Assembly: GCA_963804645.1 (NCBI GenBank)
Contig: CAWDRG010000009.1
Span: 736,001-800,000, forward strand
DNA length: 64,000 nt
Direction of reading: 5' to 3'
Source of the DNA: an uncultured Bacillota bacterium
GTDB taxonomy: Bacteria > Sysuimicrobiota > Sysuimicrobiia > Sysuimicrobiales > Segetimicrobiaceae
Made by a program: the position numbers and the translations under genes. The notes under the pieces are model-generated. The model was not told where the DNA came from. It worked only from the letters and a program-made list of their open reading frames with translations, and ran no database searches. This document shows positions 1-64,000 of this stretch, one piece after another; positions within the stretch are counted from its first letter, which is position 1, and each line of letters opens with the position of its first letter.

Positions 1-135
1 CGGCGTGCCGTAGGTGCCGATCATGGGCCGCGGCGGCTGCGGCCCAACCGCGCGCCGAACCTGACCCGACGCGGGAGTGTTCCCGCGCCCGGCGGGACGG
101 CCCGCGGGGGGCAGCTCGTTCCGTCCCGCATCGGA

Positions 136-1056
136 CTAGTCGTAGCGGACACGGGGATCGAGGTACGCGTACAAGACGTCGACGGCGGCGTTCATCACCA
201 CAAAGGCTGCGCCGAGGATCATCAACCCGCCCTGCACCACCGGAAAATCACGCGACCGGATCGCGTCCACGAGCATGCGTCCCAATCCCGGGCGAGAAAA
301 CACGGTCTCGGTCACGACCGCGCCGCCGAGGAGGTATCCAAACTGCAGACTGATCACGGTCACGACCGGGACGAGCGCGTTGCGAAGTGCATGCCGGAAA
401 ATCACGGCGCGTACCGAAAGGCCTTTGGCGCGCGCCGTGCGTGTGAAGTCCTGCCGGATGACTTCAAGCAGACTCGAGCGCGTCATCCGCGCAATGATCG
501 CGACGGAGGCTGCGCCGAGCGCCAACGCCGGAAGCACCAGCGCGCGGATGCCAGCCGCACCGCCTGTTGGGAACCAGCGGAGCTCCACGGAGAACAAGAA
601 GATCATCATCAACCCGACCCAAAAGATCGGCAGCGATACCCCGAGCAGCGCGCCTACCATCGCCACATGATCCACGAACGAATACTGATACGTCGCAGAC
701 ACCACCCCGATGATCACCCCGAGCACGGTCGCCAACACCATCGCGGCCGTGGCCAACTCGGTTGTCGGCCAGATCCGGCTGCGAATCTCCGTAATCACCG
801 GGCGGCGCGTGATGATGGACCGGCCGAGATCGCCCCGAACGACGCGGCTCGCCCACAGTTCGTACTGCACATACAGCGGCTTGTTCAGGCCGAGATTGAC
901 CCGAATTTGTTGGATGTCCGCGGGGGCCGCGTCTTCTCCGGCGAGGACAAACGCCGGATCACCGGGCGCGAGATGCAGCAGCCCGAACACGATCAACGAG
1001 ATCGCCACCATGACCGGAACGACATACAGGAGCCGACGGAGAACGACCCGGTGCAT
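136..1056 (-). CDS. Peptide/nickel ABC transporter permease (DppB/OppB type)
   Basis: 306 aa hydrophobic ORF; LAPGDPA N-terminus, DFTRTARAKGL...RHALRNAL EAA-type loop, DVLYAYLDPRV C-terminus. Confidence 0.95.
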   Translation of the reverse strand: MHRVVLRRLLYVVPVMVAISLIVFGLLHLAPGDPAFVLAGEDAAPADIQQIRVNLGLNKPLYVQYELWASRVVRGDLGRSIITRRPVITEIRSRIWPTTELATAAMVLATVLGVIIGVVSATYQYSFVDHVAMVGALLGVSLPIFWVGLMMIFLFSVELRWFPTGGAAGIRALVLPALALGAASVAIIARMTRSSLLEVIRQDFTRTARAKGLSVRAVIFRHALRNALVPVVTVISLQFGYLLGGAVVTETVFSRPGLGRMLVDAIRSRDFPVVQGGLMILGAAFVVMNAAVDVLYAYLDPRVRYD

Positions 1057-1141
1057 CAGCGGGCGCGCGAGACGCCGCCATAGCGTTGCCGGACGAGGCC
1101 GTATGCCCTCGGCCGGCGGTGGACGGCCATCGCGGAAACGC

Positions 1142-2692
1142 CTATTTGGTGACGTTCGTCAATCGTAAGTCCCCGATCGGCAGATAATCGTAGCCCTGCA
1201 CGCCCTTGCGCGTGGCCAGGAGGTTTGCTCGAATGAACACCCAGACGAACGGGGCGTCATCCCAAATCAAGCGCTGCGCCTCGGCGTAGGGTGGTTTGCG
1301 CGCGTTCAAGTCGAACGTGGAACGCCCTTTGGTGATGGCGGCATCGACGCCGGGATCGCAGTAGCCGGACCGCGAGTCACTCTGGGGGATCGATGTCGCG
1401 GCGCATGTAAACAGCCGGTACAGATGAAAGTCGAGATAGGCGCTCGACCGGATCTGCATACTCGTCCATCCCGCCATCGTATCGGGATCTCGCTGCAGAT
1501 AGTCGCCCAGTCCCGGATTGTCCGTCGTACGAAGATTGATCTTAATCCCGACGGCGGCCCAGTTGGCCTGCATCGCCTCAACGACCTGCTCGTCACCGGC
1601 CCACCGTCCGGGGACGTAGAACAGGTTGCCCTCAAAACCGTTCGGATATCCCGCGCCCGCCAAGAGCTGTTTCGCCTTCGCCGGGTCGTACGTGTAGGGG
1701 CTGAACGCCACGTAGCCCCACGCGCCCGGTAGCCCTGGGCCATCCGGCACCCGTCCGGCCCCATGCATGATGTTCTTGATGATGCCTTCCTTGTCGATCG
1801 CGTAGTTCATGGCCTGCCGCACGGCCTTGATGCTGAACGGTGGCTTGGATTGGCGCATCTCCGACGTCACGTGCACGAGCGAGTCCGTCTGAATGACGAC
1901 GATGTTCGGATCCGCCCGCAGGGAGTTGAGGTCCCCCGGCGCCACGTTCATCGCCATGTCAATTTCTCCGGTCTTCAGCATCGCGCTCCGCGCCGCGTCC
2001 TCGGGAACCTGCCGATAGATGATCTGAGGAATCTTGGGCGTCCCGCGCCAGTAGTCGGGATTCGCGACGAATGTCAGATGATCGTTTGGGACCCATTCGA
2101 CAAACCGGTACGGTCCGGTACCGACTGGATGATGTCCAAAGTCGGCCACACCGTATTTCTTGAGCGCCGTCGGGCTGACGATCAACGCGGTCTGGTCCAT
2201 CAACAGGAACGGCAGGTCGGGAAACGGCTGCGCCGTGATGATCTGGACGGTGTACGGATCGACCACCCGGACTTCTTTGATGATCAGGAAGACCGCCCGC
2301 CGGTAGGCTCCGGTGGCCGGGTCGTTGATCGAATCTAGGGTGACTTTGACGGCGTTCGCGTTGAACGGCGTCCCGTCCTGGAATTTGACGTTTCTCCTGA
2401 GGTGAAACGTCCAGGTGACGTTGTCCGGGCCGACCCCCCAGGACGTCGCCAGGCCAAACCTCGGATCGGGTTCCATCTTCGCGTTGAAGCCGACCAGCGG
2501 ATCGTATAAGAGGTAGAAGAGCGAGCCTGGCGGCCCGATGCCAGGAGGCGGATAGAGCCCGATCGGCTCGCTTCCGTCGGCAAAAATGAGGGTCGATTGG
2601 AACAGCGGAGCAGTGGCCCCAACAGCAGTGAGGACCAGCGGGACCAGCATGATCGCGATGACCTTCCACAGCCTCGACACCAGCCGAGACAA
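1142..2692 (-). CDS. Family 5 (peptide) ABC transporter substrate-binding protein
   Basis: Signal peptide; WTFHLRRNVKFQDGTPFNA, PVGTGPY, VRQAMNYAID motifs; upstream of the permease. Confidence 0.95.
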   Translation of the reverse strand: MSRLVSRLWKVIAIMLVPLVLTAVGATAPLFQSTLIFADGSEPIGLYPPPGIGPPGSLFYLLYDPLVGFNAKMEPDPRFGLATSWGVGPDNVTWTFHLRRNVKFQDGTPFNANAVKVTLDSINDPATGAYRRAVFLIIKEVRVVDPYTVQIITAQPFPDLPFLLMDQTALIVSPTALKKYGVADFGHHPVGTGPYRFVEWVPNDHLTFVANPDYWRGTPKIPQIIYRQVPEDAARSAMLKTGEIDMAMNVAPGDLNSLRADPNIVVIQTDSLVHVTSEMRQSKPPFSIKAVRQAMNYAIDKEGIIKNIMHGAGRVPDGPGLPGAWGYVAFSPYTYDPAKAKQLLAGAGYPNGFEGNLFYVPGRWAGDEQVVEAMQANWAAVGIKINLRTTDNPGLGDYLQRDPDTMAGWTSMQIRSSAYLDFHLYRLFTCAATSIPQSDSRSGYCDPGVDAAITKGRSTFDLNARKPPYAEAQRLIWDDAPFVWVFIRANLLATRKGVQGYDYLPIGDLRLTNVTK

Positions 2693-2987
2693 GGGACACA
2701 GCCCCCTTTCGATGCCAGTCGCTAGGATTGGTGCAGACGGTTCGCCAGGGCGCCACGTCCTCCTGCCGCGCGATGATCGGCCAGAGATTAGGTGGGCAGC
2801 GCGCGGCGGTTGGCACCGATGATGACTCGTGACTTGGCATTCTCTCGCGCGAGATGCCGTGAGTGCGAAGGGTTCGGCGGACTCCTGTCCCCGGTGATAT
2901 TGTCAAACGGTGGGGCCCAGGAGGGCGCGCCAATCTCTGGTCGTGTGCGGGCAGGCTGAGATATTGCAGCGGAGGAGATGCGAATCC

Positions 2988-3875
2988 ATGAAGATCACAC
3001 AGCTGGGCAGTGGAACACCGACGCCATCGCTCGTTCGCGCGGGCTCGGGCTACTTGGTGGAGGTGGGCGATGATGTGATCGTCATTGATCACGGGCCCGG
3101 CGCCCACCACCGGCTGCTGCAGACCGGCAAGCGCGCGGTGGACGTCACGCACCTGTTTTTCAGCCATCTCCACTACGATCACTGCTGCGACTACGCGCGT
3201 CTGCTGCTCACGCGCTGGGACCAGGGGGCCGATCTCATTCCCGAGCTCAAGGTGTACGGGCCGGCCCATACGCAGCGGATGACCTCGCTCTTGTTCGAGC
3301 CCGGCGGCGTGTTCGGCCCGGATCTGAACGCGCGCATCAACCATCAAGGCAGCATTGACATCTTCGAGAAGCGGGGCGGGAAGCCGCCGCGGAAGTGGCC
3401 GAAGCCGGACGTGACCGTCGTGAAGCCCGGCGCGGTCATCGACGGCGAGCGCTGGCGCGTGACCGTCGCGGAGTCGTCGCACGTGCAGCCTTATCTCGAA
3501 TGCTTCGCATACCGATTTGACACCGAGGAAGGCTCGCTCTGCTACTCCGGCGACAGCGGTGGCGTGTGCCCGAGCGTCGTCAAACTCGCGCAGGGATGCG
3601 ACGTCCTGATTCACATGAACCACTACATGAGCGGTACGGAACCGACGGCCGCCTATCGCGCCGCGTGCGGCAATCATCTCGATACGGCTGAGGTGGCGAA
3701 GCAGGCGGGCGTGAAGACCTTGGTGCTGACTCACATGCTCGAGCAGATCGACCATCCGGGCGTACGCGAGCGGATCCTGCGCGAGATGATGGCCATCTAT
3801 CCGGGGGACATCATCTGGGGTGCCGACCTCATGGAGTTCACGCTCGCCGGTCCGCGGCTCGGGAACATGGAATAG
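2988..3875 (+). CDS. MBL-fold metallo-hydrolase (RNase Z/ElaC/AtsA-like)
   Basis: LGSGTP start, SHLHYDH metal motif, YSGDS, LVLTHM; ATG at 2988 after GGAGGAG. Confidence 0.9.
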   Translation: MKITQLGSGTPTPSLVRAGSGYLVEVGDDVIVIDHGPGAHHRLLQTGKRAVDVTHLFFSHLHYDHCCDYARLLLTRWDQGADLIPELKVYGPAHTQRMTSLLFEPGGVFGPDLNARINHQGSIDIFEKRGGKPPRKWPKPDVTVVKPGAVIDGERWRVTVAESSHVQPYLECFAYRFDTEEGSLCYSGDSGGVCPSVVKLAQGCDVLIHMNHYMSGTEPTAAYRAACGNHLDTAEVAKQAGVKTLVLTHMLEQIDHPGVRERILREMMAIYPGDIIWGADLMEFTLAGPRLGNME

Positions 3876-3941
3876 CGGCGCCCACGGTACACGTCCGCGG
3901 CCGCCGCTTCACCGCGCCGCGGTCAGGATCCCGCCGGGCCG

Positions 3942-4877
3942 TCAGACCTGAGCCAGCGGGGCCGGGGTGAATCCGATCTCGTCGAGCGCGGTGCGCAGCC
4001 GGAGTCCCACGGCGTCATTCAACTCGACCAGCGGCGGGCGGACGGTCCGCCACCGCGGCTCGTTCTTCCAGACGGCGAGCAGATACTTCTGCGCGACGAT
4101 CTGCCCGAACTCTTGAATCTTCAACCGGAGCTTCTTGACGGACTCGTGCAGTTGTTTGGCTTCGGCTTCCCTGCCGCTCCGCTGGAGCTCGATCGCCTTC
4201 GCGATCTGCGTGGCATTGATGTTGGCGGTCGCGGTGATGCACCCGGCCGCGCCGAGCGCCAGCGCCTCGAACAGCGGCAGTTCCGAGCCCGGATAGACGA
4301 TGAGCCCGGGGACTTCGGTCAGGAGGCGCCGGGTATTGGCCCAGTCGCCCGAGCTATCCTTGATGCCGACGATCTGCGCCGGGAACGCCGAGTGGAGCCG
4401 CTGCACCAGCTCGATCGACAGGCCGACGTGAGCGACCGGCGGAATGTGGTACAGGTAGATGTGGAGGTCATTCGAGCCCACGCGCTCGATGAGGCGAGCG
4501 TAATACGCGAACAAGCCGTCGTCGGTGACATCCTTGATGTAAAACGGGGGCAGCACCATCGCTCCCGCACACCCACGGTCGACCGCATGGCGGGTCAGCC
4601 GCGCCGTGTCGATCAGGTTCGTCAGACCCGTCCCCGGAATCAGCCGCTTCGGATCGACGCCGCGGTCGATCAACCGATCGAGGGCCCCGATGCGCTCGTC
4701 GATGCCGGCCGACAGCGCCTCCCCCGTCGTCCCGAACGGGGCCAGCCCCGCGCATCCCGTCGCGAGCAGGTGCCGCGCGTGGTCGACGTAGAGGTCCAGC
4801 GCGATCGAGAGATCGTCGTTGAACGGGGTCAGGGTCGGTGCGATTACGCCACGAATCGGCTCAACTCGGGCTGCCAT
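3942..4877 (-). CDS. Dihydrodipicolinate synthase-family aldolase
   Basis: GTTGE motif, YLYHIP, Schiff-base Lys in GIKDSSG. Confidence 0.92.
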   Translation of the reverse strand: MAARVEPIRGVIAPTLTPFNDDLSIALDLYVDHARHLLATGCAGLAPFGTTGEALSAGIDERIGALDRLIDRGVDPKRLIPGTGLTNLIDTARLTRHAVDRGCAGAMVLPPFYIKDVTDDGLFAYYARLIERVGSNDLHIYLYHIPPVAHVGLSIELVQRLHSAFPAQIVGIKDSSGDWANTRRLLTEVPGLIVYPGSELPLFEALALGAAGCITATANINATQIAKAIELQRSGREAEAKQLHESVKKLRLKIQEFGQIVAQKYLLAVWKNEPRWRTVRPPLVELNDAVGLRLRTALDEIGFTPAPLAQV

Positions 4878-4971
4878 GGACGACTCGCCTCCGGAGAAAA
4901 GTCAGTCGTTGCTCTTCTGTGTTACCTGCTTTCATATTACCACGCGCACGGGCGCCCGCGCATCGTGTGGA

Positions 4972-5394
4972 TCAGGCCAGTCCTTCTCCCTTCGCCGCGA
5001 CTGCCAGCCGCGCATCGAAGGAGAGGAGGGCTAGTTCGGGCAGTTCGCCCTGAAGGCTTTTCGCGACGGCTAAGTGCCACAGGTCCGCGCCCCGCAGGGG
5101 CCACTTGAGCGACAGGTCCCGGACGACCTTCCAATCGGGTGCCGCGTTCAGCCGCCGCCAGGGGCCGTCTTCAAGCGCCTCGCGCGATGCGGCAACAAGG
5201 CTCTTGCCCAGAGCGCGCTCACGTTGCAGTCGTGCAATCACCGCATGTACCTCAGACCACGCAAGTGTGGAAAGGAAATGCACCGCAGGGCTGCGGGCAT
5301 GACGGCCAGCCTCGTCACTGTGCTCGTCTCGAAAGAGCGCGGACAGGATCGCAGAGCTATCCCAATACAGCGCACTCGTTACCTCGGCGCTCAC
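4972..5394 (-). CDS. vapC: PIN-domain VapC-type toxin
   Basis: LYWDSSA, E in AWSEV, LRGADLWHLA, SFDARL; GTG start overlaps the antitoxin stop (GTGA). Confidence 0.88.
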   Translation of the reverse strand: MSAEVTSALYWDSSAILSALFRDEHSDEAGRHARSPAVHFLSTLAWSEVHAVIARLQRERALGKSLVAASREALEDGPWRRLNAAPDWKVVRDLSLKWPLRGADLWHLAVAKSLQGELPELALLSFDARLAVAAKGEGLA

Positions 5395-5675
5395 GAGCCG
5401 CGGTCCTCGCGTAGCCACCTCTGTGCCAGACTACCTTCGAGAGGTAGCGGTGGAGGGAGGTGCCGCGCCTCGCGGCGCGCAGGTTCCACCAACCCCGCAT
5501 CTTCCAGCCGACGGACGCGCTCGGTAAGCGGCAAACTCGGACCCGAGATCGGCACGAGCCGTGCCACGGGATTGCCTCGTTCCGTGATGAGCCATTCCTG
5601 TCCACGTTGCACGTCCCGAAGGAGCCTGCTCAAGTGCGCCTTCGCGTCACGCACCCCGGTCGCTCTCGTCTTCAT
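5391..5675 (-). CDS. Phd/YefM-family antitoxin
   Basis: GVRDAKAHLSRLL...ITERGNPVARLVP signature; directly upstream of the PIN toxin. Confidence 0.92.
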   Translation of the reverse strand: MKTRATGVRDAKAHLSRLLRDVQRGQEWLITERGNPVARLVPISGPSLPLTERVRRLEDAGLVEPARREARHLPPPLPLEGSLAQRWLREDRGS

Positions 5676-5707
5676 AGAACTTCTCCCTTAATTATTGTAG
5701 ATACTAA

Positions 5708-5748
5708 GACCACATTGGTAGGATAGTCTTTTGGACCACATGTGTCAA
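5708..5748 (-). promoter_or_regulatory. Sigma70-type promoter of the TA operon with repeated operator-like sites
   Basis: Minus strand TTGACA (5748-5743), 17 bp, TATCCT (5725-5720); two copies of ATGTGGTC (5741-5734, 5715-5708). Confidence 0.75.
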
Positions 5749-5783
5749 GGTTCCGGGTGGCGTCGCGCCGAGGAGGTCCGTGC

Positions 5784-6458
5784 GTGCCGGACGAAAGCGG
5801 GGTCTCAAGGGCAGGCATGATAACGTCTTCCGACACGGAACGCATCCGGAGCGTCTACGAGCGGTTCGCGCCGAGCTACGACCGGTGTGGATCGGCCGGC
5901 GAACTGCTCGTCCTGCGCGGCCTCCGGCGCAAGCTGATCGCCCGCGTCCGGCGCCAGCACGGGTGCAGAGTGCTCGAGATCGGGATCGGGACGGGCATCA
6001 ACCTCCCGTACTACGATCCCACGTGCGTCGTCACGGGAGTCGACTTGAGCCGTGCCATGCTGGAACGTGCGCTGGCGCGCGCCTATCGGCTCGGCCGGCA
6101 GTTGACCGTCGAGGTGATGGATGCCGAGCAGCTGGCGTTCGGGGACGCCACGTTCGACTCGGTGGTGTCCACGCTGACGTTGTGTACGACCCCCGACCCG
6201 ATTCGAGCGCTGCGCGAGATGGGGCGCGTCTGCCGGCCGGGCGGCCGCGTGCTCCTGCTCGAACACGGCCGCAGCCGCCGCCGCCCTGTGAACTGGCTCC
6301 TCGACCGCCTCGCCCCCGGGCACTTTCGACGGCACGCGTGCCACCTGACCCGGGACGTGGCCGCCCTCCCGGCAGAGGCCGGGCTTCGCGTGTCCCGCCT
6401 GGAGCGGCACGTCTTCGACATGCTTGTGCTGGTCGAGGCCAGCGCCGCGTCGGCATGA
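5784..6458 (+). CDS. Class I SAM-dependent methyltransferase (PmtA-like)
   Basis: VLEIGIGTG motif I, GVDLS, FDSVVS, RVCRPGG; GTG after AGGAGG (alternative ATG at 5817). Confidence 0.88.
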   Translation: MPDESGVSRAGMITSSDTERIRSVYERFAPSYDRCGSAGELLVLRGLRRKLIARVRRQHGCRVLEIGIGTGINLPYYDPTCVVTGVDLSRAMLERALARAYRLGRQLTVEVMDAEQLAFGDATFDSVVSTLTLCTTPDPIRALREMGRVCRPGGRVLLLEHGRSRRRPVNWLLDRLAPGHFRRHACHLTRDVAALPAEAGLRVSRLERHVFDMLVLVEASAASA

Positions 6459-7600
6459 TCCCCGCAATCGGCAGCGCGCTCCGTCTGGCCTTCGCGATGC
6501 TGTGGGAGATCCTGTGGCCGCTCGTCCTCGGCTTTCTGCTTTCCGCGATCGTGCAGGCGCTCGTGTCCAAGAAAGCGATGGTGCGGCTGCTCGGCAGTGA
6601 CTCGCCGCGCTCCATCGCGCTCGCGACGCTGTTCGGGTTCGCGTCGTCGTCCTGCTCGTACGCCGCCGTGGCGCTGGCGCGCGCGCTCTTCCGGAAGGGC
6701 GCGGACTTCACCGCGGCGATCGTCTTCGAGTTCGCCTCCACGAACCTCGTCGTCGAATTGGGCATCATTCTGGCCGTCCTGCTGGGCTGGCAGTTCACCG
6801 CGGCGGAATTCGTCGGCGGGCCGATCATGATTCTGATCCTCTGGGGCGTATTTCGGGTCACGCTGCGCCGCTCTCTGGTGAGCGAGGCGCGGCGCCAAGC
6901 CGGGCGCGGTGCCGTCGGCCGCATGGAAGGTCACGCCGAGATGGACATGTCGGTCGTCGACGGGCGACCCTTTCTTGCACGGTTGATTTCTCCTGAGGGA
7001 ATGACGGCGGTCAGCCACTACTTCATCATGGACCTGGCCGCGGTGTGGACGGATATCCTGGGCGGATTGCTGATCGCGGGCGCGATCGGCGCGTGGGTCC
7101 CGGCCACCTTCTGGAAGACGTTCTTCCTGGTCTCTCACCCGACCGCGGCGCTGATCTGGGGACCGCTGGTCGGGCCGCTGATCTCCGTCGTGTCGTTTGT
7201 GTGCTCGGTCGGTAACGTCCCGCTGGCAGCCGTCCTGTGGAACAGCGGCATCAGCTTCGGCGGGGTCGTCGCCTTCATCTTCGCCGATCTGCTGATTATC
7301 CCGATCCTGAACATTTACCGCAAGTACTACGGCGGCCGCATGGCGCTGTATCTGTTCGCCACGTCGTACGCGGCAATGGCCGCGGCCGGGCTGGCGGTCG
7401 AACTGCTGTTCCGCGCGGTGGGCGCGGTGCCCGCCGTGCGCCACGCGATCGTGCCGGAGGCCCATCTCACGCTGAACTACACGACCGTGTTGAACGTCGT
7501 CTTCCTTGCGATCGGTGCCGCGCTGCTGATCCGGTTTCTCAAGACCGGCGGCGCCGAGATGCTGGCGATGATGAACCGGCCGATGGGATCCCCCGAGTGA
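6455..7600 (+). CDS. UPF0718/ArsP-like permease
   Basis: ATG overlaps upstream TGA; multi-TM protein with SSSCSYAA and FVCSVGNVP Cys motifs. Confidence 0.85.
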   Translation: MIPAIGSALRLAFAMLWEILWPLVLGFLLSAIVQALVSKKAMVRLLGSDSPRSIALATLFGFASSSCSYAAVALARALFRKGADFTAAIVFEFASTNLVVELGIILAVLLGWQFTAAEFVGGPIMILILWGVFRVTLRRSLVSEARRQAGRGAVGRMEGHAEMDMSVVDGRPFLARLISPEGMTAVSHYFIMDLAAVWTDILGGLLIAGAIGAWVPATFWKTFFLVSHPTAALIWGPLVGPLISVVSFVCSVGNVPLAAVLWNSGISFGGVVAFIFADLLIIPILNIYRKYYGGRMALYLFATSYAAMAAAGLAVELLFRAVGAVPAVRHAIVPEAHLTLNYTTVLNVVFLAIGAALLIRFLKTGGAEMLAMMNRPMGSPE

Positions 7601-7639
7601 CCGCCGCGGCCCCGTCGGAGCCGCTGAGACCCTGCGCGC

Positions 7640-8917
7640 CTACAGCAGCGCGTGGGCCACTTTCCGGGTGGCGCGCACGATATCCGACTCGTCGCGTTCC
7701 GTGAAGAGCGGGTTCAGCTCCAGGAGCAGCACGCGCTTCAACAAGTCATCGCTCTGCGGGAACATCCCCTTCTCGAGCCGCGCCCGGCCCTTGTAGCGCG
7801 GGCACTGCCAGGAGCAGGGGTGCTCCGCGAACATCCGGCGCTCGATGATCTGGTCGAAGTGGTAGTAGACGTGCTGGCCGCTGTCCCACGCGACCCCGAC
7901 GTGCACCCCCTCGGCCGTCAGCGCGGTGCTGAACTCCCGCGCCGACTCCGCGGTCGGCAGGTAGAACATCAGCGTCGCCCCGGTGTCGCCGTCGGGGTCG
8001 GGCAGCCGGCGGATCGTCAGGCCGTCGATGCCGCGCAGCCCGTCGATCATCGCGGCCTTGTGGCCGCGCATCTGCTCGAGGATCCACTCCATGCGCGCGA
8101 GCTGCACGAGCCCGAGCGCGCCCGTGATCTCGTTCATCCGGAAGTTGATGCCGATCATCAATTCGGTGCCGCCCGGAAACGTCTCGTCCAGCTCCTCCAT
8201 CCGGATCGAACCCTGGTCGTGGTAGCGGACGGCCCGCGTCCACAGCTGGGGCGAGTCGGTGACGACGATCCCGCCTTCGCCGGTCGTGATGACCTTGTGG
8301 TACTGCATGCTGAAGGCGCCGATGTCCCCGATCGTGCCGAGGCGCCGGCCCCGGTAACGCCCGCCGAGCGCCTGGGCGGCGTCCTCGACGATGCGCAGGC
8401 GGTGGCGCTTGGCGATGTCGAGGATCGGGTCCATGTCCGCCCCGGCCCCGCGCATGTGCACCGGCAGGATGACCTTGGTGTACGGGGTGACCGCGGCCTC
8501 GATCTTGGTGGGGTCGAGGGTCAGCGTCTCGTCGATGTCGACGAACACCGGCACGGCGCCCAAGTGGACCACCGCGTTGATCGTGGCGATCCACGTGTAC
8601 GTGGGGACGATCACCTCGTCCCCCGGGCCGACGCCGAGCGCCGCGAGCGACGTCAGCAGCGCCGCGGTGCCCGAGGTGACCCCGACCGCGTGCTGCGCGC
8701 CCACGGCCTTCGCGAACGCCTGCTCGAACTGGGTCACCTTGTGGAGCGGGCGGGGACCATAGTGACGGAACAGACTCTGGCTGTCCAGCACCTCGAGCAC
8801 CGCGGCTTTCTCCGCGTCCCCGATCAAGAGCCCTCCCGGGTACCCGGGCAGCAGCGGTTCCGTTCGAACCGGCGTCCCGCCGTGGACGGCCAAACGTTCC
8901 TCGGTGCCCTTTGGCAT
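7640..8917 (-). CDS. DegT/DnrJ/EryC1/StrS PLP aminotransferase
   Basis: TSGTAAL, GDEVIVP, IVEDAAQ, FSMQYHKVITTGEGG (PLP Lys). Confidence 0.93.
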   Translation of the reverse strand: MPKGTEERLAVHGGTPVRTEPLLPGYPGGLLIGDAEKAAVLEVLDSQSLFRHYGPRPLHKVTQFEQAFAKAVGAQHAVGVTSGTAALLTSLAALGVGPGDEVIVPTYTWIATINAVVHLGAVPVFVDIDETLTLDPTKIEAAVTPYTKVILPVHMRGAGADMDPILDIAKRHRLRIVEDAAQALGGRYRGRRLGTIGDIGAFSMQYHKVITTGEGGIVVTDSPQLWTRAVRYHDQGSIRMEELDETFPGGTELMIGINFRMNEITGALGLVQLARMEWILEQMRGHKAAMIDGLRGIDGLTIRRLPDPDGDTGATLMFYLPTAESAREFSTALTAEGVHVGVAWDSGQHVYYHFDQIIERRMFAEHPCSWQCPRYKGRARLEKGMFPQSDDLLKRVLLLELNPLFTERDESDIVRATRKVAHALL

Positions 8918-8944
8918 CTCTTCCCTCCCGGTTGGTCCGGCGGA

Positions 8945-9760
8945 TCAGCTCGCGTAGTCGGCGATGTGCTTTTTCATGCGGGCGGCGAGGCGCTCGACGT
9001 TGCGCTCGAGCCGCGCCGCGCCCTCTTCACGCGTCGCCAAGCGCGGGTCTTCCTCGGCGGGGAGCATGAAGTCGGGGGTCGGGTGCCCGTCGAACGCGGC
9101 GCCGTTGACGATGCCGAAGTCGCGGTAGCGCAGCGGCGTGCCCTTGGGCGGCAGCGCGCTCAGATCGACGCTGCCCGGCGCCTCCACCATCATGAACGCG
9201 GTCTCGCCGCGTCCGGCGTGCCCCGGATCCTGGCCGGCCGGGGCGGGGGAGCCGCCCGCCGATTCGTACAGGACGGTGACCCGCGGCGTCTCGTTCTCCT
9301 CCAAGGCGACGCGGCGCAGCGCCCGCTGGTGGTTCGGGGCGCCGTGCCCGTTGATGATGACGATCAGCCGCCAGCTGTCCTGCTTCAGCAGCCGGACGAT
9401 CTCGCGCACGACGACGGCGAACGTCCCTTCCTCGATGTAGAGGCTCTTGACGGGGAAGCCCGGGAAGTCCATGCCGACGACCCGCTCGTGCCCTTCGAAG
9501 CCGAGCGGGCGCAGGCCCTGGGGGCCGTCCGGGACGCGCACGGTCTCGGAGCCGAGGTGGTAGGCGGGGAGGACGACCCCGCCGACACGCTTGGCGACTT
9601 CGACGGCGACCCGATGGGCGGCCATCGCGTCCGTGCCCATGGGCATCGCGGGGCCGTGCCACTCGAGCGGCCCGAACGGCACGTACACGACCGGACAGCG
9701 CCGGCGCGCCTCCGCGATCTGCGGGGGGCGCATCAGCTCAAACTCGACCAACTCTGCCAT
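8945..9760 (-). CDS. Creatininase-family amidohydrolase
   Basis: GPLEWHG..PMGTD, INGHG, HAGRGET metal-binding motifs. Confidence 0.9.
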   Translation of the reverse strand: MAELVEFELMRPPQIAEARRRCPVVYVPFGPLEWHGPAMPMGTDAMAAHRVAVEVAKRVGGVVLPAYHLGSETVRVPDGPQGLRPLGFEGHERVVGMDFPGFPVKSLYIEEGTFAVVVREIVRLLKQDSWRLIVIINGHGAPNHQRALRRVALEENETPRVTVLYESAGGSPAPAGQDPGHAGRGETAFMMVEAPGSVDLSALPPKGTPLRYRDFGIVNGAAFDGHPTPDFMLPAEEDPRLATREEGAARLERNVERLAARMKKHIADYAS

Positions 9761-9844
9761 GGGATCCTCCTCTGGAAACGCGGCTGCGCGGCCGCGCGGC
9801 GCGTCCGGACGGCTCCGCGCGGCTCACTGCTCCGTACCGGGCGG

Positions 9845-11314
9845 TCACGAAGACGTTTCGTCGTACCCCGCGACGTTCGTGATGATCGGGTGCCAGTCGA
9901 ACTTGGTATCGAGCGGGTAGATCGGCCGCGTCACCTGCCGGTACGGCAGCCGCGTGAAGTCCATGTCCGCGTAGCCCGGGGTCAGGGCGAGGATTTCCCT
10001 CGGCGCGATCGCCCGGATCGGCGCCATGAGGTAGCCGAGCTTGATCACCACCATCTTGTGCTTGAGCGGATCGATGCCCGCCTTCTTGAAGTCGTCCGGG
10101 TGCCGGTAGATGTACCGCCGGTCGGAGAGGATGACCCGGATGCCGTTCGCGTTGAGCGTCGCGAGCCTCGCGTCCCACGCCCCGGCCGCCGGCTGGTACA
10201 GATGCTCCACCGTGCCGGTCAGTTTGACGGGTCCGCCGCGGACCGTGTCGAGCTTGCCGCCGACCTCCACGGTGACCTTGGCGCCCTGCCCCGCCTTGAA
10301 GCACGCGTCGGTCGCGACGGCGTCGGGAAACCCCGCGACGACCGCGTCCGGCACCTTCTTGGCCACGAGCCGCGCCAGGAAGTGCGTCGAGTCGCCGGGT
10401 GCGCCCGCGGTCGGGTTGTCGCCGGAGTCCGCGATGAACACCGTGCGCTCCGACTTGAGCGCCTGGTCGATCGCCTCGTCGGCGGTCGCGGCGACCTCCT
10501 GGTCGAACACGAAGTGCTCGCGCTGATCCCACATCGCCTGCGCCATCCGGCGCGCCTGGCGGCGCGCCAGCGGGAGGGCCGCGTCGTTCTCGGCGGTCAC
10601 GAGGACGTTGGCGCCGGCGTGCCAGGTGTCCGCCCACCCGAAGCCGATCAGCACCTCGGCGTTCAGGATGCCCGGCATCTGCTCGATCTCGAGCGCCATC
10701 TTGAGCATCGACTTCATCGGCTCGACCGCCATCGTGGACCGCTCGCCCGGCAGCAGGAGCGGAATGCGGATGAACACCGGCCGGGGCCGCAGCCGCCCGC
10801 GGACGACCTTCGTCAGGATGCCGAGCGTGCGCTGCAGCGTCTCGGGCGCGTCGGCGTGGGGCGCTGTGCGGAAGCACGCCCAGGTGTCGGCCTTGTTCGC
10901 GAACTCCTCGGTCAGGTTCGCGTGGGGATCCAACCGCACGGCGATCGGCAGGTCGCGCCCGACGGCCGCCCGGATCATCCGGACCTGATCGGTCTCGCCG
11001 CTCCAGACGTTCTCGACGAGCATCGCGCCGTGCAGGATCATGCAGATGCCGTCGAGCTTGCCGGCGTCCCGCAGCCGGGCGAGCGTCTCGTCCCGCAGCT
11101 CGAGGTACGTCCGCTCCTGCACCACGCCGGAGGGACAGCGAGCCGACGCGACGAGCAGCGGCACCGGCTCAAACTCGAACTTCTTCGCGGCCTCCGCCAG
11201 TCCGGCGTAGCCGAGGATGTCGGGCTCCCGCAGGACCCGGAAGTCCTCCATCGTCTGCGGGATGGGCGAAAACGTGAGAGCCTCGTGGCTGATGCCGGCG
11301 ATGCCGATGCGCAT
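9845..11314 (-). CDS. M81-family metallopeptidase (MlrC-like)
   Basis: RIGIAGISHE, LHGAM, LDPHAN, PHAD, DSGDNPTAGAPGD motifs. Confidence 0.92.
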   Translation of the reverse strand: MRIGIAGISHEALTFSPIPQTMEDFRVLREPDILGYAGLAEAAKKFEFEPVPLLVASARCPSGVVQERTYLELRDETLARLRDAGKLDGICMILHGAMLVENVWSGETDQVRMIRAAVGRDLPIAVRLDPHANLTEEFANKADTWACFRTAPHADAPETLQRTLGILTKVVRGRLRPRPVFIRIPLLLPGERSTMAVEPMKSMLKMALEIEQMPGILNAEVLIGFGWADTWHAGANVLVTAENDAALPLARRQARRMAQAMWDQREHFVFDQEVAATADEAIDQALKSERTVFIADSGDNPTAGAPGDSTHFLARLVAKKVPDAVVAGFPDAVATDACFKAGQGAKVTVEVGGKLDTVRGGPVKLTGTVEHLYQPAAGAWDARLATLNANGIRVILSDRRYIYRHPDDFKKAGIDPLKHKMVVIKLGYLMAPIRAIAPREILALTPGYADMDFTRLPYRQVTRPIYPLDTKFDWHPIITNVAGYDETSS

Positions 11315-11324
11315 GCGTTCCCTC

Positions 11325-12194
11325 CTATTTGATCGCGCCGCTTCCCAGTCCCTGGACCACCCACCGCTGCAGGAGCACGAAGATGACCACGAGCGGGAGG
11401 CTGGACATGGTGGTGAGCGCCATGATGCCGTTCCAGTCGCGCACGTACTCGCCGAAGAACGAGGACATGCCGACGGTCAGCGTCTGCGAGTGCGTGGTCT
11501 CCGTGAGCACGACGGCGAGGAGATACTCGTTCCAGGCGCCGATGAAGATGAACGCGGCGACCCCTACGACCCCCGGCACGGCGAGCGGCGCCACCACCTT
11601 CCAGAGCGTCTGGAGCCGCGTGCACCCGTCGATGAGCGCCGCTTCGTCGAGCTCGTGCGGAATCGAATCCAGGTAGGCCTTGATGAGCCAGGTCGACAGC
11701 GGCAGGAGAAACGCGGTGTTGGCCACGATCAGGCCGGGCACCGTGTCGTACAGCCCGACGACGTGGGCGAGGCGGAAGTACGGGATGATCAGGACGACCC
11801 GTGGCAGCATGAGGAGGCTCAGGATCGCCATCAGCATGACCTGGCCGCCGGGCAGCCGGAACCGGGAGAACCCGTAGGCCGCGAGCGAGCCGAAGAACAG
11901 CGCGAGGACGAGCGCGCCGAACGACAGCTCAATGCTGTTCTTGAAATAGGACTGGTACGTGGGGTTGTTGAGGATCTTTTCGAAGTACACGAGCGTGATC
12001 GATCTCGGCCACAGGACCGGCGGGTAGTTGAGCACTTCCCGGATCGGCCGCACGGCCGCGCTCACCATCCACGCGACCGGCACCAGGATCAGCACGGTCG
12101 AGAGGACCGTGAGGCCGACGACCCAGATCTGCCGGGAGACCTCCGCACGGCGGCGGCGCGAGCCCGCGGCGGACGCGACCGTGGAGGCTACCAT
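11325..12194 (-). CDS. Carbohydrate ABC transporter permease (MalG type)
   Basis: IPHELDEAALIDG EAA motif, AWNEYL; true start is the ATG at 12194 inside the 538-aa ORF. Confidence 0.93.
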   Translation of the reverse strand: MVASTVASAAGSRRRRAEVSRQIWVVGLTVLSTVLILVPVAWMVSAAVRPIREVLNYPPVLWPRSITLVYFEKILNNPTYQSYFKNSIELSFGALVLALFFGSLAAYGFSRFRLPGGQVMLMAILSLLMLPRVVLIIPYFRLAHVVGLYDTVPGLIVANTAFLLPLSTWLIKAYLDSIPHELDEAALIDGCTRLQTLWKVVAPLAVPGVVGVAAFIFIGAWNEYLLAVVLTETTHSQTLTVGMSSFFGEYVRDWNGIMALTTMSSLPLVVIFVLLQRWVVQGLGSGAIK

Positions 12195-13120
12195 GATTCC
12201 TGCTGCCGGCGCTGGAGGACGCGCAGGTAGACTTGGGTGATCACGGTAAGCAGCAGCAGCATGATCGTGCTGGCCGCGGCCCCTTCGGTCAGGTTCCCGT
12301 CCATCAGCCCCGTTCGGTAGATGTAAAACGCGACCGTTTCGGTCGCGCGGCCGGGCCCGCCCTGCGTGAGCATGTTGACGAGGTCGACGTGCCCGAACGT
12401 GGTGATGATGTCGAGCGTCGAGAGGGCCACGAGCACCCCCCTGAGCTGCGGCAGCGTGACCGCCCAGAACCGCTGCCACCCGTTCGCCCCGTCGACCTTC
12501 GCGGCGTCGTACAGCTCCGGCGGGATGTTCTGCAGACCGCCGAGCAGGGCGATCATGTAAAAGGGATAGCTCTTCCAGGTGTTGACGAAGATGATCGAGG
12601 CGAGCGCGAGGTTCGGGTTGCCCAGGAAGTCGATCGGGCGGGTGATGTGCAGGACGCCCGTCGCGATGTAGTTGAACAGGCCGTACGGGTCGTACAGCAG
12701 CGACCACATGAGCGCCGCGGCCGCGGTGGAGAAGACCCACGGCAGGATGAGCGCGCCCCGCATGACGTTGCGCAGCGAGTGGCTGAACCACACCTCGTGC
12801 AGCAGGAGCGCAAACGCGAGGCCGATCGACAGCTGCAGGACGACGGACGCCACGGTAAAGATCGACGTGTTCCAGACCGCGTTCCACCAGATATAGTCGC
12901 CCAGGATCTTGGTGTAGTGGGCCACGCCGACGAAGTGCCACACGCCGTTGTTCACGTCCTGCAGCCCCATGCCGATGACCGTGACGATCGGGTAGATCGC
13001 CGTCACGATCAGGTAGAGGATCACCGGCCCGACAAAGAGGTACCCGGTGGCATAGGCGGGCAGCCGGCGCCGGGACGGCGCCGTTGCGGCCGCGCGGGCC
13101 GGAGCTATCGCTCGTGCCAC
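12188..13120 (-). CDS. Carbohydrate ABC transporter permease (MalF type)
   Basis: GLQNIPPELYDAAKVDGA motif, TQGGPGRAT. Confidence 0.93.
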   Translation of the reverse strand: MARAIAPARAAATAPSRRRLPAYATGYLFVGPVILYLIVTAIYPIVTVIGMGLQDVNNGVWHFVGVAHYTKILGDYIWWNAVWNTSIFTVASVVLQLSIGLAFALLLHEVWFSHSLRNVMRGALILPWVFSTAAAALMWSLLYDPYGLFNYIATGVLHITRPIDFLGNPNLALASIIFVNTWKSYPFYMIALLGGLQNIPPELYDAAKVDGANGWQRFWAVTLPQLRGVLVALSTLDIITTFGHVDLVNMLTQGGPGRATETVAFYIYRTGLMDGNLTEGAAASTIMLLLLTVITQVYLRVLQRRQQESW

Positions 13121-13148
13121 GTGGGAGTCACCCGCTCTCGGAGACGCG

Positions 13149-13179
13149 CGCCCCGGCGCCCGTATCGGGCGCCGGGGCG
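13149..13179 (-). terminator. Perfect 14-bp GC hairpin between SBP and permease (mRNA stabiliser or attenuating terminator)
   Basis: CGCCCCGGCGCCCG-TAT-CGGGCGCCGGGGCG; no U-tract. Confidence 0.55.
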
Positions 13180-13192
13180 GCGTCTGCGCGCG

Positions 13193-14464
13193 CTACTTGG
13201 ACTGGTCGATCGCCTGCTGCCAGCCCGCGGCGATCTTGTCGAGGCCCTGCTGCGCCGTCTCCTTGCCGCTCATCATGTCCTGCCAGTCGCTCTTGAAGCT
13301 GTCGAACAGCCCGCCGGTGGCCGGCAGGATCGGCAGCGTGATGTTCGCCTTCGGGTCCTGATTCGCCATCTGCCCCGCGTACTTGAGCATCGGATCCGTG
13401 CTGCTCGACAGCGAGTCCATCGAGAACTTGTCCGCCCACGGGAGGCTGACGGCCTTGGTCATCATGATCGACGCCGGCTGGGAGTAGAGGTACTTGAGGA
13501 ACGTCCACGCCGCGTCCTTGTTCGGCGACTTGGCGCTCATCGCCACACCGCTGCAGCTCCACAGGTAGCCGCCCGTCCGAGCGTGCCACGGCGGCGCGTA
13601 CGCGATCTTGATGTTGGGGTCGATCTGCTTGGCCTTGCTCCAGATGAAGGGCCCGTCGATGATGCTGTCGACCTGCCCGCTCGCGAGGTACTCGAGCATG
13701 CGGGTCTGGTCCTCGCCCATCGATCCGGGAACGGCCAGGCCCATGTCGTAGAAGCTCTTCCACCAGTTGACCGCTCGGACGCCGGCCGCGCTGTTCAGCG
13801 TGATGTGGCCGCTGGCGTCCATGAACTGACCGCCCTCCTGCGCGAGGCGGAAGCCGAAGTACCGGGTGGCGACAAACCCGCCGTCGCCGAACGTGAGGCT
13901 CATGCCGTACCGGCTGCTGGAGGTGTGCATCGCCTTCTCGACCGAGACGAACTGGTCCCAGCTGGTCGGGGGCGACAGGTGCGCCTGCTGGAAGAAGTCG
14001 ACGTTGTACGCGAACTGGTACGGGATCAGGTACAGGCAGAACGACAGGGTGTCGCCGTTGATCTTGCGCAGCGTGGTCGGCAGCAGCGTCTGGGCGAACG
14101 GCTTGTCCTTCGCCAGCCACGGATCCAGGTTCTCCACGTAGCCGAGCTTCTTCAGGCCGATCAGCCACGCGCCCTCGGTGCCGAAGACGTCGTAGTTCTC
14201 GCCCGCGGCGGCCGCGGCGTTCAGCTTGGTCGGCATCTCGGGGTAGGGGGTGTCGACGACGTCGACTTTGATGTTGGGGTTATCCTTCGCAAAGCCGGCC
14301 ATCAGGGCGTTGAAGTTGTTGGGCCCCCACTCGTTGACCCACCACTCCATCCATTTGATCGTGACCTGCGAGGTGGCGGCGGTGGCGAACGTGGAGATCG
14401 ACAGACTCAGGATCGTCGCAACGGCGACCAGGACGGCGGTACGCAGAACCGGTTTGTGCCGCAT
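13193..14464 (-). CDS. Sugar ABC transporter substrate-binding protein (family 1)
   Basis: Signal peptide; FAKDNPNIKVDV, FAYNVDFF, SPNKDAAWTFLKYL. Confidence 0.92.
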   Translation of the reverse strand: MRHKPVLRTAVLVAVATILSLSISTFATAATSQVTIKWMEWWVNEWGPNNFNALMAGFAKDNPNIKVDVVDTPYPEMPTKLNAAAAAGENYDVFGTEGAWLIGLKKLGYVENLDPWLAKDKPFAQTLLPTTLRKINGDTLSFCLYLIPYQFAYNVDFFQQAHLSPPTSWDQFVSVEKAMHTSSSRYGMSLTFGDGGFVATRYFGFRLAQEGGQFMDASGHITLNSAAGVRAVNWWKSFYDMGLAVPGSMGEDQTRMLEYLASGQVDSIIDGPFIWSKAKQIDPNIKIAYAPPWHARTGGYLWSCSGVAMSAKSPNKDAAWTFLKYLYSQPASIMMTKAVSLPWADKFSMDSLSSSTDPMLKYAGQMANQDPKANITLPILPATGGLFDSFKSDWQDMMSGKETAQQGLDKIAAGWQQAIDQSK

Positions 14465-14585
14465 CGCGCTTCCCTCCCGAAGTGACGCCTTCGTGCGGGA
14501 CACGCGGAGGAGCGCTGCCTCCCCCGCGTGCTTTCGCGTGGGATTAGGCGTTGGGGCGGCCGGTTCCTCCCTGCGGGGCGGGGGG

Positions 14586-15509
14586 TTATTTCCAGACGTG
14601 CACGTAGCTCGGGGGGAGGGTGAAGGTCTGCCGGCTGGCCTGGGCCGCCACCGTCAGGGCCGCCCCGGCCGCGCCCGCGGGCGTCTGATCCCAGACCCCG
14701 ATGTCGAGCCGGGGGAGCCGGGCCGGGTCCGCGTGCCGTCCGACCGTCCAGCCGATCGTGGTGAAGAGGTAGTGATACCCGGCGGTGTTGGCGAGCGCGA
14801 TCAATTCCGGGGTGTACTGGCCGTACGGGTACACCATGGCGTCGACGGGTTGTCCCGTTTCCTGTTCGACGATGGTGCGCGCCTTCACGAGATCGGACGA
14901 GACCCGCGCGCGGTACTCGGCGTCGGTCTCGCGGCGCCCGTCCGGCAGGACGGCGATCCCCACCGTGGCGGCCGTGGTCGCGCCTCCCCCGATGCCGATC
15001 CCGCGGTGCAGGTCGTAGGTCTCGGTGTAGAAGCGGACGAGGCCGGTCTGGCTCATCGCCTTGATCTCGTCCCAGGTGAAGTCGTGCGCGATGCGGCCCA
15101 CGTTGGCGACGATCAGGAACACCGCCGCGGGGATGCGGTCGTGCTCGAGGACCGGCAGCGCGTAGCGATAGATGCCCGCATACCCGTTGTCGAAAACGAC
15201 GCAGACCGCGTTGGGCGGCACCGGCGCGCCGGCCGACACGAACCGCTCGAGGTCCGGGACGGACACGAAGTGAAATCCTTCGCTGAGCAGCAGGTTCATC
15301 TCCGCGGCGAACTCCTGCGGCGAGACCGTGTCCGTGTCGCGGGGTACCGTCGGCGAGACGTCGTGGTAGGTCAGAACGGCGATCTGGTCTTGATAGTGGA
15401 CGGGCGCCTCCGGCGCTGCGCCCGCGGGGGTGCCGGGCGCCGCGAGCAGCGCGGCGGCGCCGAGTACGAGCAGCGTGCCCCGTGCCCATCCGAGCCGCAT
15501 GCGCTCCAC
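14586..15509 (-). CDS. Secreted polysaccharide deacetylase (CE4, PgaB/IcaB-like)
   Basis: Signal peptide; VLTYHDV, VVFDNGY (DD motif is DN), YPYG, LPRLD. Confidence 0.82.
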   Translation of the reverse strand: MERMRLGWARGTLLVLGAAALLAAPGTPAGAAPEAPVHYQDQIAVLTYHDVSPTVPRDTDTVSPQEFAAEMNLLLSEGFHFVSVPDLERFVSAGAPVPPNAVCVVFDNGYAGIYRYALPVLEHDRIPAAVFLIVANVGRIAHDFTWDEIKAMSQTGLVRFYTETYDLHRGIGIGGGATTAATVGIAVLPDGRRETDAEYRARVSSDLVKARTIVEQETGQPVDAMVYPYGQYTPELIALANTAGYHYLFTTIGWTVGRHADPARLPRLDIGVWDQTPAGAAGAALTVAAQASRQTFTLPPSYVHVWK

Positions 15510-15630
15510 CTCTCGTGCTGTCGCGCGAATTCGATCGTGACAGTTATAGCAGTGGACGCGCGGGGCCGCAAGCGGAGGCGCGCGCGCTCCCGGCGTTGCG
15601 GGCGCGCCCGGGGCGCGCTATGCTGGACCC

Positions 15631-16146
15631 GTGACCCGCCGCCGTCGCACCGCCGGCCGCAGTGACCGCGGATTTTCGCTGGTCGAGCTCGTGATCGCGC
15701 TCGCGGTCCTGGCGCTGATCCTCGGCATCGCGGTGCCGGCGTACCTGGGCAGCCTCGGAGGCGGCAAGCCCGGCACGAGCGTCGTCAACACCAAGAGCAA
15801 CAAGGCGGCGGTCGACGAGGCCGCCGCCACGGCGGATGCCTGGCGTACGACCGCGTATACCTGCTACCTCCAGAGCCAGAACGCGACCTCGTGCAGCAGC
15901 AACGAGGCGATCGGATTCACGCAGCCGGCCGGCAAGTACTGGAACTGGACGTCGCAGCCGCAGAACGGGGTGGCGGGGGCAACGTACACCGTCGTCAACG
16001 CGGAGGGGGAGCCGGCCGCGCTGACCGTCTCCTGGCCGTCCAACAACGCCGGCCTCGAGAACGGCGAGACGTACGTTGTCAGTCTCTTCATCTCCGGGAC
16101 GAGCCGGGGCCAAACGACCGCGACCTGCCTTCCGATCAGCTGCTGA
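15631..16146 (+). CDS. Type IV pilin / prepilin-type protein
   Basis: Basic leader then RG|FSLVELVIALAVLALILGIAVP with E5; Cys pairs in the globular part. Confidence 0.88.
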   Translation: MTRRRRTAGRSDRGFSLVELVIALAVLALILGIAVPAYLGSLGGGKPGTSVVNTKSNKAAVDEAAATADAWRTTAYTCYLQSQNATSCSSNEAIGFTQPAGKYWNWTSQPQNGVAGATYTVVNAEGEPAALTVSWPSNNAGLENGETYVVSLFISGTSRGQTTATCLPISC

Positions 16147-16294
16147 CGATCGTCCGCCGGCGCACCCCGGCGGACGATCTGCATCAGATCTTTACTCCGC
16201 ATTCACAGCTCCTTCGATGGATCTTCAAGCCGTGATTTTACCGTATTTCTGAGGCGTCCATTCCGCAGTTCGGTGGCGTCCAGGAGGTTCGAAG

Positions 16295-17029
16295 ATGTTC
16301 AAGCAGTGGAGATGGATGATCGGGATCGCGCTGGTGAGCCTGGTGGGGCTGGTCGGCGCGCAGGCGTGGGGGCAGGCTCCGCCGCCCTCCCAGCCGCAGG
16401 GTCCGGGCCAGCGGCCGCAGGGTCGGCCGCAGGGCGCGGGCCAGCGCCCCGCGTTCCGCGGGCACGCGCGTCCGGTGATCGGGACGATCGCGTCCGTGTC
16501 CGGAAGTTCGTTCGTAGTCACGACGTGGGCGAACCGCCCGGTGACGGTGCAGACGACGTCCACGACGCGCGTGCTGACCCAGCAGCAGGGTACTGTGGCC
16601 GACCTGCAGTCTGGCGATCTGGTGCGCATTATGGCAACCAAGGCCGCGAATAACGGGGTGGTCGCGGTCCGCCTGAGCGACACACCGGCCGCGCTCGCGA
16701 TGGCGCGGGGCGGGCGTCCCGGGGGCGGCCCCGGCGGTCCGCAGGCCGGCGCGCCGCGGAGTGGTTTGTGGGGCGGCCGCGGGACGATGGTCATGATCGA
16801 CGGGCCGCTGGCCGGGGCCCCGTCGGGCGGCGCCGTGATGGTCGCGCTCCCGGTCGGGGCGCCGCTGGCGGTGGCCGTGCCCTCGACCACGCGCATCTCG
16901 CGGACCGTCTCGCTGCCGGTATCGGGGCTCGCCGTGGGCACCCACGTCGCGGTGGTCGGCACTCCGGCGGCGGCCGGCGGCGGCCTCACGGCCGTGACGA
17001 TCTACGTCCCGGGCGCGCCGACGCGGTAA
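16295..17029 (+). CDS. Secreted DUF5666-like repeat beta-barrel protein
   Basis: AGGAGG RBS, signal peptide, Q/G/P-rich linker, two related repeats (VQTTSTTRV..DLQSGDLVRI; VPSTTRI..GLAVGTHVAV). Confidence 0.7.
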   Translation: MFKQWRWMIGIALVSLVGLVGAQAWGQAPPPSQPQGPGQRPQGRPQGAGQRPAFRGHARPVIGTIASVSGSSFVVTTWANRPVTVQTTSTTRVLTQQQGTVADLQSGDLVRIMATKAANNGVVAVRLSDTPAALAMARGGRPGGGPGGPQAGAPRSGLWGGRGTMVMIDGPLAGAPSGGAVMVALPVGAPLAVAVPSTTRISRTVSLPVSGLAVGTHVAVVGTPAAAGGGLTAVTIYVPGAPTR

Positions 17030-17108
17030 GCGGTGCGGGCCGAACGGATCGGGTGATCGCCGTGCAGGGGGCGGCGTCGGCGCGAGCCGAACGCCGTCCC
17101 TCTGCGTC

Positions 17109-18695
17109 TTACTCCTCGGCGGCCGCGCGATCGGCCGCCGTGCCGCGGCGCATCAGGAGCACGAGCGGCAGGCAGAGGAGCGAGATCCAGCCGATCACCG
17201 CGAACGCGTAGTCGTATCCCACCACCGTCGACTGCTGCTGGATCAGCGTCCGCAGCCAGCCGAGCGCCTGCCAGTGCGCGGTGGTCGGGTCGCTGCCGCG
17301 GGTGATGAACATGTGCTGGTACATGTTCCACCAGCGCATGAAGTTCGGATTGGACGTCGACGCGTAGCGGACGAGGTTCGCGCTGGAGGTCGTCGTCTTG
17401 TGGTCGGCGACGGTGATGACGAGCGCCGTGCCGAGGCTGCTGCCGAGCTGCCGCAGGAGGCTGTTCATCCCGGTCGCGCTCTGCATCTGCGCGCGGGGAA
17501 TCGTCGAGAGCGAGGTCGTCGTCAGCGACACCCAGACAAACGACGAGCCGAGGCCCTGGATGAACTGCGGGAGCAGGAGCTGCGCCGGCCCGCTCGCCAG
17601 GGTGAAGCCGGCCATCATGAAGCAGGAGACGGCGCTTAAAATAATCCCGATCGGCAGCATGATGTACACGCCCAATCGGTTGTAGAGGTTGCCCAGGATC
17701 GGCATCGTGAACACCATCGTGAGCGTGCGGGGCATGACGGTGAGCCCCGCCTGCGTCGCGCTGTAGCCGAGGCTCTGCTGCAGGAACAGCGGCAGCAGGA
17801 TGAAGCTGCCGAACCGCGTCATGCTCACGATCCCCCCGACGAACGTGCCCGCGGCGAACGACACGTTGCGGAGAATCCGGACGTTGACCGCCGGCTCCGG
17901 CACGCGCAGCTCCCAGAACACGAACGCGGTCAGCGACACCACCGCGAGCACGATGAGCGTCAGGATGAAGTCGCTCTGAAACCACCCGTTCCGCTCACCC
18001 TCCTCGAGGACGACCTGCAGCGACGCCAGCCCGACCGCGAGCAGGCCGATGCCGACGCCGTCGATCTTCCGGATCTTTCGCCCCCGCATGTACGGCGGAT
18101 CGACGATGTACCGCAGTCCCATGATCAGGCCCAGCACGCCGACGGGGACGTTGACGAAGAAGATCCACGGCCAGGAGAACGTGTCGGTGAGCCAGCCGCC
18201 GAGCGTCGGGCCGATCGCCGGGCCGAGCAGGACAATCACGCCGTAGTATGCCATCGCCTGGCCCTGCTCTTCCACCGGAAACGTCTCGCGCATGATCGCC
18301 TGCGCGGTCGGCTGCAGCGCGCCGCCGCCGATCCCCTGGAGCACGCGGAACGCGATGAGCTCGCCGAGCGTGCGCGAGAGGCCGCACAGGAGCGAGGCGA
18401 CGGAGAAGATGGCGATCGCCGCGAGAAACATCCGCTTCCGGCCGAGGATCGACGCGACCCAGTTCGTGAGCGGCAGCGTGATGACGAGGGTGATCAGGTA
18501 GGACGTGGTGACCCAGGTCACTTCCTGCGTGGTGACGCCGTAGGACGCTTCGATGTGGGCGAGGGAGACGTTGACGATGTTGGTGTCGATGGCGGACATC
18601 ATCGATCCCGCCAACACCGACGCGGCGACGATCCATTTGCCGTGCTGCGCAAACTGATTGTCGCTGCGTGCCGCCAGCGTGATTCCCGCCGCCAC
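17109..18695 (-). CDS. DHA2-family MFS efflux transporter (EmrB/QacA)
   Basis: IDTNIVNV, WVTTSYL, RVLQGIGGG, GPAIGPTLGGWL, WIFFVNVP. Confidence 0.93.
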   Translation of the reverse strand: MAAGITLAARSDNQFAQHGKWIVAASVLAGSMMSAIDTNIVNVSLAHIEASYGVTTQEVTWVTTSYLITLVITLPLTNWVASILGRKRMFLAAIAIFSVASLLCGLSRTLGELIAFRVLQGIGGGALQPTAQAIMRETFPVEEQGQAMAYYGVIVLLGPAIGPTLGGWLTDTFSWPWIFFVNVPVGVLGLIMGLRYIVDPPYMRGRKIRKIDGVGIGLLAVGLASLQVVLEEGERNGWFQSDFILTLIVLAVVSLTAFVFWELRVPEPAVNVRILRNVSFAAGTFVGGIVSMTRFGSFILLPLFLQQSLGYSATQAGLTVMPRTLTMVFTMPILGNLYNRLGVYIMLPIGIILSAVSCFMMAGFTLASGPAQLLLPQFIQGLGSSFVWVSLTTTSLSTIPRAQMQSATGMNSLLRQLGSSLGTALVITVADHKTTTSSANLVRYASTSNPNFMRWWNMYQHMFITRGSDPTTAHWQALGWLRTLIQQQSTVVGYDYAFAVIGWISLLCLPLVLLMRRGTAADRAAAEE

Positions 18696-18837
18696 GGCCT
18701 ACCCCCCGCTGGGGAGCGAATCGACCGGCGGCGGCCGGTCCGCGGCCGCCGCCGGGGTGAGCGACGATGAATTCACCGGATGACGCGCCGGCGCCTTCAG
18801 GCGCCGGCGCGGTCCCGCGGTCCGTCGGAGTCGGCGG

Positions 18838-19605
18838 CTAGCGGGATCCCCTCGAGCGGCCCGTGTACCGGTAGGCACGCTCCAGGAACTCGCGATCACC
18901 GCCGCGTCCCGGAAACCGGAGATGCGCCCGCGGGGTGTCCGGGGTGATGACGGTGCCGTTGATCCGCCAGTGGCGCTTGATCATCGCCGCGATCTTTTCG
19001 AGGACGGGCTCGGCGCCGTGCAGGACCACGCCGTTGCGCCGTCCCCCGGGCGGCGCCGGCCAGTTGCCGTCGAGGTAGCCGCGCAGAAACGGCGCGGCGA
19101 GGTCCGACGGGACGTCGTCGAGCAGGGCCGGATCGTCGCCGTGGATATCCGAGGAGATGCCCCATGGGAGCAGCGCCTTGCACAGCGTTTGGTCCCGGAT
19201 GTAGAGCTGCCACCCGAGCAGGCTGCTCTGGCAGAACTCGTGCCGGACGTGCGGCTCCGTGAGGTCGGCCATCAGCGTGTCCACGTACGCCTGCGACCGG
19301 CCGCCGAGCGTGATGATCAGCGCGAAGGACGTGCCCTGTCCGCAGATGCGCGCCGCGGCGGTCAGGAATCCGACCCAGTACACCTGCACGTCGGCCGGCG
19401 GCAGTCCGGGCTCGGCGACGCGCGTGCGGAGCAGCGGCACCGGATCCGACAGGCGGGCATCGGCCACCGGCGACAGGATCTGCTGCACCATCTTCAGCGG
19501 CAGGTGCTGGTTGTCGGCGATCTCGCTCGGGCTGCGGCCCTTCCGCGCTGCCCCGCGGATCTGCGTGACGTGCACGCGCCGTTCGAGTTCAGCTGCGCTT
19601 CGCAT
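18838..19605 (-). CDS. N-terminal HTH + degenerate two-motif LAGLIDADG-like DNA-binding protein
   Basis: GRSPSEIADNQHLPLKMVQQIL (HTH-like); YWVGFLTAAARI and FLRGYLDGNW resemble LAGLIDADG helices without the catalytic Asp-Gly. Confidence 0.65.
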   Translation of the reverse strand: MRSAAELERRVHVTQIRGAARKGRSPSEIADNQHLPLKMVQQILSPVADARLSDPVPLLRTRVAEPGLPPADVQVYWVGFLTAAARICGQGTSFALIITLGGRSQAYVDTLMADLTEPHVRHEFCQSSLLGWQLYIRDQTLCKALLPWGISSDIHGDDPALLDDVPSDLAAPFLRGYLDGNWPAPPGGRRNGVVLHGAEPVLEKIAAMIKRHWRINGTVITPDTPRAHLRFPGRGGDREFLERAYRYTGRSRGSR

Positions 19606-19630
19606 GCGCCCGCGAATCACCACGGGCGGC

Positions 19631-19840
19631 CTACGACTCGTTCCCGGGCAGCGACTCTTGCTGAGGCGCGGCCGGGTCCGTCGGGATGGGGGCTGCGGGG
19701 ACGCCCGATTCTGACGCCGGAGCCTCGTCGGTCGGGGCCGTGTGGCCGCGAGACTGCCGCCGCGCGAGCTTGGCGTCGCGCTTCGCCTTCTGCTTGAGTT
19801 CGCGCGCACGCTTGGCCGCGTTGTAGTTTGGACGACTCAC
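19631..19840 (-). CDS. Small basic hypothetical protein (69 aa)
   Basis: GTG after AGGAG; SRPNYNAAKRARELKQKAKRDAKLARRQ then a Pro/Ala/acidic tail; TGGTATACT extended -10 upstream (about 19874-19882). Confidence 0.7.
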   Translation of the reverse strand: MSRPNYNAAKRARELKQKAKRDAKLARRQSRGHTAPTDEAPASESGVPAAPIPTDPAAPQQESLPGNES

Positions 19841-19985
19841 CCAGCACGCTCCTGCGAATCCGAAGTACATCATAGTATACCACTCGGGCGCGCGCTTCCC
19901 GGAAGTCTGCGCGGTCCGCGGGCCCGCGCGGGGCGCCGCGCCGCACTCGTGAACCGGGCCCGGACTCGCCCACCCGTACGCGTGT

Positions 19986-20014
19986 TTGACGCCGCAGGCC
20001 CGTCTTGGTACAAT
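19986..20014 (+). promoter_or_regulatory. Sigma70-type promoter for the DEAD-box helicase
   Basis: TTGACG (19986-19991), 17 bp, TACAAT (20009-20014) with TGn extension. Confidence 0.75.
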
Positions 20015-20202
20015 AATCGTGTCGTCATACATGCGTTCGGCGGGGGATGTTGACACCGTCCCTCGCGGTGTGTCGCAGGCCTTCTTCGTGGCGAGTTGGT
20101 CCCGGCGAGACACGCGCAGGATGCCGGCACTAACTTGAGCGGCTCAGCCGCACCCGGCCCTTCAGGCCGGATCACGAGGAGGCGATTTGTATTAGTACTG
20201 TA

Positions 20203-21378
20203 GTGACAGACACCGTTGTGACAGACGTGGAAGTGACCGATCCCCTGAGTTCGTTCGACAGCCTCGCACTTCGCCCGGAGACTTCCCGGGCCATTCACGC
20301 GTTGGGCTGGACCACGCCCACGCCGATTCAGGCCAAGATCATCCCGATCATGACCTCGGGCCGGGACGTCGTCGGGCAGGCCCAGACCGGATCGGGCAAG
20401 ACCGGCGCGTACGGCATCCCGCTCGTCGAGCGCCTCGATCCCGCGAAGCGCACCATCCAAGCCCTGGTCCTGGTGCCGACGCGGGAACTCGCCCTGCAGG
20501 TGGCGGGCGACGTGCGGGCGCTCGGCCGCGGGCGCGGGCTTCGGGTCGTCGCGCTGTACGGCGGGCAGTCGATCGACCGGCAGTTCGCGGACTTGAAGCG
20601 GCATCCCCACATTGCGATCGCGACCCCGGGCCGCCTCTTGGACCACATGGAGCGGCGCACCGTGAACATCGGGACGGCGGAGATCGTCATCCTCGACGAG
20701 GCGGACCGCATGCTGGACATGGGGTTCCTGCCGGACGTGTCCCGCATCCTCGGCAAGACGCCGAGCTCGCGCCAGACGGCGCTGTTCTCGGCGACGATCC
20801 CGATGGAGATCCGGTCGATCGCCTCGCAGCACATGCGGCTGCCGGAGTGGGTGGCGATCGAGGCCCGGGCACGGACCGTCGAAACCGTCGAGCAGTTCTA
20901 TCTCGAGGTGGCGGAAGAGGACAAGGTGAAAGCGCTGCGCCGGCTGATGCGGGACGAGCCGATCACGTCCGGCCTCGTGTTCCGCCGGACGCGGCACCGT
21001 GCCGACCGGCTCGAGCGGGCGTTCGCCCGCGAGGGCGGGGTGGGCGTGATCCACGGCGGGATGCGCGAAACGGCGCGCCTTCGGGCGCTGCGCGACTTCG
21101 AGGAGAAGCGCGTGCGCCTGTTGATCGCCACCAATGTCGCGTCGCGCGGGCTCGATCTTCCCGAAGTCTCCCACGTCATCAACTACGATATCCCCGAGGA
21201 CGTCGACACGTATATCCACCGCATCGGCCGGACGGCGCGCGCGGGACGGCGCGGCGTCGCGATCACGTTCGTCGGCCAGTACGACATCGATCTGTTCGAT
21301 CAGCTGCAGCGCGGCATCGGGTCCGCACTGCGGCGCCACTCCCTCAATATCTACGAGAGCGGCCACCGGGCGCGTTAG
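20203..21378 (+). CDS. DEAD-box RNA helicase (core only)
   Basis: TPIQ Q-motif, AQTGSGKT, PTRELA, TPGRLLD, DEAD, SAT, HRIGRTAR. Confidence 0.96.
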   Translation: MTDTVVTDVEVTDPLSSFDSLALRPETSRAIHALGWTTPTPIQAKIIPIMTSGRDVVGQAQTGSGKTGAYGIPLVERLDPAKRTIQALVLVPTRELALQVAGDVRALGRGRGLRVVALYGGQSIDRQFADLKRHPHIAIATPGRLLDHMERRTVNIGTAEIVILDEADRMLDMGFLPDVSRILGKTPSSRQTALFSATIPMEIRSIASQHMRLPEWVAIEARARTVETVEQFYLEVAEEDKVKALRRLMRDEPITSGLVFRRTRHRADRLERAFAREGGVGVIHGGMRETARLRALRDFEEKRVRLLIATNVASRGLDLPEVSHVINYDIPEDVDTYIHRIGRTARAGRRGVAITFVGQYDIDLFDQLQRGIGSALRRHSLNIYESGHRAR

Positions 21379-21401
21379 CCTCGCCGGGTCGCGAACGGAT
21401 C

Positions 21402-21445
21402 GGGCCCCGACGGCGCATCGCGCGCCGCCGGGGCTCTTCGTGTGT
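21402..21445 (+). terminator. Probable terminator hairpin after the helicase
   Basis: GGGCCCCGACGGCGC-ATCGC-GCGCCGCCGGGGCTC followed by a weak T-rich tail. Confidence 0.55.
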
Positions 21446-21937
21446 GCGCCCGGTGCGCCGGGGCGGCCCCTCCGCTCATCGCGCGCGAGGTCGGTCGAGA
21501 GGTCGCCGCGCACGTGCACGTCCCCGCGTGCCGGGGCACGGCTCATGTGAGACATCACACCACTCCGTTCGTCTGTATACATGTAGTGATCATGCGCGGC
21601 GATGTCCGTGCCGCGCGCCGCTCCCCAGGCGGGGGAGCCGTGAGAACGTGTCTCATCGACCGGCCACACACGAGCCCGATCGGATGAGACCGCGTTCTTG
21701 ATGGGCGGGGTAGGACGGGTGTTCTGTATGGGGTCAGCGGCGGATCTTGCAACCTATCGCCGCGCCGCGATTCGGGCGAATTCTGGGGCTGCTCGACGGA
21801 GGCCTCTGGTTCTCTCAAAATCTTTCAAGATTCCTCCGAGTTCCAGGAGGAAAAAAGCAAGTAGTGTCGTATGTAGGGTATGCGAGGGCCAAAATAGGCC
21901 CCCCTGGACACCAAATATCGAAAGGAGGGCCCAATTC

Positions 21938-21982
21938 GTGGCAACCAAGAAGAAGGCAGCCAAGAAGGGTAAGAAGCGCTAA
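21938..21982 (+). CDS. 14-aa Lys-rich microprotein MATKKKAAKKGKKR
   Basis: AAAGGAGG RBS at 21921-21928, GTG start, TAA stop, all Lys codons AAG, downstream terminator hairpin. Confidence 0.7.
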   Translation: MATKKKAAKKGKKR

Positions 21983-22005
21983 ATCGCAATTAGGTACGGC
22001 TTTTC

Positions 22006-22049
22006 CCGGGGGGTGCTGCCCGAATGAGGCAGGGCCCCCCGGACGTTTT
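22006..22049 (+). terminator. Intrinsic terminator after the microprotein
   Basis: CCGGGGGGTGCTGCC-CGAATGA-GGCAGGGCCCCCCGG followed by ACGTTTT. Confidence 0.7.
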
Positions 22050-22123
22050 CCCGGGCGGCGCGCGCATCGCGGCGCGCCGAGGCGGCGGAGGATGATGTCC
22101 GCTCCGGGCGAAACCTTCGCCGT

Positions 22124-23230
22124 ATGACGGATCCCAGGATCGAGAAGCTCGCCCGCGTCCTGATCCACTACGCGCTCCGCCTGGAACCCGGCCAGCTCCT
22201 GCGCATCCGCGGGCCCGCGCTCGCCGCGCCGCAGATTCTCGCCGCGTATCGTGAGGCGCTGGTCGCCGGCGCGCATCCGACGGTGCGGATCAGCGTCGAG
22301 GGCCTCGACGACATCTACTACCGCACGGCCACGGACGACCAGTTGCGCTACGTCTCGGCGCTCGACCGGCACGAGGTCGAGACGCTCGACGCGGAGCTGT
22401 CGTTTCTCGGCGCCTACAACACCCGGGCGATGACGCGGGTCGATCCCGGCCGGATGCGGATGCGCCGCGAGGCGACGCGGGAGCTGAGCCAGCGGTTCAT
22501 GGAGCGGGCCGGCGCGGGCACGCTGCGGTGGTGCCTCACGCAGGCGCCGACCCAGGCCGACGCCCAGGAAGCGGAGATGTCGTTCGGCGAGTACGAGGCG
22601 TTTGTATACGGCGCGGGGCATCTCGATGAAGACGATCCGGTCGCGGCGTGGGAGCACGTCGCGCGCGAGCAGGCGGCCGTCTGCGAGCGGCTCGCGCGCA
22701 TGCGGACCCTGCGCATCGTCGCGCCGGACACCGATCTGACCGTGCACGTCGCCGGCCGCAAGTGGATCAGCGCGGCCGGGACGCACAACTTCCCGGACGG
22801 CGAGGTCTTCACGGGGCCGGCGGAGGACGCGACGCGCGGCACCGTCCGCTTCAGCTTCCCGGCGCTGTACGGCGGGCGCGAGGTCACCGACGTGCGCCTC
22901 GTGTTCGACGGCGGACGCGTCGTCTCGGCGACCGCGGCGAAGGGCGAGCAGCTCCTCCAGGCGATGCTCGACGTCGACGCGGGCGCCCGGGTCCTGGGCG
23001 AGTTCGCGTTCGGCCTCAACTACGGCATCCAGCAGTTTACGCGCAACATCCTGTTCGACGAGAAGATCGGCGGGACGCTCCACATGGCGCTCGGGGCCGC
23101 GTACCCGGAGACCGGCGGGAAGAACACGTCCGGCCTGCACTGGGATATGATCCTGGATCTGCGGGAGAACGGCGCGGAAGTCTTCGCCGACGGCGAGGTC
23201 GTCTACCGGAACGGCCGCTTCCTCACGTAG
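22124..23230 (+). CDS. M29-family aminopeptidase (AmpS/AmpT type)
   Basis: DPRIEKLARVL, NFPDGEVFTGP, LGEFAFG, ILFDEKIGGTLHMALG, HWDMI. Confidence 0.94.
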   Translation: MTDPRIEKLARVLIHYALRLEPGQLLRIRGPALAAPQILAAYREALVAGAHPTVRISVEGLDDIYYRTATDDQLRYVSALDRHEVETLDAELSFLGAYNTRAMTRVDPGRMRMRREATRELSQRFMERAGAGTLRWCLTQAPTQADAQEAEMSFGEYEAFVYGAGHLDEDDPVAAWEHVAREQAAVCERLARMRTLRIVAPDTDLTVHVAGRKWISAAGTHNFPDGEVFTGPAEDATRGTVRFSFPALYGGREVTDVRLVFDGGRVVSATAAKGEQLLQAMLDVDAGARVLGEFAFGLNYGIQQFTRNILFDEKIGGTLHMALGAAYPETGGKNTSGLHWDMILDLRENGAEVFADGEVVYRNGRFLT

Positions 23231-23516
23231 GCCGCTCCCCGCCGCGCGCGCGCTCGACGCGCTCGAAGAGGGCGGCGAACTCGGCCTCGGTGCGCTCGGT
23301 CACCTCCTCCGCCATCTCGGCGTAGCGGCGTCCCTCACCCGCCTTGATCTGGATGTTGGAGAGGACGCGGCCCTCGAGCTCGCGGAGGAGTGCGAGCACG
23401 TCGTCGGCCGGGACGCTCCCCCAGTCGCCCGCGAGCACGCGGTCCACGAACTCGTCGAGCGGGCGGGCGTCGTCTTCGCACACCTGCGCGTACAGCTCCC
23501 ACAGGCGCGCGCTCAT
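23223..23516 (-). CDS. Hypothetical acidic helical protein (97 aa)
   Basis: ATG overlaps the upstream TGA; MSARLWELYAQVCEDD... is the protein-like tail of the 740-aa ORF. Confidence 0.7.
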   Translation of the reverse strand: MSARLWELYAQVCEDDARPLDEFVDRVLAGDWGSVPADDVLALLRELEGRVLSNIQIKAGEGRRYAEMAEEVTERTEAEFAALFERVERARGGERPT

Positions 23517-25501
23517 TCGCCTGCGCCCCCGAGTTCCCACGCCTCGAGCAGCGCGGCGACGCTCCACGCCTGGGCGATGCATCCGGCCGCGCCGTACGGG
23601 GACGCTCCCTCGAAGATCTCGCTCACGGTGCCGAGTCCCGCCTCCAGCAGGTGCGCCCGGAACGGCTCGATGAGGCGGCGCGCCGCCGCGCGGTCGCCGG
23701 TCGCGCGCACGAGCGCCGTCGCGTACGGGCCGAGCCACCACGCCCAGACCGTGCCCTGGTGGTACGCCTCGTCCCGGGAGACGACCCCGCCCCGGTACCG
23801 GCCGCGGTAGGCCGGGTCGTCGGGGGCGAGCGACCGCAGGCCGAACGGCGTCAGCAGCTTCGCTCCCACCGCGCCAAGTACCGCGCGGGCCGCCGGCCCG
23901 TCGACCAGCGCGTGGGGCAGCGAGAGCGCGAGCAGCTGGTTCGGGCGGAGCGACCGGTCGGGCGTGCCGTCCGGCGCGATGACGTCGTACAGGTAGCCGC
24001 CGGCGTCGTAGAAGAACGCGCCCGAGAACGCGCGGCGAACCGCGGCCGCGCCGCTGGCGTACGCGGTGCCGTCCCGGCCGAGCATCTCCGACCAGCGCGC
24101 CGCGACACACAGCAGTTCGTGCCAGAGCGCGTTCAGGTCGACCGCTTTGCCCATGCGCGGCGTGATCGCGCGGCCGTTCACGCGGGCATCCATCCAGGTC
24201 AGGGCGAGCCCGGGCTCGCCCGCGGTCAGCAGGCCGTCGGCCGGATCGACGCGGATGCCGTGGCGCGTGCCGGACCGGTACCGTTCCGCGATCTCCCGGA
24301 TCGCCGGGTACACTCGCTCGAGGAGCTCGCGGTCCCACACGCGCGCGAGGTACCGGTCGAGCGCGTGCGCGTACCACAACGCCGAATCCGCGCTCGTGTA
24401 CTCCGGAGGGGCGCCGTCGTCCGGGAACCGGTTCGGCAGCATGCCCTCGCTCACCACGTCGGCGAAGGAGCGGAGGATCTCGCGCGCGTCGTCGAGCCGG
24501 CCGGTGGCGAGCGTAAGCCCGGGCAGCGAGATCATGGCGTCGCGCCCCCAGTCCTCGAACCAGTGGTAGCCGGCGATCACCGAGTGCCGGCCGGCGCCCT
24601 GGACGAGGAACGCGTCCGCGGCGAGGACGAGCGCGTCGCGGAGCCCGCCGGGCCCCGGCAGCGTCGTGGGATCGCGCGGGAGCGCGCCGGCGCGGTCGAT
24701 CAGCGTCTGCTGCCGGCGGCGCTCGTCTTCGTAGGTGGTGCCGGCCGCGGACGCGTCCGGCTCCGCGGAGACGCGCAGGGTGAGGTCCTCTCCCGGCTCG
24801 AGCGACGCCTCGAACACGCCGGGCACGTAGAGGTCTTCGATCGCGTCGAGCCCGCGGTCGCGCTCGACGCGGTGCAGGACGCGCCAGTACCACGCCGGGG
24901 AGTCCGCGAAGCGGCCGCGGTCCACCGTGAGCGTGTACGGGACGGCGCCGGGCCAGGGCGTGACGCGGATGCCGCCCGGGATCGGCGCGACGTCGAACTG
25001 CCACCCGGGGTCGCCGTAGGTGTGCGTGTGGTGATCGCGCTCGGTCAGGTAGGGCCGGATCGCCATGCGCAGCGCCGGGCCGCCCGGGAGCAGCCGGTAC
25101 CGGACGCAGGCGGTGTTCCGTCCGCGCGGCATCCAGACCGCCTTCTCGAGCACGGCGCCGGAGACCGCGAACGTCCAGACGGGAATCGAGCCGTCGAGCC
25201 GGAAGCCCGCGAGCGAGCGGTACCCCTCCGGGTCGATCGTCCCGTCGGCGTACTCGTTCGTCCCGAGCTCGACGAGGCGGCCGCGTCCATCGCGGAGATC
25301 GATCGTCTCGTCGACCTTCGCGACCAGCACGGTGCGGCGGACGGGCGGGGCGAGCGCGGCGACGAGGAGGCCGTGATAGCGGCGGGTGGTCGCGCCGGAC
25401 ACGGTCCCGGACGCGTAGCCGCCGATGCCGTTCGTGACGAGCCACTCGCGGCGGAGCGCCGCGTCGAGAAACGAGAGGAGGGAGTCCGGCAGGCTCAGCA
25501 T
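23513..25501 (-). CDS. Amylo-alpha-1,6-glucosidase / archaeal-type glycogen debranching enzyme
   Basis: REWLVTNGIGGYASGT, RRYHGLL, IAGYHWFEDWGRD, LTWMDA, YHQGTVW, AQAWSVA. Confidence 0.94.
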   Translation of the reverse strand: MLSLPDSLLSFLDAALRREWLVTNGIGGYASGTVSGATTRRYHGLLVAALAPPVRRTVLVAKVDETIDLRDGRGRLVELGTNEYADGTIDPEGYRSLAGFRLDGSIPVWTFAVSGAVLEKAVWMPRGRNTACVRYRLLPGGPALRMAIRPYLTERDHHTHTYGDPGWQFDVAPIPGGIRVTPWPGAVPYTLTVDRGRFADSPAWYWRVLHRVERDRGLDAIEDLYVPGVFEASLEPGEDLTLRVSAEPDASAAGTTYEDERRRQQTLIDRAGALPRDPTTLPGPGGLRDALVLAADAFLVQGAGRHSVIAGYHWFEDWGRDAMISLPGLTLATGRLDDAREILRSFADVVSEGMLPNRFPDDGAPPEYTSADSALWYAHALDRYLARVWDRELLERVYPAIREIAERYRSGTRHGIRVDPADGLLTAGEPGLALTWMDARVNGRAITPRMGKAVDLNALWHELLCVAARWSEMLGRDGTAYASGAAAVRRAFSGAFFYDAGGYLYDVIAPDGTPDRSLRPNQLLALSLPHALVDGPAARAVLGAVGAKLLTPFGLRSLAPDDPAYRGRYRGGVVSRDEAYHQGTVWAWWLGPYATALVRATGDRAAARRLIEPFRAHLLEAGLGTVSEIFEGASPYGAAGCIAQAWSVAALLEAWELGGAGE

Positions 25502-25538
25502 CGCGCGCCGCGCGGCCGCCGGGACCCGCGGCGTCGCG

Positions 25539-26459
25539 CTAGTGGCCCTCGAGATAGCGCTCGACGTCCATCGCGGCCATGCAGCCCCAGCCCGCGGCCG
25601 TCACCGCCTGGCGGTACCGCTGGTCGTGCACGTCGCCCGCGGCGAACACCCCCGTGATGTTGGTCATCGTGTGCTCGCGAAGCCGCACGTACCCCTGCTC
25701 GTCCAGTTCGACCTGGCCGCGGAACAGCTCGGTGTTCGGATGGTGGCCGATCGCGAGGAACAGCCCGTCCACGGGAAACTGCTCGACCGCGTTCGTGCGG
25801 AGGTCGCGCAGTGCGAGGCCCGTGACCTTGTCGTCCCCCAGCACGTCCTCGATGACCGTGTTCCAGCGCACACGGATCTTGCCGTGGTTGAGCGCGCGCT
25901 CGGCCATGATTTTGCTCGCCCGGAACGCCTCGCGGCGGTGGAGAATCGTCACGCGGGTCGCGAACTTCGTGAGTACCAGTGCCTCCTCCATTGCCGAGTC
26001 CCCGCCGCCGACGACCGCGACCTCCTTGTTGCGGAAGAAGAACGCGTCGCACGGCGCGCACGAGGAGACGCCGTGGCCGATCAGGCGCTGCTCGTTCGGC
26101 AGCCCGAGCCAGTTGGTGCCCGCCCCGGTCGCGATGATCACCGACTCGCTGGTGAGCGTCCGGCCCCCCACGGCGATCTCGAACGGGCGCCGGCGCAGCT
26201 CGACCGCGGTCGCGTCCTCGTCGATGAAGTCGACTTCGAAGCGCTCCGCCTGCCGGCGCATGACCTCCATCAGCTCCGGCCCCTGGATGCCGTCCGCGAA
26301 CCCCGGGAAGTTCTCGACGTCGGTCGTCATCGTGAGCTGCCCGCCGCGCTGGCTGCCCGAGATCACGAGCGGCCGCAGCTGCGCGCGGGCGGCGTAGACG
26401 GCCGCGGTCAGTCCCGCGGCGCCCGACCCGATGATGACCACCTTGAGCGTGTCCGCCAT
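25539..26459 (-). CDS. trxB: Thioredoxin-disulfide reductase
   Basis: IIGSGAAG, GGQL..TTDVENFPG, CAPC redox motif, GGGDSAMEEA, FAAGDV. Confidence 0.96.
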   Translation of the reverse strand: MADTLKVVIIGSGAAGLTAAVYAARAQLRPLVISGSQRGGQLTMTTDVENFPGFADGIQGPELMEVMRRQAERFEVDFIDEDATAVELRRRPFEIAVGGRTLTSESVIIATGAGTNWLGLPNEQRLIGHGVSSCAPCDAFFFRNKEVAVVGGGDSAMEEALVLTKFATRVTILHRREAFRASKIMAERALNHGKIRVRWNTVIEDVLGDDKVTGLALRDLRTNAVEQFPVDGLFLAIGHHPNTELFRGQVELDEQGYVRLREHTMTNITGVFAAGDVHDQRYRQAVTAAGWGCMAAMDVERYLEGH

Positions 26460-26554
26460 GCCGTGCACCTCCCGGCGGGGGTGGTCCCGCCGCCTGCTTT
26501 CACAACGTGTCCGGCCCGCGAATTCTTCCCCGCCCGGGGAGGCCCGCCGCGCGA

Positions 26555-28003
26555 TCAGGCGCGGGCGGCGAGCACGCGGTGGTGCTGGACGAAGTTCGTC
26601 CGGCCCCGCGCTACGATCGGGACCGAGCCCATGATCACCACGGCGTCGCCGGGGCGCGCGAGGTGCCGGTGGAGCAGCTCCCGGTCGACCGCCCGGATCA
26701 TCGCCTCCGTGCTGTGCTGGAACGGCACGACGAGCGGCCGGACGCCCCAGCAGACGCTCAGGAGGCGCGCCACGCGCTCGTCCTCCGTGCACGCGAGGGC
26801 GGGGACCGAGGGGCGGAGGCGCGAGATCGCCCGGGCCGCCCGGCCGGTCGTCGTCAGCACGACGATCATGCGCACCCGGCAGTCCTCGGCGATCTCCTGC
26901 GCGGCGGACGCGATCGACTGTAAGAGTGTCGGGCGCGCGAGCGGGCCGGGACCGTCGAAGCGCGTGCCGGCCTCGACCGCCTGCGCGATCCGCACCATCG
27001 TCGCGACGGCCTGCACGGGGTACCGGCCCACCGCGGTCTCGGCCGAGAGCATCACCGCGTCGGTGCCGTCGAGGATCGCGTTCGCAACGTCGGAGGTCTC
27101 GGCGCGCGTCGGGCGCTCGTCCCGCACCATCGACTCGAGCATCTGCGTCGCGGTGATCACCGGGACGCCCCGGTCGTTCGAGACGCGGATGATCCGCTTC
27201 TGGAGCAGCGGGACCTGCTCCGGCGGCAGCTCGACGCCGAGGTCGCCGCGGGCGACCATCACGGCGTCGGACGCGGCGACGATCTCCTCGAGGTTGCCGA
27301 TCGCCTCGAAGCGCTCGAGCTTCGAGACGATCGGGACCGACCGCCCGAGCCGGCGCATCACGCGCCGGGCGTTCTGGAGGTCCCGGGCCGAGCGGACGAA
27401 GCTCAGCGCCACGAAGTCGACGCCCGCGCGCAGTCCGTAGCGAAGGTCCGCGAGGTCCTTCGGCGTGAGCGACGGGCCGCGCAGCGGCACCCCCGGCAGG
27501 TTGACGCCCTGGTGGCTGTCCAGCACGCCGCCCTCGACGACGCGGCACCGGACCTCCTGGCCTGCGCGGCCGAGTGCGAGGAGCTCGATCATCCCATCGC
27601 GCAGCAGGATGCGCTGGCCGCGGCGGACGAGGCCGGTGAATCGGGGAAACGCGATCGGGATCCGCTCCGCGCCGCCGATCACGCGCCGCGTGGTCAGGAT
27701 CACCTCGTGGCCCGGGACGAGGTGCACGGGATGCGCGAGGCGGCCCACCCGGATCTTCGGGCCCTGCAGGTCTTGCAGGATCGCGAGCGGCGCGTCGGCG
27801 CGGCGGGCGACGCTCCGGAGGCGCGCGATCAGGCGTCCGTGGTCGGTGCGTGCGCCGTGGGAGAAGTTGATCCGCGCGACGTCCATCCCGGCCGCGAGCA
27901 GGCGCTCGAGCACCTTCTCGCTGTCGCTCGCGGGGCCGATCGTCGCGACGACTTTCGTCCCGTGGGAAGTGATGGGGCGCGGTACCGCGTGCGCGCTCGG
28001 CAT
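26555..28003 (-). CDS. pyk: Pyruvate kinase
   Basis: TKVVATIGPAS, RINFSHG, DLQGPKIR, MVARGDLGVE, ATQMLESM, PTRAE, MLSAETA. Confidence 0.96.
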   Translation of the reverse strand: MPSAHAVPRPITSHGTKVVATIGPASDSEKVLERLLAAGMDVARINFSHGARTDHGRLIARLRSVARRADAPLAILQDLQGPKIRVGRLAHPVHLVPGHEVILTTRRVIGGAERIPIAFPRFTGLVRRGQRILLRDGMIELLALGRAGQEVRCRVVEGGVLDSHQGVNLPGVPLRGPSLTPKDLADLRYGLRAGVDFVALSFVRSARDLQNARRVMRRLGRSVPIVSKLERFEAIGNLEEIVAASDAVMVARGDLGVELPPEQVPLLQKRIIRVSNDRGVPVITATQMLESMVRDERPTRAETSDVANAILDGTDAVMLSAETAVGRYPVQAVATMVRIAQAVEAGTRFDGPGPLARPTLLQSIASAAQEIAEDCRVRMIVVLTTTGRAARAISRLRPSVPALACTEDERVARLLSVCWGVRPLVVPFQHSTEAMIRAVDRELLHRHLARPGDAVVIMGSVPIVARGRTNFVQHHRVLAARA

Positions 28004-28243
28004 CAGGAACCACTCCTCCCCGCGGCCGTCCGGGCTCGCGGGACGCGGACCCGCATCGTGCCGTTCCTGCGTGACGGTCCGGGCATGTGCCATCGTCCCC
28101 ACGACAGGTCTTCGCCGCGGGACCGCCCATTCCCGACCAGGCGGCGAATATTGTTGGCGCGGGTCGGGGGAGGAGCGCGGCGCGGGCGGATGCAATTGCA
28201 GGAAGGGCCGCGGTACGGCGCGTTCGGCGGCCGGGAGATGGGC

Positions 28244-28549
28244 ATGGCGATCATGGCGATCAGCGTCACCCCGGTGGGGACGGGGTCCCCGAGCGTGGGG
28301 GCCTACGTGGCGGAAGCGGTGCGGGTGCTCGAGGAGAGCGGCCTCCGGTACGAGCTGCGCGCGATGCACACCGAGGTCGAAGGGGATCTGGAACGGCTGC
28401 TCGCGCTCGTGCCCGAGATCCACCGCGCGTGCTTCGCGCTCGGGGCCCAGCGCGTGTCCACCGTGATCAAGATCGACGAGCGCCGGGACGCCCCGTCGTC
28501 GATCGCGGGCAAAGTGCGGTCGGTCGAGCACCGCCGCCGGCGCGCGTAG
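28244..28549 (+). CDS. MTH1187/YqgV-family thiamine-binding protein
   Basis: ISVTPVGTGSPSVGAYVA, MHTEVEG, RVSTVIKIDERRD, KVRSV. Confidence 0.88.
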   Translation: MAIMAISVTPVGTGSPSVGAYVAEAVRVLEESGLRYELRAMHTEVEGDLERLLALVPEIHRACFALGAQRVSTVIKIDERRDAPSSIAGKVRSVEHRRRRA

Positions 28550-28563
28550 GCGGCACCCGGGCG

Positions 28564-29175
28564 ATGGGCGGATTCGCCTCCGGGTGGCTCGAGCGCTGGT
28601 TCGAGCGCACCTACAAGATTCAGCCGATCGGCTCGGGCGGGTATATCCTGCGCATCGGGTTGATCCGTTATCGCGGTCCTCGCGTGGAGCTCGCCGACGG
28701 GACGGTCGTCACCGCGGGCGATACCGTGGGCGAGCTTCACATGGACAACGCGCGGGCGCAGGCCCTGCACCAGGAAGGGCACGGCGGCCTCAAATTCCGC
28801 CGCGAGGTCTTCCGGGCGCTGCCCGCGCTCGGGGCCGAGCTCTCGATGAAGCCGGAGTACGGACCGGTGCAGGCGTTCTGCGGTGCGAGCTTGTTCTGGC
28901 ACGGGGCCGCCCGGGCCGGATTCGAGGACCGGCCGCTCCCGGCGTTCGAGCGGTGGTGGCTCACGTGGTGGGAGCGCCACTTGATGGCGAGATACCATCC
29001 CGAGGGTCGACAGCGCCTCGACGAAGGAAATCGGACGGAACTGCGCCAGATCTGGATCAGCCGGAAGACGCTGCTGCGCTACGCGGAGGCGGCGGCGCGG
29101 CGCGGCGGGGCCGCGGACGGCGCGGCTGCCCCACAGAGTTCCGCGGAGGCCGGCGCGGACGACCGGGGCGGGTGA
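28564..29175 (+). CDS. YkoP-like protein
   Basis: W..WERWF-like start, RYRGPRVELADGTVV..GD.VGELHMDN and ELRQIWISR resemble the YkoP domain. Confidence 0.7.
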   Translation: MGGFASGWLERWFERTYKIQPIGSGGYILRIGLIRYRGPRVELADGTVVTAGDTVGELHMDNARAQALHQEGHGGLKFRREVFRALPALGAELSMKPEYGPVQAFCGASLFWHGAARAGFEDRPLPAFERWWLTWWERHLMARYHPEGRQRLDEGNRTELRQIWISRKTLLRYAEAAARRGGAADGAAAPQSSAEAGADDRGG

Positions 29176-29227
29176 GCCGGCGGCGACGGTGTCGCCGGCC
29201 GCGGTGTGACGGGGACGGGCCGCTGCG

Positions 29228-30574
29228 CTACGCGGGGGCCGGTGCTTCGACCGGACGCGGCGGCGCAGCCGGCCGTGCCGTGGGGTGGCCGATGCGCAGC
29301 GCCAGCCCGGCCGCGAGCAGGCAGAGCAGTCCGGAGCCGGTAAACGCCATCTGATAGCTCCCGAGCCAGGTGTGGACTAGCCCCGCGCCGTACGCCGCGG
29401 TCGCGGCGCCCAGCTGGTGCGCGGCGAAGATCCATCCGTACATCACCGCGGCGTTCTCGCGGCCGAACAGATCCGCGGTGAGGCGCACGGTGGGCGGGAC
29501 CGTCGCGACCCAGTCGAGCCCGTAGAAGACGGCGAACACGGCGAGCCCGATGACGCTCGGGCCGAACGAGTTCAGCCCGAACGGTAGGAACACGAGCTGG
29601 GCGCCGAAGGCGACCGGAAGAAATACGAGCGACAGCCCCCGCAGCCCGTAGTACCAGCACAGGAGATAGCGGCTGTTCAGGCGGTCGGACAGCCATCCCG
29701 AGAACGTCGTGCCGAACATGTCGAAGACGCCGATCGCGGCGAGCAGGCCCGCGGCGGTGACCTCGGGGATGCCGACGTCCATGCACGCCGGGATCAGGTG
29801 CGTCCCGATCAACCCGTTGGTGCTCGCGCCGCAGATGTAGAAGGTGCCGGCCAGCAGCCAGAAATCCCGCGAGCGCAGCCCCGTGCGGAGCGCACCGAAC
29901 GCGGCGCCGGCCGCGCGGCGCGGCGGCGGGGGCGGCTCGGGACCGTCCGTCGGCGCGCCGAACGGCCGCAGGCCGACGTCGCGGGGGGCGTTGCGCATGA
30001 AGATCGCGACGAGCGGGATCGCGACGAGGGCCGCCGCCATGACGACCAGCGCCGCGGTGCGCCATCCGCTGGTCACGACGAGCCGGGCCAGTCCGGGGAG
30101 GAACACCAGCTGCCCGGTCGCGCCGCTCGCCGTGAGCATGCCCAGTACGAGGCCGCGGCGCTTGTCGAACCAGCGGTTCGAGATCCACGCGCCCAGCACG
30201 CCCGCGACGGCTCCCGCGCCTGTCCCGACGACGAGGCCCCAGAGGAGATAGAGCTGCCACGCCGCGTGCATCTGCGTCGTGAGTCCCACGCCGATCGCGA
30301 GCAGGGACAGCGCGCCGAGCGCGACGTACCGGGCGCCGAAGCGATCCATCAGCGCCGCCGCGAACGGCCCCAGGAATCCGTACAGCAGCAGGTTGATCGA
30401 GACGGCGAGCGACACGGTGGCCCGGCTCCAGCCGAACTCCCGCTGGAGCGGGACGATGAGCACCCCGGGCGTCGAGCGGACCCCCGCGGCGACGAGCAGC
30501 GTGAGGAACGTCGCGCCGAAGACGATCCACCCGTAGTGGATCCGGCCGCGGGCGATCGCGGGCGCGTTGATCAT
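29228..30574 (-). CDS. MFS transporter (YbfB/MCT-like)
   Basis: HYGWIV start, EFGWSRA, WFDKRRGL, GWLSDR, 12-TM pattern. Confidence 0.9.
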   Translation of the reverse strand: MINAPAIARGRIHYGWIVFGATFLTLLVAAGVRSTPGVLIVPLQREFGWSRATVSLAVSINLLLYGFLGPFAAALMDRFGARYVALGALSLLAIGVGLTTQMHAAWQLYLLWGLVVGTGAGAVAGVLGAWISNRWFDKRRGLVLGMLTASGATGQLVFLPGLARLVVTSGWRTAALVVMAAALVAIPLVAIFMRNAPRDVGLRPFGAPTDGPEPPPPPRRAAGAAFGALRTGLRSRDFWLLAGTFYICGASTNGLIGTHLIPACMDVGIPEVTAAGLLAAIGVFDMFGTTFSGWLSDRLNSRYLLCWYYGLRGLSLVFLPVAFGAQLVFLPFGLNSFGPSVIGLAVFAVFYGLDWVATVPPTVRLTADLFGRENAAVMYGWIFAAHQLGAATAAYGAGLVHTWLGSYQMAFTGSGLLCLLAAGLALRIGHPTARPAAPPRPVEAPAPA

Positions 30575-30599
30575 GCCGCCGCCGTCCTCGCCGCGTCCA

Positions 30600-31214
30600 T
30601 CACGCGCCCTCCAGGGCGGCCAGCCCGAATGCCGCGACGATCCCGCCGGAGACCACGTTGATCCAGCGCATCAGCGGGGCGCCGATCCGTCGGTGGAGCG
30701 CGCCGACCGCCGTGCTGAGGCACAGCCACCACGCGGCCGACCCGAGGAACGTCCCGGCGGTCAGCAGCGCCGCGTAGGCGGCGTTGGGACCGTTCGCCGG
30801 CGCGATCGCCGTGAAGATCGCCGCGAACATGAAGATCGTCATCGGGTTGGTGATCGTCAGGAGCACCGTGGACGCGTACGCGCCGAACCGGCTGTCCGCC
30901 GGCGCCGCGCCCGCCGCCTCGGACGGGCGCGGCGCGAACGCGGTGCGCGCGCCGAGATAGAGAAGCAGCAGGCCGCCGATGAGATGGAGCGGGCGGGCGT
31001 GGTGCACGAAGAACTGCGACAGCGCGGTCAGCCCGAATCCCGCGACGGCCGCGTAGAACGCGTCCGCGGTCGCCGCTCCGAGCCCCGAGACGAACCCGAT
31101 GAGGCGCCCCTGCGTCAGGCTGCGGCGGATGCACAGCACCCCGATCGGCCCGACGGGCGCCGCGATGGAGGCGCCGACCAGGAACCCCTTCACGAGCGTG
31201 GTCAGTTCGTGCAC
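30600..31214 (-). CDS. LysE-family translocator
   Basis: IAAPVGPIGVLCIRRSL, GLGAATAD, LTITNPMTI. Confidence 0.92.
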   Translation of the reverse strand: MHELTTLVKGFLVGASIAAPVGPIGVLCIRRSLTQGRLIGFVSGLGAATADAFYAAVAGFGLTALSQFFVHHARPLHLIGGLLLLYLGARTAFAPRPSEAAGAAPADSRFGAYASTVLLTITNPMTIFMFAAIFTAIAPANGPNAAYAALLTAGTFLGSAAWWLCLSTAVGALHRRIGAPLMRWINVVSGGIVAAFGLAALEGA

Positions 31215-31244
31215 GCGCGCATCCCCGGACGATGACGTACCGCG

Positions 31245-32015
31245 CTAAACGCGCGGGGTGAGGCCGGGATTCCTCGTGTCGCCGCGCGGCGCGGGATCCA
31301 GCAGCTCGCGCAGCGGCACGACCTCGAACCCGCGGGCGCGCAGCCCGGCGATCATCTCGGGGAGCGCGTGCCGCGTGTTCTCCGGCGTCGAGGGGTGTCC
31401 GCCGCGGTCGTGCAGATTCACGATCGCGCCTTCGTGCGCCGCTCGGACGACGTGCACGGTCATCCGCGCGGCGGACGCCGCCGCGGCCCAGCCCTCGGAG
31501 CGCACGGACCAGAGCACCCGCGTCTCGCCGAGCTGCCCCGCCCGCACGTAGGCCGCCCAGTTGAAGGTGCCCCACGGCGGCCGGAAGTAGTGCGGGGCGG
31601 CGCCGACCGCATCGGCGATCTCCTGGGCGCCGCGGTCCACCGCGGCGATCGACGCGCCGGGGGTGAGCGTCCACAGGTGCCGGTGGTCGAACGTGTGGTT
31701 TCCGACGTCGTGCCCGGCCGCGGCCACGCGCCGCGCGAGCGCGGGGTGCGACGCGACCTGGCGTCCCACCATGAAAAATGCCGCGCGGACGCCGGACGCC
31801 GCCAGCACGTCGAGGATCCGGGGCGTGTGCTCCGGGTCGGGGCCGTCGTCGAAGGTGAGCGATACCTGCGCGCGGCGCGGGCCGCGTTTGACGACGCCGA
31901 CCCTCAACCCGCCGGCGAGCGTCTGGGTGCCGATCGTGTACGCGAGCGCTCCCGCCGCGAGGACGGCGGCGGCGTCGAGGCCGAGCTGGACGGGGTCGCG
32001 AAGCGTGCGGGGCAC
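31245..32015 (-). CDS. Membrane-anchored polysaccharide deacetylase (NodB/CE4)
   Basis: LTFDDGP, GNHTFDH, FRPPWG, VNLHD; N-terminal TM segment. Confidence 0.92.
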   Translation of the reverse strand: MPRTLRDPVQLGLDAAAVLAAGALAYTIGTQTLAGGLRVGVVKRGPRRAQVSLTFDDGPDPEHTPRILDVLAASGVRAAFFMVGRQVASHPALARRVAAAGHDVGNHTFDHRHLWTLTPGASIAAVDRGAQEIADAVGAAPHYFRPPWGTFNWAAYVRAGQLGETRVLWSVRSEGWAAAASAARMTVHVVRAAHEGAIVNLHDRGGHPSTPENTRHALPEMIAGLRARGFEVVPLRELLDPAPRGDTRNPGLTPRV

Positions 32016-32028
32016 GCGGTTCCGCCCG

Positions 32029-33183
32029 CTAGCCCTCGACGGCTTCCATGCGCCAGCGCGTGGACGTGCCCGCGGCCAGCAACAGCAGCCCGCCGCTCAG
32101 GTAAAACGGCGAGGAGGGGTTGGCCCACTGCCACAGGTAGCCGCCGACGAGGGGACCGATCACCCCGCCCATCCCCTCGATGGTCATCGCGATCCCGAGT
32201 CCGGCGCCGCGGACGTCGTCCGGCAGGAGGCGCAGCAGGATGCTGTTCCAGGCGGGGAGGACGAACGCGTACGCGATGCCGATCCCCAAGAAATCGAGCA
32301 GCAGCAGCGGCAGCGACTGGCAGAACGGCAGGGCGATCAGCAGCAGCGCGACCGCGGCCAGCCCGAGGCTGTAGGTCCGCCGCCGGCCGAAGCGGTCGCC
32401 GATCCGGCCGGCGCGCGCCATCAACGCGAGCGCGGTCCCCACGCTGAGGAGCAGGAGAAGAAACAACTCGCGCTCCTCGAGCCCGCGCACGTCCTCCAGG
32501 TACGGGACGATGATCGGGATCAGCACGCCGGCCGCGATGATCTGCGGGATGATGCTGGTCGCGAGCGCCGCGAGCGCCCGCATGACGGATGGCACCAGAT
32601 GGCGGATGCTGGGGGTCGCGAGCCCTTTCGGCTCCGGCGCGCGCTTCGGCACCCGGAAGCCGAGCAGGGCCGCGGCGAGCAGCGGGATGATGAATACGCC
32701 GAGCGAGATCGGATGGGCGGCCCGGCTGATGAGCGTCGCGAGCCCGATGCCGGCCCCGCCCCCGAAGAACCACGTCGAGAACACGCGCCCGAGCGCGCCG
32801 CCGACCCCGGCGCCCGCGCCTTTGGTCAGGCGGGTGAGCGCGGCCGGCCATAGCGGTGCGGCCGCCGCCCCCATGACCGCGAGCGACACGAACACCTGCC
32901 AGGTGGCCTGCGCGAGGACGAGGGCGACGAACGCGAAGAGGTACAGCCAGAGACCCCACAGCAGCATCGAGCGGGTCCCGACCCGGTCGACCGCCCATCC
33001 CGCGGCGAGCTTGAGCGCGACCTCGGCGAAGAAGTAGGTGGAGACCGCGGCCCCGGTCGTGCCCATCGGCCATCCGAACCGGATCGTCAGGATCGTGGGG
33101 AGGAGGACGAACAGCAGCGCGCCGTGGACGAACTCCACCATGGCGATCGTAACCGCCAGGAGATCGGTTTCGCTTCGCAGCAT
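32029..33183 (-). CDS. MFS transporter, LtaA-like putative glycolipid flippase
   Basis: MVEFVHG in TM1, GWAVDRVG, AAAPLWP, LPAWN recall LtaA; start overlaps the glycosyltransferase stop. Confidence 0.75.
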   Translation of the reverse strand: MLRSETDLLAVTIAMVEFVHGALLFVLLPTILTIRFGWPMGTTGAAVSTYFFAEVALKLAAGWAVDRVGTRSMLLWGLWLYLFAFVALVLAQATWQVFVSLAVMGAAAAPLWPAALTRLTKGAGAGVGGALGRVFSTWFFGGGAGIGLATLISRAAHPISLGVFIIPLLAAALLGFRVPKRAPEPKGLATPSIRHLVPSVMRALAALATSIIPQIIAAGVLIPIIVPYLEDVRGLEERELFLLLLLSVGTALALMARAGRIGDRFGRRRTYSLGLAAVALLLIALPFCQSLPLLLLDFLGIGIAYAFVLPAWNSILLRLLPDDVRGAGLGIAMTIEGMGGVIGPLVGGYLWQWANPSSPFYLSGGLLLLAAGTSTRWRMEAVEG

Positions 33184-34367
33184 CAGGGGGTCGCGGACGG
33201 CAGCGCGAGCGGCTCGTGAGACGCCACCCCGCTGCGGTTCGCGATCCGGGCGAGTTGGGCGAGTTCGTCGACGACCACTTCCGCGGCATCCGGCCGGCCG
33301 AGCCCGGCGGCCGCCTGCCGCATCGCGGCCAGACGCTCAGGATGCGTCAGCAGCGTTTCGAGCTGGACGCGCAGCGCTCGTGGGCTGGCCGCGGCGAGCG
33401 CCGCGCCGCGCTCCACGAGGAACTGGGTGTTGCCCTCCTCCTGTCCGGGAATCGGCCGGAAGATCAGCATCGGCAGCTGCTTGGCGAGCGCCTCGCTGAT
33501 CGTGACCCCCCCGGCCTTCGTGATGAGCAGGTCGCTCACCGTCATCAATTCCTCGACGTTGTCGATGTAGCCAAACACCTGGACGCGGTTGTCGGACCGC
33601 GCCATTTTCGCGCGCACATCGTCCTCGAGACGCCGGTCGTAGCCGCAGACGACGAGCGCCTGCACCGGGCGCGGGAACCGGCTGAGCATGCGCACGACGT
33701 CCCCGACCCCGCCGAGCATCGCGTACGCGCCGGCCATCACGAGGATCACCGGTACATCGGGCGCGAGGCCGAACTTTGCCATCAGCCGTCCGCGGTCGAG
33801 CGGGCGGATGAATTTCCGCTCGATCGGGAGCCCGGACACGACGATGTGGTCCGCCGGGATGCCGCGCTCGATGAGGCCGTCCCGCACCAGCCCGTTCGGC
33901 ACGCAGTACCGCTCCACGCACGGGTGGATCCACTGGCTGTGGGTTACATAGTCGGTGATCACGGTGAGGCAGGGGACGGACGTCCGCCCCGCGATCTTGA
34001 GGTCGGACATCGAGCCCGCGGGCGTGCAGTGGACGCAGCAGACGGCGGCGGGCTGCTCCTCGTCGAGATACCGAGCGAGGCGGTCCATCCCCATGCGGTT
34101 GATCGCGCGCTGCACGAACGAGTCCGGACGGATGTCGCCGGTCAGCTTGTAGAACATGCCGTACATCATGGGCGCGCGCCGGACGCTCGTGATGTACGAG
34201 AACTTGGTGACCGCGTCGAATACCGGGTGCACGAAGCGGGCGAAGTAGTCCACCATCTCCGCGCGGCCGCCGGTCCGGGCTTCCCACTCCGCGGCGATGG
34301 CTTCCCCTGCGCGCTTGTGCCCGCCGCCGTAGTTGCAGGACAGGATCGAGAGCAGCATGCGGCTCAC
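33183..34367 (-). CDS. MGDG synthase/UgtP(YpfP)-like diacylglycerol glycosyltransferase (GT28)
   Basis: YGGGHKRAG, VITDY..HSQW, GLPI, ITKAGGVTISEA, PIPGQEEGN; GTG overlaps the upstream TGA. Confidence 0.9.
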   Translation of the reverse strand: MSRMLLSILSCNYGGGHKRAGEAIAAEWEARTGGRAEMVDYFARFVHPVFDAVTKFSYITSVRRAPMMYGMFYKLTGDIRPDSFVQRAINRMGMDRLARYLDEEQPAAVCCVHCTPAGSMSDLKIAGRTSVPCLTVITDYVTHSQWIHPCVERYCVPNGLVRDGLIERGIPADHIVVSGLPIERKFIRPLDRGRLMAKFGLAPDVPVILVMAGAYAMLGGVGDVVRMLSRFPRPVQALVVCGYDRRLEDDVRAKMARSDNRVQVFGYIDNVEELMTVSDLLITKAGGVTISEALAKQLPMLIFRPIPGQEEGNTQFLVERGAALAAASPRALRVQLETLLTHPERLAAMRQAAAGLGRPDAAEVVVDELAQLARIANRSGVASHEPLALPSATP

Positions 34368-35335
34368 CCGCGCGCGCGTCCCTCGTCCGTGGTGGCCGGA
34401 TCGGCGCGGCGGCGGCCGGCTCCGGCGAGCGCCGGCGGCGCTGGGTGGATCACCCGGATGCGCCGCGGCAGGATCGAGAGCGTGAACACCTGGCTGGCGT
34501 CGAGGAGGCTGCCGTCGACCTGCGCCTCGCGCTTCTGATCGAGGGTGATCGTGGCTTCGGCGCACCGCTGCACGCTGAGCTCGGGAACCGGGAGGCGCCG
34601 CAGGAGGCGGGCGGTCTTCCGGAATCGGCGGCCGCCGAGCTCCTGCAAGAGGTACAGGTCGAGCAGGCCGTCCGAGAGGCTGGGGGCCGGCAGCGCCTGC
34701 AGGCGCTCCCCGTACATCCGACCGTTCGCGGCCGCGATCATGGTCGCGCCGCCGCTGTACACTTGGTCGCCCACCCGGATCTCGACCTCGAACGGATCGA
34801 AGCCGGACGACAGGAGCGCGAGCGCCGCGACGTAGTACACGGACCGGTTGCGCGCGAGCCGGTAGCGGGCGCGCAGCGTGTTCACCATCTTTACGACCTG
34901 CACGTCGGCGCCGAGGCCGAAAATGTGCAGGAAGTGGCGGCCGTTCACGACGCCGACGTCGATCGCGCACTCCCGGCCGCGCCGCAGGACGGCGATCGCC
35001 TTCTCCGGATCCTTCGGGATGCCGAGGGAGCGGACCATTTCGTTGCCGGTCCCGCACGGGATGATGCCGAGCGGGAGCGCCGAGCCGCTTTGGATGATCC
35101 CGTTCACGGCGCCGTTGATCGTCCCGTCGCCGCCGAGCACGACGACGCGGTCGAACTTCGACCCGTCGCGCCTGAGCGCCGCGGCGAGGAGGGTCGCCGT
35201 CGCCTCGCCCGTCGGGGACACGACGAGGTCGTAGTCATGCCCGGCCCGCTTGAGCGCGTTGGTGAGGAGCGGGAGCGCGTCGCGCGAGCGTCCCCCACCC
35301 GAACGGAGATTCGCGACGACTAATGTGGCCGGCAT
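34364..35335 (-). CDS. Diacylglycerol kinase-family lipid kinase (YegS/DgkB-like)
   Basis: ANLRSGGG, GGDGT, IIPCGTGN, IDVG, QVDG. Confidence 0.9.
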   Translation of the reverse strand: MPATLVVANLRSGGGRSRDALPLLTNALKRAGHDYDLVVSPTGEATATLLAAALRRDGSKFDRVVVLGGDGTINGAVNGIIQSGSALPLGIIPCGTGNEMVRSLGIPKDPEKAIAVLRRGRECAIDVGVVNGRHFLHIFGLGADVQVVKMVNTLRARYRLARNRSVYYVAALALLSSGFDPFEVEIRVGDQVYSGGATMIAAANGRMYGERLQALPAPSLSDGLLDLYLLQELGGRRFRKTARLLRRLPVPELSVQRCAEATITLDQKREAQVDGSLLDASQVFTLSILPRRIRVIHPAPPALAGAGRRRADPATTDEGRARG

Positions 35336-35592
35336 CGCATCACTCCTTCACGATGCCCGCGGGGAGACACGGCGTGGTCGAACGGGAGGCGGTCATAACC
35401 GCGCTCATTATGTTCCAGAGTGGCACGGAGTGTCAAACCACACATGCTTTATCATTCGCGCCGCACCGCGCAATCCCCCCTCAGCGCACGAGCGCCCCGC
35501 CGAGGGAAACGCAGGCGGCACGTAGAACGGGAAACACGTTGCGCGGCGCCGTTCGTCGGCACCGCATTCGAGTCGAGGCGCGGAGGTGCGGT

Positions 35593-37332
35593 GTGGCGTA
35601 CGCAGGAGGCGCGTCCGAGTTCGGGCCGCGGCCGGTCGCGATGGGGCGCCGCGGCATGGTCGCGTCCGCCAACCCGCTCGCGACGCAGGCCGGGCTGCGC
35701 ATGTTCGCGCAGGGCGGGAACGCCGTGGACGCCACAGTGGCGACCGCGGCCGCCGTCACCGTCGTGGAACCGTACTTTTCATCGGCCGGCGGCATCGGGA
35801 TCGCGGTGCTGTCGCTGCCGGACGGTAGTACGCGCACGCTGAACTTCATGGGCCCCAGCCCGCGCGCGGCACGCCCGGAGCAGTTCAACGTCAAGACGCA
35901 GGACAGCGGGATCCTCGCGCCCATGATCCCGGGCAACGTCGCCGGGTGGGGCCGGCTGCTCGATGAGTTTGGCAGCCTGCCGTTGGCCCAGGTGCTTGAG
36001 CCCGCGATCGAGCTGGCGGAGCGCGGGATGCCGGTGACGCTGTTCGACTATGTGCGGACGACGCAGGCGCTGGACCGGCTGACGTGGCCGGATGCCGCGC
36101 GCACGTTTCTCCGCGACGGCCAGCCGTACCAGCCCGGGGAGATTCTGCGGCAGCCGGGCCTGGCGAGGACGCTTCGCACGCTCGCGTCGGAGGGCTGGAT
36201 GGCGTTCTATCGCGGCAGCCTGGCCCGTACGATCGGCGCGTACTTCGCCGGCCACGGGGGCCTGATCACCGAAGAGGATCTGCGTACCTATCCGGACGCG
36301 ATCACCTGGGAAGCGCCGGTCACGGCCCGGTACCGCGGCTTCGAGATACGGACGACGCCGCCCCCGACCAGCGCCGTGCAGGTGCTGCAGACGCTTCGGA
36401 TCCTCGAGGCGTTCGATCTCCATGACGAGGACCCGCTCGGCCCCGACGCGCTCGCGACGATCGCCGAGGCGATCCGCCTCGCGCGGATGGACTGTCACAA
36501 ATACGTCGCCGATCCCCGGTTTGTGGACGTGCCCCTCGCCTGGATGATCTCGGATGAGCGGATCGATGAGCTGCGGGCGGAGGTCGTGAAGCGTGTGAAG
36601 GCGGCGCGCCGCCGCGGCGCGCGCAACGGGAACGCCGGCCGCCGCCCTGCCGCGCGCATCCGCCGCGCCCGCCGGGCGCCGGAGCGTTCGACGACGCATC
36701 TCGGCGCCGCGGATGCCAGCGGGCTCGCCGTCAACATCACGCAGACGGTCGGGAGCTCCTTCGGGTCGGGCGTCGTGGTCGGGGACACGGGGATCACCAT
36801 GAACAACGGGCACCATTGGTGCACGCTCATTCCCGGGGACCCGCGCGTGCTCGCGCCGGATAAGCGCCGGGAGTCGCCGACGTCGCCGGTCCACGGGTTC
36901 GCGGTCCACGAGGCTCCGGTGGCGCCGACCCACTCGTTCAACGTCGACCCGCACGGGCCGGCGCAGGGGTCGCGGGGTCCACGCCTCGCGTTTCTGGTCG
37001 GCACGCCCGGCTCCTACAGCATTCCGCAGACCACCGCCCAGGTCATCGTCGGGCTCGTCGAGTACGGCCGGAACATTCAGGACGCCATCGCGGCGCCGAG
37101 GTTTAGATGGAAGGACGACGTCGGGGATCCGCTGCCTCCGGACACGCTGCTCTTCGAAGGACGGTTCGCGCCGGCGACCAGGCGCGCGCTGGCGGCCCGT
37201 GGGTACAAGATCGAGGTGCTCGAGGATTGGTCGATGCGGGTCGGCGGCGCCCAGGGGATCGTGTTTCGTGATGACGGTTGGCTGCAGGGCGGCGCCGATC
37301 CCAGACGCAACGGGTATGCGATGGGCTGGTAG
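35593..37332 (+). CDS. ggt: Gamma-glutamyltransferase-family Ntn hydrolase
   Basis: GGNAVDA, VVEPYFSSAGG, autocleavage S|TTH, GTPG, GGADPRR; GTG after GGAGGT. Confidence 0.9.
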   Translation: MAYAGGASEFGPRPVAMGRRGMVASANPLATQAGLRMFAQGGNAVDATVATAAAVTVVEPYFSSAGGIGIAVLSLPDGSTRTLNFMGPSPRAARPEQFNVKTQDSGILAPMIPGNVAGWGRLLDEFGSLPLAQVLEPAIELAERGMPVTLFDYVRTTQALDRLTWPDAARTFLRDGQPYQPGEILRQPGLARTLRTLASEGWMAFYRGSLARTIGAYFAGHGGLITEEDLRTYPDAITWEAPVTARYRGFEIRTTPPPTSAVQVLQTLRILEAFDLHDEDPLGPDALATIAEAIRLARMDCHKYVADPRFVDVPLAWMISDERIDELRAEVVKRVKAARRRGARNGNAGRRPAARIRRARRAPERSTTHLGAADASGLAVNITQTVGSSFGSGVVVGDTGITMNNGHHWCTLIPGDPRVLAPDKRRESPTSPVHGFAVHEAPVAPTHSFNVDPHGPAQGSRGPRLAFLVGTPGSYSIPQTTAQVIVGLVEYGRNIQDAIAAPRFRWKDDVGDPLPPDTLLFEGRFAPATRRALAARGYKIEVLEDWSMRVGGAQGIVFRDDGWLQGGADPRRNGYAMGW

Positions 37333-37389
37333 ACGAAGAGCGCGGCGAGGCGCTCTCGGGCACTGCACTACGCGGGCGGGGGGGCGACC

Positions 37390-37554
37390 GTGCGAGGGAA
37401 CTGGGGTTTCATCGTGCTTGCCATCTACTTGATTCTGAGCGCGTTCAGAGAGTTTGGCATGTTCTTATACGTGGGCAGGTTGTTCGGCGTCCTCGCGTTT
37501 TTCGCGGGTGTCCTGATCCTGTACGAGCAGGCGCAGCAAGCACAGCAGAAGTAG
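37390..37554 (+). CDS. Small two-TM membrane protein (54 aa), not in the ORF track
   Basis: GTG...TAG reads MRGNWGFIVLAIYLILSAFREFGMFLYVGRLFGVLAFFAGVLILYEQAQQAQQK; G-rich RBS. Confidence 0.65.
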   Translation: MRGNWGFIVLAIYLILSAFREFGMFLYVGRLFGVLAFFAGVLILYEQAQQAQQK

Positions 37555-37774
37555 GGCGTCCTGCCCGGTACAACCGCGAGCGGGCCGAGATCACCAGCGG
37601 ATGTCTTCCCACGGGCCGTCCGCGCGGTGTTTGCCGGGCGGTCCGTGGGCAATCCGAAAGGGGTTCCCTTACGAAGGGATAATATGGTGCGGTATCTCTG
37701 TTCCCTGAGATCGCCCGCATCGGCTCGGAGCGGTAGCACGCGGGACCACATTCGCCATACGGGGGGGACACTGA

Positions 37775-38227
37775 ATGCAGAAGTCGATCACGAGGCTCGT
37801 CGTGTGCGTCCTACTGGTCTTTGCTACGGCAAGCATGAGCTCGGCGGCCACAATGCAGCCCTCGCTGTACGATCGTTTGGGCGGCCTGACGGCCATCAAG
37901 GCCGTGGTCGACCAGTTTGTCACGAACGTGGGTGCCGACAACAAGATCAACAAGTTTTTCACGGCGACCGTCGCGGATCCGCAGCGCCTCGCCACCTTCA
38001 AGACGAACCTCGTGAACCTGATCTGCCAGGGCACCGGCGGCCCGTGCAAGTACACCGGCAAGACCATGAAGGCTGCGCACGAGGGCATGGGAATCACCGA
38101 CGCGGACTTCAACGCGCTCGTCGGCGATCTCGTCGCCGCGCTGAACAAGTTCAAGGTGAGCGCCCAGAACCAGAAGGACCTGCTCGCGCTGCTTGGTCCC
38201 ATGAAGGGCGACATCGTCGGACAGTAA
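37775..38227 (+). CDS. Group 1 truncated hemoglobin with N-terminal signal peptide
   Basis: SLYDRLGG, GGPCKYTGKTMKAAH (proximal His), ITDADFNALV; hydrophobic leader. Confidence 0.92.
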   Translation: MQKSITRLVVCVLLVFATASMSSAATMQPSLYDRLGGLTAIKAVVDQFVTNVGADNKINKFFTATVADPQRLATFKTNLVNLICQGTGGPCKYTGKTMKAAHEGMGITDADFNALVGDLVAALNKFKVSAQNQKDLLALLGPMKGDIVGQ

Positions 38228-38308
38228 CCGTATCCTGGAATTCAGAGGGATGAGGCGTCCTGAGTTCCGCCCACGCGGCTCGGGGCGCCTCTCTGTTGGG
38301 CGGGCGAG

Positions 38309-39049
38309 ATGACCGGGCTGCTCGGAACCGGGGCAACGCGCGCCGCCGATCTCAACCTGCTGGCGCAGCTCGCGATGGCGGCGGCCCTGACGGTGGGGAT
38401 GTTTCTCGCGCGAGCCGGGCGCTTTCGCGCGCACGCTTGGACCCAGTCGACGGTGCTGCTGCTGAACCTCGTCGCGATCGGCAGCGTCATGCTGCCGTCG
38501 TTCCGCCGGCAGGTCGCGCCCTCAGTGCCGTCGGGCCTGCACGATCCGTATTACGTGGTGGCGACGATCCACGCGGGGCTCGGGACCGTGGCAGAGCTGC
38601 TGGGACTCTACGTCATACTCGTGGCGGGGACCAAGATGTTGCCGAGCCGTTTGCGCTTCCGGAACTACAAGTTGTGGATGCGGACGACGTTGGGTCTTTG
38701 GTGGGCGGTTGTGCTCCTTGGCATCGGTGTGTACACCCTCTGGTATGTGGTGCCGTCGCCTGCCGCGACGCCCCAGGCTTCGCAGCCGGCGATGATGATG
38801 GTGTCATTGAAGAACTTTGAGTTCACCCCCACGCAGATCACGGTTGCTGTCGGGACCACGGTGCAGTGGACGGATACCGGCGGACGTCATCAAATCGTCG
38901 CGGATGACGGTTCGTTCAAGTCCGACGTGCTGTTGTCGGGCGCCACGTTTCAGCAGAAGTTCGACAAGGCCGGCACATACCTGTACTACTGCCAGTTTCA
39001 CGGCGGACCGAAGGGCCAGGACATGTCCGGGTCGGTTGTGGTGAAATAG
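38309..39049 (+). CDS. DUF420-like membrane domain fused to a C-terminal type 1 cupredoxin
   Basis: Four TMs with His (RAHAW, TIHAGLG), WWAVVLLGIGVY; C-terminal FTP..ITVAVGTTVQW, H, YYCQFH..M copper ligands. Confidence 0.8.
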   Translation: MTGLLGTGATRAADLNLLAQLAMAAALTVGMFLARAGRFRAHAWTQSTVLLLNLVAIGSVMLPSFRRQVAPSVPSGLHDPYYVVATIHAGLGTVAELLGLYVILVAGTKMLPSRLRFRNYKLWMRTTLGLWWAVVLLGIGVYTLWYVVPSPAATPQASQPAMMMVSLKNFEFTPTQITVAVGTTVQWTDTGGRHQIVADDGSFKSDVLLSGATFQQKFDKAGTYLYYCQFHGGPKGQDMSGSVVVK

Positions 39050-39338
39050 GCCTGCCACTTAACGCGAGAACGCCTGGTCGGCCAACACGGCGAAGCGGTC
39101 GCGCGCGGGTGGGTCGCCCTATCCATGGCCGTGTCTCCTGTTGTGGGTATTTGTCCCTTATTGGGCTGTACGGCTTGGGCGCACCCTGATTGGGACCGCG
39201 TCGGTTGCGCTTGAGTCCCGACTCGGATCTCAGTAAATGTCTTCTCGAAGACCTGCTAGAGTCGTTCGAAGCCGCGACGTGCCAATCTCTTATTGTTGCT
39301 GGTCCGGATCTCTTGTATACTGACACCTGGCTCGACGA

Positions 39339-39413
39339 GCCGGCGTAGCTCAGCGGTAGAGCAGCTCATTCGTAATGAGCAGGTCATCGGTTCAAATCCG
39401 ATCGCCGGCTCCA
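39339..39413 (+). tRNA. tRNA-Thr(CGT)
   Basis: GCCGGCG acceptor pairs with CGCCGGC; anticodon arm GCTCA-TTCGTAA-TGAGC; GGTTCAAATCC T-arm; encoded CCA. Confidence 0.97.
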
Positions 39414-39552
39414 CGTATTTCCCGTAGATTCCGCGTTTTCTGCACCGCTTCCGAGGCTTCGCCGAGCCACGTTCGCGTGAGATCTTGAGAATACATTGCT
39501 TCTCCCAACCGGACAGTGGTATCGTCAAAGCAACACCCCCCAGGAGGACATC

Positions 39553-40041
39553 GTGAAGCTTCTGATCATACGCCACGCGATTGCCGTCGCTCGGGACACG
39601 GCGCAGGTGCCGGACGAGGATCGTCCGCTCACCGAATACGGGAAGCGACGCTTCAAAACGGCGGCGCGCGGTTTGGTCCGAATCTGCGGGCGTCCAGACC
39701 TGCTGCTGACGAGCCCGCTCCTCCGTGCCGTAGCCACGGCTGAGATAGTCGCCGAAGCATGGGGCGGGATCACCCCGACCCATGAACCAATTCTCGCCCA
39801 CGGCAGCCCGCAGGACCTCATCAACGTACTGTCGCAGCATACGGCACACCAGAAGATCGCCATCGTGGGGCACGAACCGTTGCTTTCGGGGTTGCTGGCC
39901 CGGTTGTTGGGTAGCGGGGAGCACCGAAGCCTTACCCTTCGAAAAGGCGGGGTCGCCCTCGTCGACATACCAGGCCCGCCCTCGGAGGGAGGACGACTCG
40001 ACTGGTTGCTGCGTCCGAGGATCCTCCGCGAGCTCGCATAG
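39553..40041 (+). CDS. sixA: SixA-type phosphohistidine phosphatase
   Basis: IRHAIA, DEDRPLT, TSPLLRA..TA, VGHEP; AGGAGG RBS. Confidence 0.9.
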   Translation: MKLLIIRHAIAVARDTAQVPDEDRPLTEYGKRRFKTAARGLVRICGRPDLLLTSPLLRAVATAEIVAEAWGGITPTHEPILAHGSPQDLINVLSQHTAHQKIAIVGHEPLLSGLLARLLGSGEHRSLTLRKGGVALVDIPGPPSEGGRLDWLLRPRILRELA

Positions 40042-40129
40042 ACCTCTGCAGCGTACCGCTGCGCGCTCGTGCACCTTCCCGGCGCTTCCTTTGCTGAAAA
40101 GACAACCTGGACTTTGTCGGGATACTGTC

Positions 40130-40185
40130 AGAGCAGCGCACTCAGAAGGCGCGGGTCACGAGTTCGAATCTCGTCGGCGGCTCTA
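40130..40185 (+). repeat. Degenerate tRNA-Thr 3' remnant R1 (att-like)
   Basis: AGAGCA GCGCA CTCAGAA GGCGC GGGTC ACGAG TTCGAAT CTCGT CGGCGGC TCTA is collinear with the tRNA 3' portion. Confidence 0.85.
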
Positions 40186-40732
40186 GTGTTTAGCAAGGGT
40201 TTCCGCACGTTCCATCCAGCCGTCCCCCGCGCTTTGCGTAATCTTACTAATCCGCGCGTCGGAGCCCGACCCCAGCATCCGTTCAGCCACGAGTGCTGCC
40301 GGCCGTGCATCTGCTGGTGATGTGGGCGCCACCGGATCCACGGACCGAGCGTCCATTCGGGACTGCTGGACCCGTCCGTCGGGTGTTCATCGCCTGTGGA
40401 TGTTGAGCAGTGCCAGTGTGCTCGATGCGGCCGGCACCTGCGAACACCTTCGCACCAGAACCGTCGGGCGCGGTGAGCCGTGGTCGGTCACGGCGCGCAC
40501 GCTCGAAGTGCGCGCCGGCGACGGGCTGGCGCCCGATGCCGTGCAGGCGCTGCGGCGGACCGTCCACAAGGAATAGGTTCTGAGATGGGGCCAGACCATC
40601 GAGTGTGCAACTCTGCACAGTGGGCCAATTCGTGCCGTGCTACACTCAACACAAAGGGGTGCTTGCTGAATCGGCAGGCGGTACCTCTTGCGTCAGCCGA
40701 CGAATCTCAGAGAGGGAAAGGGAGGAACGGCC

Positions 40733-40966
40733 ATGGCGCTCGACAACGATCGGAACCGTGTGTTGGCCTCGCTACGAGATCGATCGGAAAGCGTCGACTG
40801 CGCTGCTTTGGCCCAGATCGTTGGGCTCGCCCAACAAGCGGTGGAGCGTCATGTCCTCTACTGCGCGGACTACGGTCTGGCCACATGGAAGCGGCAGCGC
40901 GATGGCTTGGGGCGGGTGGCGATTACTGCCAGGGGCCTCGACTATTTGGGCCGGCAGAGCCTGTAG
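40733..40966 (+). CDS. Small winged-HTH-like protein (77 aa)
   Basis: GGAGG RBS; LAQIVGL..QAVERHV..C..YGL, AITARGLDYL pattern. Confidence 0.7.
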   Translation: MALDNDRNRVLASLRDRSESVDCAALAQIVGLAQQAVERHVLYCADYGLATWKRQRDGLGRVAITARGLDYLGRQSL

Positions 40967-41713
40967 GACGCCCGATCGGATGCCCATCGAACTTGGTGGC
41001 GCGTTCGGTCACCCACATCCATGTTCACCGCGCCTTTACGCAAATCATGGACATCTGGCCTTAGGACACAATCTGTGGCGAGGTGCCCCGTGGGCAAATA
41101 CATCCGGGCGAAGTCTGGGTTACCGTGGCCCGTGAGCGGAACGTATGTCTGCGATAAGTGCCACGCGCGCACACGAGCCGCATCGGTGTCATCGCACCGC
41201 GATGTCCCACCCCTCGTGGAGACCAGCGTGCGTGTAATTGTGCCTACTTCGTGTTGAGTGAAGATGCTCGCCGCCAAGATGACACGTCGCAAAGCCTCAA
41301 GGTGACTGCATCACGTGATGCGGCGCCACCGATGCCCGGTACTGTCCTGATAGGATACTTCCCAACGAAGCACGTGCGTCGCGTCGTCAAGGGAGGCAAG
41401 CAAGCACTCCACGCCTGAACCGCCAGTGCCACCGCTGCCGTGGTAGCGGATACAGCGGACGGCAGCATACGAACAAGACGCAGCCGCCGGTAACGTAGAT
41501 CCAGCACCAATCTGAGCTTACATCTTGGCGTGTGCCTCTGGAGTGAGCGAGATGTCGTCCACGACCATGCGTATCGAGGACTACGGACAATAAGCGTCTC
41601 TACACACACCAGTTGGCAGACGTTTGCTCGCCGAGTCGATGGTCTAAGATTAGGGGCGGTTCAATCGGGCAAGGTTATGCGGGCCGCGAGGCGCTGCGCG
41701 GGAGGGACCGTTG

Positions 41714-42754
41714 ATGAAAGCTGTGAGGAAGCTCGCTCCCGGATTTGGACATGTGGATTATGTTGACGTTGCGAAACCGGAACTTACACGTGGATATGTG
41801 ACGTTGCAGGTGGAGGCAGCCGGGATCTGTGGTACGGACCTGCATATTCACGATGGCGAGTATGCAAGTCAGCCACCTGTCACGATGGGTCACGAGGTAT
41901 CTGGAACCGTATTCGAAGTCGGTGAAGGGGTGACTGGATGGCGGCCGGGCGATCGTGTCACCACAGAGACTTTCTTTTCCGTGTGCGGCCGATGCCGATA
42001 CTGTCGAGGTGGGCAGCCCAATCTCTGCCCGGAGCGCCACTCGATCGGATCTGGGGCCAATGGAGGGTTTGCAAGGTACCTTATGGTGCCCGCGAGTAAC
42101 CTTCACTTGCTTCCCAATGAAGTGTCATTTGCGGCGGGGGCTCTCACGGAACCCCTCGCTTGCTGCGTGCATGCCGTTCAACGCGCGGGCGTTGTTGTTG
42201 GGGATGTGGTTCTCGTCTCAGGCCCTGGCCCGATTGGACTCCTATGCGTGCAACTCGCCCGTATCGCAGGGGCGCACGTGGTCGTTACGGGAACCGACGC
42301 GGATGCGATCCGGTTGAAAAAGGCCGCCGCTTTAGGAGCGCACACGGTGCTGAACACTCAGCATGACCCCGAGAAACTCAGGCCCGTAGTTGGGGAACTC
42401 ACGGATGGGGCCGGGTTTGATGTCGTGATGGAGTGCGCCGGCGCACCGGCGTCAGCAGCCAGTTGTCTCGCCTTCGTACGCCGTGGCGGCCGCTACGCGC
42501 AGCTGGGTCTCTACGGAAAAACGATCCCGATTGACCTCGACGCAGTGTGTTTCAAGGAGCTGACGGCCACAGGGACATTTGCTCAAATTCCGTCGGCGTG
42601 GCAGACGGCGATAAGGCTGATGGCTTCGGGCCAAGTAAGCACGGAATCCTTGATTTCCGAAATGGTCCCGCTATCACAGTGGGACAGGGCATTCGACAGT
42701 CTCCGTCGGAAGAACGCGATCAAGATCTGCCTCTTCCCAGACGCTGACAATTGA
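41714..42754 (+). CDS. Zinc-dependent alcohol/polyol dehydrogenase (MDR)
   Basis: GICGTD, GHE, CGRCRYC..C structural Zn site, GPGPIG. Confidence 0.94.
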   Translation: MKAVRKLAPGFGHVDYVDVAKPELTRGYVTLQVEAAGICGTDLHIHDGEYASQPPVTMGHEVSGTVFEVGEGVTGWRPGDRVTTETFFSVCGRCRYCRGGQPNLCPERHSIGSGANGGFARYLMVPASNLHLLPNEVSFAAGALTEPLACCVHAVQRAGVVVGDVVLVSGPGPIGLLCVQLARIAGAHVVVTGTDADAIRLKKAAALGAHTVLNTQHDPEKLRPVVGELTDGAGFDVVMECAGAPASAASCLAFVRRGGRYAQLGLYGKTIPIDLDAVCFKELTATGTFAQIPSAWQTAIRLMASGQVSTESLISEMVPLSQWDRAFDSLRRKNAIKICLFPDADN

Positions 42755-42872
42755 GCGGTCCACCCGGCGTCGTGGCGCCATAGATCCTTGTCCGAGTCCA
42801 GAGTGACGTGCTGATTCCGTGAATCTCGCGGGCGACCTCTCTACATCGCACGTCAGATGGGGCGGTTGTGGG

Positions 42873-42908
42873 AGATTCCCCGAAAACGCACTCGGAATAC
42901 GCACGCCA
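42873..42908 (+). repeat. tRNA-anticodon-arm remnant R2 (direct repeat of R4)
   Basis: AGATTCCCCGAAAACGCACTCGGAATACGCACGCCA; 32/36 identical to 53932-53967. Confidence 0.75.
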
Positions 42909-43234
42909 GTGGCCGGATCTCCATGTCCACTCCGGATTTCCGCACCAAGCTGACGGATTCCGCTCGGGACTCCTTCGTATACGGTGGTCGTGTCTTCCCC
43001 ACGGTGTCGCCCACTTCTCGCGATCGAGACGCGGGATCTCGACTCGGCGTGCCACCACCTCAAGATGCTTCGCGACAGTGCCCCGCCGCGCCACCAGTCG
43101 GGCGGGCTCTGAGTTCCGGAATGCGCCGCGGCACGGCGCCGACGGGTCGCGCAGAGACGCCGCTCCACCGGCAGGATCGTTCTTACGCGCCTCCGAAGGG
43201 TGCCCACGCCGACGGGCTGAATCGGGGAGGCGGT

Positions 43235-44614
43235 ATGTTCGATCTGGTGATTCGGGGCGGCACCCTCGTCACGGCGGGGCAGACCGGCGTGGCCGACGTT
43301 GGCATTGAAGAGCAGCATGTGGTGCAGATTGGCGGCGAGATGCGCGGACGGCGGGAGATCGCCGCGGCGGGCCTGTACGTATTTCCTGGCGGTGTCGACG
43401 CGCACGTGCACCTGAGCCAGCCCGCGCCGCCCGCGCCCGGGCGTGAGTTGTGGGTAGATGACTTCTTCAGCGGCTCCCTCGCCGCGATCGCTGGCGGGGT
43501 GACCACCGTTGGCAACATGACGTTCCAGTGGCCGGGCGAAACCCTCGTGGACGCCCTCGAGCGGGATCTCAAGGCGGCCGCCCGCGAAGCCGCGGTGGAT
43601 GTCATTCTGCACCCGGTTCTCACGGAACCAACCGACGCCGTGATCGCCCAGATCCCCGCGCTCGCGGATTCCGGCCACACGAGCCTTAAGATCTTCATGA
43701 CCCGCTCCAACTTCGAGCCCCAGCTTGAGCGGTATCTCGAGGCGATGCGCCAGGCCGGGATGGCGAAGATGCTGACCCTGGTGCACTGTGAGGATGGGGC
43801 GGTGATGCGGTTCGTCCACCAGCGGCTCGCGGCCGAGGGGCGCGATGCTGTCCGCTACTATCCGGACAGCCGGCCGGTGTACACCGAGGCGAGCGCGACG
43901 GAACGTGCGATCGCGATGGCCCAGGCAGCAGGCGCTCCGATCTACGTCGTGCACCTTTCATCGGCGGCGGCGCTCGCACACTGCAGACGCGCCCGCGCCG
44001 CGGGCGAGCGGGTGTACGTCGAGACGCGGCCACTCTACCTATACCTGACGCGGGAGCGGTTCGAGGAGCCGGATGGCGCGAAGTACGTGGGCGCCCCGGC
44101 CCTTCGGGAGCCGGCCGACGTGGCGGCGCTCTGGGGCGGCCTCGAAAGCGGCGACATTCAGTGCGTCTGCACCGATCATGCACCGTGGAACCTTCGCCAG
44201 AAGCTCGACCCCACGCTGACCGTCGCGAACGCGCGACAGGGGGTCGCGGACCTCGAAACCCTGATGCCGATGCTGTTTTCGGAGGGGGTCGTGAAGCGGG
44301 GCCTGTCCCTCAGCCGGTTCGTGGAGCTCACGAGCACGAACGCCGCCAAACTCTTCGGCCTGTACCCGCAGAAAGGCACGATCGCCGTCGGCGCCGACGC
44401 CGATCTCGTGGTATGGGACGCCAAGCAGCGCCGCAGGATCGACGGTGCGTTGATGCAGTCCCGTGCGGGTTATTCCGTGTACGACGGGCTCGATGTGCAG
44501 GGATGGCCAGCGTACACGATCAGCAGGGGAGAAGTCGTGCTGGACCATGGAACCATCTCTGCGCCGCGGGGCCGCGGCCGGTGGGTGAGGCGGGGCCCGA
44601 CAGCAGCGCTCTAA
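43235..44614 (+). CDS. hydA: Dihydropyrimidinase / D-hydantoinase
   Basis: MFDLVIRGG, GGVDAHVH, SLKIF, VHCED, VVHLSS, TDHAP, KGTIAVGADAD. Confidence 0.9.
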   Translation: MFDLVIRGGTLVTAGQTGVADVGIEEQHVVQIGGEMRGRREIAAAGLYVFPGGVDAHVHLSQPAPPAPGRELWVDDFFSGSLAAIAGGVTTVGNMTFQWPGETLVDALERDLKAAAREAAVDVILHPVLTEPTDAVIAQIPALADSGHTSLKIFMTRSNFEPQLERYLEAMRQAGMAKMLTLVHCEDGAVMRFVHQRLAAEGRDAVRYYPDSRPVYTEASATERAIAMAQAAGAPIYVVHLSSAAALAHCRRARAAGERVYVETRPLYLYLTRERFEEPDGAKYVGAPALREPADVAALWGGLESGDIQCVCTDHAPWNLRQKLDPTLTVANARQGVADLETLMPMLFSEGVVKRGLSLSRFVELTSTNAAKLFGLYPQKGTIAVGADADLVVWDAKQRRRIDGALMQSRAGYSVYDGLDVQGWPAYTISRGEVVLDHGTISAPRGRGRWVRRGPTAAL

Positions 44615-45011
44615 CCGCCTCGACCACGGCCTATTGCTGGTGCCCGGCTCCCCGGGGACAGATTGGATAGAGCGAATTTAGGTTTGCACACTCAACCCAT
44701 GGTGGTCCGTGTATCTTTGGCGTTTGGTCCACGTCGGCCACCGTCAGCGGTTGTCCGAGTCCACCCGAGGAATTCTCACAGGAGGTAGAGTTGTTACTGG
44801 CCTCTCGGGATCGTGGTGGGAAGCCATCGCCAGTCTTGTGTGTTACTCGGCACTCTTCACAAAGGTCCGTTCTCGTATTTGGCTCGACTCGTGTATCGAA
44901 GGAGTTCGGGAAATCGAACAGAAACTCCAGACCACTTGTTTCCAACGACGATTCTAATGGGTTCCCATTCCGGCGCGGTGGGCATCCAATGCGCGTAAAG
45001 AGGGGGAGTGC

Positions 45012-46553
45012 ATGCGGATGCGGGCGGTGGTGACGGCGTGCCTGGTCGTGGCGCTGGTGGTTGGGCTCGGCGCAGCTAATGGCGTGCTTGCACGGACATC
45101 GGATACCGTTACCATCGCGCAGGGAGCCGACATTTCGAACGGGGATCCGCATCGGACAGGTTTGACCACAGACTTCAACGTCCTTGCCAATATCTATGAG
45201 ACACTTGTGAGCCGCGATCCGGATTTGCATATACAACCTGGTCTCGCCGTGTCGTGGAAGGTCGTTGGTCCCACTACGTGGGAATTCAAGCTGCGGCAAG
45301 GAGTTCGCTTTCACGATGGCGAGCCGTTCAATGCGCGGGCCGTCAAGTTTTCCATCGAGAGAGGGAAAGATCCACGATTTCGCTGGGCACGGGCATTCAT
45401 GCTTGCGCCGATTCGATCCGTAACAGTGATCGATGATGACACCGTGCGCTTTGAAACAACAGGCCCGATCCCAAGCGCACTTTTCCTACAATTGCTGGCG
45501 GTAAGTAGCTTTATCGTGCCGCCGGGATATCTGGGGAAGAATGGTGACGAGGCGCTCATACGACAGCCCGTTGGCACGGGTCCGTACCGATTTGTTCGCT
45601 GGGTGAGGGACGATCATGTTGAGCTGGAGGCCAACCCGACGTACTGGGGCGGTCGTCCTCACATCGGACACGTGATAGTTCGGGATATCCCGAATGACGC
45701 CACGCGACTTTCCGAGCTTCTGGCCGGCTCCGTGGATATCATCAACCTTATCCCGCCCACGCTATTTTCGCCCATTCAGAGTTCCTCAAGGACGAAATTG
45801 GTCCAGGGCGCTAGCTTGTCGATTTTCTTCATTCACTTCAACCTGATCAACATTTCGAAGGACCGGCCACTGGCCGATCCTCGTGTCCGGCTGGCTCTCA
45901 ACTATGCCGTGGCGCGAAGACAGTTGATCACGACAATCATGCATGGTATCGGCACACCCGTGGCCACGTTCTGTGTGGCACTTCAATTTGGATGTGATAC
46001 GTCAATCCCCGTGACGTCGTACGATGTGAGCCGCGCCAAAACCCTGCTTGCCCAGGCAGGATATAGCAACGGGTTCGACATGACGATCGCGACGACTTCG
46101 GGTTCGTATCCTGGAGATCGGGATCTGACTCTCGCCGTGTCGGATCAACTCAATCTGATAGGTGTGCGTGCGCACCCAGTCATCGTCGAGTACGGCATCC
46201 TCCAAACGCAACGGGTAAACCGGAAGGTCACATGGGACGCAATTTTCACGCGCGCAACAAGTTTTTATGCCAACGCTGGCGAGCTTGGATTCTCCAATTT
46301 CAGTAGTAACGCTGAAGCTTCTCTGTGGTCACCAGCCGATCCCGAGTTTGAACAGCTGTTGACAGAAGCGCAACAGTCTTCCAACGACACCCAGGCCAAG
46401 GCGTTTTTGCGCAAGGCTCAGCTGTTGTTCCGAGACGAATCGCCGTCGATTCCCTTATTGACTTCGCCGAACGTCTATGGAATGAGTCATGATTTGCAGT
46501 GGACGCCTCGCCCGGACCTGCTTTTGACCATGGCGAGTGCGTCCTGGCAATGA
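45012..46553 (+). CDS. Family 5 ABC substrate-binding protein (no permease adjacent)
   Basis: Signal peptide; WEFKLRQGVRFHDGEPFNA, PVGTGPY, VRLALNYAV. Confidence 0.93.
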   Translation: MRMRAVVTACLVVALVVGLGAANGVLARTSDTVTIAQGADISNGDPHRTGLTTDFNVLANIYETLVSRDPDLHIQPGLAVSWKVVGPTTWEFKLRQGVRFHDGEPFNARAVKFSIERGKDPRFRWARAFMLAPIRSVTVIDDDTVRFETTGPIPSALFLQLLAVSSFIVPPGYLGKNGDEALIRQPVGTGPYRFVRWVRDDHVELEANPTYWGGRPHIGHVIVRDIPNDATRLSELLAGSVDIINLIPPTLFSPIQSSSRTKLVQGASLSIFFIHFNLINISKDRPLADPRVRLALNYAVARRQLITTIMHGIGTPVATFCVALQFGCDTSIPVTSYDVSRAKTLLAQAGYSNGFDMTIATTSGSYPGDRDLTLAVSDQLNLIGVRAHPVIVEYGILQTQRVNRKVTWDAIFTRATSFYANAGELGFSNFSSNAEASLWSPADPEFEQLLTEAQQSSNDTQAKAFLRKAQLLFRDESPSIPLLTSPNVYGMSHDLQWTPRPDLLLTMASASWQ

Positions 46554-46818
46554 CCCTCATGCGGGGAGACTGTGCTAGTTGGCGCAACTGCGCACGAGTG
46601 GTTTTCACGAATGTACGCGAGGCGCGTCCGCGTCGCCGAGCGGTTGTCCGATGTCGACCGGATCCGTTTATTCGTCGGAAGGTGTGCCACCTTGGTTAAG
46701 CGGGGCGCACAGTGACGGTAAACGTCAGCTCCCGCTCTACGGAGAACATGGGGGCCCGCTAGCACCGGGACGCCCTTCGCGAACGCACCTGTTTTCGCTA
46801 CGTTGGGGGTGGTGTGTT

Positions 46819-48588
46819 GTGGTCACAGGTGCCGAGACGATTTACGGAGCCAAGGGATGGTCCGTGCGTGATCGGATGTCCCGCCCGCTTATCATGGGGT
46901 TGCGAGGGATGGTTTCCGCGGGTCACTATCACGCGGCCTTTGCGGGAATGCGTGTTCTTGCCGCTGGGGGCAACGCGGTCGATGCCGGGGTGGCTGCCGG
47001 TCTCGTGCTCAACGTCGTACATAATGACATGTGCAGTCTTTCAGGCGTTGCCCCGATCATGCTCTATCACGCTCAGACACAGACACTCACGACGATCGCC
47101 GGAGTGGGCGTGTGGCCCGAGGCGGCGACGCTCGAATATTTCCTAAACGAGAAGCAAGGCACCATTCCGGATGATCTTACTCGTTGCGTGGTGCCAGCCG
47201 CCGCCGCCGCTTGGTTACTCGCATTACGAAACTACGGCACGATGCGATTTGGTGAGGTGGCTGCCGATGCGATCAGTTTGGCAGCCGAAGGATTCCCAGT
47301 GTATCATTTCATGGCCCGCAGTATTCAGACGAATGTCGCGGGATACCGGAAGTATCCAGTGAATCGCGAGGTCTACCTCCGTGATGGTAACGCGCCCGAG
47401 GTCGGTAGCGTCATCGTACAGCGGGATCTTGCGGCGACACTTCGCGCGATGGCGGAGGTGGAAGAGCGCGCCCACGTCGGCGGACGGGAGCGGGCGCTAG
47501 ACGCGGTCCGGGACTACTTCTACCGTGGGCCCATCGCCAAGGCGATGGTAAAGTTCTCGCAGGACCACGGTGGGTTATTCGCGCAAGAGGACTTCGAGAC
47601 GTTTGCGGTCCGCGAGGAACCGCCACAACAAGTGCGCTACTGCGGGGACCAAGTGTACGGCTGCGGTCCTTGGAGCCAGGGGCCCACACTCCTGATGGCG
47701 CTCGGAATCCTTGACGGCGTGCCACTCGGGGCGTACTCACACAACGGTCCCGACGCCGTCCATCACATCGTCGAGGCACTCAAACTGGCGTTCTCCGACC
47801 GCGAGCGCTACTGTGGTGACCCGCGCTTCGTGGACGTGCCGATTGACCACCTGCTGTCGGCGGCCTATCTAGCCGAACGGCGAGGAAGGATCGACCCCTC
47901 GCGCGCGTGGCCCGAGATGCCGCCCTCTGGCGACATTCCAGGATTCCCAAGTTTCGCAACGGAGGCGCCGCCATCCACGACAGCCGCTACCGCGACTGAC
48001 GATCTCGTGGGGACGTCGTACCTTGCTGTTATGGATCGGCATGGCAACGCATTTTCCGCCACGCCGAGCGATGGCTACGCCACCGGGCCGGTCATTCCGG
48101 GGCTGGGACTCCACATCTCTGACCGTGGAACTCAGGCGAGCTTAGATCCCGGTAGCCCGAACGTAATTGTCCCTGGAAAGCGGCCGCGGCTTACGCCCAA
48201 CCCCGCGATGGTGTTCCGGAACGGTGTGCCCTTCATCGCATTTGGCACGCCGGGCAACGACCGGCAACCCCAGGCAATGGTCCAGGTCCTGAGCAACATG
48301 CTGCGCTGGGGTATGAATCCCCAAGAGGCGGTCGAGCAAGCGCGTGTCGCTTCCTACTCTTTTCCGTCATCGACCTATCCCAACAAGTACGAACCTGGCA
48401 TGCTTCGAATCGAAGGTGGGGTGCCCGACGCGACCGTCGTAGAATTGCGGCGCCGCGGACACACTGTAGATCTTTGGCCGAGATGGTCGTACTCTGCCGG
48501 TGGAGTCTGCGCCGTTCGGAGAGACATCGACGGTGTCTTCACGGGAGGTGCCGATCCGCGGCGAGAAGCGTACGTAGCTGCTCTGTGA
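46819..48588 (+). CDS. ggt: Gamma-glutamyltransferase-family Ntn hydrolase
   Basis: GGNAVDAG, G|TSY cleavage site, PGKRPR, FGTPG, GGADPRR; start codon uncertain. Confidence 0.9.
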   Translation: MVTGAETIYGAKGWSVRDRMSRPLIMGLRGMVSAGHYHAAFAGMRVLAAGGNAVDAGVAAGLVLNVVHNDMCSLSGVAPIMLYHAQTQTLTTIAGVGVWPEAATLEYFLNEKQGTIPDDLTRCVVPAAAAAWLLALRNYGTMRFGEVAADAISLAAEGFPVYHFMARSIQTNVAGYRKYPVNREVYLRDGNAPEVGSVIVQRDLAATLRAMAEVEERAHVGGRERALDAVRDYFYRGPIAKAMVKFSQDHGGLFAQEDFETFAVREEPPQQVRYCGDQVYGCGPWSQGPTLLMALGILDGVPLGAYSHNGPDAVHHIVEALKLAFSDRERYCGDPRFVDVPIDHLLSAAYLAERRGRIDPSRAWPEMPPSGDIPGFPSFATEAPPSTTAATATDDLVGTSYLAVMDRHGNAFSATPSDGYATGPVIPGLGLHISDRGTQASLDPGSPNVIVPGKRPRLTPNPAMVFRNGVPFIAFGTPGNDRQPQAMVQVLSNMLRWGMNPQEAVEQARVASYSFPSSTYPNKYEPGMLRIEGGVPDATVVELRRRGHTVDLWPRWSYSAGGVCAVRRDIDGVFTGGADPRREAYVAAL

Positions 48589-48844
48589 CGATGCCGCGTA
48601 GTTGCGGGTGAGGCCGACCTCCGTGTCCCACGACAGTACGTGCAGGCCTCAACGCTGGTCTCGGTTCTGGCCTTTGGGGGACGCTGACGGTGAGACGGTC
48701 CGGACGGGCGGTCCCTTGTATTCGCAACAAGCCCTGGCATCGCGATAGCCGGCTTCCGCGGAGCTTTGAAACATGATGCCGGATGAGTGCCACGCTGCGC
48801 TTGGAATGTGCGGAGCCGCTCTCCAGCGGTTTCAAGGGTAATCT

Positions 48845-48893
48845 GCGCACTCGGAATGCGCAGGCATGAGTTCGAATCTCGTCGCTGGCTCCA
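48845..48893 (+). repeat. Degenerate tRNA-Thr 3' remnant R3 (att-like)
   Basis: GCGCA CTCGGAA TGCGC AGGC ATGAG TTCGAAT CTCGT CGCTGGC TCCA: anticodon arm, T-arm and CCA end. Confidence 0.88.
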
Positions 48894-49164
48894 AGTTTGT
48901 CAGCACCTTCTTTCGACCGCGAACTCTTCTTGCGCGGCGGATGAGGCAAGCGTGTATGTTTGCCACTGGCGAGTTTTCTTCGTGGCGCAGGAGTGTTCCT
49001 ATCGAGCAGAGTATCTGGACTGCGGCGACCGAACCGAATGGGGCGGATCTCGGTCCGCACGCTCGACGTCCTGGGCACCGGCAGCCTCATAGATGCTCAA
49101 GCCGGGCCCGGCTCGTATGACGCTCTACGAGTGAGACCTGACCTGCTTGCCGGGGGGCAATAGC

Positions 49165-49647
49165 ATGGCGCAGCGACAGGTCCCGATCGACTGGGTTGAT
49201 TTTGAAATGGCGTTCACGTCGCGCATGGACGAGTGGGCGTGTTACCTCGACCTCCGGACGGGGAAGGTGCACGTCGTCTCGACGTCGATCGATATGGGTG
49301 ACGATGGGCTGAGTGACGAGGATGAGGCCCTGAGTGAGGAGGCCATCGACGCGGGTCTCACGCAGGGATGGTTGCTTCGGATCGAACCGGTGGAATCATC
49401 CGAAGAATACGAATGGATGGTCGAGTTCACTAGCTCGATCGGCGACCCTCGGCTCCGGGAACTCCTTGAGGTTGCTCTGGATGGTCGCGGTGCCTTCCGG
49501 CGATTCAAGGACGTGCTCACGAGATGGCCTGAAGAGCGCGCGCGCTGGTTCGCGTTTCACGACGAGTGTCTACGGAACGCGATGCTGGAATGGCTAACCG
49601 CGCGCGAGATCGAGCCCATGTCGGTGCCACCAGAGAGGGCCCCGTAA
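49165..49647 (+). CDS. UPF0158-family protein
   Basis: YLDLRTGKV, EYEWMVEF, ALDGRGAFRRFKDVL, WFAF..WL. Confidence 0.85.
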   Translation: MAQRQVPIDWVDFEMAFTSRMDEWACYLDLRTGKVHVVSTSIDMGDDGLSDEDEALSEEAIDAGLTQGWLLRIEPVESSEEYEWMVEFTSSIGDPRLRELLEVALDGRGAFRRFKDVLTRWPEERARWFAFHDECLRNAMLEWLTAREIEPMSVPPERAP

Positions 49648-49698
49648 GGCGGTAGCGCAGACGCGCGGGCTTCGCGTGTGCTCGGGGGAGCGGATGCG

Positions 49699-50073
49699 GT
49701 GACCGAGTTTCATCCGGCCTGGATTGAGCAGTGTGAGGCGGCATGCGCAATTCGGACTCGGTGGGGTACCCAGAAGGCCCTTGGCAATCTGATCGGGGAG
49801 AAGCTGGTGGAGTTCATGCGGGCGGCAGAGACGGCTCCCGAGTGGCGCGAGCAACTCCCGATGTTCATCGCGGAGATCAAGCGGCTCTTTTCTCGGGAGG
49901 ACATCCGGGCGTATCTCGATAAGATCCGCCGAGTGGGGCCGCTGGGGCATGTCCTTACCGATGAACAATTCGAAGAGTTTCACGAGGCGGGGGCGATCGA
50001 AGACGACCCCATTGGTGACGCGGAGAATGTGCTTCGAGTCGAGCGGGCGCGGACGTTGCTGTTGACGGAGTGA
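49699..50073 (+). CDS. Hypothetical protein
   Basis: GGGAG RBS; WIEQCEAA..IR..G..KAL..LIGEK helical ORF collinear with its neighbours. Confidence 0.7.
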   Translation: MTEFHPAWIEQCEAACAIRTRWGTQKALGNLIGEKLVEFMRAAETAPEWREQLPMFIAEIKRLFSREDIRAYLDKIRRVGPLGHVLTDEQFEEFHEAGAIEDDPIGDAENVLRVERARTLLLTE

Positions 50074-50183
50074 GGTGGGCGCGCGACTTTTGCTCAGCTG
50101 GCGATTGCCGGCAGGGGGCCTCCGCGCCGCCCGAGTGTATCTTGTGAGTGTGTGAGCTTTGGGGGTTGAGGGGGATGGAGGCC

Positions 50184-50723
50184 ATGGGGCGACCGTCGAA
50201 GGGCGGGGGCCTTCGCATTCCAGAGGCCCTTCGGAGCCAGACCGAGGGGATCTTCAAGATGACCGATATGTTTTGCGCCGAGCACCTGGACGCGGAGTAC
50301 GCTGACCTGTGCTGGAGGCTCGTGGCCAGGCTGGCGCGCAAACGGCCCTCACCGCTCGTGCGCGGGGACCTGCGCATCTGGGCAGGGGCCGTGATCCACG
50401 TTGTCGGGAGCCTGAACTTCCTATTCGACCGGACGCAGCGTCCACACTTGACGGCGCACCGATTGAGCGCTTTGACCGGGATCCCCATGAGCACGCTGGC
50501 CAACAAAGCCAGGTTGATTCGGGATGTACTGAGGATCGGCCTGTTCGAGCCCGAACTCTGCCACCGGGAACTTCTGGAGCGCCACCCGATGGCGTGGTTG
50601 ATCTCAGTCGACGGCTTGATCGTGGACGCCCGCATGTTGTCGGCCGAGGTCCAGGCGGAGTTGCGACGGCGCGGGCTGCTTCCTCATCTGCCGGTCGCAC
50701 ATCCGGCCTGCAATGAGCCCTAA
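50184..50723 (+). CDS. DUF6398-like protein
   Basis: TDMFCAEHLDAEYADLC, LARKRPSPL, WAGAVIH, NFLFD, VDGLIVDAR. Confidence 0.8.
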   Translation: MGRPSKGGGLRIPEALRSQTEGIFKMTDMFCAEHLDAEYADLCWRLVARLARKRPSPLVRGDLRIWAGAVIHVVGSLNFLFDRTQRPHLTAHRLSALTGIPMSTLANKARLIRDVLRIGLFEPELCHRELLERHPMAWLISVDGLIVDARMLSAEVQAELRRRGLLPHLPVAHPACNEP

Positions 50724-51210
50724 GCGCGACTCCTACTGCGAACGGCTTGGCCTGTCGGTTCCACGTCTCGAAGACGTCGCGGACGCAGTTCAGGCTCTTC
50801 CACCTTATGGCGGCTGCGCTCCTGGAGCGTGGCCGTCCGATGGGCCTCAATGTTGAGGCCTGCGGGGGTCGTCGCCGGGAACGGCGACCTCGCGCTCTCG
50901 CCCAAGAAGGCTTGGCATGGCATGGGACCGATCTACCGGCACGCCCAGGGCCGCTTCGGGCTGAGCCTCTCGTCGGCGTCGCTGAAGCACATCCTCCGGA
51001 CCGCAGGGCTGCGTGCTCCCCGCTTCGCGGCACTCGCACCGCCTCCGGAGCCGGCGCAGCCGGCGGACGAGATACCACTCTCCGAGAAACGAGCTGGACG
51101 TGGCCTTTTGTGATCGCTTCACCTCCGGGTTCTCGGCGCTCCGGCAGGCCGCCGCAGTCTTCGATGCGCAAGCCGACGTCCCGGTGGACGTTGTGGTCGA
51201 GTCGGTACCA
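50713..51210 (+). pseudogene. Multiply frameshifted 5' fragment of a larger hypothetical gene
   Basis: MSPKRDSYCERLGLSVPRLEDVA / FRLFHLMAAALLERGRPM / AGVVAGNGDLALSPKKAWHG / ELDVAF..SALRQAAAV follow one another in different frames. Confidence 0.6.
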
Positions 51211-51358
51211 GGGTGGGCCGGTGGGCCGATCCGTGGTCGCGCGCCCGGCGGTCGTGGTCGTGAATATCGAGCGTGGGTCGTGACGGTGTGGCAGGGCACT
51301 AAGAAGGTTCTAATCGACCGCCGCGAAATTCAGTCGGCCCGCATGGTCGGAGGTTCCG

Positions 51359-52084
51359 ATGGGTCCTGAGCATAGAGGAGGGATCGCGAAGCCGACCATC
51401 GCCGCGGTGCTGGCGCAGTTCCTCGCGGACCAGCGTGAGCGGCTTGCCCCAAGGACGTTCATACGGTACGAGCAGGTGGTCGAGCTACTCAGGCACAGCC
51501 TAGACGGTTATGCCTACCAGTCGCTCGACGAGGCCGATGCAAAGCTCTTCGACCGCCTTTACAACGCGGAAGACAAGGAGCACCGGGAGTTCTGCGAGAT
51601 CTTCGGGCCGGCGCATATCCTGCCGAACGTCGGTGCGTTCCTCAACTACTTCATGGTTCGGAAGGTGATCGCTGGCGCAGACCTCTTGCGCGCGGCCGGG
51701 ACCGTGACGGGGAAGCTGGCCGCCTGGCTGATGGAAAAGGGGTATGCCGGGAGCGAGGATGCCAGCGATGCCGCAGAACGTGGCGCCGCCGCCATGCGTG
51801 ATCTCCCGAAGGCCAAGGAGCTGGCATCCCGCCTCCGCCGATTCACCGAAGACCAAGAGCTGTGCGACGAAGACGACGAGGTTGAGGATCACTTCACCAT
51901 CACGCGGGTAGAACGCGATAAGGTTTGGCTCGAGGGGATGCTCGACGGACGGGAGCTGGGTCCCATCGACGTCCCGGAGGACATCAGCCGCCGCTGCAAG
52001 GTCGGCTGGACGATCTCCGGCGTGGTCTGCCGCGTTGTCGGGAGGTGGCGGATTGTCGAGGCCTGGAACGTGTACCCGGGGTGA
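51359..52084 (+). CDS. Hypothetical protein (241 aa)
   Basis: Intact ORF; TIAAVLAQFLADQRERL, NYFMVRKV, C-terminal beta-rich segment. Confidence 0.75.
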   Translation: MGPEHRGGIAKPTIAAVLAQFLADQRERLAPRTFIRYEQVVELLRHSLDGYAYQSLDEADAKLFDRLYNAEDKEHREFCEIFGPAHILPNVGAFLNYFMVRKVIAGADLLRAAGTVTGKLAAWLMEKGYAGSEDASDAAERGAAAMRDLPKAKELASRLRRFTEDQELCDEDDEVEDHFTITRVERDKVWLEGMLDGRELGPIDVPEDISRRCKVGWTISGVVCRVVGRWRIVEAWNVYPG

Positions 52085-52345
52085 GCATAGTGGTCGGAGC
52101 GAACAACTCGCACGGCGATGCCAAGCGGTACAGGAAGAGGATATCGGTTCTCGATCTCCTGAAGCCTGGGGAGGCCGAGACCATCCTGCGTCACCTGCTC
52201 GCCGCCCATCCAGAGTTTGGGGTCGAGGCCGAGCAGATCGCCAGATCGGTTCTGAACGACGTGTCGTTCGGGTCGGTTGCCGATGACGTCGAGGATCGCG
52301 CGCGGGCTTTGGGCCTTGACGACCTCAACGGCCGCGCGGGGTCGT
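52081..52345 (+). pseudogene. Probable 3'-truncated hypothetical gene
   Basis: GTG overlaps the upstream TGA; protein-like to LDDLNGRAG, then reads into the antisense strand of the RES gene. Confidence 0.5.
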
Positions 52346-52371
52346 CATTGGACCGCCTGACCGCGGGGCAT

Positions 52372-53022
52372 TCATGGGAGTTCGGCTATTCCGTATCGCT
52401 CGTAGATCTGGGCCAATCGCTCCCTGAGCTTAGGATCTTTCAACCCTCCAATTGAGTCCACCCAAATCTTGCCGCTCGCCCGATCGAAGATAGCCACTGC
52501 CGTTTCACTGGGATCGCGACGGGGATGGTAGAGGATCCCGTCCGGCGCGCGCGGGTGCGACCAGAACGCGAGGCTCCAGCGTCGCGCAACGAGGTGAGAG
52601 CCGCTCGTTAACCGGCCATCGGCACCGAGACGCCCCAGCCCCGGCCCTCGCAAATCGACACAGCGCAGCGGTTCCTGAGGCGTCACCAGGGCCAGGCCAT
52701 AGCTTGCAACCGTACTACCCGAGACCGGGACCGTGGCACCCGAGGCCGACATCGTGATTGCGGCCAGGGTGCCAGGCGCTGGCAAGAGGGTTTCCGCGAA
52801 CGCTACGAACGTCGTGGTGCCTGTATACATGACCCCGTACTCACCATGGGGTGCGTCCCAACGGTTCGTTCGCGAGCGGCCGAAGAATTTCGACGTATGC
52901 TTGAGCCGGTGGATCCGATACAATTCTGAGGATTGTTCGGTGATGGGAAGCGCTCGCCGCGAAAGATCAAGCGGTGGATCAGGGTGTCCGCCAGGTGCGT
53001 CGTCAGGTTCAGGCTGCGCCAT
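52372..53022 (-). CDS. RES-domain toxin (NAD+ phosphorylase-like)
   Basis: LYRIH, NRWDAP, YTG..FAET, VDLRG, DGILYHPRRD. Confidence 0.88.
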   Translation of the reverse strand: MAQPEPDDAPGGHPDPPLDLSRRALPITEQSSELYRIHRLKHTSKFFGRSRTNRWDAPHGEYGVMYTGTTTFVAFAETLLPAPGTLAAITMSASGATVPVSGSTVASYGLALVTPQEPLRCVDLRGPGLGRLGADGRLTSGSHLVARRWSLAFWSHPRAPDGILYHPRRDPSETAVAIFDRASGKIWVDSIGGLKDPKLRERLAQIYERYGIAELP

Positions 53023-53707
53023 GCTCGCCAAAAAGCGCCGCGGCTGTCTTTACTTCTTCCGTCTTCCCCTTCCGTAGGGCATCGAGAGGCCTCTGGTCAT
53101 CGAGCCGATCGTTCGGGCTCAGCATGAAAATGAGTTGTGCCCATGGATCATTCGGTTCGAGCGCGCGTAATACGCTCTCCCACCCCGACAATACACCATG
53201 TCGGACAAATTGCCATGAGGGATACAGATATCCGCGGCGCCCGACAGTAAGCGCCAACAGTTTCTCTGATTTACGGCGCTTGTCCACTGATTGGCGCGAT
53301 ACGCCAAGATGTGAGGCAACCCGCTCGACGGTCCAGGCTCCGCCTTCTGCGTCCAGGAGTTGTTGGCGGGCCTCGAGGCCTCGTGCGCGGGCAGTAGTCA
53401 GGATCTGCTCCGGATCTGTCCGGTCGACCATCTCCGGTGCTTCGAGCACCCGCAGCACGGCCTGGATATTTGTACTTGCCGCCGCCGCTTCGCCAAGTGT
53501 GGGTGTCGGAACGCGACGGAGCGCCTCGGTTGCCGTTGCCAGCCAGCGAGTCAAGAGCGCTTCACGAAGTTCATCGCCGCGGACGTTGAGAGCCTGGCTC
53601 ACTGCCTCGGCTAGGGATCGCGACGTGCCTTTGAGGGTGAGCGTATCCGGAGATCGCCCGCGGTCCCGAATCCGAACTGTCTCACGAGTCGCAGCAGTGC
53701 GCGTCAT
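53009..53707 (-). CDS. Cognate antitoxin of the RES toxin (HTH-containing)
   Basis: VASHLGVSRQSVDKRR HTH, YLYPSWQF, PLDALRKG; overlaps the toxin start. Confidence 0.85.
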   Translation of the reverse strand: MTRTAATRETVRIRDRGRSPDTLTLKGTSRSLAEAVSQALNVRGDELREALLTRWLATATEALRRVPTPTLGEAAAASTNIQAVLRVLEAPEMVDRTDPEQILTTARARGLEARQQLLDAEGGAWTVERVASHLGVSRQSVDKRRKSEKLLALTVGRRGYLYPSWQFVRHGVLSGWESVLRALEPNDPWAQLIFMLSPNDRLDDQRPLDALRKGKTEEVKTAAALFGEHGAA

Positions 53708-53732
53708 AGTTGTTCAACCGCCTTCTCACTAA

Positions 53733-53780
53733 GGGTTGACTAACTATAAGAATATAATACAGTATATCTCTCGTCAACCC
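53733..53780 (-). promoter_or_regulatory. Promoter/operator of the RES TA operon
   Basis: Minus strand TTGACG, 17 bp, TATTCT, bracketed by the inverted repeat GGGTTGAC (53733-53740) / GTCAACCC (53773-53780). Confidence 0.7.
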
Positions 53781-53931
53781 CAATATTCTTCGCCAAGCTT
53801 CACGCGCGCCGGGTTTTGGGGCACCCTTGGGGCACGCTCGCCACCGTCAGGGATCTTCGCGGCTCCCGTCTATCTCAGAAGTCTCGATTCCACTACGATC
53901 TCTAGCCTCTGGAGACATAGTGGATTGCGGT

Positions 53932-53967
53932 AGATTCCCTGAAAACGCACTCGGAATGCACACGTCA
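53932..53967 (+). repeat. tRNA-anticodon-arm remnant R4 (direct repeat of R2)
   Basis: AGATTCCCTGAAAACGCACTCGGAATGCACACGTCA. Confidence 0.75.
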
Positions 53968-53995
53968 ACCTCTCCGTGCGTTGGCGTGGCGAGCA

Positions 53996-54373
53996 CTAGG
54001 GTCTTCGCGTGCCGGCAATTGCACGTTGTACTATGCGAGGATCACGCTGAATCACCGCGAGGAGGATTCGAGCTGGCCGATCTGGTACGGCGCGGCCCTG
54101 CTCCCACTGTTCGATCGTCCGTTGTGCGAGTCCAAAACGCTGGGCAAATTCTGCTTGCGTTAGGTTCATCTGGTCACGGATTTGCCGCACATTGGGGATT
54201 GGTGGTGTATGAACGGCACGAATCCTGACATTGGGTGGCAGCTCTGGTGCGGTGTCCGGATCCGCAGCTATCCACCGCTTGATGTCCTTGGCAGTTGCCA
54301 CCCGCACGCGCTTGAGGCCGACACGGCCTCTTGTCCTACGAATCTCCCCTCGAGAACGTCTGGTGGTAGACAT
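53996..54373 (-). CDS. Xre-type HTH antitoxin (HigA/YiaG-like)
   Basis: ADPDTAP, LTQAEFAQRFG..RTIEQWEQGR..PDRPARILL. Confidence 0.88.
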   Translation of the reverse strand: MSTTRRSRGEIRRTRGRVGLKRVRVATAKDIKRWIAADPDTAPELPPNVRIRAVHTPPIPNVRQIRDQMNLTQAEFAQRFGLAQRTIEQWEQGRAVPDRPARILLAVIQRDPRIVQRAIAGTRRP

Positions 54374-54618
54374 TTCGCTCCCTTCTTGATGCGGGTCGTG
54401 CTGAGATTATCCGCTTTACCTCGCCGCGCAGTGTGTAGACCACGACAAAGATGTCGTGGTCTACTTTCCCCATTGCGACGATTCGTTGCTCGTGGTACTC
54501 GTGGCGAGCATCTTGTCATTCCAACACATCGCCGTCAAAGATTCTTGATGCGCACGCGAAGTCAAATCCAACGCTCCGTCAAGTTCTTGTCACTCTTGCT
54601 CTGGTCCCATTCGAACAT
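54336..54618 (-). pseudogene. brnT: BrnT-family toxin pseudogene
   Basis: MFEWDQSKSDKNLTER /+1 frameshift near 54570/ GFDFACASRIFDGDVLE*QDARHEYHEQR..VVVYTLRG..RIISARPASRRER; in-frame TGA at 54516-54518. Confidence 0.88.
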
Positions 54619-54752
54619 GATCTGCAGTCAACACCGCGAATGGCGATGATATCATTAGTACCAATTCTAGGGTACTACGCATTCCGCGTATCCGTTAATA
54701 GCGTATGCTTAAGCACTGCTGTAGACTTTTAGAACATGGTATTTGAAATTCG

Positions 54753-54805
54753 GCGCACTCGGCGTGCGCAAGTCATCAATTCGGATTCCGCAGCGTGCGC
54801 CTCCA
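54753..54805 (+). repeat. Highly degenerate tRNA-Thr 3' remnant R5
   Basis: GCGCA CTCGGCG TGCGC AAGTC ATCAATTCGGATTCCG..GCCTCCA. Confidence 0.6.
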
Positions 54806-54864
54806 TTTTTCACGAAGGGTTGAACAGTTTTGCGATCGTCCAGTGTTGCCGCTGACGGAGCCGA

Positions 54865-56904
54865 CTACGACGCATCTCCCCGGGCGCCGGCGGAGAGGTT
54901 TCCACTGCCGCCAAACGCCTGGAGGATTCTTTCCATCAGCTGTGGCACATCTGCCGCTGTCGGGCGCTCGCCGCGCGTGGTAGCCTCGTCGACAAGACGG
55001 CATAGTCGTTCGCGCAGGAGCGTACGCACTCTCCCTGGGAACGGATTCAGGGCGTGATTCGCGGTGGTGACGAACGCATCCGACCAAACCTGCTCGTAGG
55101 CCTCCCGCTCTGGTCCGAAATCGAACTCTGGTAGGGAGCCTCTCCGGCCTCGCATCTCGGCCCGCCGCGTGCCGGTGGCAGTGTCGTCCACGGCAAACCG
55201 ATCGTCCACGGAAACGCCAAATTGGTCAAGAGCATACCGACGGGTGATGATCCCTCGGTGCACGTCGTGTGCGACCTCAAGCGGGTCTCGTTCTAGCGGA
55301 TCACCATACCCCCCGCCTCCCGGTGTGCCGATGCGCAGCACGTCCCCGAACTCTAAATGAAGCACATCGATTTTGCCGATATCGACTTCGCGTTGCGTTC
55401 CTGGATTCAGCAACGTATAGCCGGTTGCCCCCGGGCGCCCCCCCAGGCGTCCCCATGGACGGAAGGTGTACCGGTCCATCGCTCTGGAGGTTATCGTGGC
55501 CTCGGGAGCGAGGATCTGTAGTTCGATCTCCATCCCGGCGCCACCGCGGTAGCGGCCGGCGCCGGCCGAGTCGGGACGCAGGCGGTAGTGTCGGATTCGA
55601 AGCGGCATGTCGGCCTCAATTGACTCAACCGGAATGTTCCGAAGGAAGCCAATCGCGAACTCGATGCCGTCGATGCCGTCCTTCGTCGGACGTCCTCCCG
55701 ATCCGCCAACCAACGGTTCGACCACGCTCACTTTGCTGCCGCCGGTCTGGAGATCTGGCACCTGAAGCAGGAAGATGGATCCCTGGCCCGCCCCCGCCGC
55801 TGGAACGATATCAGGACGAGCCTGGGCCAGCGCTCCCATGATCACGTCGACCAGGCGAACTTGGGTCGCGGAGCGGTTCCCAACCGCTACCCCAAACTCT
55901 GGATTAAGCACGTTACCTCGAGGGATGACCAGCGAGACCGGACGAGCCAGCCCGGAGTTGTACGCTAGGTCACCGCGAACCGACCGCAGATACCCGATCA
56001 ACGAGAATACGAACTGCCAGTGTCCGTTGCGGGCGTGCGACGGTAGGTTATACGATTGGCGTGTTTGCGGGTCCGACTCTGAGAAATCGAGGGTGATGCG
56101 CCCGGCCACCACACGCATCGCGAGTTTGAGGCGGATGGGCCGACCGCCGCCGGAATCGCCCTCGAGATAGTCCCAGAACACGTACGTCCCGTCGGGAATC
56201 TTGGAAAACTCCTGAAGCGCCTGCTGCTCCGCGTAGTCAAGCACGTCACCGATCGCACGCTGTACCGCATCGATCCCGTACCGTTCCAGCAATCCCGTGA
56301 CGCGTGCCTCGGCCCGGTTGAGGGCGGAAACCAGCGCCTTAATGTCACCCCAGTTCTGGTCGGGAATACGGCAATTGGCCCGGATCAAGCCCAACAACTC
56401 ACGATTCAACTCACCGCGGCGGAACAACTTGGATACCGGGATGCGAAGGCCTTCCTGGTAGGTCTCGTAGCTGGATGGGGCGATACTTCCCGGTACGATG
56501 CCGCCCACGTCAGAGGAGTGAATGAACGCCCACGCGTAGCACACGACCTGCCCTTGCCACCAGACCGGTTTCCAGACATAAATATCCGGCAGGTGAGTCG
56601 CCATTCCACCGGTACCCCAAACGTCGTTCGAGACAAACACATCCCCCGGCTCGACGCCGAGATCAGCCGATGCTCGGATCGCCACATCGCAGGGCACGCC
56701 GATCATGAGGGCGATCCCGTAGTTGGTTGGGGCCGCCATGACTTCACCTTCTAGCGACACGAGTGCCGCACCGAAGTCGGAGGTTTCCTTCACAAACACG
56801 GTGTGGCCGCCGCGGAGGATTAACGAAGCCATTTCCTCGACAATGGCTTGCAATCGGCTCCGAAAGACCTCAACCATGACAGGGTCGATCGCGCGCTTCG
56901 ACAT
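54865..56904 (-). CDS. Hydantoinase B / 5-oxoprolinase-family subunit
   Basis: IDPVMVEV, KETSDF, THLPD, HSSDVGG..PGS, YQEGLRIP, DSAGAGRYRGG, TPGGGGYGDPLERD. Confidence 0.93.
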   Translation of the reverse strand: MSKRAIDPVMVEVFRSRLQAIVEEMASLILRGGHTVFVKETSDFGAALVSLEGEVMAAPTNYGIALMIGVPCDVAIRASADLGVEPGDVFVSNDVWGTGGMATHLPDIYVWKPVWWQGQVVCYAWAFIHSSDVGGIVPGSIAPSSYETYQEGLRIPVSKLFRRGELNRELLGLIRANCRIPDQNWGDIKALVSALNRAEARVTGLLERYGIDAVQRAIGDVLDYAEQQALQEFSKIPDGTYVFWDYLEGDSGGGRPIRLKLAMRVVAGRITLDFSESDPQTRQSYNLPSHARNGHWQFVFSLIGYLRSVRGDLAYNSGLARPVSLVIPRGNVLNPEFGVAVGNRSATQVRLVDVIMGALAQARPDIVPAAGAGQGSIFLLQVPDLQTGGSKVSVVEPLVGGSGGRPTKDGIDGIEFAIGFLRNIPVESIEADMPLRIRHYRLRPDSAGAGRYRGGAGMEIELQILAPEATITSRAMDRYTFRPWGRLGGRPGATGYTLLNPGTQREVDIGKIDVLHLEFGDVLRIGTPGGGGYGDPLERDPLEVAHDVHRGIITRRYALDQFGVSVDDRFAVDDTATGTRRAEMRGRRGSLPEFDFGPEREAYEQVWSDAFVTTANHALNPFPGRVRTLLRERLCRLVDEATTRGERPTAADVPQLMERILQAFGGSGNLSAGARGDAS

Positions 56905-57392
56905 CACTTCCCGTGCGCCTCCCCAATCGGGTTGCTGTGAGCGTCGACGCCGATGCAAAATTCCATCCGCACGACTGTTGGTCGTGCGAGGGGCGTGGGG
57001 CCCACAACCGCTTCGCCCAGCATCAACGCGGTGCGATCGCACGTACCGGCGGTCATGTCGCTCCTCAGATGATCTTGAGTTTGGCCTGTGGCTCCGGCCG
57101 CCACCCGGCGCGCGATGCGTTCCCTCTGGGGACGGCCCGCGGCTTGGGTCTGCGCGTCGAAATTTCGCGGGCTAAGCTCGATACCCTTTGCCGAACGAAT
57201 GCGGGCCCGGGTAGGCGCGGTCTCTCGGGAGACGTCCATTCGGAGCCGACCATCGGCTCGCGTCTTGCGCAGTGCACAAGTTCGGTCTTGTCGCCGACTC
57301 AACGCGCAGCCCCGTCGCCCTTACGTCGGATGATCGTGGGATCATGATCGGCCGCTATCCCGACGTATTTCTAGCCTAACGCATGTTCCATA

Positions 57393-57453
57393 TTGACGCG
57401 TCGAGGCCGTGGGGGTGTAATGCTCATAGGGACCCTGTCGACCGAGTCGACAG
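57393..57453 (+). promoter_or_regulatory. Sigma70-type promoter and downstream palindrome for the RraA-hydantoinase A operon
   Basis: TTGACG (57393-57398), 17 bp, TGTAAT (57416-57421); CTGTCGAC-CGA-GTCGACAG at 57435-57453. Confidence 0.6.
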
Positions 57454-57510
57454 CATTGGCGGATCGTTGGGCGCTCAGAGGTGCAGACAGGAAATCGGAG
57501 GTGACACCTT

Positions 57511-58194
57511 ATGGAGGAGTCGACGGTCACGACTTCCCCTTCTGAGATCATTGGCATGCTGCATCTGATTCGTACATCCACGCTCGCGGACATTCTTGAA
57601 GAGCACAGGTTTCACGGCGCCATGCACGGTCGCATTCACTGTATCGTGAACCCAGAGCGTAAGATGGTGGGCCGTGCGATCACGATGAAGAAAGCCGTAT
57701 ACCGATCCGATGCGCCAGAAGCCCGGTTGAGTTCGTCGCATCACCTCTTTTTGGTCCTCAATGAGGCGCGGCCCGGTGACGTGCTTGTGATCGACGGCCA
57801 GGGACTGATGGATGCGGCATCGTTTGGGGACCTGGCCGGGCGGGCCGCGCGTGCGAGAGGCATGGTCGGGGCGGTGTGTGACGGCGCAATCCGAGACGTA
57901 CGTGACCTGCGAAGCACCGGTCTGTCTGTATTTGCGGCGGGCGTACACACCTCTAGTGGCCTGAAGCGACTGCTCAGTTTGGACATGAATGTGCCAATTC
58001 GCTGCGGCGATGTCCCAGTGACTCCGGGCGACTACATCGTTGGCGATGAAGACGGCGTTGTCGTCGTGCCGTCGACGATGGCGCAGGCCGTCATCTCCGC
58101 GTTTCGCGCCGAACAGACAGAGTTCGCAGAGGCTGCGTTCATCGAGGCGACCGGAGATTTTCTCGGAGCGATGAAGCAGTTCGGGCGCGCGTAA
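57511..58194 (+). CDS. RraA/HMG-aldolase-family protein
   Basis: GRAITM, PGDVLVID, FGDL, DGAIRD, PGDYIVGDEDGVVVVP. Confidence 0.9.
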   Translation: MEESTVTTSPSEIIGMLHLIRTSTLADILEEHRFHGAMHGRIHCIVNPERKMVGRAITMKKAVYRSDAPEARLSSSHHLFLVLNEARPGDVLVIDGQGLMDAASFGDLAGRAARARGMVGAVCDGAIRDVRDLRSTGLSVFAAGVHTSSGLKRLLSLDMNVPIRCGDVPVTPGDYIVGDEDGVVVVPSTMAQAVISAFRAEQTEFAEAAFIEATGDFLGAMKQFGRA

Positions 58195-58218
58195 CCAACA
58201 GCGTGAGGGCGGTGGTGC

Positions 58219-59235
58219 GTGACAGAGCGCGTGAAGATTGTCGTCTTCGCTCAACTCAGTGAGGCACAGCTCGCCCGAATTCGAGCGGTGAGTCCAACCC
58301 TGGATGTTCGGTACGTCGGCGAGCCGTTGAGCATTCGCGAGAACCGGGTGTTCTTGTCACTGCCGGCGGAGGACGCGGCGGCGCAGCTACGTCCGCTGCT
58401 GAGTGACGCCGACATCATTTTGGGATACCCGGGCGATTTCACCCCTCCGTACCCCACGCCGAAACTTCAGTGGGTCCAGCTCCTCGGCGCGGGCACCAAC
58501 CATCTTCATAAGACCGGTCTCTGGCGCAGCCAGGTGACCGTGACGAACGCGAGCGGCGTGCACGCGGTCGCGATGAGTGAGTACGCCCTCATGTGCATGC
58601 TGATGCTCACGAACGACGCGTGGCGACTCCTTCGGCAGCAGCAGGCGCACACGTGGGAACGATGGCACCGGCCGACGCTCGCCGGCCGTTCCGTGGGCAT
58701 TCTCGGATACGGGGCGATCGGGTCCGAAGTCGCCCGCCTGTGCGCCGCCTTTAATATGACTGTCCGCGCGCTGGACATCACCTTTCCTGCCCATCGCCTC
58801 AACATCGGATATTTGAGCGAGGTGTATCCACCGCAGCAGCTCCGCCACATGCTGGCCCTCAGTGATTACGTCGTCAACTGTCTCCCATTGACGGAGAGCA
58901 CCACTCACATCTTGGGAGCCGACGCGATCGCTACGATGCCGAGCGGATCCTTTATCATCAGTCTGTCCAGAGGCCCCATCGTGGATTTCTCCGCGCTGAC
59001 CGTGGCTCTCAAGAACGAGCATCTCGGCGGCGCGGCGCTCGACGTGACCGAACCGGAACCGCTGCCGGCGGACAGTCCGCTCTGGGACATGCCCAACGTG
59101 ATTATCTCGCCGCACATGTCGGGAATCTTTCAGACATACATGGATCGGCTCACAGACCTGTTCTGCCAGAACCTCAGATTTTACCTCGGCGGGTACCCTC
59201 TCGTGAACGTCGTGGACAAGGGAGCCGGGTACTAA
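58219..59235 (+). CDS. D-2-hydroxyacid dehydrogenase
   Basis: GILGYGAIG, LPLT, SRG, ALDVTEPEPLP, SPHMSG. Confidence 0.92.
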   Translation: MTERVKIVVFAQLSEAQLARIRAVSPTLDVRYVGEPLSIRENRVFLSLPAEDAAAQLRPLLSDADIILGYPGDFTPPYPTPKLQWVQLLGAGTNHLHKTGLWRSQVTVTNASGVHAVAMSEYALMCMLMLTNDAWRLLRQQQAHTWERWHRPTLAGRSVGILGYGAIGSEVARLCAAFNMTVRALDITFPAHRLNIGYLSEVYPPQQLRHMLALSDYVVNCLPLTESTTHILGADAIATMPSGSFIISLSRGPIVDFSALTVALKNEHLGGAALDVTEPEPLPADSPLWDMPNVIISPHMSGIFQTYMDRLTDLFCQNLRFYLGGYPLVNVVDKGAGY

Positions 59236-60237
59236 ATGCGTACGGGCAAGCCCCGGGTGGTGCTTGCCGATTTTATCAGTGGCGAATCGCTCCAGGCCTA
59301 CCGTGCCTTGCCCTCGGCGAAGCACCTCGACCTCGTGGCTCCCGGGGGCCCCGCGCATGACGACTTGGTGAGGTTGATGCGCACCGCCGATTTCCTCCTC
59401 GTACGTCGCCGCGCACTCGGCGCCGCGGCTTTCACCGAGGCGAAGGGATTGCGCGCCGTCGTGGTCGTCGGGGAGCGTGTGGACCTCGATCAAGCGGCGC
59501 TGGAGGCGCGCGGCGTGCTCGTCGAGCGGCGCCCGCGCCTGACGGCCCATGCCGTCGCCGACCTCGTCTTCGCGATGATGTTGGTGCTGAGCCGAGATCT
59601 GCTTGCGGCGCACCGCGGGGTCGCCGCGGGCGCCTATCGAGATCGAGGCTTGACGCCGCAGCCCACAACCGAGACCCAGGTCGCCTTCAACTGGCTCGGG
59701 CTGAAGGATGAGGGGCCGCTGTTTGGCAAGACGATGGGGCTGATTGGGCTGGGAGAAATCGGATGTTTGATCGCCGTGAGAGCGCGCGCCTTCGGGATGA
59801 ATGTCTGTTATCATAAGCGTCGGCCGTTCCCGCCACATGAAGAAGAACGGCTCGGAGTCGCATACCGGTCGCTTCCGCAGCTGTTGTCCGCAAGCGATTT
59901 TGTCAGCGCGCAGGTGCCGGATACGGTCGAGACCCGGGGGATGCTCGGGTTCGATCAACTGCGCTCGATGCGCCCCACATCCTATTTGATCAATGCGAGT
60001 CGCGGACGAGTCGTGGATGAAACGGCGCTGGCTGAGCTGCTGCGAGACGGGCGCATCGCCGGGGCCGGCCTTGACGTGTTCTGTCAGGAGCCGCTTCCGA
60101 GCGACAGTCCGCTGGCGGCGCTGCCGAACGTGATTTTGAGCCCGCACATCGGCGGCGGCGGCACGACGACCCTTCTCGGAGAGATGGAATCCGCGTTTGC
60201 TCGGATTCTGGCCCTTTGGAAAGGAGCGGAAGGTTGA
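59236..60237 (+). CDS. D-2-hydroxyacid dehydrogenase (second paralog)
   Basis: GLIGLGEIG, INASRG, GLDVFCQEPL, SPHIGG. Confidence 0.92.
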   Translation: MRTGKPRVVLADFISGESLQAYRALPSAKHLDLVAPGGPAHDDLVRLMRTADFLLVRRRALGAAAFTEAKGLRAVVVVGERVDLDQAALEARGVLVERRPRLTAHAVADLVFAMMLVLSRDLLAAHRGVAAGAYRDRGLTPQPTTETQVAFNWLGLKDEGPLFGKTMGLIGLGEIGCLIAVRARAFGMNVCYHKRRPFPPHEEERLGVAYRSLPQLLSASDFVSAQVPDTVETRGMLGFDQLRSMRPTSYLINASRGRVVDETALAELLRDGRIAGAGLDVFCQEPLPSDSPLAALPNVILSPHIGGGGTTTLLGEMESAFARILALWKGAEG

Positions 60238-61028
60238 TGTTGGGGCGTGGACGGCTGGAAGGCAAAGCCGCTCTGATCACTGGCGCGGCCTCGGGGATCG
60301 GGCGCGCATCCGCTCAGCTCTTCGCGTCGGAGGGAGCGTCGGTGCTTGTCGTCGATATCGACGACGACGGGGGGCGGCAAACCGTGGCGGATATTCGGGC
60401 GGCTGGCGGGCGCGCGGACTTTTGCCATGCCGACGTGTCGGTGGAGGCGGACGTTCGGGGAGCCGTTGAGCTGTGCGTGCGCGCGTTCGGCAAGATCGAT
60501 ATCCTCTACAACAACGCCGGGGCGGTGTTCGGCCTCGACATCACCGACGTGACCATGGAGATCTGGCAAAAGGAGGTCGGCGTCAACCTCACAGGGGTCT
60601 ACCTCGGCATGCGGTTTGCGATCCCGCACATGCTGCGTCAGGGCGGTGGCGCGATTCTCAGCACCTCGTCCAACGCCGGGATCATTGGGCGACCGGCTAT
60701 TCCCGCCTACGGCGCGGCGAAAGCCGGGGTGGTGATGCTGACCAAGGCGGTGGCGCTGCAATACGCGGATCGGGGCATTCGCGCGAACTGTGTGTGTCCG
60801 GGGTCGGTGCGTACGGCCGCGATGGGGTTCGGGCCCAAGAATCCGGCGGAACAAGAACGCGCCGAACGGGCACTGGCCGCGATCATTCCGATGCAGCGAG
60901 TGGGCGACGCCAAAGAACTCGCGTCCGCCGCGCTCTTTCTGTGTTCTGACGAGGCGTCCTACATCACCGGCGTCGCGCTGCCGGTTGACGGCGGCCGAAC
61001 CGCCGGCATGGCTGAGCCGCTGCGCTAG
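60237..61028 (+). CDS. SDR oxidoreductase
   Basis: TGAASGIG, NNAG, YGAAK, ASYITG. Confidence 0.93.
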   Translation: MLGRGRLEGKAALITGAASGIGRASAQLFASEGASVLVVDIDDDGGRQTVADIRAAGGRADFCHADVSVEADVRGAVELCVRAFGKIDILYNNAGAVFGLDITDVTMEIWQKEVGVNLTGVYLGMRFAIPHMLRQGGGAILSTSSNAGIIGRPAIPAYGAAKAGVVMLTKAVALQYADRGIRANCVCPGSVRTAAMGFGPKNPAEQERAERALAAIIPMQRVGDAKELASAALFLCSDEASYITGVALPVDGGRTAGMAEPLR

Positions 61029-61051
61029 ACCGGACTCAAGGGAGGCATACC

Positions 61052-61393
61052 ATGTCCGAGTTCATCGTTCGATACCTTGATACCGTTCCAGAAACGGAAC
61101 CGGTGCTGGGACTTCGGATGCGCAGTTGGGCCGGTGCTGGGCTCTCGGCCGTTCATGCACGGCTCGCACCGAACACCGCCATGCCGCAGCATCGCCATGT
61201 CGCGGAGCAGATGGGCATCGTGCTCGAGGGGATGATGACGATCACGTGCGCTCACCGCAGCGAGCGCGTGTCGAGCGGGACGGTGTATCGGATCGCCTCG
61301 GACGTTCCCCACAGCGTGCAGGCGGGACCCGAGGGGTGCGTGATCATCGAGATGTTCGCTCCGGCGCGAGAAGGCGTGCCTCGGTTGGCATAA
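61052..61393 (+). CDS. Cupin-domain protein
   Basis: HRHVAEQ..VLEG and VPH cupin metal motifs, FAPARE. Confidence 0.88.
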   Translation: MSEFIVRYLDTVPETEPVLGLRMRSWAGAGLSAVHARLAPNTAMPQHRHVAEQMGIVLEGMMTITCAHRSERVSSGTVYRIASDVPHSVQAGPEGCVIIEMFAPAREGVPRLA

Positions 61394-61405
61394 GGCGGTG
61401 TAGCC

Positions 61406-62185
61406 GTGGATCTCGGACTCTCCGGACAGGTGATGTTGGTGACTGGCGGCTCCAAGGGGTTGGGCTTTGCCATCGCCGAGGAGCTGCTGCGAGAGGGCGC
61501 GATGGTTGTCATCTGCGCTCGCCACCGTGACGAACTCGATGCCGCGGCGCGCCGACTCGAAGCGCTCGGCCCCGTCCTGGCGGTGCCGGCAGACGTCACG
61601 CTGGAGGCCGACACCGTCAATCTCGTCGAAACGGTGCGGTCGCGCTTCGGACGGTTGGATGTCCTTGTCAACAACGCCGGCGGAGCGGTCTCGGGATCAT
61701 TTGACCGTTTGACCGATGCCGATTGGCAGCATGATTTTGAAATGAAGGTGCTCGCGACGATCCGCCTCTGCCGGTTGGCGATGGCGCACATGCGGGCTCG
61801 GGGATACGGACGAATCATCAATATCGGCGCGACGATGGGGCGCGCGGTCGATCCACGCTTTTTTGCGAGCTGCACGCTGCGTGCAGCGTGCCTGTCGCTG
61901 TCCAAGAACCTCGCCGTGGAGGCCGCCCCGGCCGGCATCACGGTCAACTCGGTCAACATCGGGTTCGTCGAGACGCCGCAGTGGCGTACCATTCATCAAC
62001 GCCAGGCGCCTCAGGAGCCGTACGAGGACTTTATTGCCCGTATTGGGCGTCTCGAGGTGCCGGCCCAGCGATTCGGGAAGCCGCATGAGGTTGCCGGTCT
62101 CGTGGCGTTTCTGGCGTCTGAACGGGCGAGCTACATTACCGGGGCATCGATCGACGTGTCGGGCGGACAGGGATCGTACGTCTAA
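61406..62185 (+). CDS. SDR oxidoreductase with atypical active site
   Basis: TGGSKGLG, NNAGG, ASYITG; SCTLR in place of YxxxK. Confidence 0.9.
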   Translation: MDLGLSGQVMLVTGGSKGLGFAIAEELLREGAMVVICARHRDELDAAARRLEALGPVLAVPADVTLEADTVNLVETVRSRFGRLDVLVNNAGGAVSGSFDRLTDADWQHDFEMKVLATIRLCRLAMAHMRARGYGRIINIGATMGRAVDPRFFASCTLRAACLSLSKNLAVEAAPAGITVNSVNIGFVETPQWRTIHQRQAPQEPYEDFIARIGRLEVPAQRFGKPHEVAGLVAFLASERASYITGASIDVSGGQGSYV

Positions 62186-62213
62186 CGGATCCGTTCGAAG
62201 GGGACCGCAGAAG

Positions 62214-64000
62214 ATGGAGCAAACGTACCTGCTCGGCGTGGACATCGGCGGCACCTTCACCGACTTTGTGCTGTGCCACGCGGTAAGCGGCAGAATCTGG
62301 TTGAATAAGTGTCTCACCACGCCCGAAGACCCCGCGCGAGCGGTCCGAGAGGGTCTTGATGCGCTGATGGCGCGGGCGGAGGTCACCGGGGCGGAGTTCC
62401 AGGTGATCATTCATGGGACGACGCTCATCACCAACGCGCTCATCGAACGTAAGGGGGCGCGAACCGCCCTGCTCGCCACGGACGGCCATCGGGACGTCCT
62501 TGAGATCGGCAACGAGATGCGGTACGACAGCTACGATTTGTTTCTCGAACGACCTGAACCTCTGGTGCCCCGCCCCTTGCGCTTCGATGTGGTCGAGCGC
62601 ATCGGCCCAGACGGTGAGATCGTGCACGCGCTCGATGAGGCGGCGGTGGTGTCCATCGCGTCGCGCCTGCGCGAGCACGACGTGGAGTCAGTCGCCGTGT
62701 GCTTTCTGCACTCGTTTGTCAATCCGAGCCATGAGCAGCGCGTGCGCGTCCTGCTGGAGCAGGCGCTGCCCGGGATCGCCGTCTCCTTGTCCAGCGAAGT
62801 AGCGCCCGAGATCCGCGAATACCCGCGCATGTCCACGACGGCCGCCAACGCGTATGTGCAGCCGCTCGCGAAGAGCTACGTCCGCCGCTTGCACGCCGAT
62901 TTGGAAGCGGCCGGCTACGGGCGGCCCCTGTACATGATGCTGTCGAGCGGGGGAATCGTCACGCACGAGACGGCCGCGAGGTTTCCGATTCGACTCGTGG
63001 AGTCGGGGCCGGCCGCGGGCGCGCTGGCCACGGCGGCGCTCGGCCGGCGTTTGAAGCGACGCGATCTGCTCGCGTTCGACATGGGCGGGACGACCGCCAA
63101 GGCGTGTCTGGTGCACGACGGCGCGCCCAGCACGTCGAAGGAGTTCGAGGTCGCCCGGGTCAAGCGGTTCATCAAGGGGAGCGGCCTGCCGCTCCAGGTG
63201 CCGGTGATTGACATGATCGAAATCGGCGCCGGAGGGGGCAGCATCGCCCGGGTCGACAGCATGGGCCTGCTGAAGGTCGGCCCGGACAGCGCCGGTTCGA
63301 ACCCCGGTCCTGTCTGCTACGGCCGGGGCGGCGATCGGCCGACGGTCACCGATGCCGATCTCATGCTCGGCTACCTGGATCCCGCGTTTTTCCTCGGGGG
63401 CACGATGCCGCTGGACGTGGCGGCGGCCCGTGCCGTGCTCGGCCGCCTCGGTGTGCGGTTGGGCATGAGCGAGACCCAAGTCGCCGCCGGCATCTTCGCG
63501 GTCGTCAACACCAACATGATCGCGGCCGCCAAGATGCACATCGCGGAGCGGGGTCGCGATCCGCGGCGATATTCGCTTGTGGCGTTCGGCGGCATGGGCC
63601 CGATGCACGGCTGCGCAGTGGCCCAAGCTCTCAAGATCCGGGAGGTGATCTGCCCGGCATCGGCCGGGGTGCTCTCGGCGTGGGGCATGCTGGTGGCGCC
63701 GACCGCGTTCGAGTTCGCGCGGTCATTGGTTGCGCGATTGGACGATGGGGCGCTGCGTCAGGCCAACGTCGTGCTCGGGCAGATGGCGATGGAAGGGGAG
63801 CAGATGCTGGCGGAAGCCGGGGCGGTCGGCTCCGGGCTCCGCGTTCAGCGCGCCCTGGATATGCGGTACGTTGGGCAAACGAGGGAGATCACCGTCCCGC
63901 TCCCGAATGACGGGGCCGGCGTCACCGTTGACGTCGTTCGGACGGCCTTTGCTGCGCGATACGAGGGCCTGTTCGGCCATGCTCATTCCGACGTGCCGCT
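62214..64000 (+). CDS. Hydantoinase A / 5-oxoprolinase-family subunit (runs off the window; not in the ORF track)
   Basis: ATG at 62214: MEQTYLLGVDIGGTFTD, HGTTLITNA, ESGPAAG, FDMGGTT, IGAGGGSI, PTVTDAD. Confidence 0.93.
   Translation, partial: MEQTYLLGVDIGGTFTDFVLCHAVSGRIWLNKCLTTPEDPARAVREGLDALMARAEVTGAEFQVIIHGTTLITNALIERKGARTALLATDGHRDVLEIGNEMRYDSYDLFLERPEPLVPRPLRFDVVERIGPDGEIVHALDEAAVVSIASRLREHDVESVAVCFLHSFVNPSHEQRVRVLLEQALPGIAVSLSSEVAPEIREYPRMSTTAANAYVQPLAKSYVRRLHADLEAAGYGRPLYMMLSSGGIVTHETAARFPIRLVESGPAAGALATAALGRRLKRRDLLAFDMGGTTAKACLVHDGAPSTSKEFEVARVKRFIKGSGLPLQVPVIDMIEIGAGGGSIARVDSMGLLKVGPDSAGSNPGPVCYGRGGDRPTVTDADLMLGYLDPAFFLGGTMPLDVAAARAVLGRLGVRLGMSETQVAAGIFAVVNTNMIAAAKMHIAERGRDPRRYSLVAFGGMGPMHGCAVAQALKIREVICPASAGVLSAWGMLVAPTAFEFARSLVARLDDGALRQANVVLGQMAMEGEQMLAEAGAVGSGLRVQRALDMRYVGQTREITVPLPNDGAGVTVDVVRTAFAARYEGLFGHAHSDVP

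Follow-up and report, generated by a model that had tools for sequence, protein, structure and literature searches.

A probable tRNA-anchored island of small, mostly integrase-less modules separated by tRNA-Thr relics in an uncultured Bacillota bacterium

How does a bacterial chromosome come to carry, behind a single intact tRNA gene, a row of broken copies of that gene with a distinct set of genes between each pair? The question is raised by contig C9 of an uncultured Bacillota bacterium (host genome G000, 96.8% complete), from which a window of 64,000 nucleotides, the whole stretch analysed, was taken (window position 40136 corresponds to C9:776136). The original prediction read the locus either as repeated tandem integration at one tRNA or as an integron-like array served by an integrase acting in trans. 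We consider it probable (roughly 0.6) that the locus is a tRNA-anchored flexible island, grown by serial site-specific recombination at the anticodon stem-loop and composed mostly of integrase-less modules, in the manner of CIMEs or tycheposon islands.

The tRNA gene, its relics and the modules between them

The intact tRNA-Thr(CGT) is the integration target and forms the attL side of the array, which within the window is composed as follows.

39339-39413, + strand: intact tRNA-Thr(CGT) (ARAGORN; Rfam tRNA, 72.7 bits)
39414..40119, + strand: module 0, a single gene (39496-40041) for a SixA-like histidine phosphatase (Pfam His_Phos_1, 1.5e-11)
40120..40190, + strand: relic R1, tRNA positions ~20-76 (profile E 2.2e-6)
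40191..42869, no strand assigned: module 1, 2.75 kb including one core copy (Pfam ADH_N and ADH_zinc_N)
42870..42913, + strand: relic R2 (profile E 1.8e-7)
42914..48821, + strand: module 2, amidohydrolase, solute-binding protein and gamma-glutamyltranspeptidase (Pfam)
48822..48893, + strand: relic R3, a full-length pseudo-tRNA, called tRNA-Pro(cgg) by ARAGORN (Rfam tRNA, 25.8 bits)
48894..53815, no strand assigned: module 3, from UPF0158 to a RES toxin/antitoxin (Pfam)
53816..53972, + strand: relic R4 with its element-side arm (profile E 2.4e-8)
53973..54737, - strand: module 4, 0.77 kb (Pfam HTH_3, 1.2e-8)
54738..54800, + strand: relic R5 (profile E 2.3e-7)
54801..64000, no strand assigned: start of module 5, which runs 64 kb to R6 at C9:854557, outside the window (Pfam)

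Searching the window for the 17-mer GCGCACTCGGAATGCGC with ≤3 mismatches returned seven matches, comprising five + strand places (40136, 42886, 48845, 53945 and 54753) and the palindromic reverse reading of two, against a mean of 0.90 in shuffled windows, none of 100 shuffles reaching seven. Genome-wide, with ≤2 mismatches, seven of ten hits fall on the + strand of C9:776136-855346 and three are scattered singles; the motif is thus not spread over the genome independently of this tRNA. Matches beyond the window at C9:854565 (exact) and C9:855330 belong to two further relics, R6 and R7 (C9:854557 and C9:855316), 64 kb on. A relic profile run over C9:770000-862000 recovered exactly these seven relics (E ≤ 2.2e-6) and no others in that interval, the next + strand match being the intact tRNA itself (E 0.28); a relic-like stretch at ~44686 found no support from the profile. 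In an Rfam scan of 36000-58000 with E up to 10, the tRNA and R3 alone were meaningful, the other six hits being at chance level. The five same-orientation remnants originally proposed for the window are thereby borne out, as is the retention of the T arm and acceptor end by R1 and R3.

The relics derive from the anticodon arm and 3' part of tRNA-Thr(CGT) and read the anticodon CGG; all seven are found downstream of the intact gene, on the same strand, over 80 kb. R1 comprises AGAGCA, an anticodon arm with the loop CTCAGAA, a T arm, an acceptor end and TCTA, and is 80% identical to a congener's tRNA over positions 16-76. R2 runs from an element-side arm, GGGAGATTCCCCGAAAA, through the core CGCACTCGGAAT to a degenerate right side, its left arm being common to R4 and to G007:C92. 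R3 combines an exact core, an intact T arm and a paired acceptor stem with a broken D arm. In R4, two TTGGGGCAC repeats (53816 and 53827) are followed by GGTAGATTCCCTGAAAA and then by the core CGCACTCGGAAT; as a window-wide signal the TTGGGGCAC motif was rejected, with 11 matches against 13.3 expected and exact copies only in the pair before R4. R5 retains an anticodon arm with the loop CTCGGCG, the variable loop AAGTC and a decayed T arm. The relics are not steadily more decayed the further they lie from the tRNA, contrary to a simple push-down model.

The tRNA-Thr origin of the relics follows from the tRNAs of relatives and not from the host's own gene. Of the 17 positions in the arm of the intact gene, GCTCA-TTCGTAA-TGAGC, 4 differ from the relics; the whole gene matches tRNA genes in G016:C41 and G017:C45 at 100% identity and those of the five congeners with a match at 87-91%. 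In 10 of 10 relatives, the arm of tRNA-Thr(CGT) reads GCGCA-(C/T)TCGTAA-TGCGC, one base off the relic consensus. That base is position 36, which is G in all seven relics and T in every tRNA, a difference that can be explained only by assumption. The T arms of R1 and R3 share an identical 17-mer that is absent from all ten relatives' tRNAs, as expected if the 3' halves arrived with the elements.

Gene assignments between the relics rest on ORFs with Pfam support, the codon-usage gene caller having assigned wrong frames within the island and where G+C is high. On this basis all five window relics fall in spacers between distinct modules, as the original prediction held. R2 is a special case, overlapping the longest amidohydrolase ORF; the domain begins only at residue 174, and one paralogue is shorter by 121 aa, which places R2 most likely upstream of the true start. 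The module 0 phosphatase has a homologue in G007:C54 (75% nucleotide identity). Module 1 holds ORFs without family, a 277-base repeat (40295-40571) and a Zn-dependent alcohol dehydrogenase (41711-42754, + strand); homologues of one of its ORFs, in G012:C48 and G014:C9, have no relics nearby. Module 2 encodes the amidohydrolase (ORF 42857-44614), a family-5 solute-binding protein (45012-46553) and the gamma-glutamyltranspeptidase (46579-48588). Module 3 encodes UPF0158 (49147-49647), DUF6398 (50148-50723), three ORFs without family and, on the - strand, a RES toxin (52372-53031) with an Xre/MbcA/ParS-like antitoxin (53009-53707) whose domains score below the curated cut-offs. An HTH_3/MqsA-like antitoxin (53996-54373) and a small upstream ORF without family (54268-54519) make module 4 a probable toxin-antitoxin pair. 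Hydantoinase/oxoprolinase, RraA-like, SDR, ABC-transport and amidohydrolase genes and one IS5-type transposase occupy module 5, the 64 kb from R5 to R6 including a stretch of core-like G+C, and a higBA module sits between R6 and R7. Most of the originally proposed gene names (sixA, Zn-ADH, amidohydrolase, SBP, GGT, UPF0158, RES and hydantoinase) agree with Pfam; 'wHTH' and 'BrnT' have no Pfam support.

The far border of the island was not delimited by synteny, since the 14.6 kb after R7 showed none to the relatives' tRNA-Thr contigs. A tblastx comparison with the downstream flanks of ten relatives yielded paralogue noise, except for higBA of G017 and one G002 gene (C9:872-873k, reverse orientation).

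Relatives, integrases and a strain-level difference

Around 30 partial copies of the tRNA 3' part (≥85% identity) lie behind the same tRNA in at least 14 of 22 family genomes, identity to the tRNA beginning at positions 22-32 and extending to the 3' end, and the cargo that follows differs in each relative examined. In G002, an island of 4.3 kb extends from the tRNA to a 53-base copy of that gene's 3' part. In G017, which belongs to another genus, the order is tRNA, higBA (0.7 kb), copy, Phd-type antitoxin (0.9 kb), copy. The R6-higBA-R7 segment aligns with tRNA-higBA-copy of G017, similarity beginning and stopping at the sites; higBA therefore stands directly after the intact tRNA there but between relics 6 and 7 here, at different array depths in two genera. 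A third genus (G007:C92) also has R4 with its left arm of 150 bases, there fused to G007's own tRNA T arm.

A second array of the same build stands at tRNA-Thr(TGT) on contig C6 of the host genome, with single-gene modules and copies so nearly perfect that the array must be young. Homologues of its aldo-keto reductase module in G002, G005 and G006 have no tRNA copies nearby and so do not speak for mobility of that gene as a cassette, and a 400-aa ORF placed like an integrase belongs to no Pfam or PHROG family.

Integrase ORFs or fragments occur at six places in relatives, always on the opposite strand: directly downstream of the tRNA in G012, G005, G032 and G003, and beside relics in G001:C110 and G002:C27. 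Two full-length enzymes combine Arm-DNA-bind_4, Phage_int_SAM_3 and Phage_integrase domains. Together with the displaced copies, these six places support repeated integration at one tRNA, as originally proposed. The integrase envisaged beyond the 64 kb or elsewhere in the genome did not materialise: a six-frame search of C9 with PF00589 gave neither a match nor an integrase fragment, PF00239 had no match on C9, the relatives' integrases had no tblastn hit in the island, and no cognate integrase was found in G000. Likewise, none of 135 ORFs from five relatives' islands is an integrase; all five of these genomes encode integrase homologues of 33-41% identity elsewhere. The integrases found at this tRNA in relatives fall into two lineages only 38% alike, so that site specificity cannot be read from identity.

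Metagenome contigs of runs X1 and X3, from two peat samples, join 40136 to 42887, skipping 2750 letters, with seven shared letters at the junction and 255 letters on the shorter side. They are ~99% identical to the window, differing from it by 4 letters over 394 bases and by 13 over 977, and their junction lies inside the shared CGCACTC, corresponding to tRNA positions 28-34. Module-bearing contigs occur in X1, X2, X3 and X4, including both runs with the module-less form. Module 1 is thus present or absent as an exact unit bordered by relics 1 and 2, a difference that was read from assembled contigs, not reads, and that leaves the direction, insertion or excision, ungiven. No circular form of the module was seen. 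Other joints (44624 to 52202, short side 30; 43841 to 49061, 22; 45349 to 46068 and 46093 to 46414, 26 each; 39053 to 39265) were given no weight, having short sides or not lying at relics; no relic-like sequence occurs at 44624 or 52202. Breakpoints that coincide with the remnants, as the original prediction implied, are accordingly seen both between near-identical strains and in comparison with two further genera.

A proposed mechanism and its competitors

From these sequence comparisons we infer the order of events, a crossover inside the loop (positions 32-35) and mobilisation in trans. An incoming DNA circle would carry a site of three parts, namely an element-side arm, the core and a copy of the tRNA 3' part. 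Its integration would restore a working tRNA and displace the earlier 3' part, with the newcomer's arm, further downstream, and repetition of this step would have left seven same-strand relics over 80 kb. The catalyst would be an arm-binding tyrosine integrase of the kind found beside the tRNA or relics in related genomes. Most modules would be non-autonomous, having sites without an integrase and being moved in trans by autonomous sibling elements, and the module from relic 1 to relic 2 would have been gained or lost precisely at the relic cores in recent population history. Since G000 has no cognate integrase, its array is now probably frozen. Mobilisation in trans gains support because an integrase-less 2.75-kb module is precisely present or absent and because all five relatives' islands examined have integrase-less modules; this part of the originally suggested array with an integrase in trans therefore fares well, and the integron-like platform does not.

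A stronger version of mobilisation in trans is possible, and we put it forward tentatively. The family's two tRNA-Thr genes might serve as docks for integrase-less cassettes of 0.5-6 kb, each with a complete site of its own (arm, anticodon-loop core and spare tRNA 3' half), which integrases encoded elsewhere would insert, excise and shuffle, also at worn relics.

Rather unlikely is the converse, that nothing moved in trans and every module is a stripped, once-autonomous element that inserted at the intact tRNA and later lost its integrase and backbone by deletion, the relic 1/2 strain difference then dating from an old split of lineages or being due to a microhomology deletion by chance. The six integrase places in relatives agree with such a history, and the fragments adjoining relics in G003 and G002 show that some modules really are stripped autonomous elements; the decayed relics, the missing cognate integrase in G000 and the toxin-antitoxin pairs, the genes most likely to outlast deletion, also fit. 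Yet deletion left no integrase fragment on C9 in six frames, modules of 0.7-0.9 kb fit tightly between their sites in two genera, and the five relatives' islands examined have no integrase either. The tRNA-Thr(TGT) array, young as its copies are, also has no integrase on C6, and the ~1% divergent strain variant is without exactly one module, with its junction in the 7-base core. For module 1 itself, a microhomology deletion that joined the two cores by chance keeps some small probability.

It is improbable that modules came and went, after the first copies were in place, through RecA-dependent crossing-over of the 45-50-base tRNA-half repeats with no integrase at all. Young arrays do have near-identical repeats of ~48 bases, long enough for homologous recombination, but relics 1 and 2 have only seven identical bases in common at the junction, too few for RecA, and the element-side arms with conserved motifs that adjoin the cores point to a site-specific enzyme.

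Still less credible is an integron-like platform, in which a resident integrase next to the tRNA would act with a common promoter on promoterless, co-oriented cassettes with folded recombination sites. Small one- or two-gene modules, toxin-antitoxin cargo, which chromosomal integrons also carry, and the co-orientation of the C6 modules with their tRNA recall such a platform. Against it, C9 has no tyrosine recombinase, genes within the window modules lie on both strands, the sites are tRNA halves with arm motifs rather than attC-like, and the relatives' integrases are arm-binding phage-type enzymes inside the array.

That the repeats have a function of their own (as tRNA-like small RNAs, as an operator palindrome or, in the case of R3, as a real tRNA-Pro(CGG)) instead of being recombination scars we regard as very unlikely, for all that ARAGORN calls R3 a tRNA and the core is a 5-base-pair palindrome: R3 scores below the Rfam gathering cut-off of 29 bits, with gaps in its broken D arm and A at position 37, where G is usual, a genuine tRNA-Pro(CGG) stands at C8:109958, the stem is broken in R2 and R4 (3/5 pairs) with the loop kept, and similarity extends into the variable loop and T arm.

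Significance and comparison with known systems

For a soil and peat lineage about which little is known, the locus gives a fairly detailed picture of the growth of a tRNA-anchored island. It keeps a dated series of scars, with one module caught as a presence/absence difference between near-identical strains and one small toxin-antitoxin module shared across genera. Stacked behind tRNA genes, very small modules that have no integrase escape island finders that require an integrase and a minimum size; if such modules move in trans, a route by which genes commonly flow in uncultured bacteria is being undercounted. Should the cassette-dock reading be true, the tRNA genes would be a tRNA-based functional analogue of the integron, spreading toxin-antitoxin pairs and single enzymes between genera.

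Integron cassette arrays and the pdif modules of Acinetobacter plasmids are likewise small, carry no mobility gene and often encode toxin-antitoxin pairs, their recombinase being encoded elsewhere. The present modules resemble them in being small, site-bounded and often of toxin-antitoxin type, but their sites are tRNA halves, and no IntI, attI, attC or Xer-type sites were found; with no tyrosine recombinase on C9, the array head has no intI, nor are the modules attC-ended, mostly co-oriented cassettes.

CIMEs (cis-mobilizable elements) and site-specific accretion were reportedly described by Pavlovic (2004) and Bellanger (2011). In the treatment given by one review, CIMEs keep attL and attR and have lost the integration and transfer genes, newcomers that integrate into the att site stack in tandem at the 3' end of the target gene, and the elements are ICEs or IMEs of Firmicutes that have decayed, as a rule with a single one at each locus (PMC5704250). 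The relic-bounded modules here, with no recombinase, share the retained attL and attR, the missing integration and transfer genes and the tandem arrangement at a target gene; they differ, by that description, in forming a long array of very small units with no known conjugative partner, and no conjugation genes were seen in the array.

Tycheposons of Prochlorococcus integrate at the tRNA at the island's near end and push older elements inward, and their islands, as portrayed in the preprint, contain scattered partial tRNAs and degenerated elements, consist mostly of cargo without mobility genes and differ by blocks between cells of one population (10.1101/2020.12.28.424599). The growth model, partial tRNAs, mobility-free cargo and block differences within a population are common to both, going by that portrayal. 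The hallmark integrase with a replication/helicase-primase module is not among the genes recognised by Pfam scans of the array, which returned cargo and toxin-antitoxin genes only; the host here is an unrelated high-G+C peat bacterium, and its relatives' integrases are arm-binding and phage-type.

Genomic islands that occupy tRNA genes and are accompanied by a displaced 3' tDNA fragment, tandem arrays included, are said to have been described by Williams in 2002. By the figures quoted from Islander, 2083 of 3919 islands belong to the anticodon-centred site class; an integrase is required per island, candidates <2 kb are rejected and only four arrays of three or more are listed (Hudson, Lau and Williams 2015, PMC4383910). 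The present array differs in its seven relics, in modules down to 0.7 kb and in having no tyrosine integrase in any module, by the six-frame search of C9 and the tblastn search of the island. It agrees in its intact tDNA with same-orientation 3' fragments downstream, in a defined, anticodon-centred sublocation, in content that differs between relatives and in tyrosine integrases at the same tRNA in those relatives. Tandem ssrA-specific islands of Dehalococcoides, as summarised in their description, likewise arose by serial site-specific insertion with 3'-end repeats between islands (PMC3146451); serial insertion at one small-RNA gene is common to both, unlike the target, which in Dehalococcoides is tmRNA. 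The array is a further instance of a known way in which genomic islands grow.

Relics of tRNA-Thr(CGT) along the contig

The original prediction placed five same-orientation tRNA-Thr remnants around an anticodon-arm consensus, GCGCA-CTCGGAA-TGCGC. We searched for this 17-mer with at most three mismatches in the window and at most two across the source genome (G000). Seven relics (R1–R7) were recovered on contig 9 (C9), downstream of the only good tRNA that ARAGORN found in the window:

39339–39413 (window): intact tRNA-Thr(CGT), ARAGORN; Rfam 72.7 bits (cut-off 29)
40136 (window), + strand: 17-mer match of R1
42886 (window), + strand: 17-mer match of R2
48845 (window), + strand: 17-mer match of R3, a full-length pseudo-tRNA at 48822–48893 weakly labelled tRNA-Pro(CGG) by ARAGORN; Rfam 25.8 bits (cut-off 29)
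53945 (window), + strand: 17-mer match of R4
54753 (window), + strand: 17-mer match of R5
C9:854565, + strand: R6, exact 17-mer match
C9:855330, + strand: R7, 17-mer match with at most two mismatches

Two of the five window places are palindromic and match on the reverse strand too, giving seven matches against 0.90 expected, a count reached in 0/100 shuffles. At two mismatches the whole 5.3-Mb assembly holds 10 matches, seven of them, all + strand, within a single 80-kb region and the other three isolated, so that the motif is not spread through the genome independently of this tRNA. R6 and R7 lie 64 kb past the last relic in the window, and part of the interval from R5 to R6 has core-like G+C. 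When a relic-derived profile was run over C9:770000–862000, it returned the same seven and nothing else.

All five window relics sit between ORFs with Pfam support, in agreement with the proposal that they occupy spacers between modules, and the paired T arm and acceptor 3' strand attributed to R1 and R3 are present in both. The T arm that these two share is foreign to the tRNAs of relatives, and the degree of decay does not increase steadily along the array away from the tRNA. The relics read the anticodon CGG, and the acceptor stem of R3 still pairs; R3 was rejected as a real tRNA-Pro(CGG), as it scores below the Rfam cut-off and a genuine tRNA-Pro(CGG) gene lies at C8:109958.

The predicted tRNA-Thr origin stands on the arms of relatives and not on the tRNA of the source genome, whose arm (GCTCA-TTCGTAA-TGAGC) differs from the relic consensus at 4/17 positions. 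In 10/10 related genomes for which the locus was fetched, tRNA-Thr(CGT) lies directly behind the same gamma-glutamyltranspeptidase gene and carries the arm GCGCA-(C/T)TCGTAA-TGCGC; these relatives identify the relics as the native tRNA-Thr(CGT) arm of the lineage, with G instead of T at position 36. This G is present in 7/7 relics (window 40136–54769 and C9:854565–855346), whereas every tRNA-Thr(CGT) has T there. It recurs in copies in three relatives (G003:C4, G031:C13 and G007:C92). T36 is kept in the young copies of relatives, and one copy in G017 has C. Only 3/10 G36 copies have the same left arm in common. A G that the elements carried in the overlap of their sites, and that segregated from the T of the tRNA after replication, might account for this.

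An eighth 3'-half relic of tRNA-Thr(CGT), retaining T36, was observed at C15:254820–254875 (locus L037, 8820–8875), between genes for a pyridine-nucleotide disulphide oxidoreductase and a PAS-LuxR regulator; an IS110 transposase precedes it by 2 kb, and no tRNA-Thr gene is linked to it. The intact tRNA of the source genome is 100% identical to tRNA genes in other genera (G016:C41 and G017:C45), and its matches in five congeners reach only 87–91% identity. The gene departs from the usual family form by a compensated change at pair 29:41. Between nearly all species of the genus the T stem varies, always by compensating changes, which, together with the cross-genus identity, suggests that the 3' part of the tRNA may often be replaced by element-borne copies. 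Upstream, 2007 bases separate the gamma-glutamyltranspeptidase gene from the tRNA, against 301–443 in five congeners; the extra DNA (37333–39338) comprises a DUF420-cupredoxin gene and neighbours, so this side took an insertion as well. That gamma-glutamyltranspeptidase gene (35323–37332) belongs to the syntenic core, and a second, likewise of 669 codons, lies at 46579–48588 within module 2 (between R2 and R3).

Module borders in strains and relatives

Three independent tests indicate, by sequence comparison, that module borders coincide with relics. First, Logan contigs of four peat-metagenome runs (X1–X4) were aligned to window 38500–55500. One contig each from X1 (1373 bases) and X3 (863 bases) joins 40136 straight to 42887, so that 2750 bases are missing; the word CGCACTC, seven letters long, matches on either side of the junction, the shorter side spans 255 letters, and relative to the window they show 4 differing letters over 394 and 13 over 977. 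A repeat-induced misjoin is unlikely, since the assembler worked with a word much longer than the shared one. Contigs bearing module 1 (between R1 and R2, with a Zn-dependent alcohol dehydrogenase) occur in the same runs. Exactly this module is thus absent from a near-identical strain, whose junction falls within the anticodon stem-loop core. No circular form of module 1 was seen, and the contig evidence by itself does not give the direction, insertion or excision.

Second, R6-higA-higB-R7 aligns with tRNA-higA-higB-copy in G017 at about 80% column identity, the similarity opening at the tRNA or R6 and closing at the copy or R7. The same 0.7-kb higBA module thus adjoins the tRNA in one genus and in another lies within the array at a depth of 80 kb. 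Third, R4 and the 150 bases on its left, holding two TTGGGGCAC repeats and GGTAGATTCCCTGAAAA, align with G007:C92, where the stretch, also with G36, continues into a T arm that matches G007's own tRNA exactly. R2 carries the same GAGATTCC...GAAAA arm as R4, an arrangement that would be expected of an attR, with the element arm on the left and the host or an earlier 3' half on the right.

One X4 contig joins 53855, in the arm left of R4, to 39367 in the anticodon stem of the intact tRNA, 14 489 bases back; with 38 letters on its short side and the letters between not known, the joint is too weak to use; an attR, or the junction of a circle, formed by a related element of another strain might explain it. 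A segment of 277 bases directly behind R1 (40295–40571), at whose start metagenome contigs break, has two further copies (C4:160994–161252 and C4:163256–163530; 85–87% identity), perhaps representing the end of a small gene family.

Integrases, related islands and a second array

A BLAST search of 23 family genomes with the tRNA gave about 30 partial copies of its 3' part at ≥85% identity, in at least 14/22 relatives, the shortest spanning the T arm only and possibly stemming from other tRNAs; identity between tRNA and copy starts at positions 22–32 and extends to the 3' end. The unpublished genome G030 underlies no claim made here. In G002 a clean island of 4.3 kb is bounded by the tRNA and a copy of tRNA positions 25–76, and islands of 9.6, 3.2 and 5.9 kb occur in G010, G007 and G013. 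In G017, a 0.7-kb interval with higA-higB separates the tRNA from a first copy, and a 0.9-kb interval with a Phd-type antitoxin separates this copy from a second.

In G012, G005, G032 and G003 the tRNA is followed immediately, on the opposite strand, by an integrase ORF or a fragment of one; the same arrangement is seen at relics in G001:C110 and G002:C27. The two full-length integrases (Arm-DNA-bind_4, Phage_int_SAM_3 and Phage_integrase domains) represent two lineages, only 38% identical. None of the 135 ORFs in the islands of five relatives encodes an integrase. In this family, modules thus as a rule lack an integrase, and the site they occupy also serves autonomous elements that encode one. 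In the source genome neither PF00589 nor PF00239 matched anywhere on C9, beyond the window included, and tblastn with the relatives' integrases gave no match in the island, its only matches being fragments beside other tRNAs. Fragments of phage-type integrases adjoin tRNA-Pro(TGG) (C11:25539–25916), tRNA-Pro(CGG) (C8:110269–110418) and tRNA-Ala(GGC) (C4:32708–32827); other tRNAs of this genome thus also bear decayed integrative elements.

A second, younger array of the same build lies outside the window behind tRNA-Thr(TGT) (C6:87595–99600; locus L036), with five further copies:

C6:92942, 94112 and 95913: near-perfect 3' halves
C6:91144 and 99556: full-length copies with diverged 5' halves

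Its modules measure 3.5, 1.8, 1.2, 1.8 and 3.6 kb between successive copies; those scanned contain a single gene or little more (a 1049-aa beta-lactamase-fold protein, an S41 peptidase and an aldo-keto reductase), and C6 has no integrase. In G004:C6, two copies separated by 0.9 kb follow the tRNA at a distance of 22 kb.

Mode of movement and comparison with known systems

Repeated tandem integration at one tRNA, as originally proposed, agrees with these observations: serial site-specific integration would account for relics that lie on one strand only and in spacers, for the element arms on their left, for the foreign T arm of R1 and R3 and for the depth of higBA. Newcomers would integrate at the tRNA and push older elements inward, leaving partial tRNAs scattered through the island. 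The integron-like alternative is ruled against by an array head without integrase, genes on both strands and the lack of attC-like sites. Between an integrase that was lost and one acting in trans, movement in trans is favoured by the fact that an integrase-less 2.75-kb module was gained or lost precisely, by modules as tight as 0.7–0.9 kb and by the absence of integrase debris.

The array belongs to a known kind of structure. Movement in trans would parallel that cited for cis-mobilizable elements (CIMEs; PMC5704250). The site is of the anticodon-centred class, given as the commonest in the Islander database (2083/3919 islands; PMC4383910), and the model is essentially that described in a preprint for islands of Prochlorococcus, in which older elements are displaced inward by new arrivals and partial tRNAs are dispersed along the island (10.1101/2020.12.28.424599). 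Worth keeping beside these systems are the polymorphism between strains at worn relics and the fact that both tRNA-Thr genes are used across the family.
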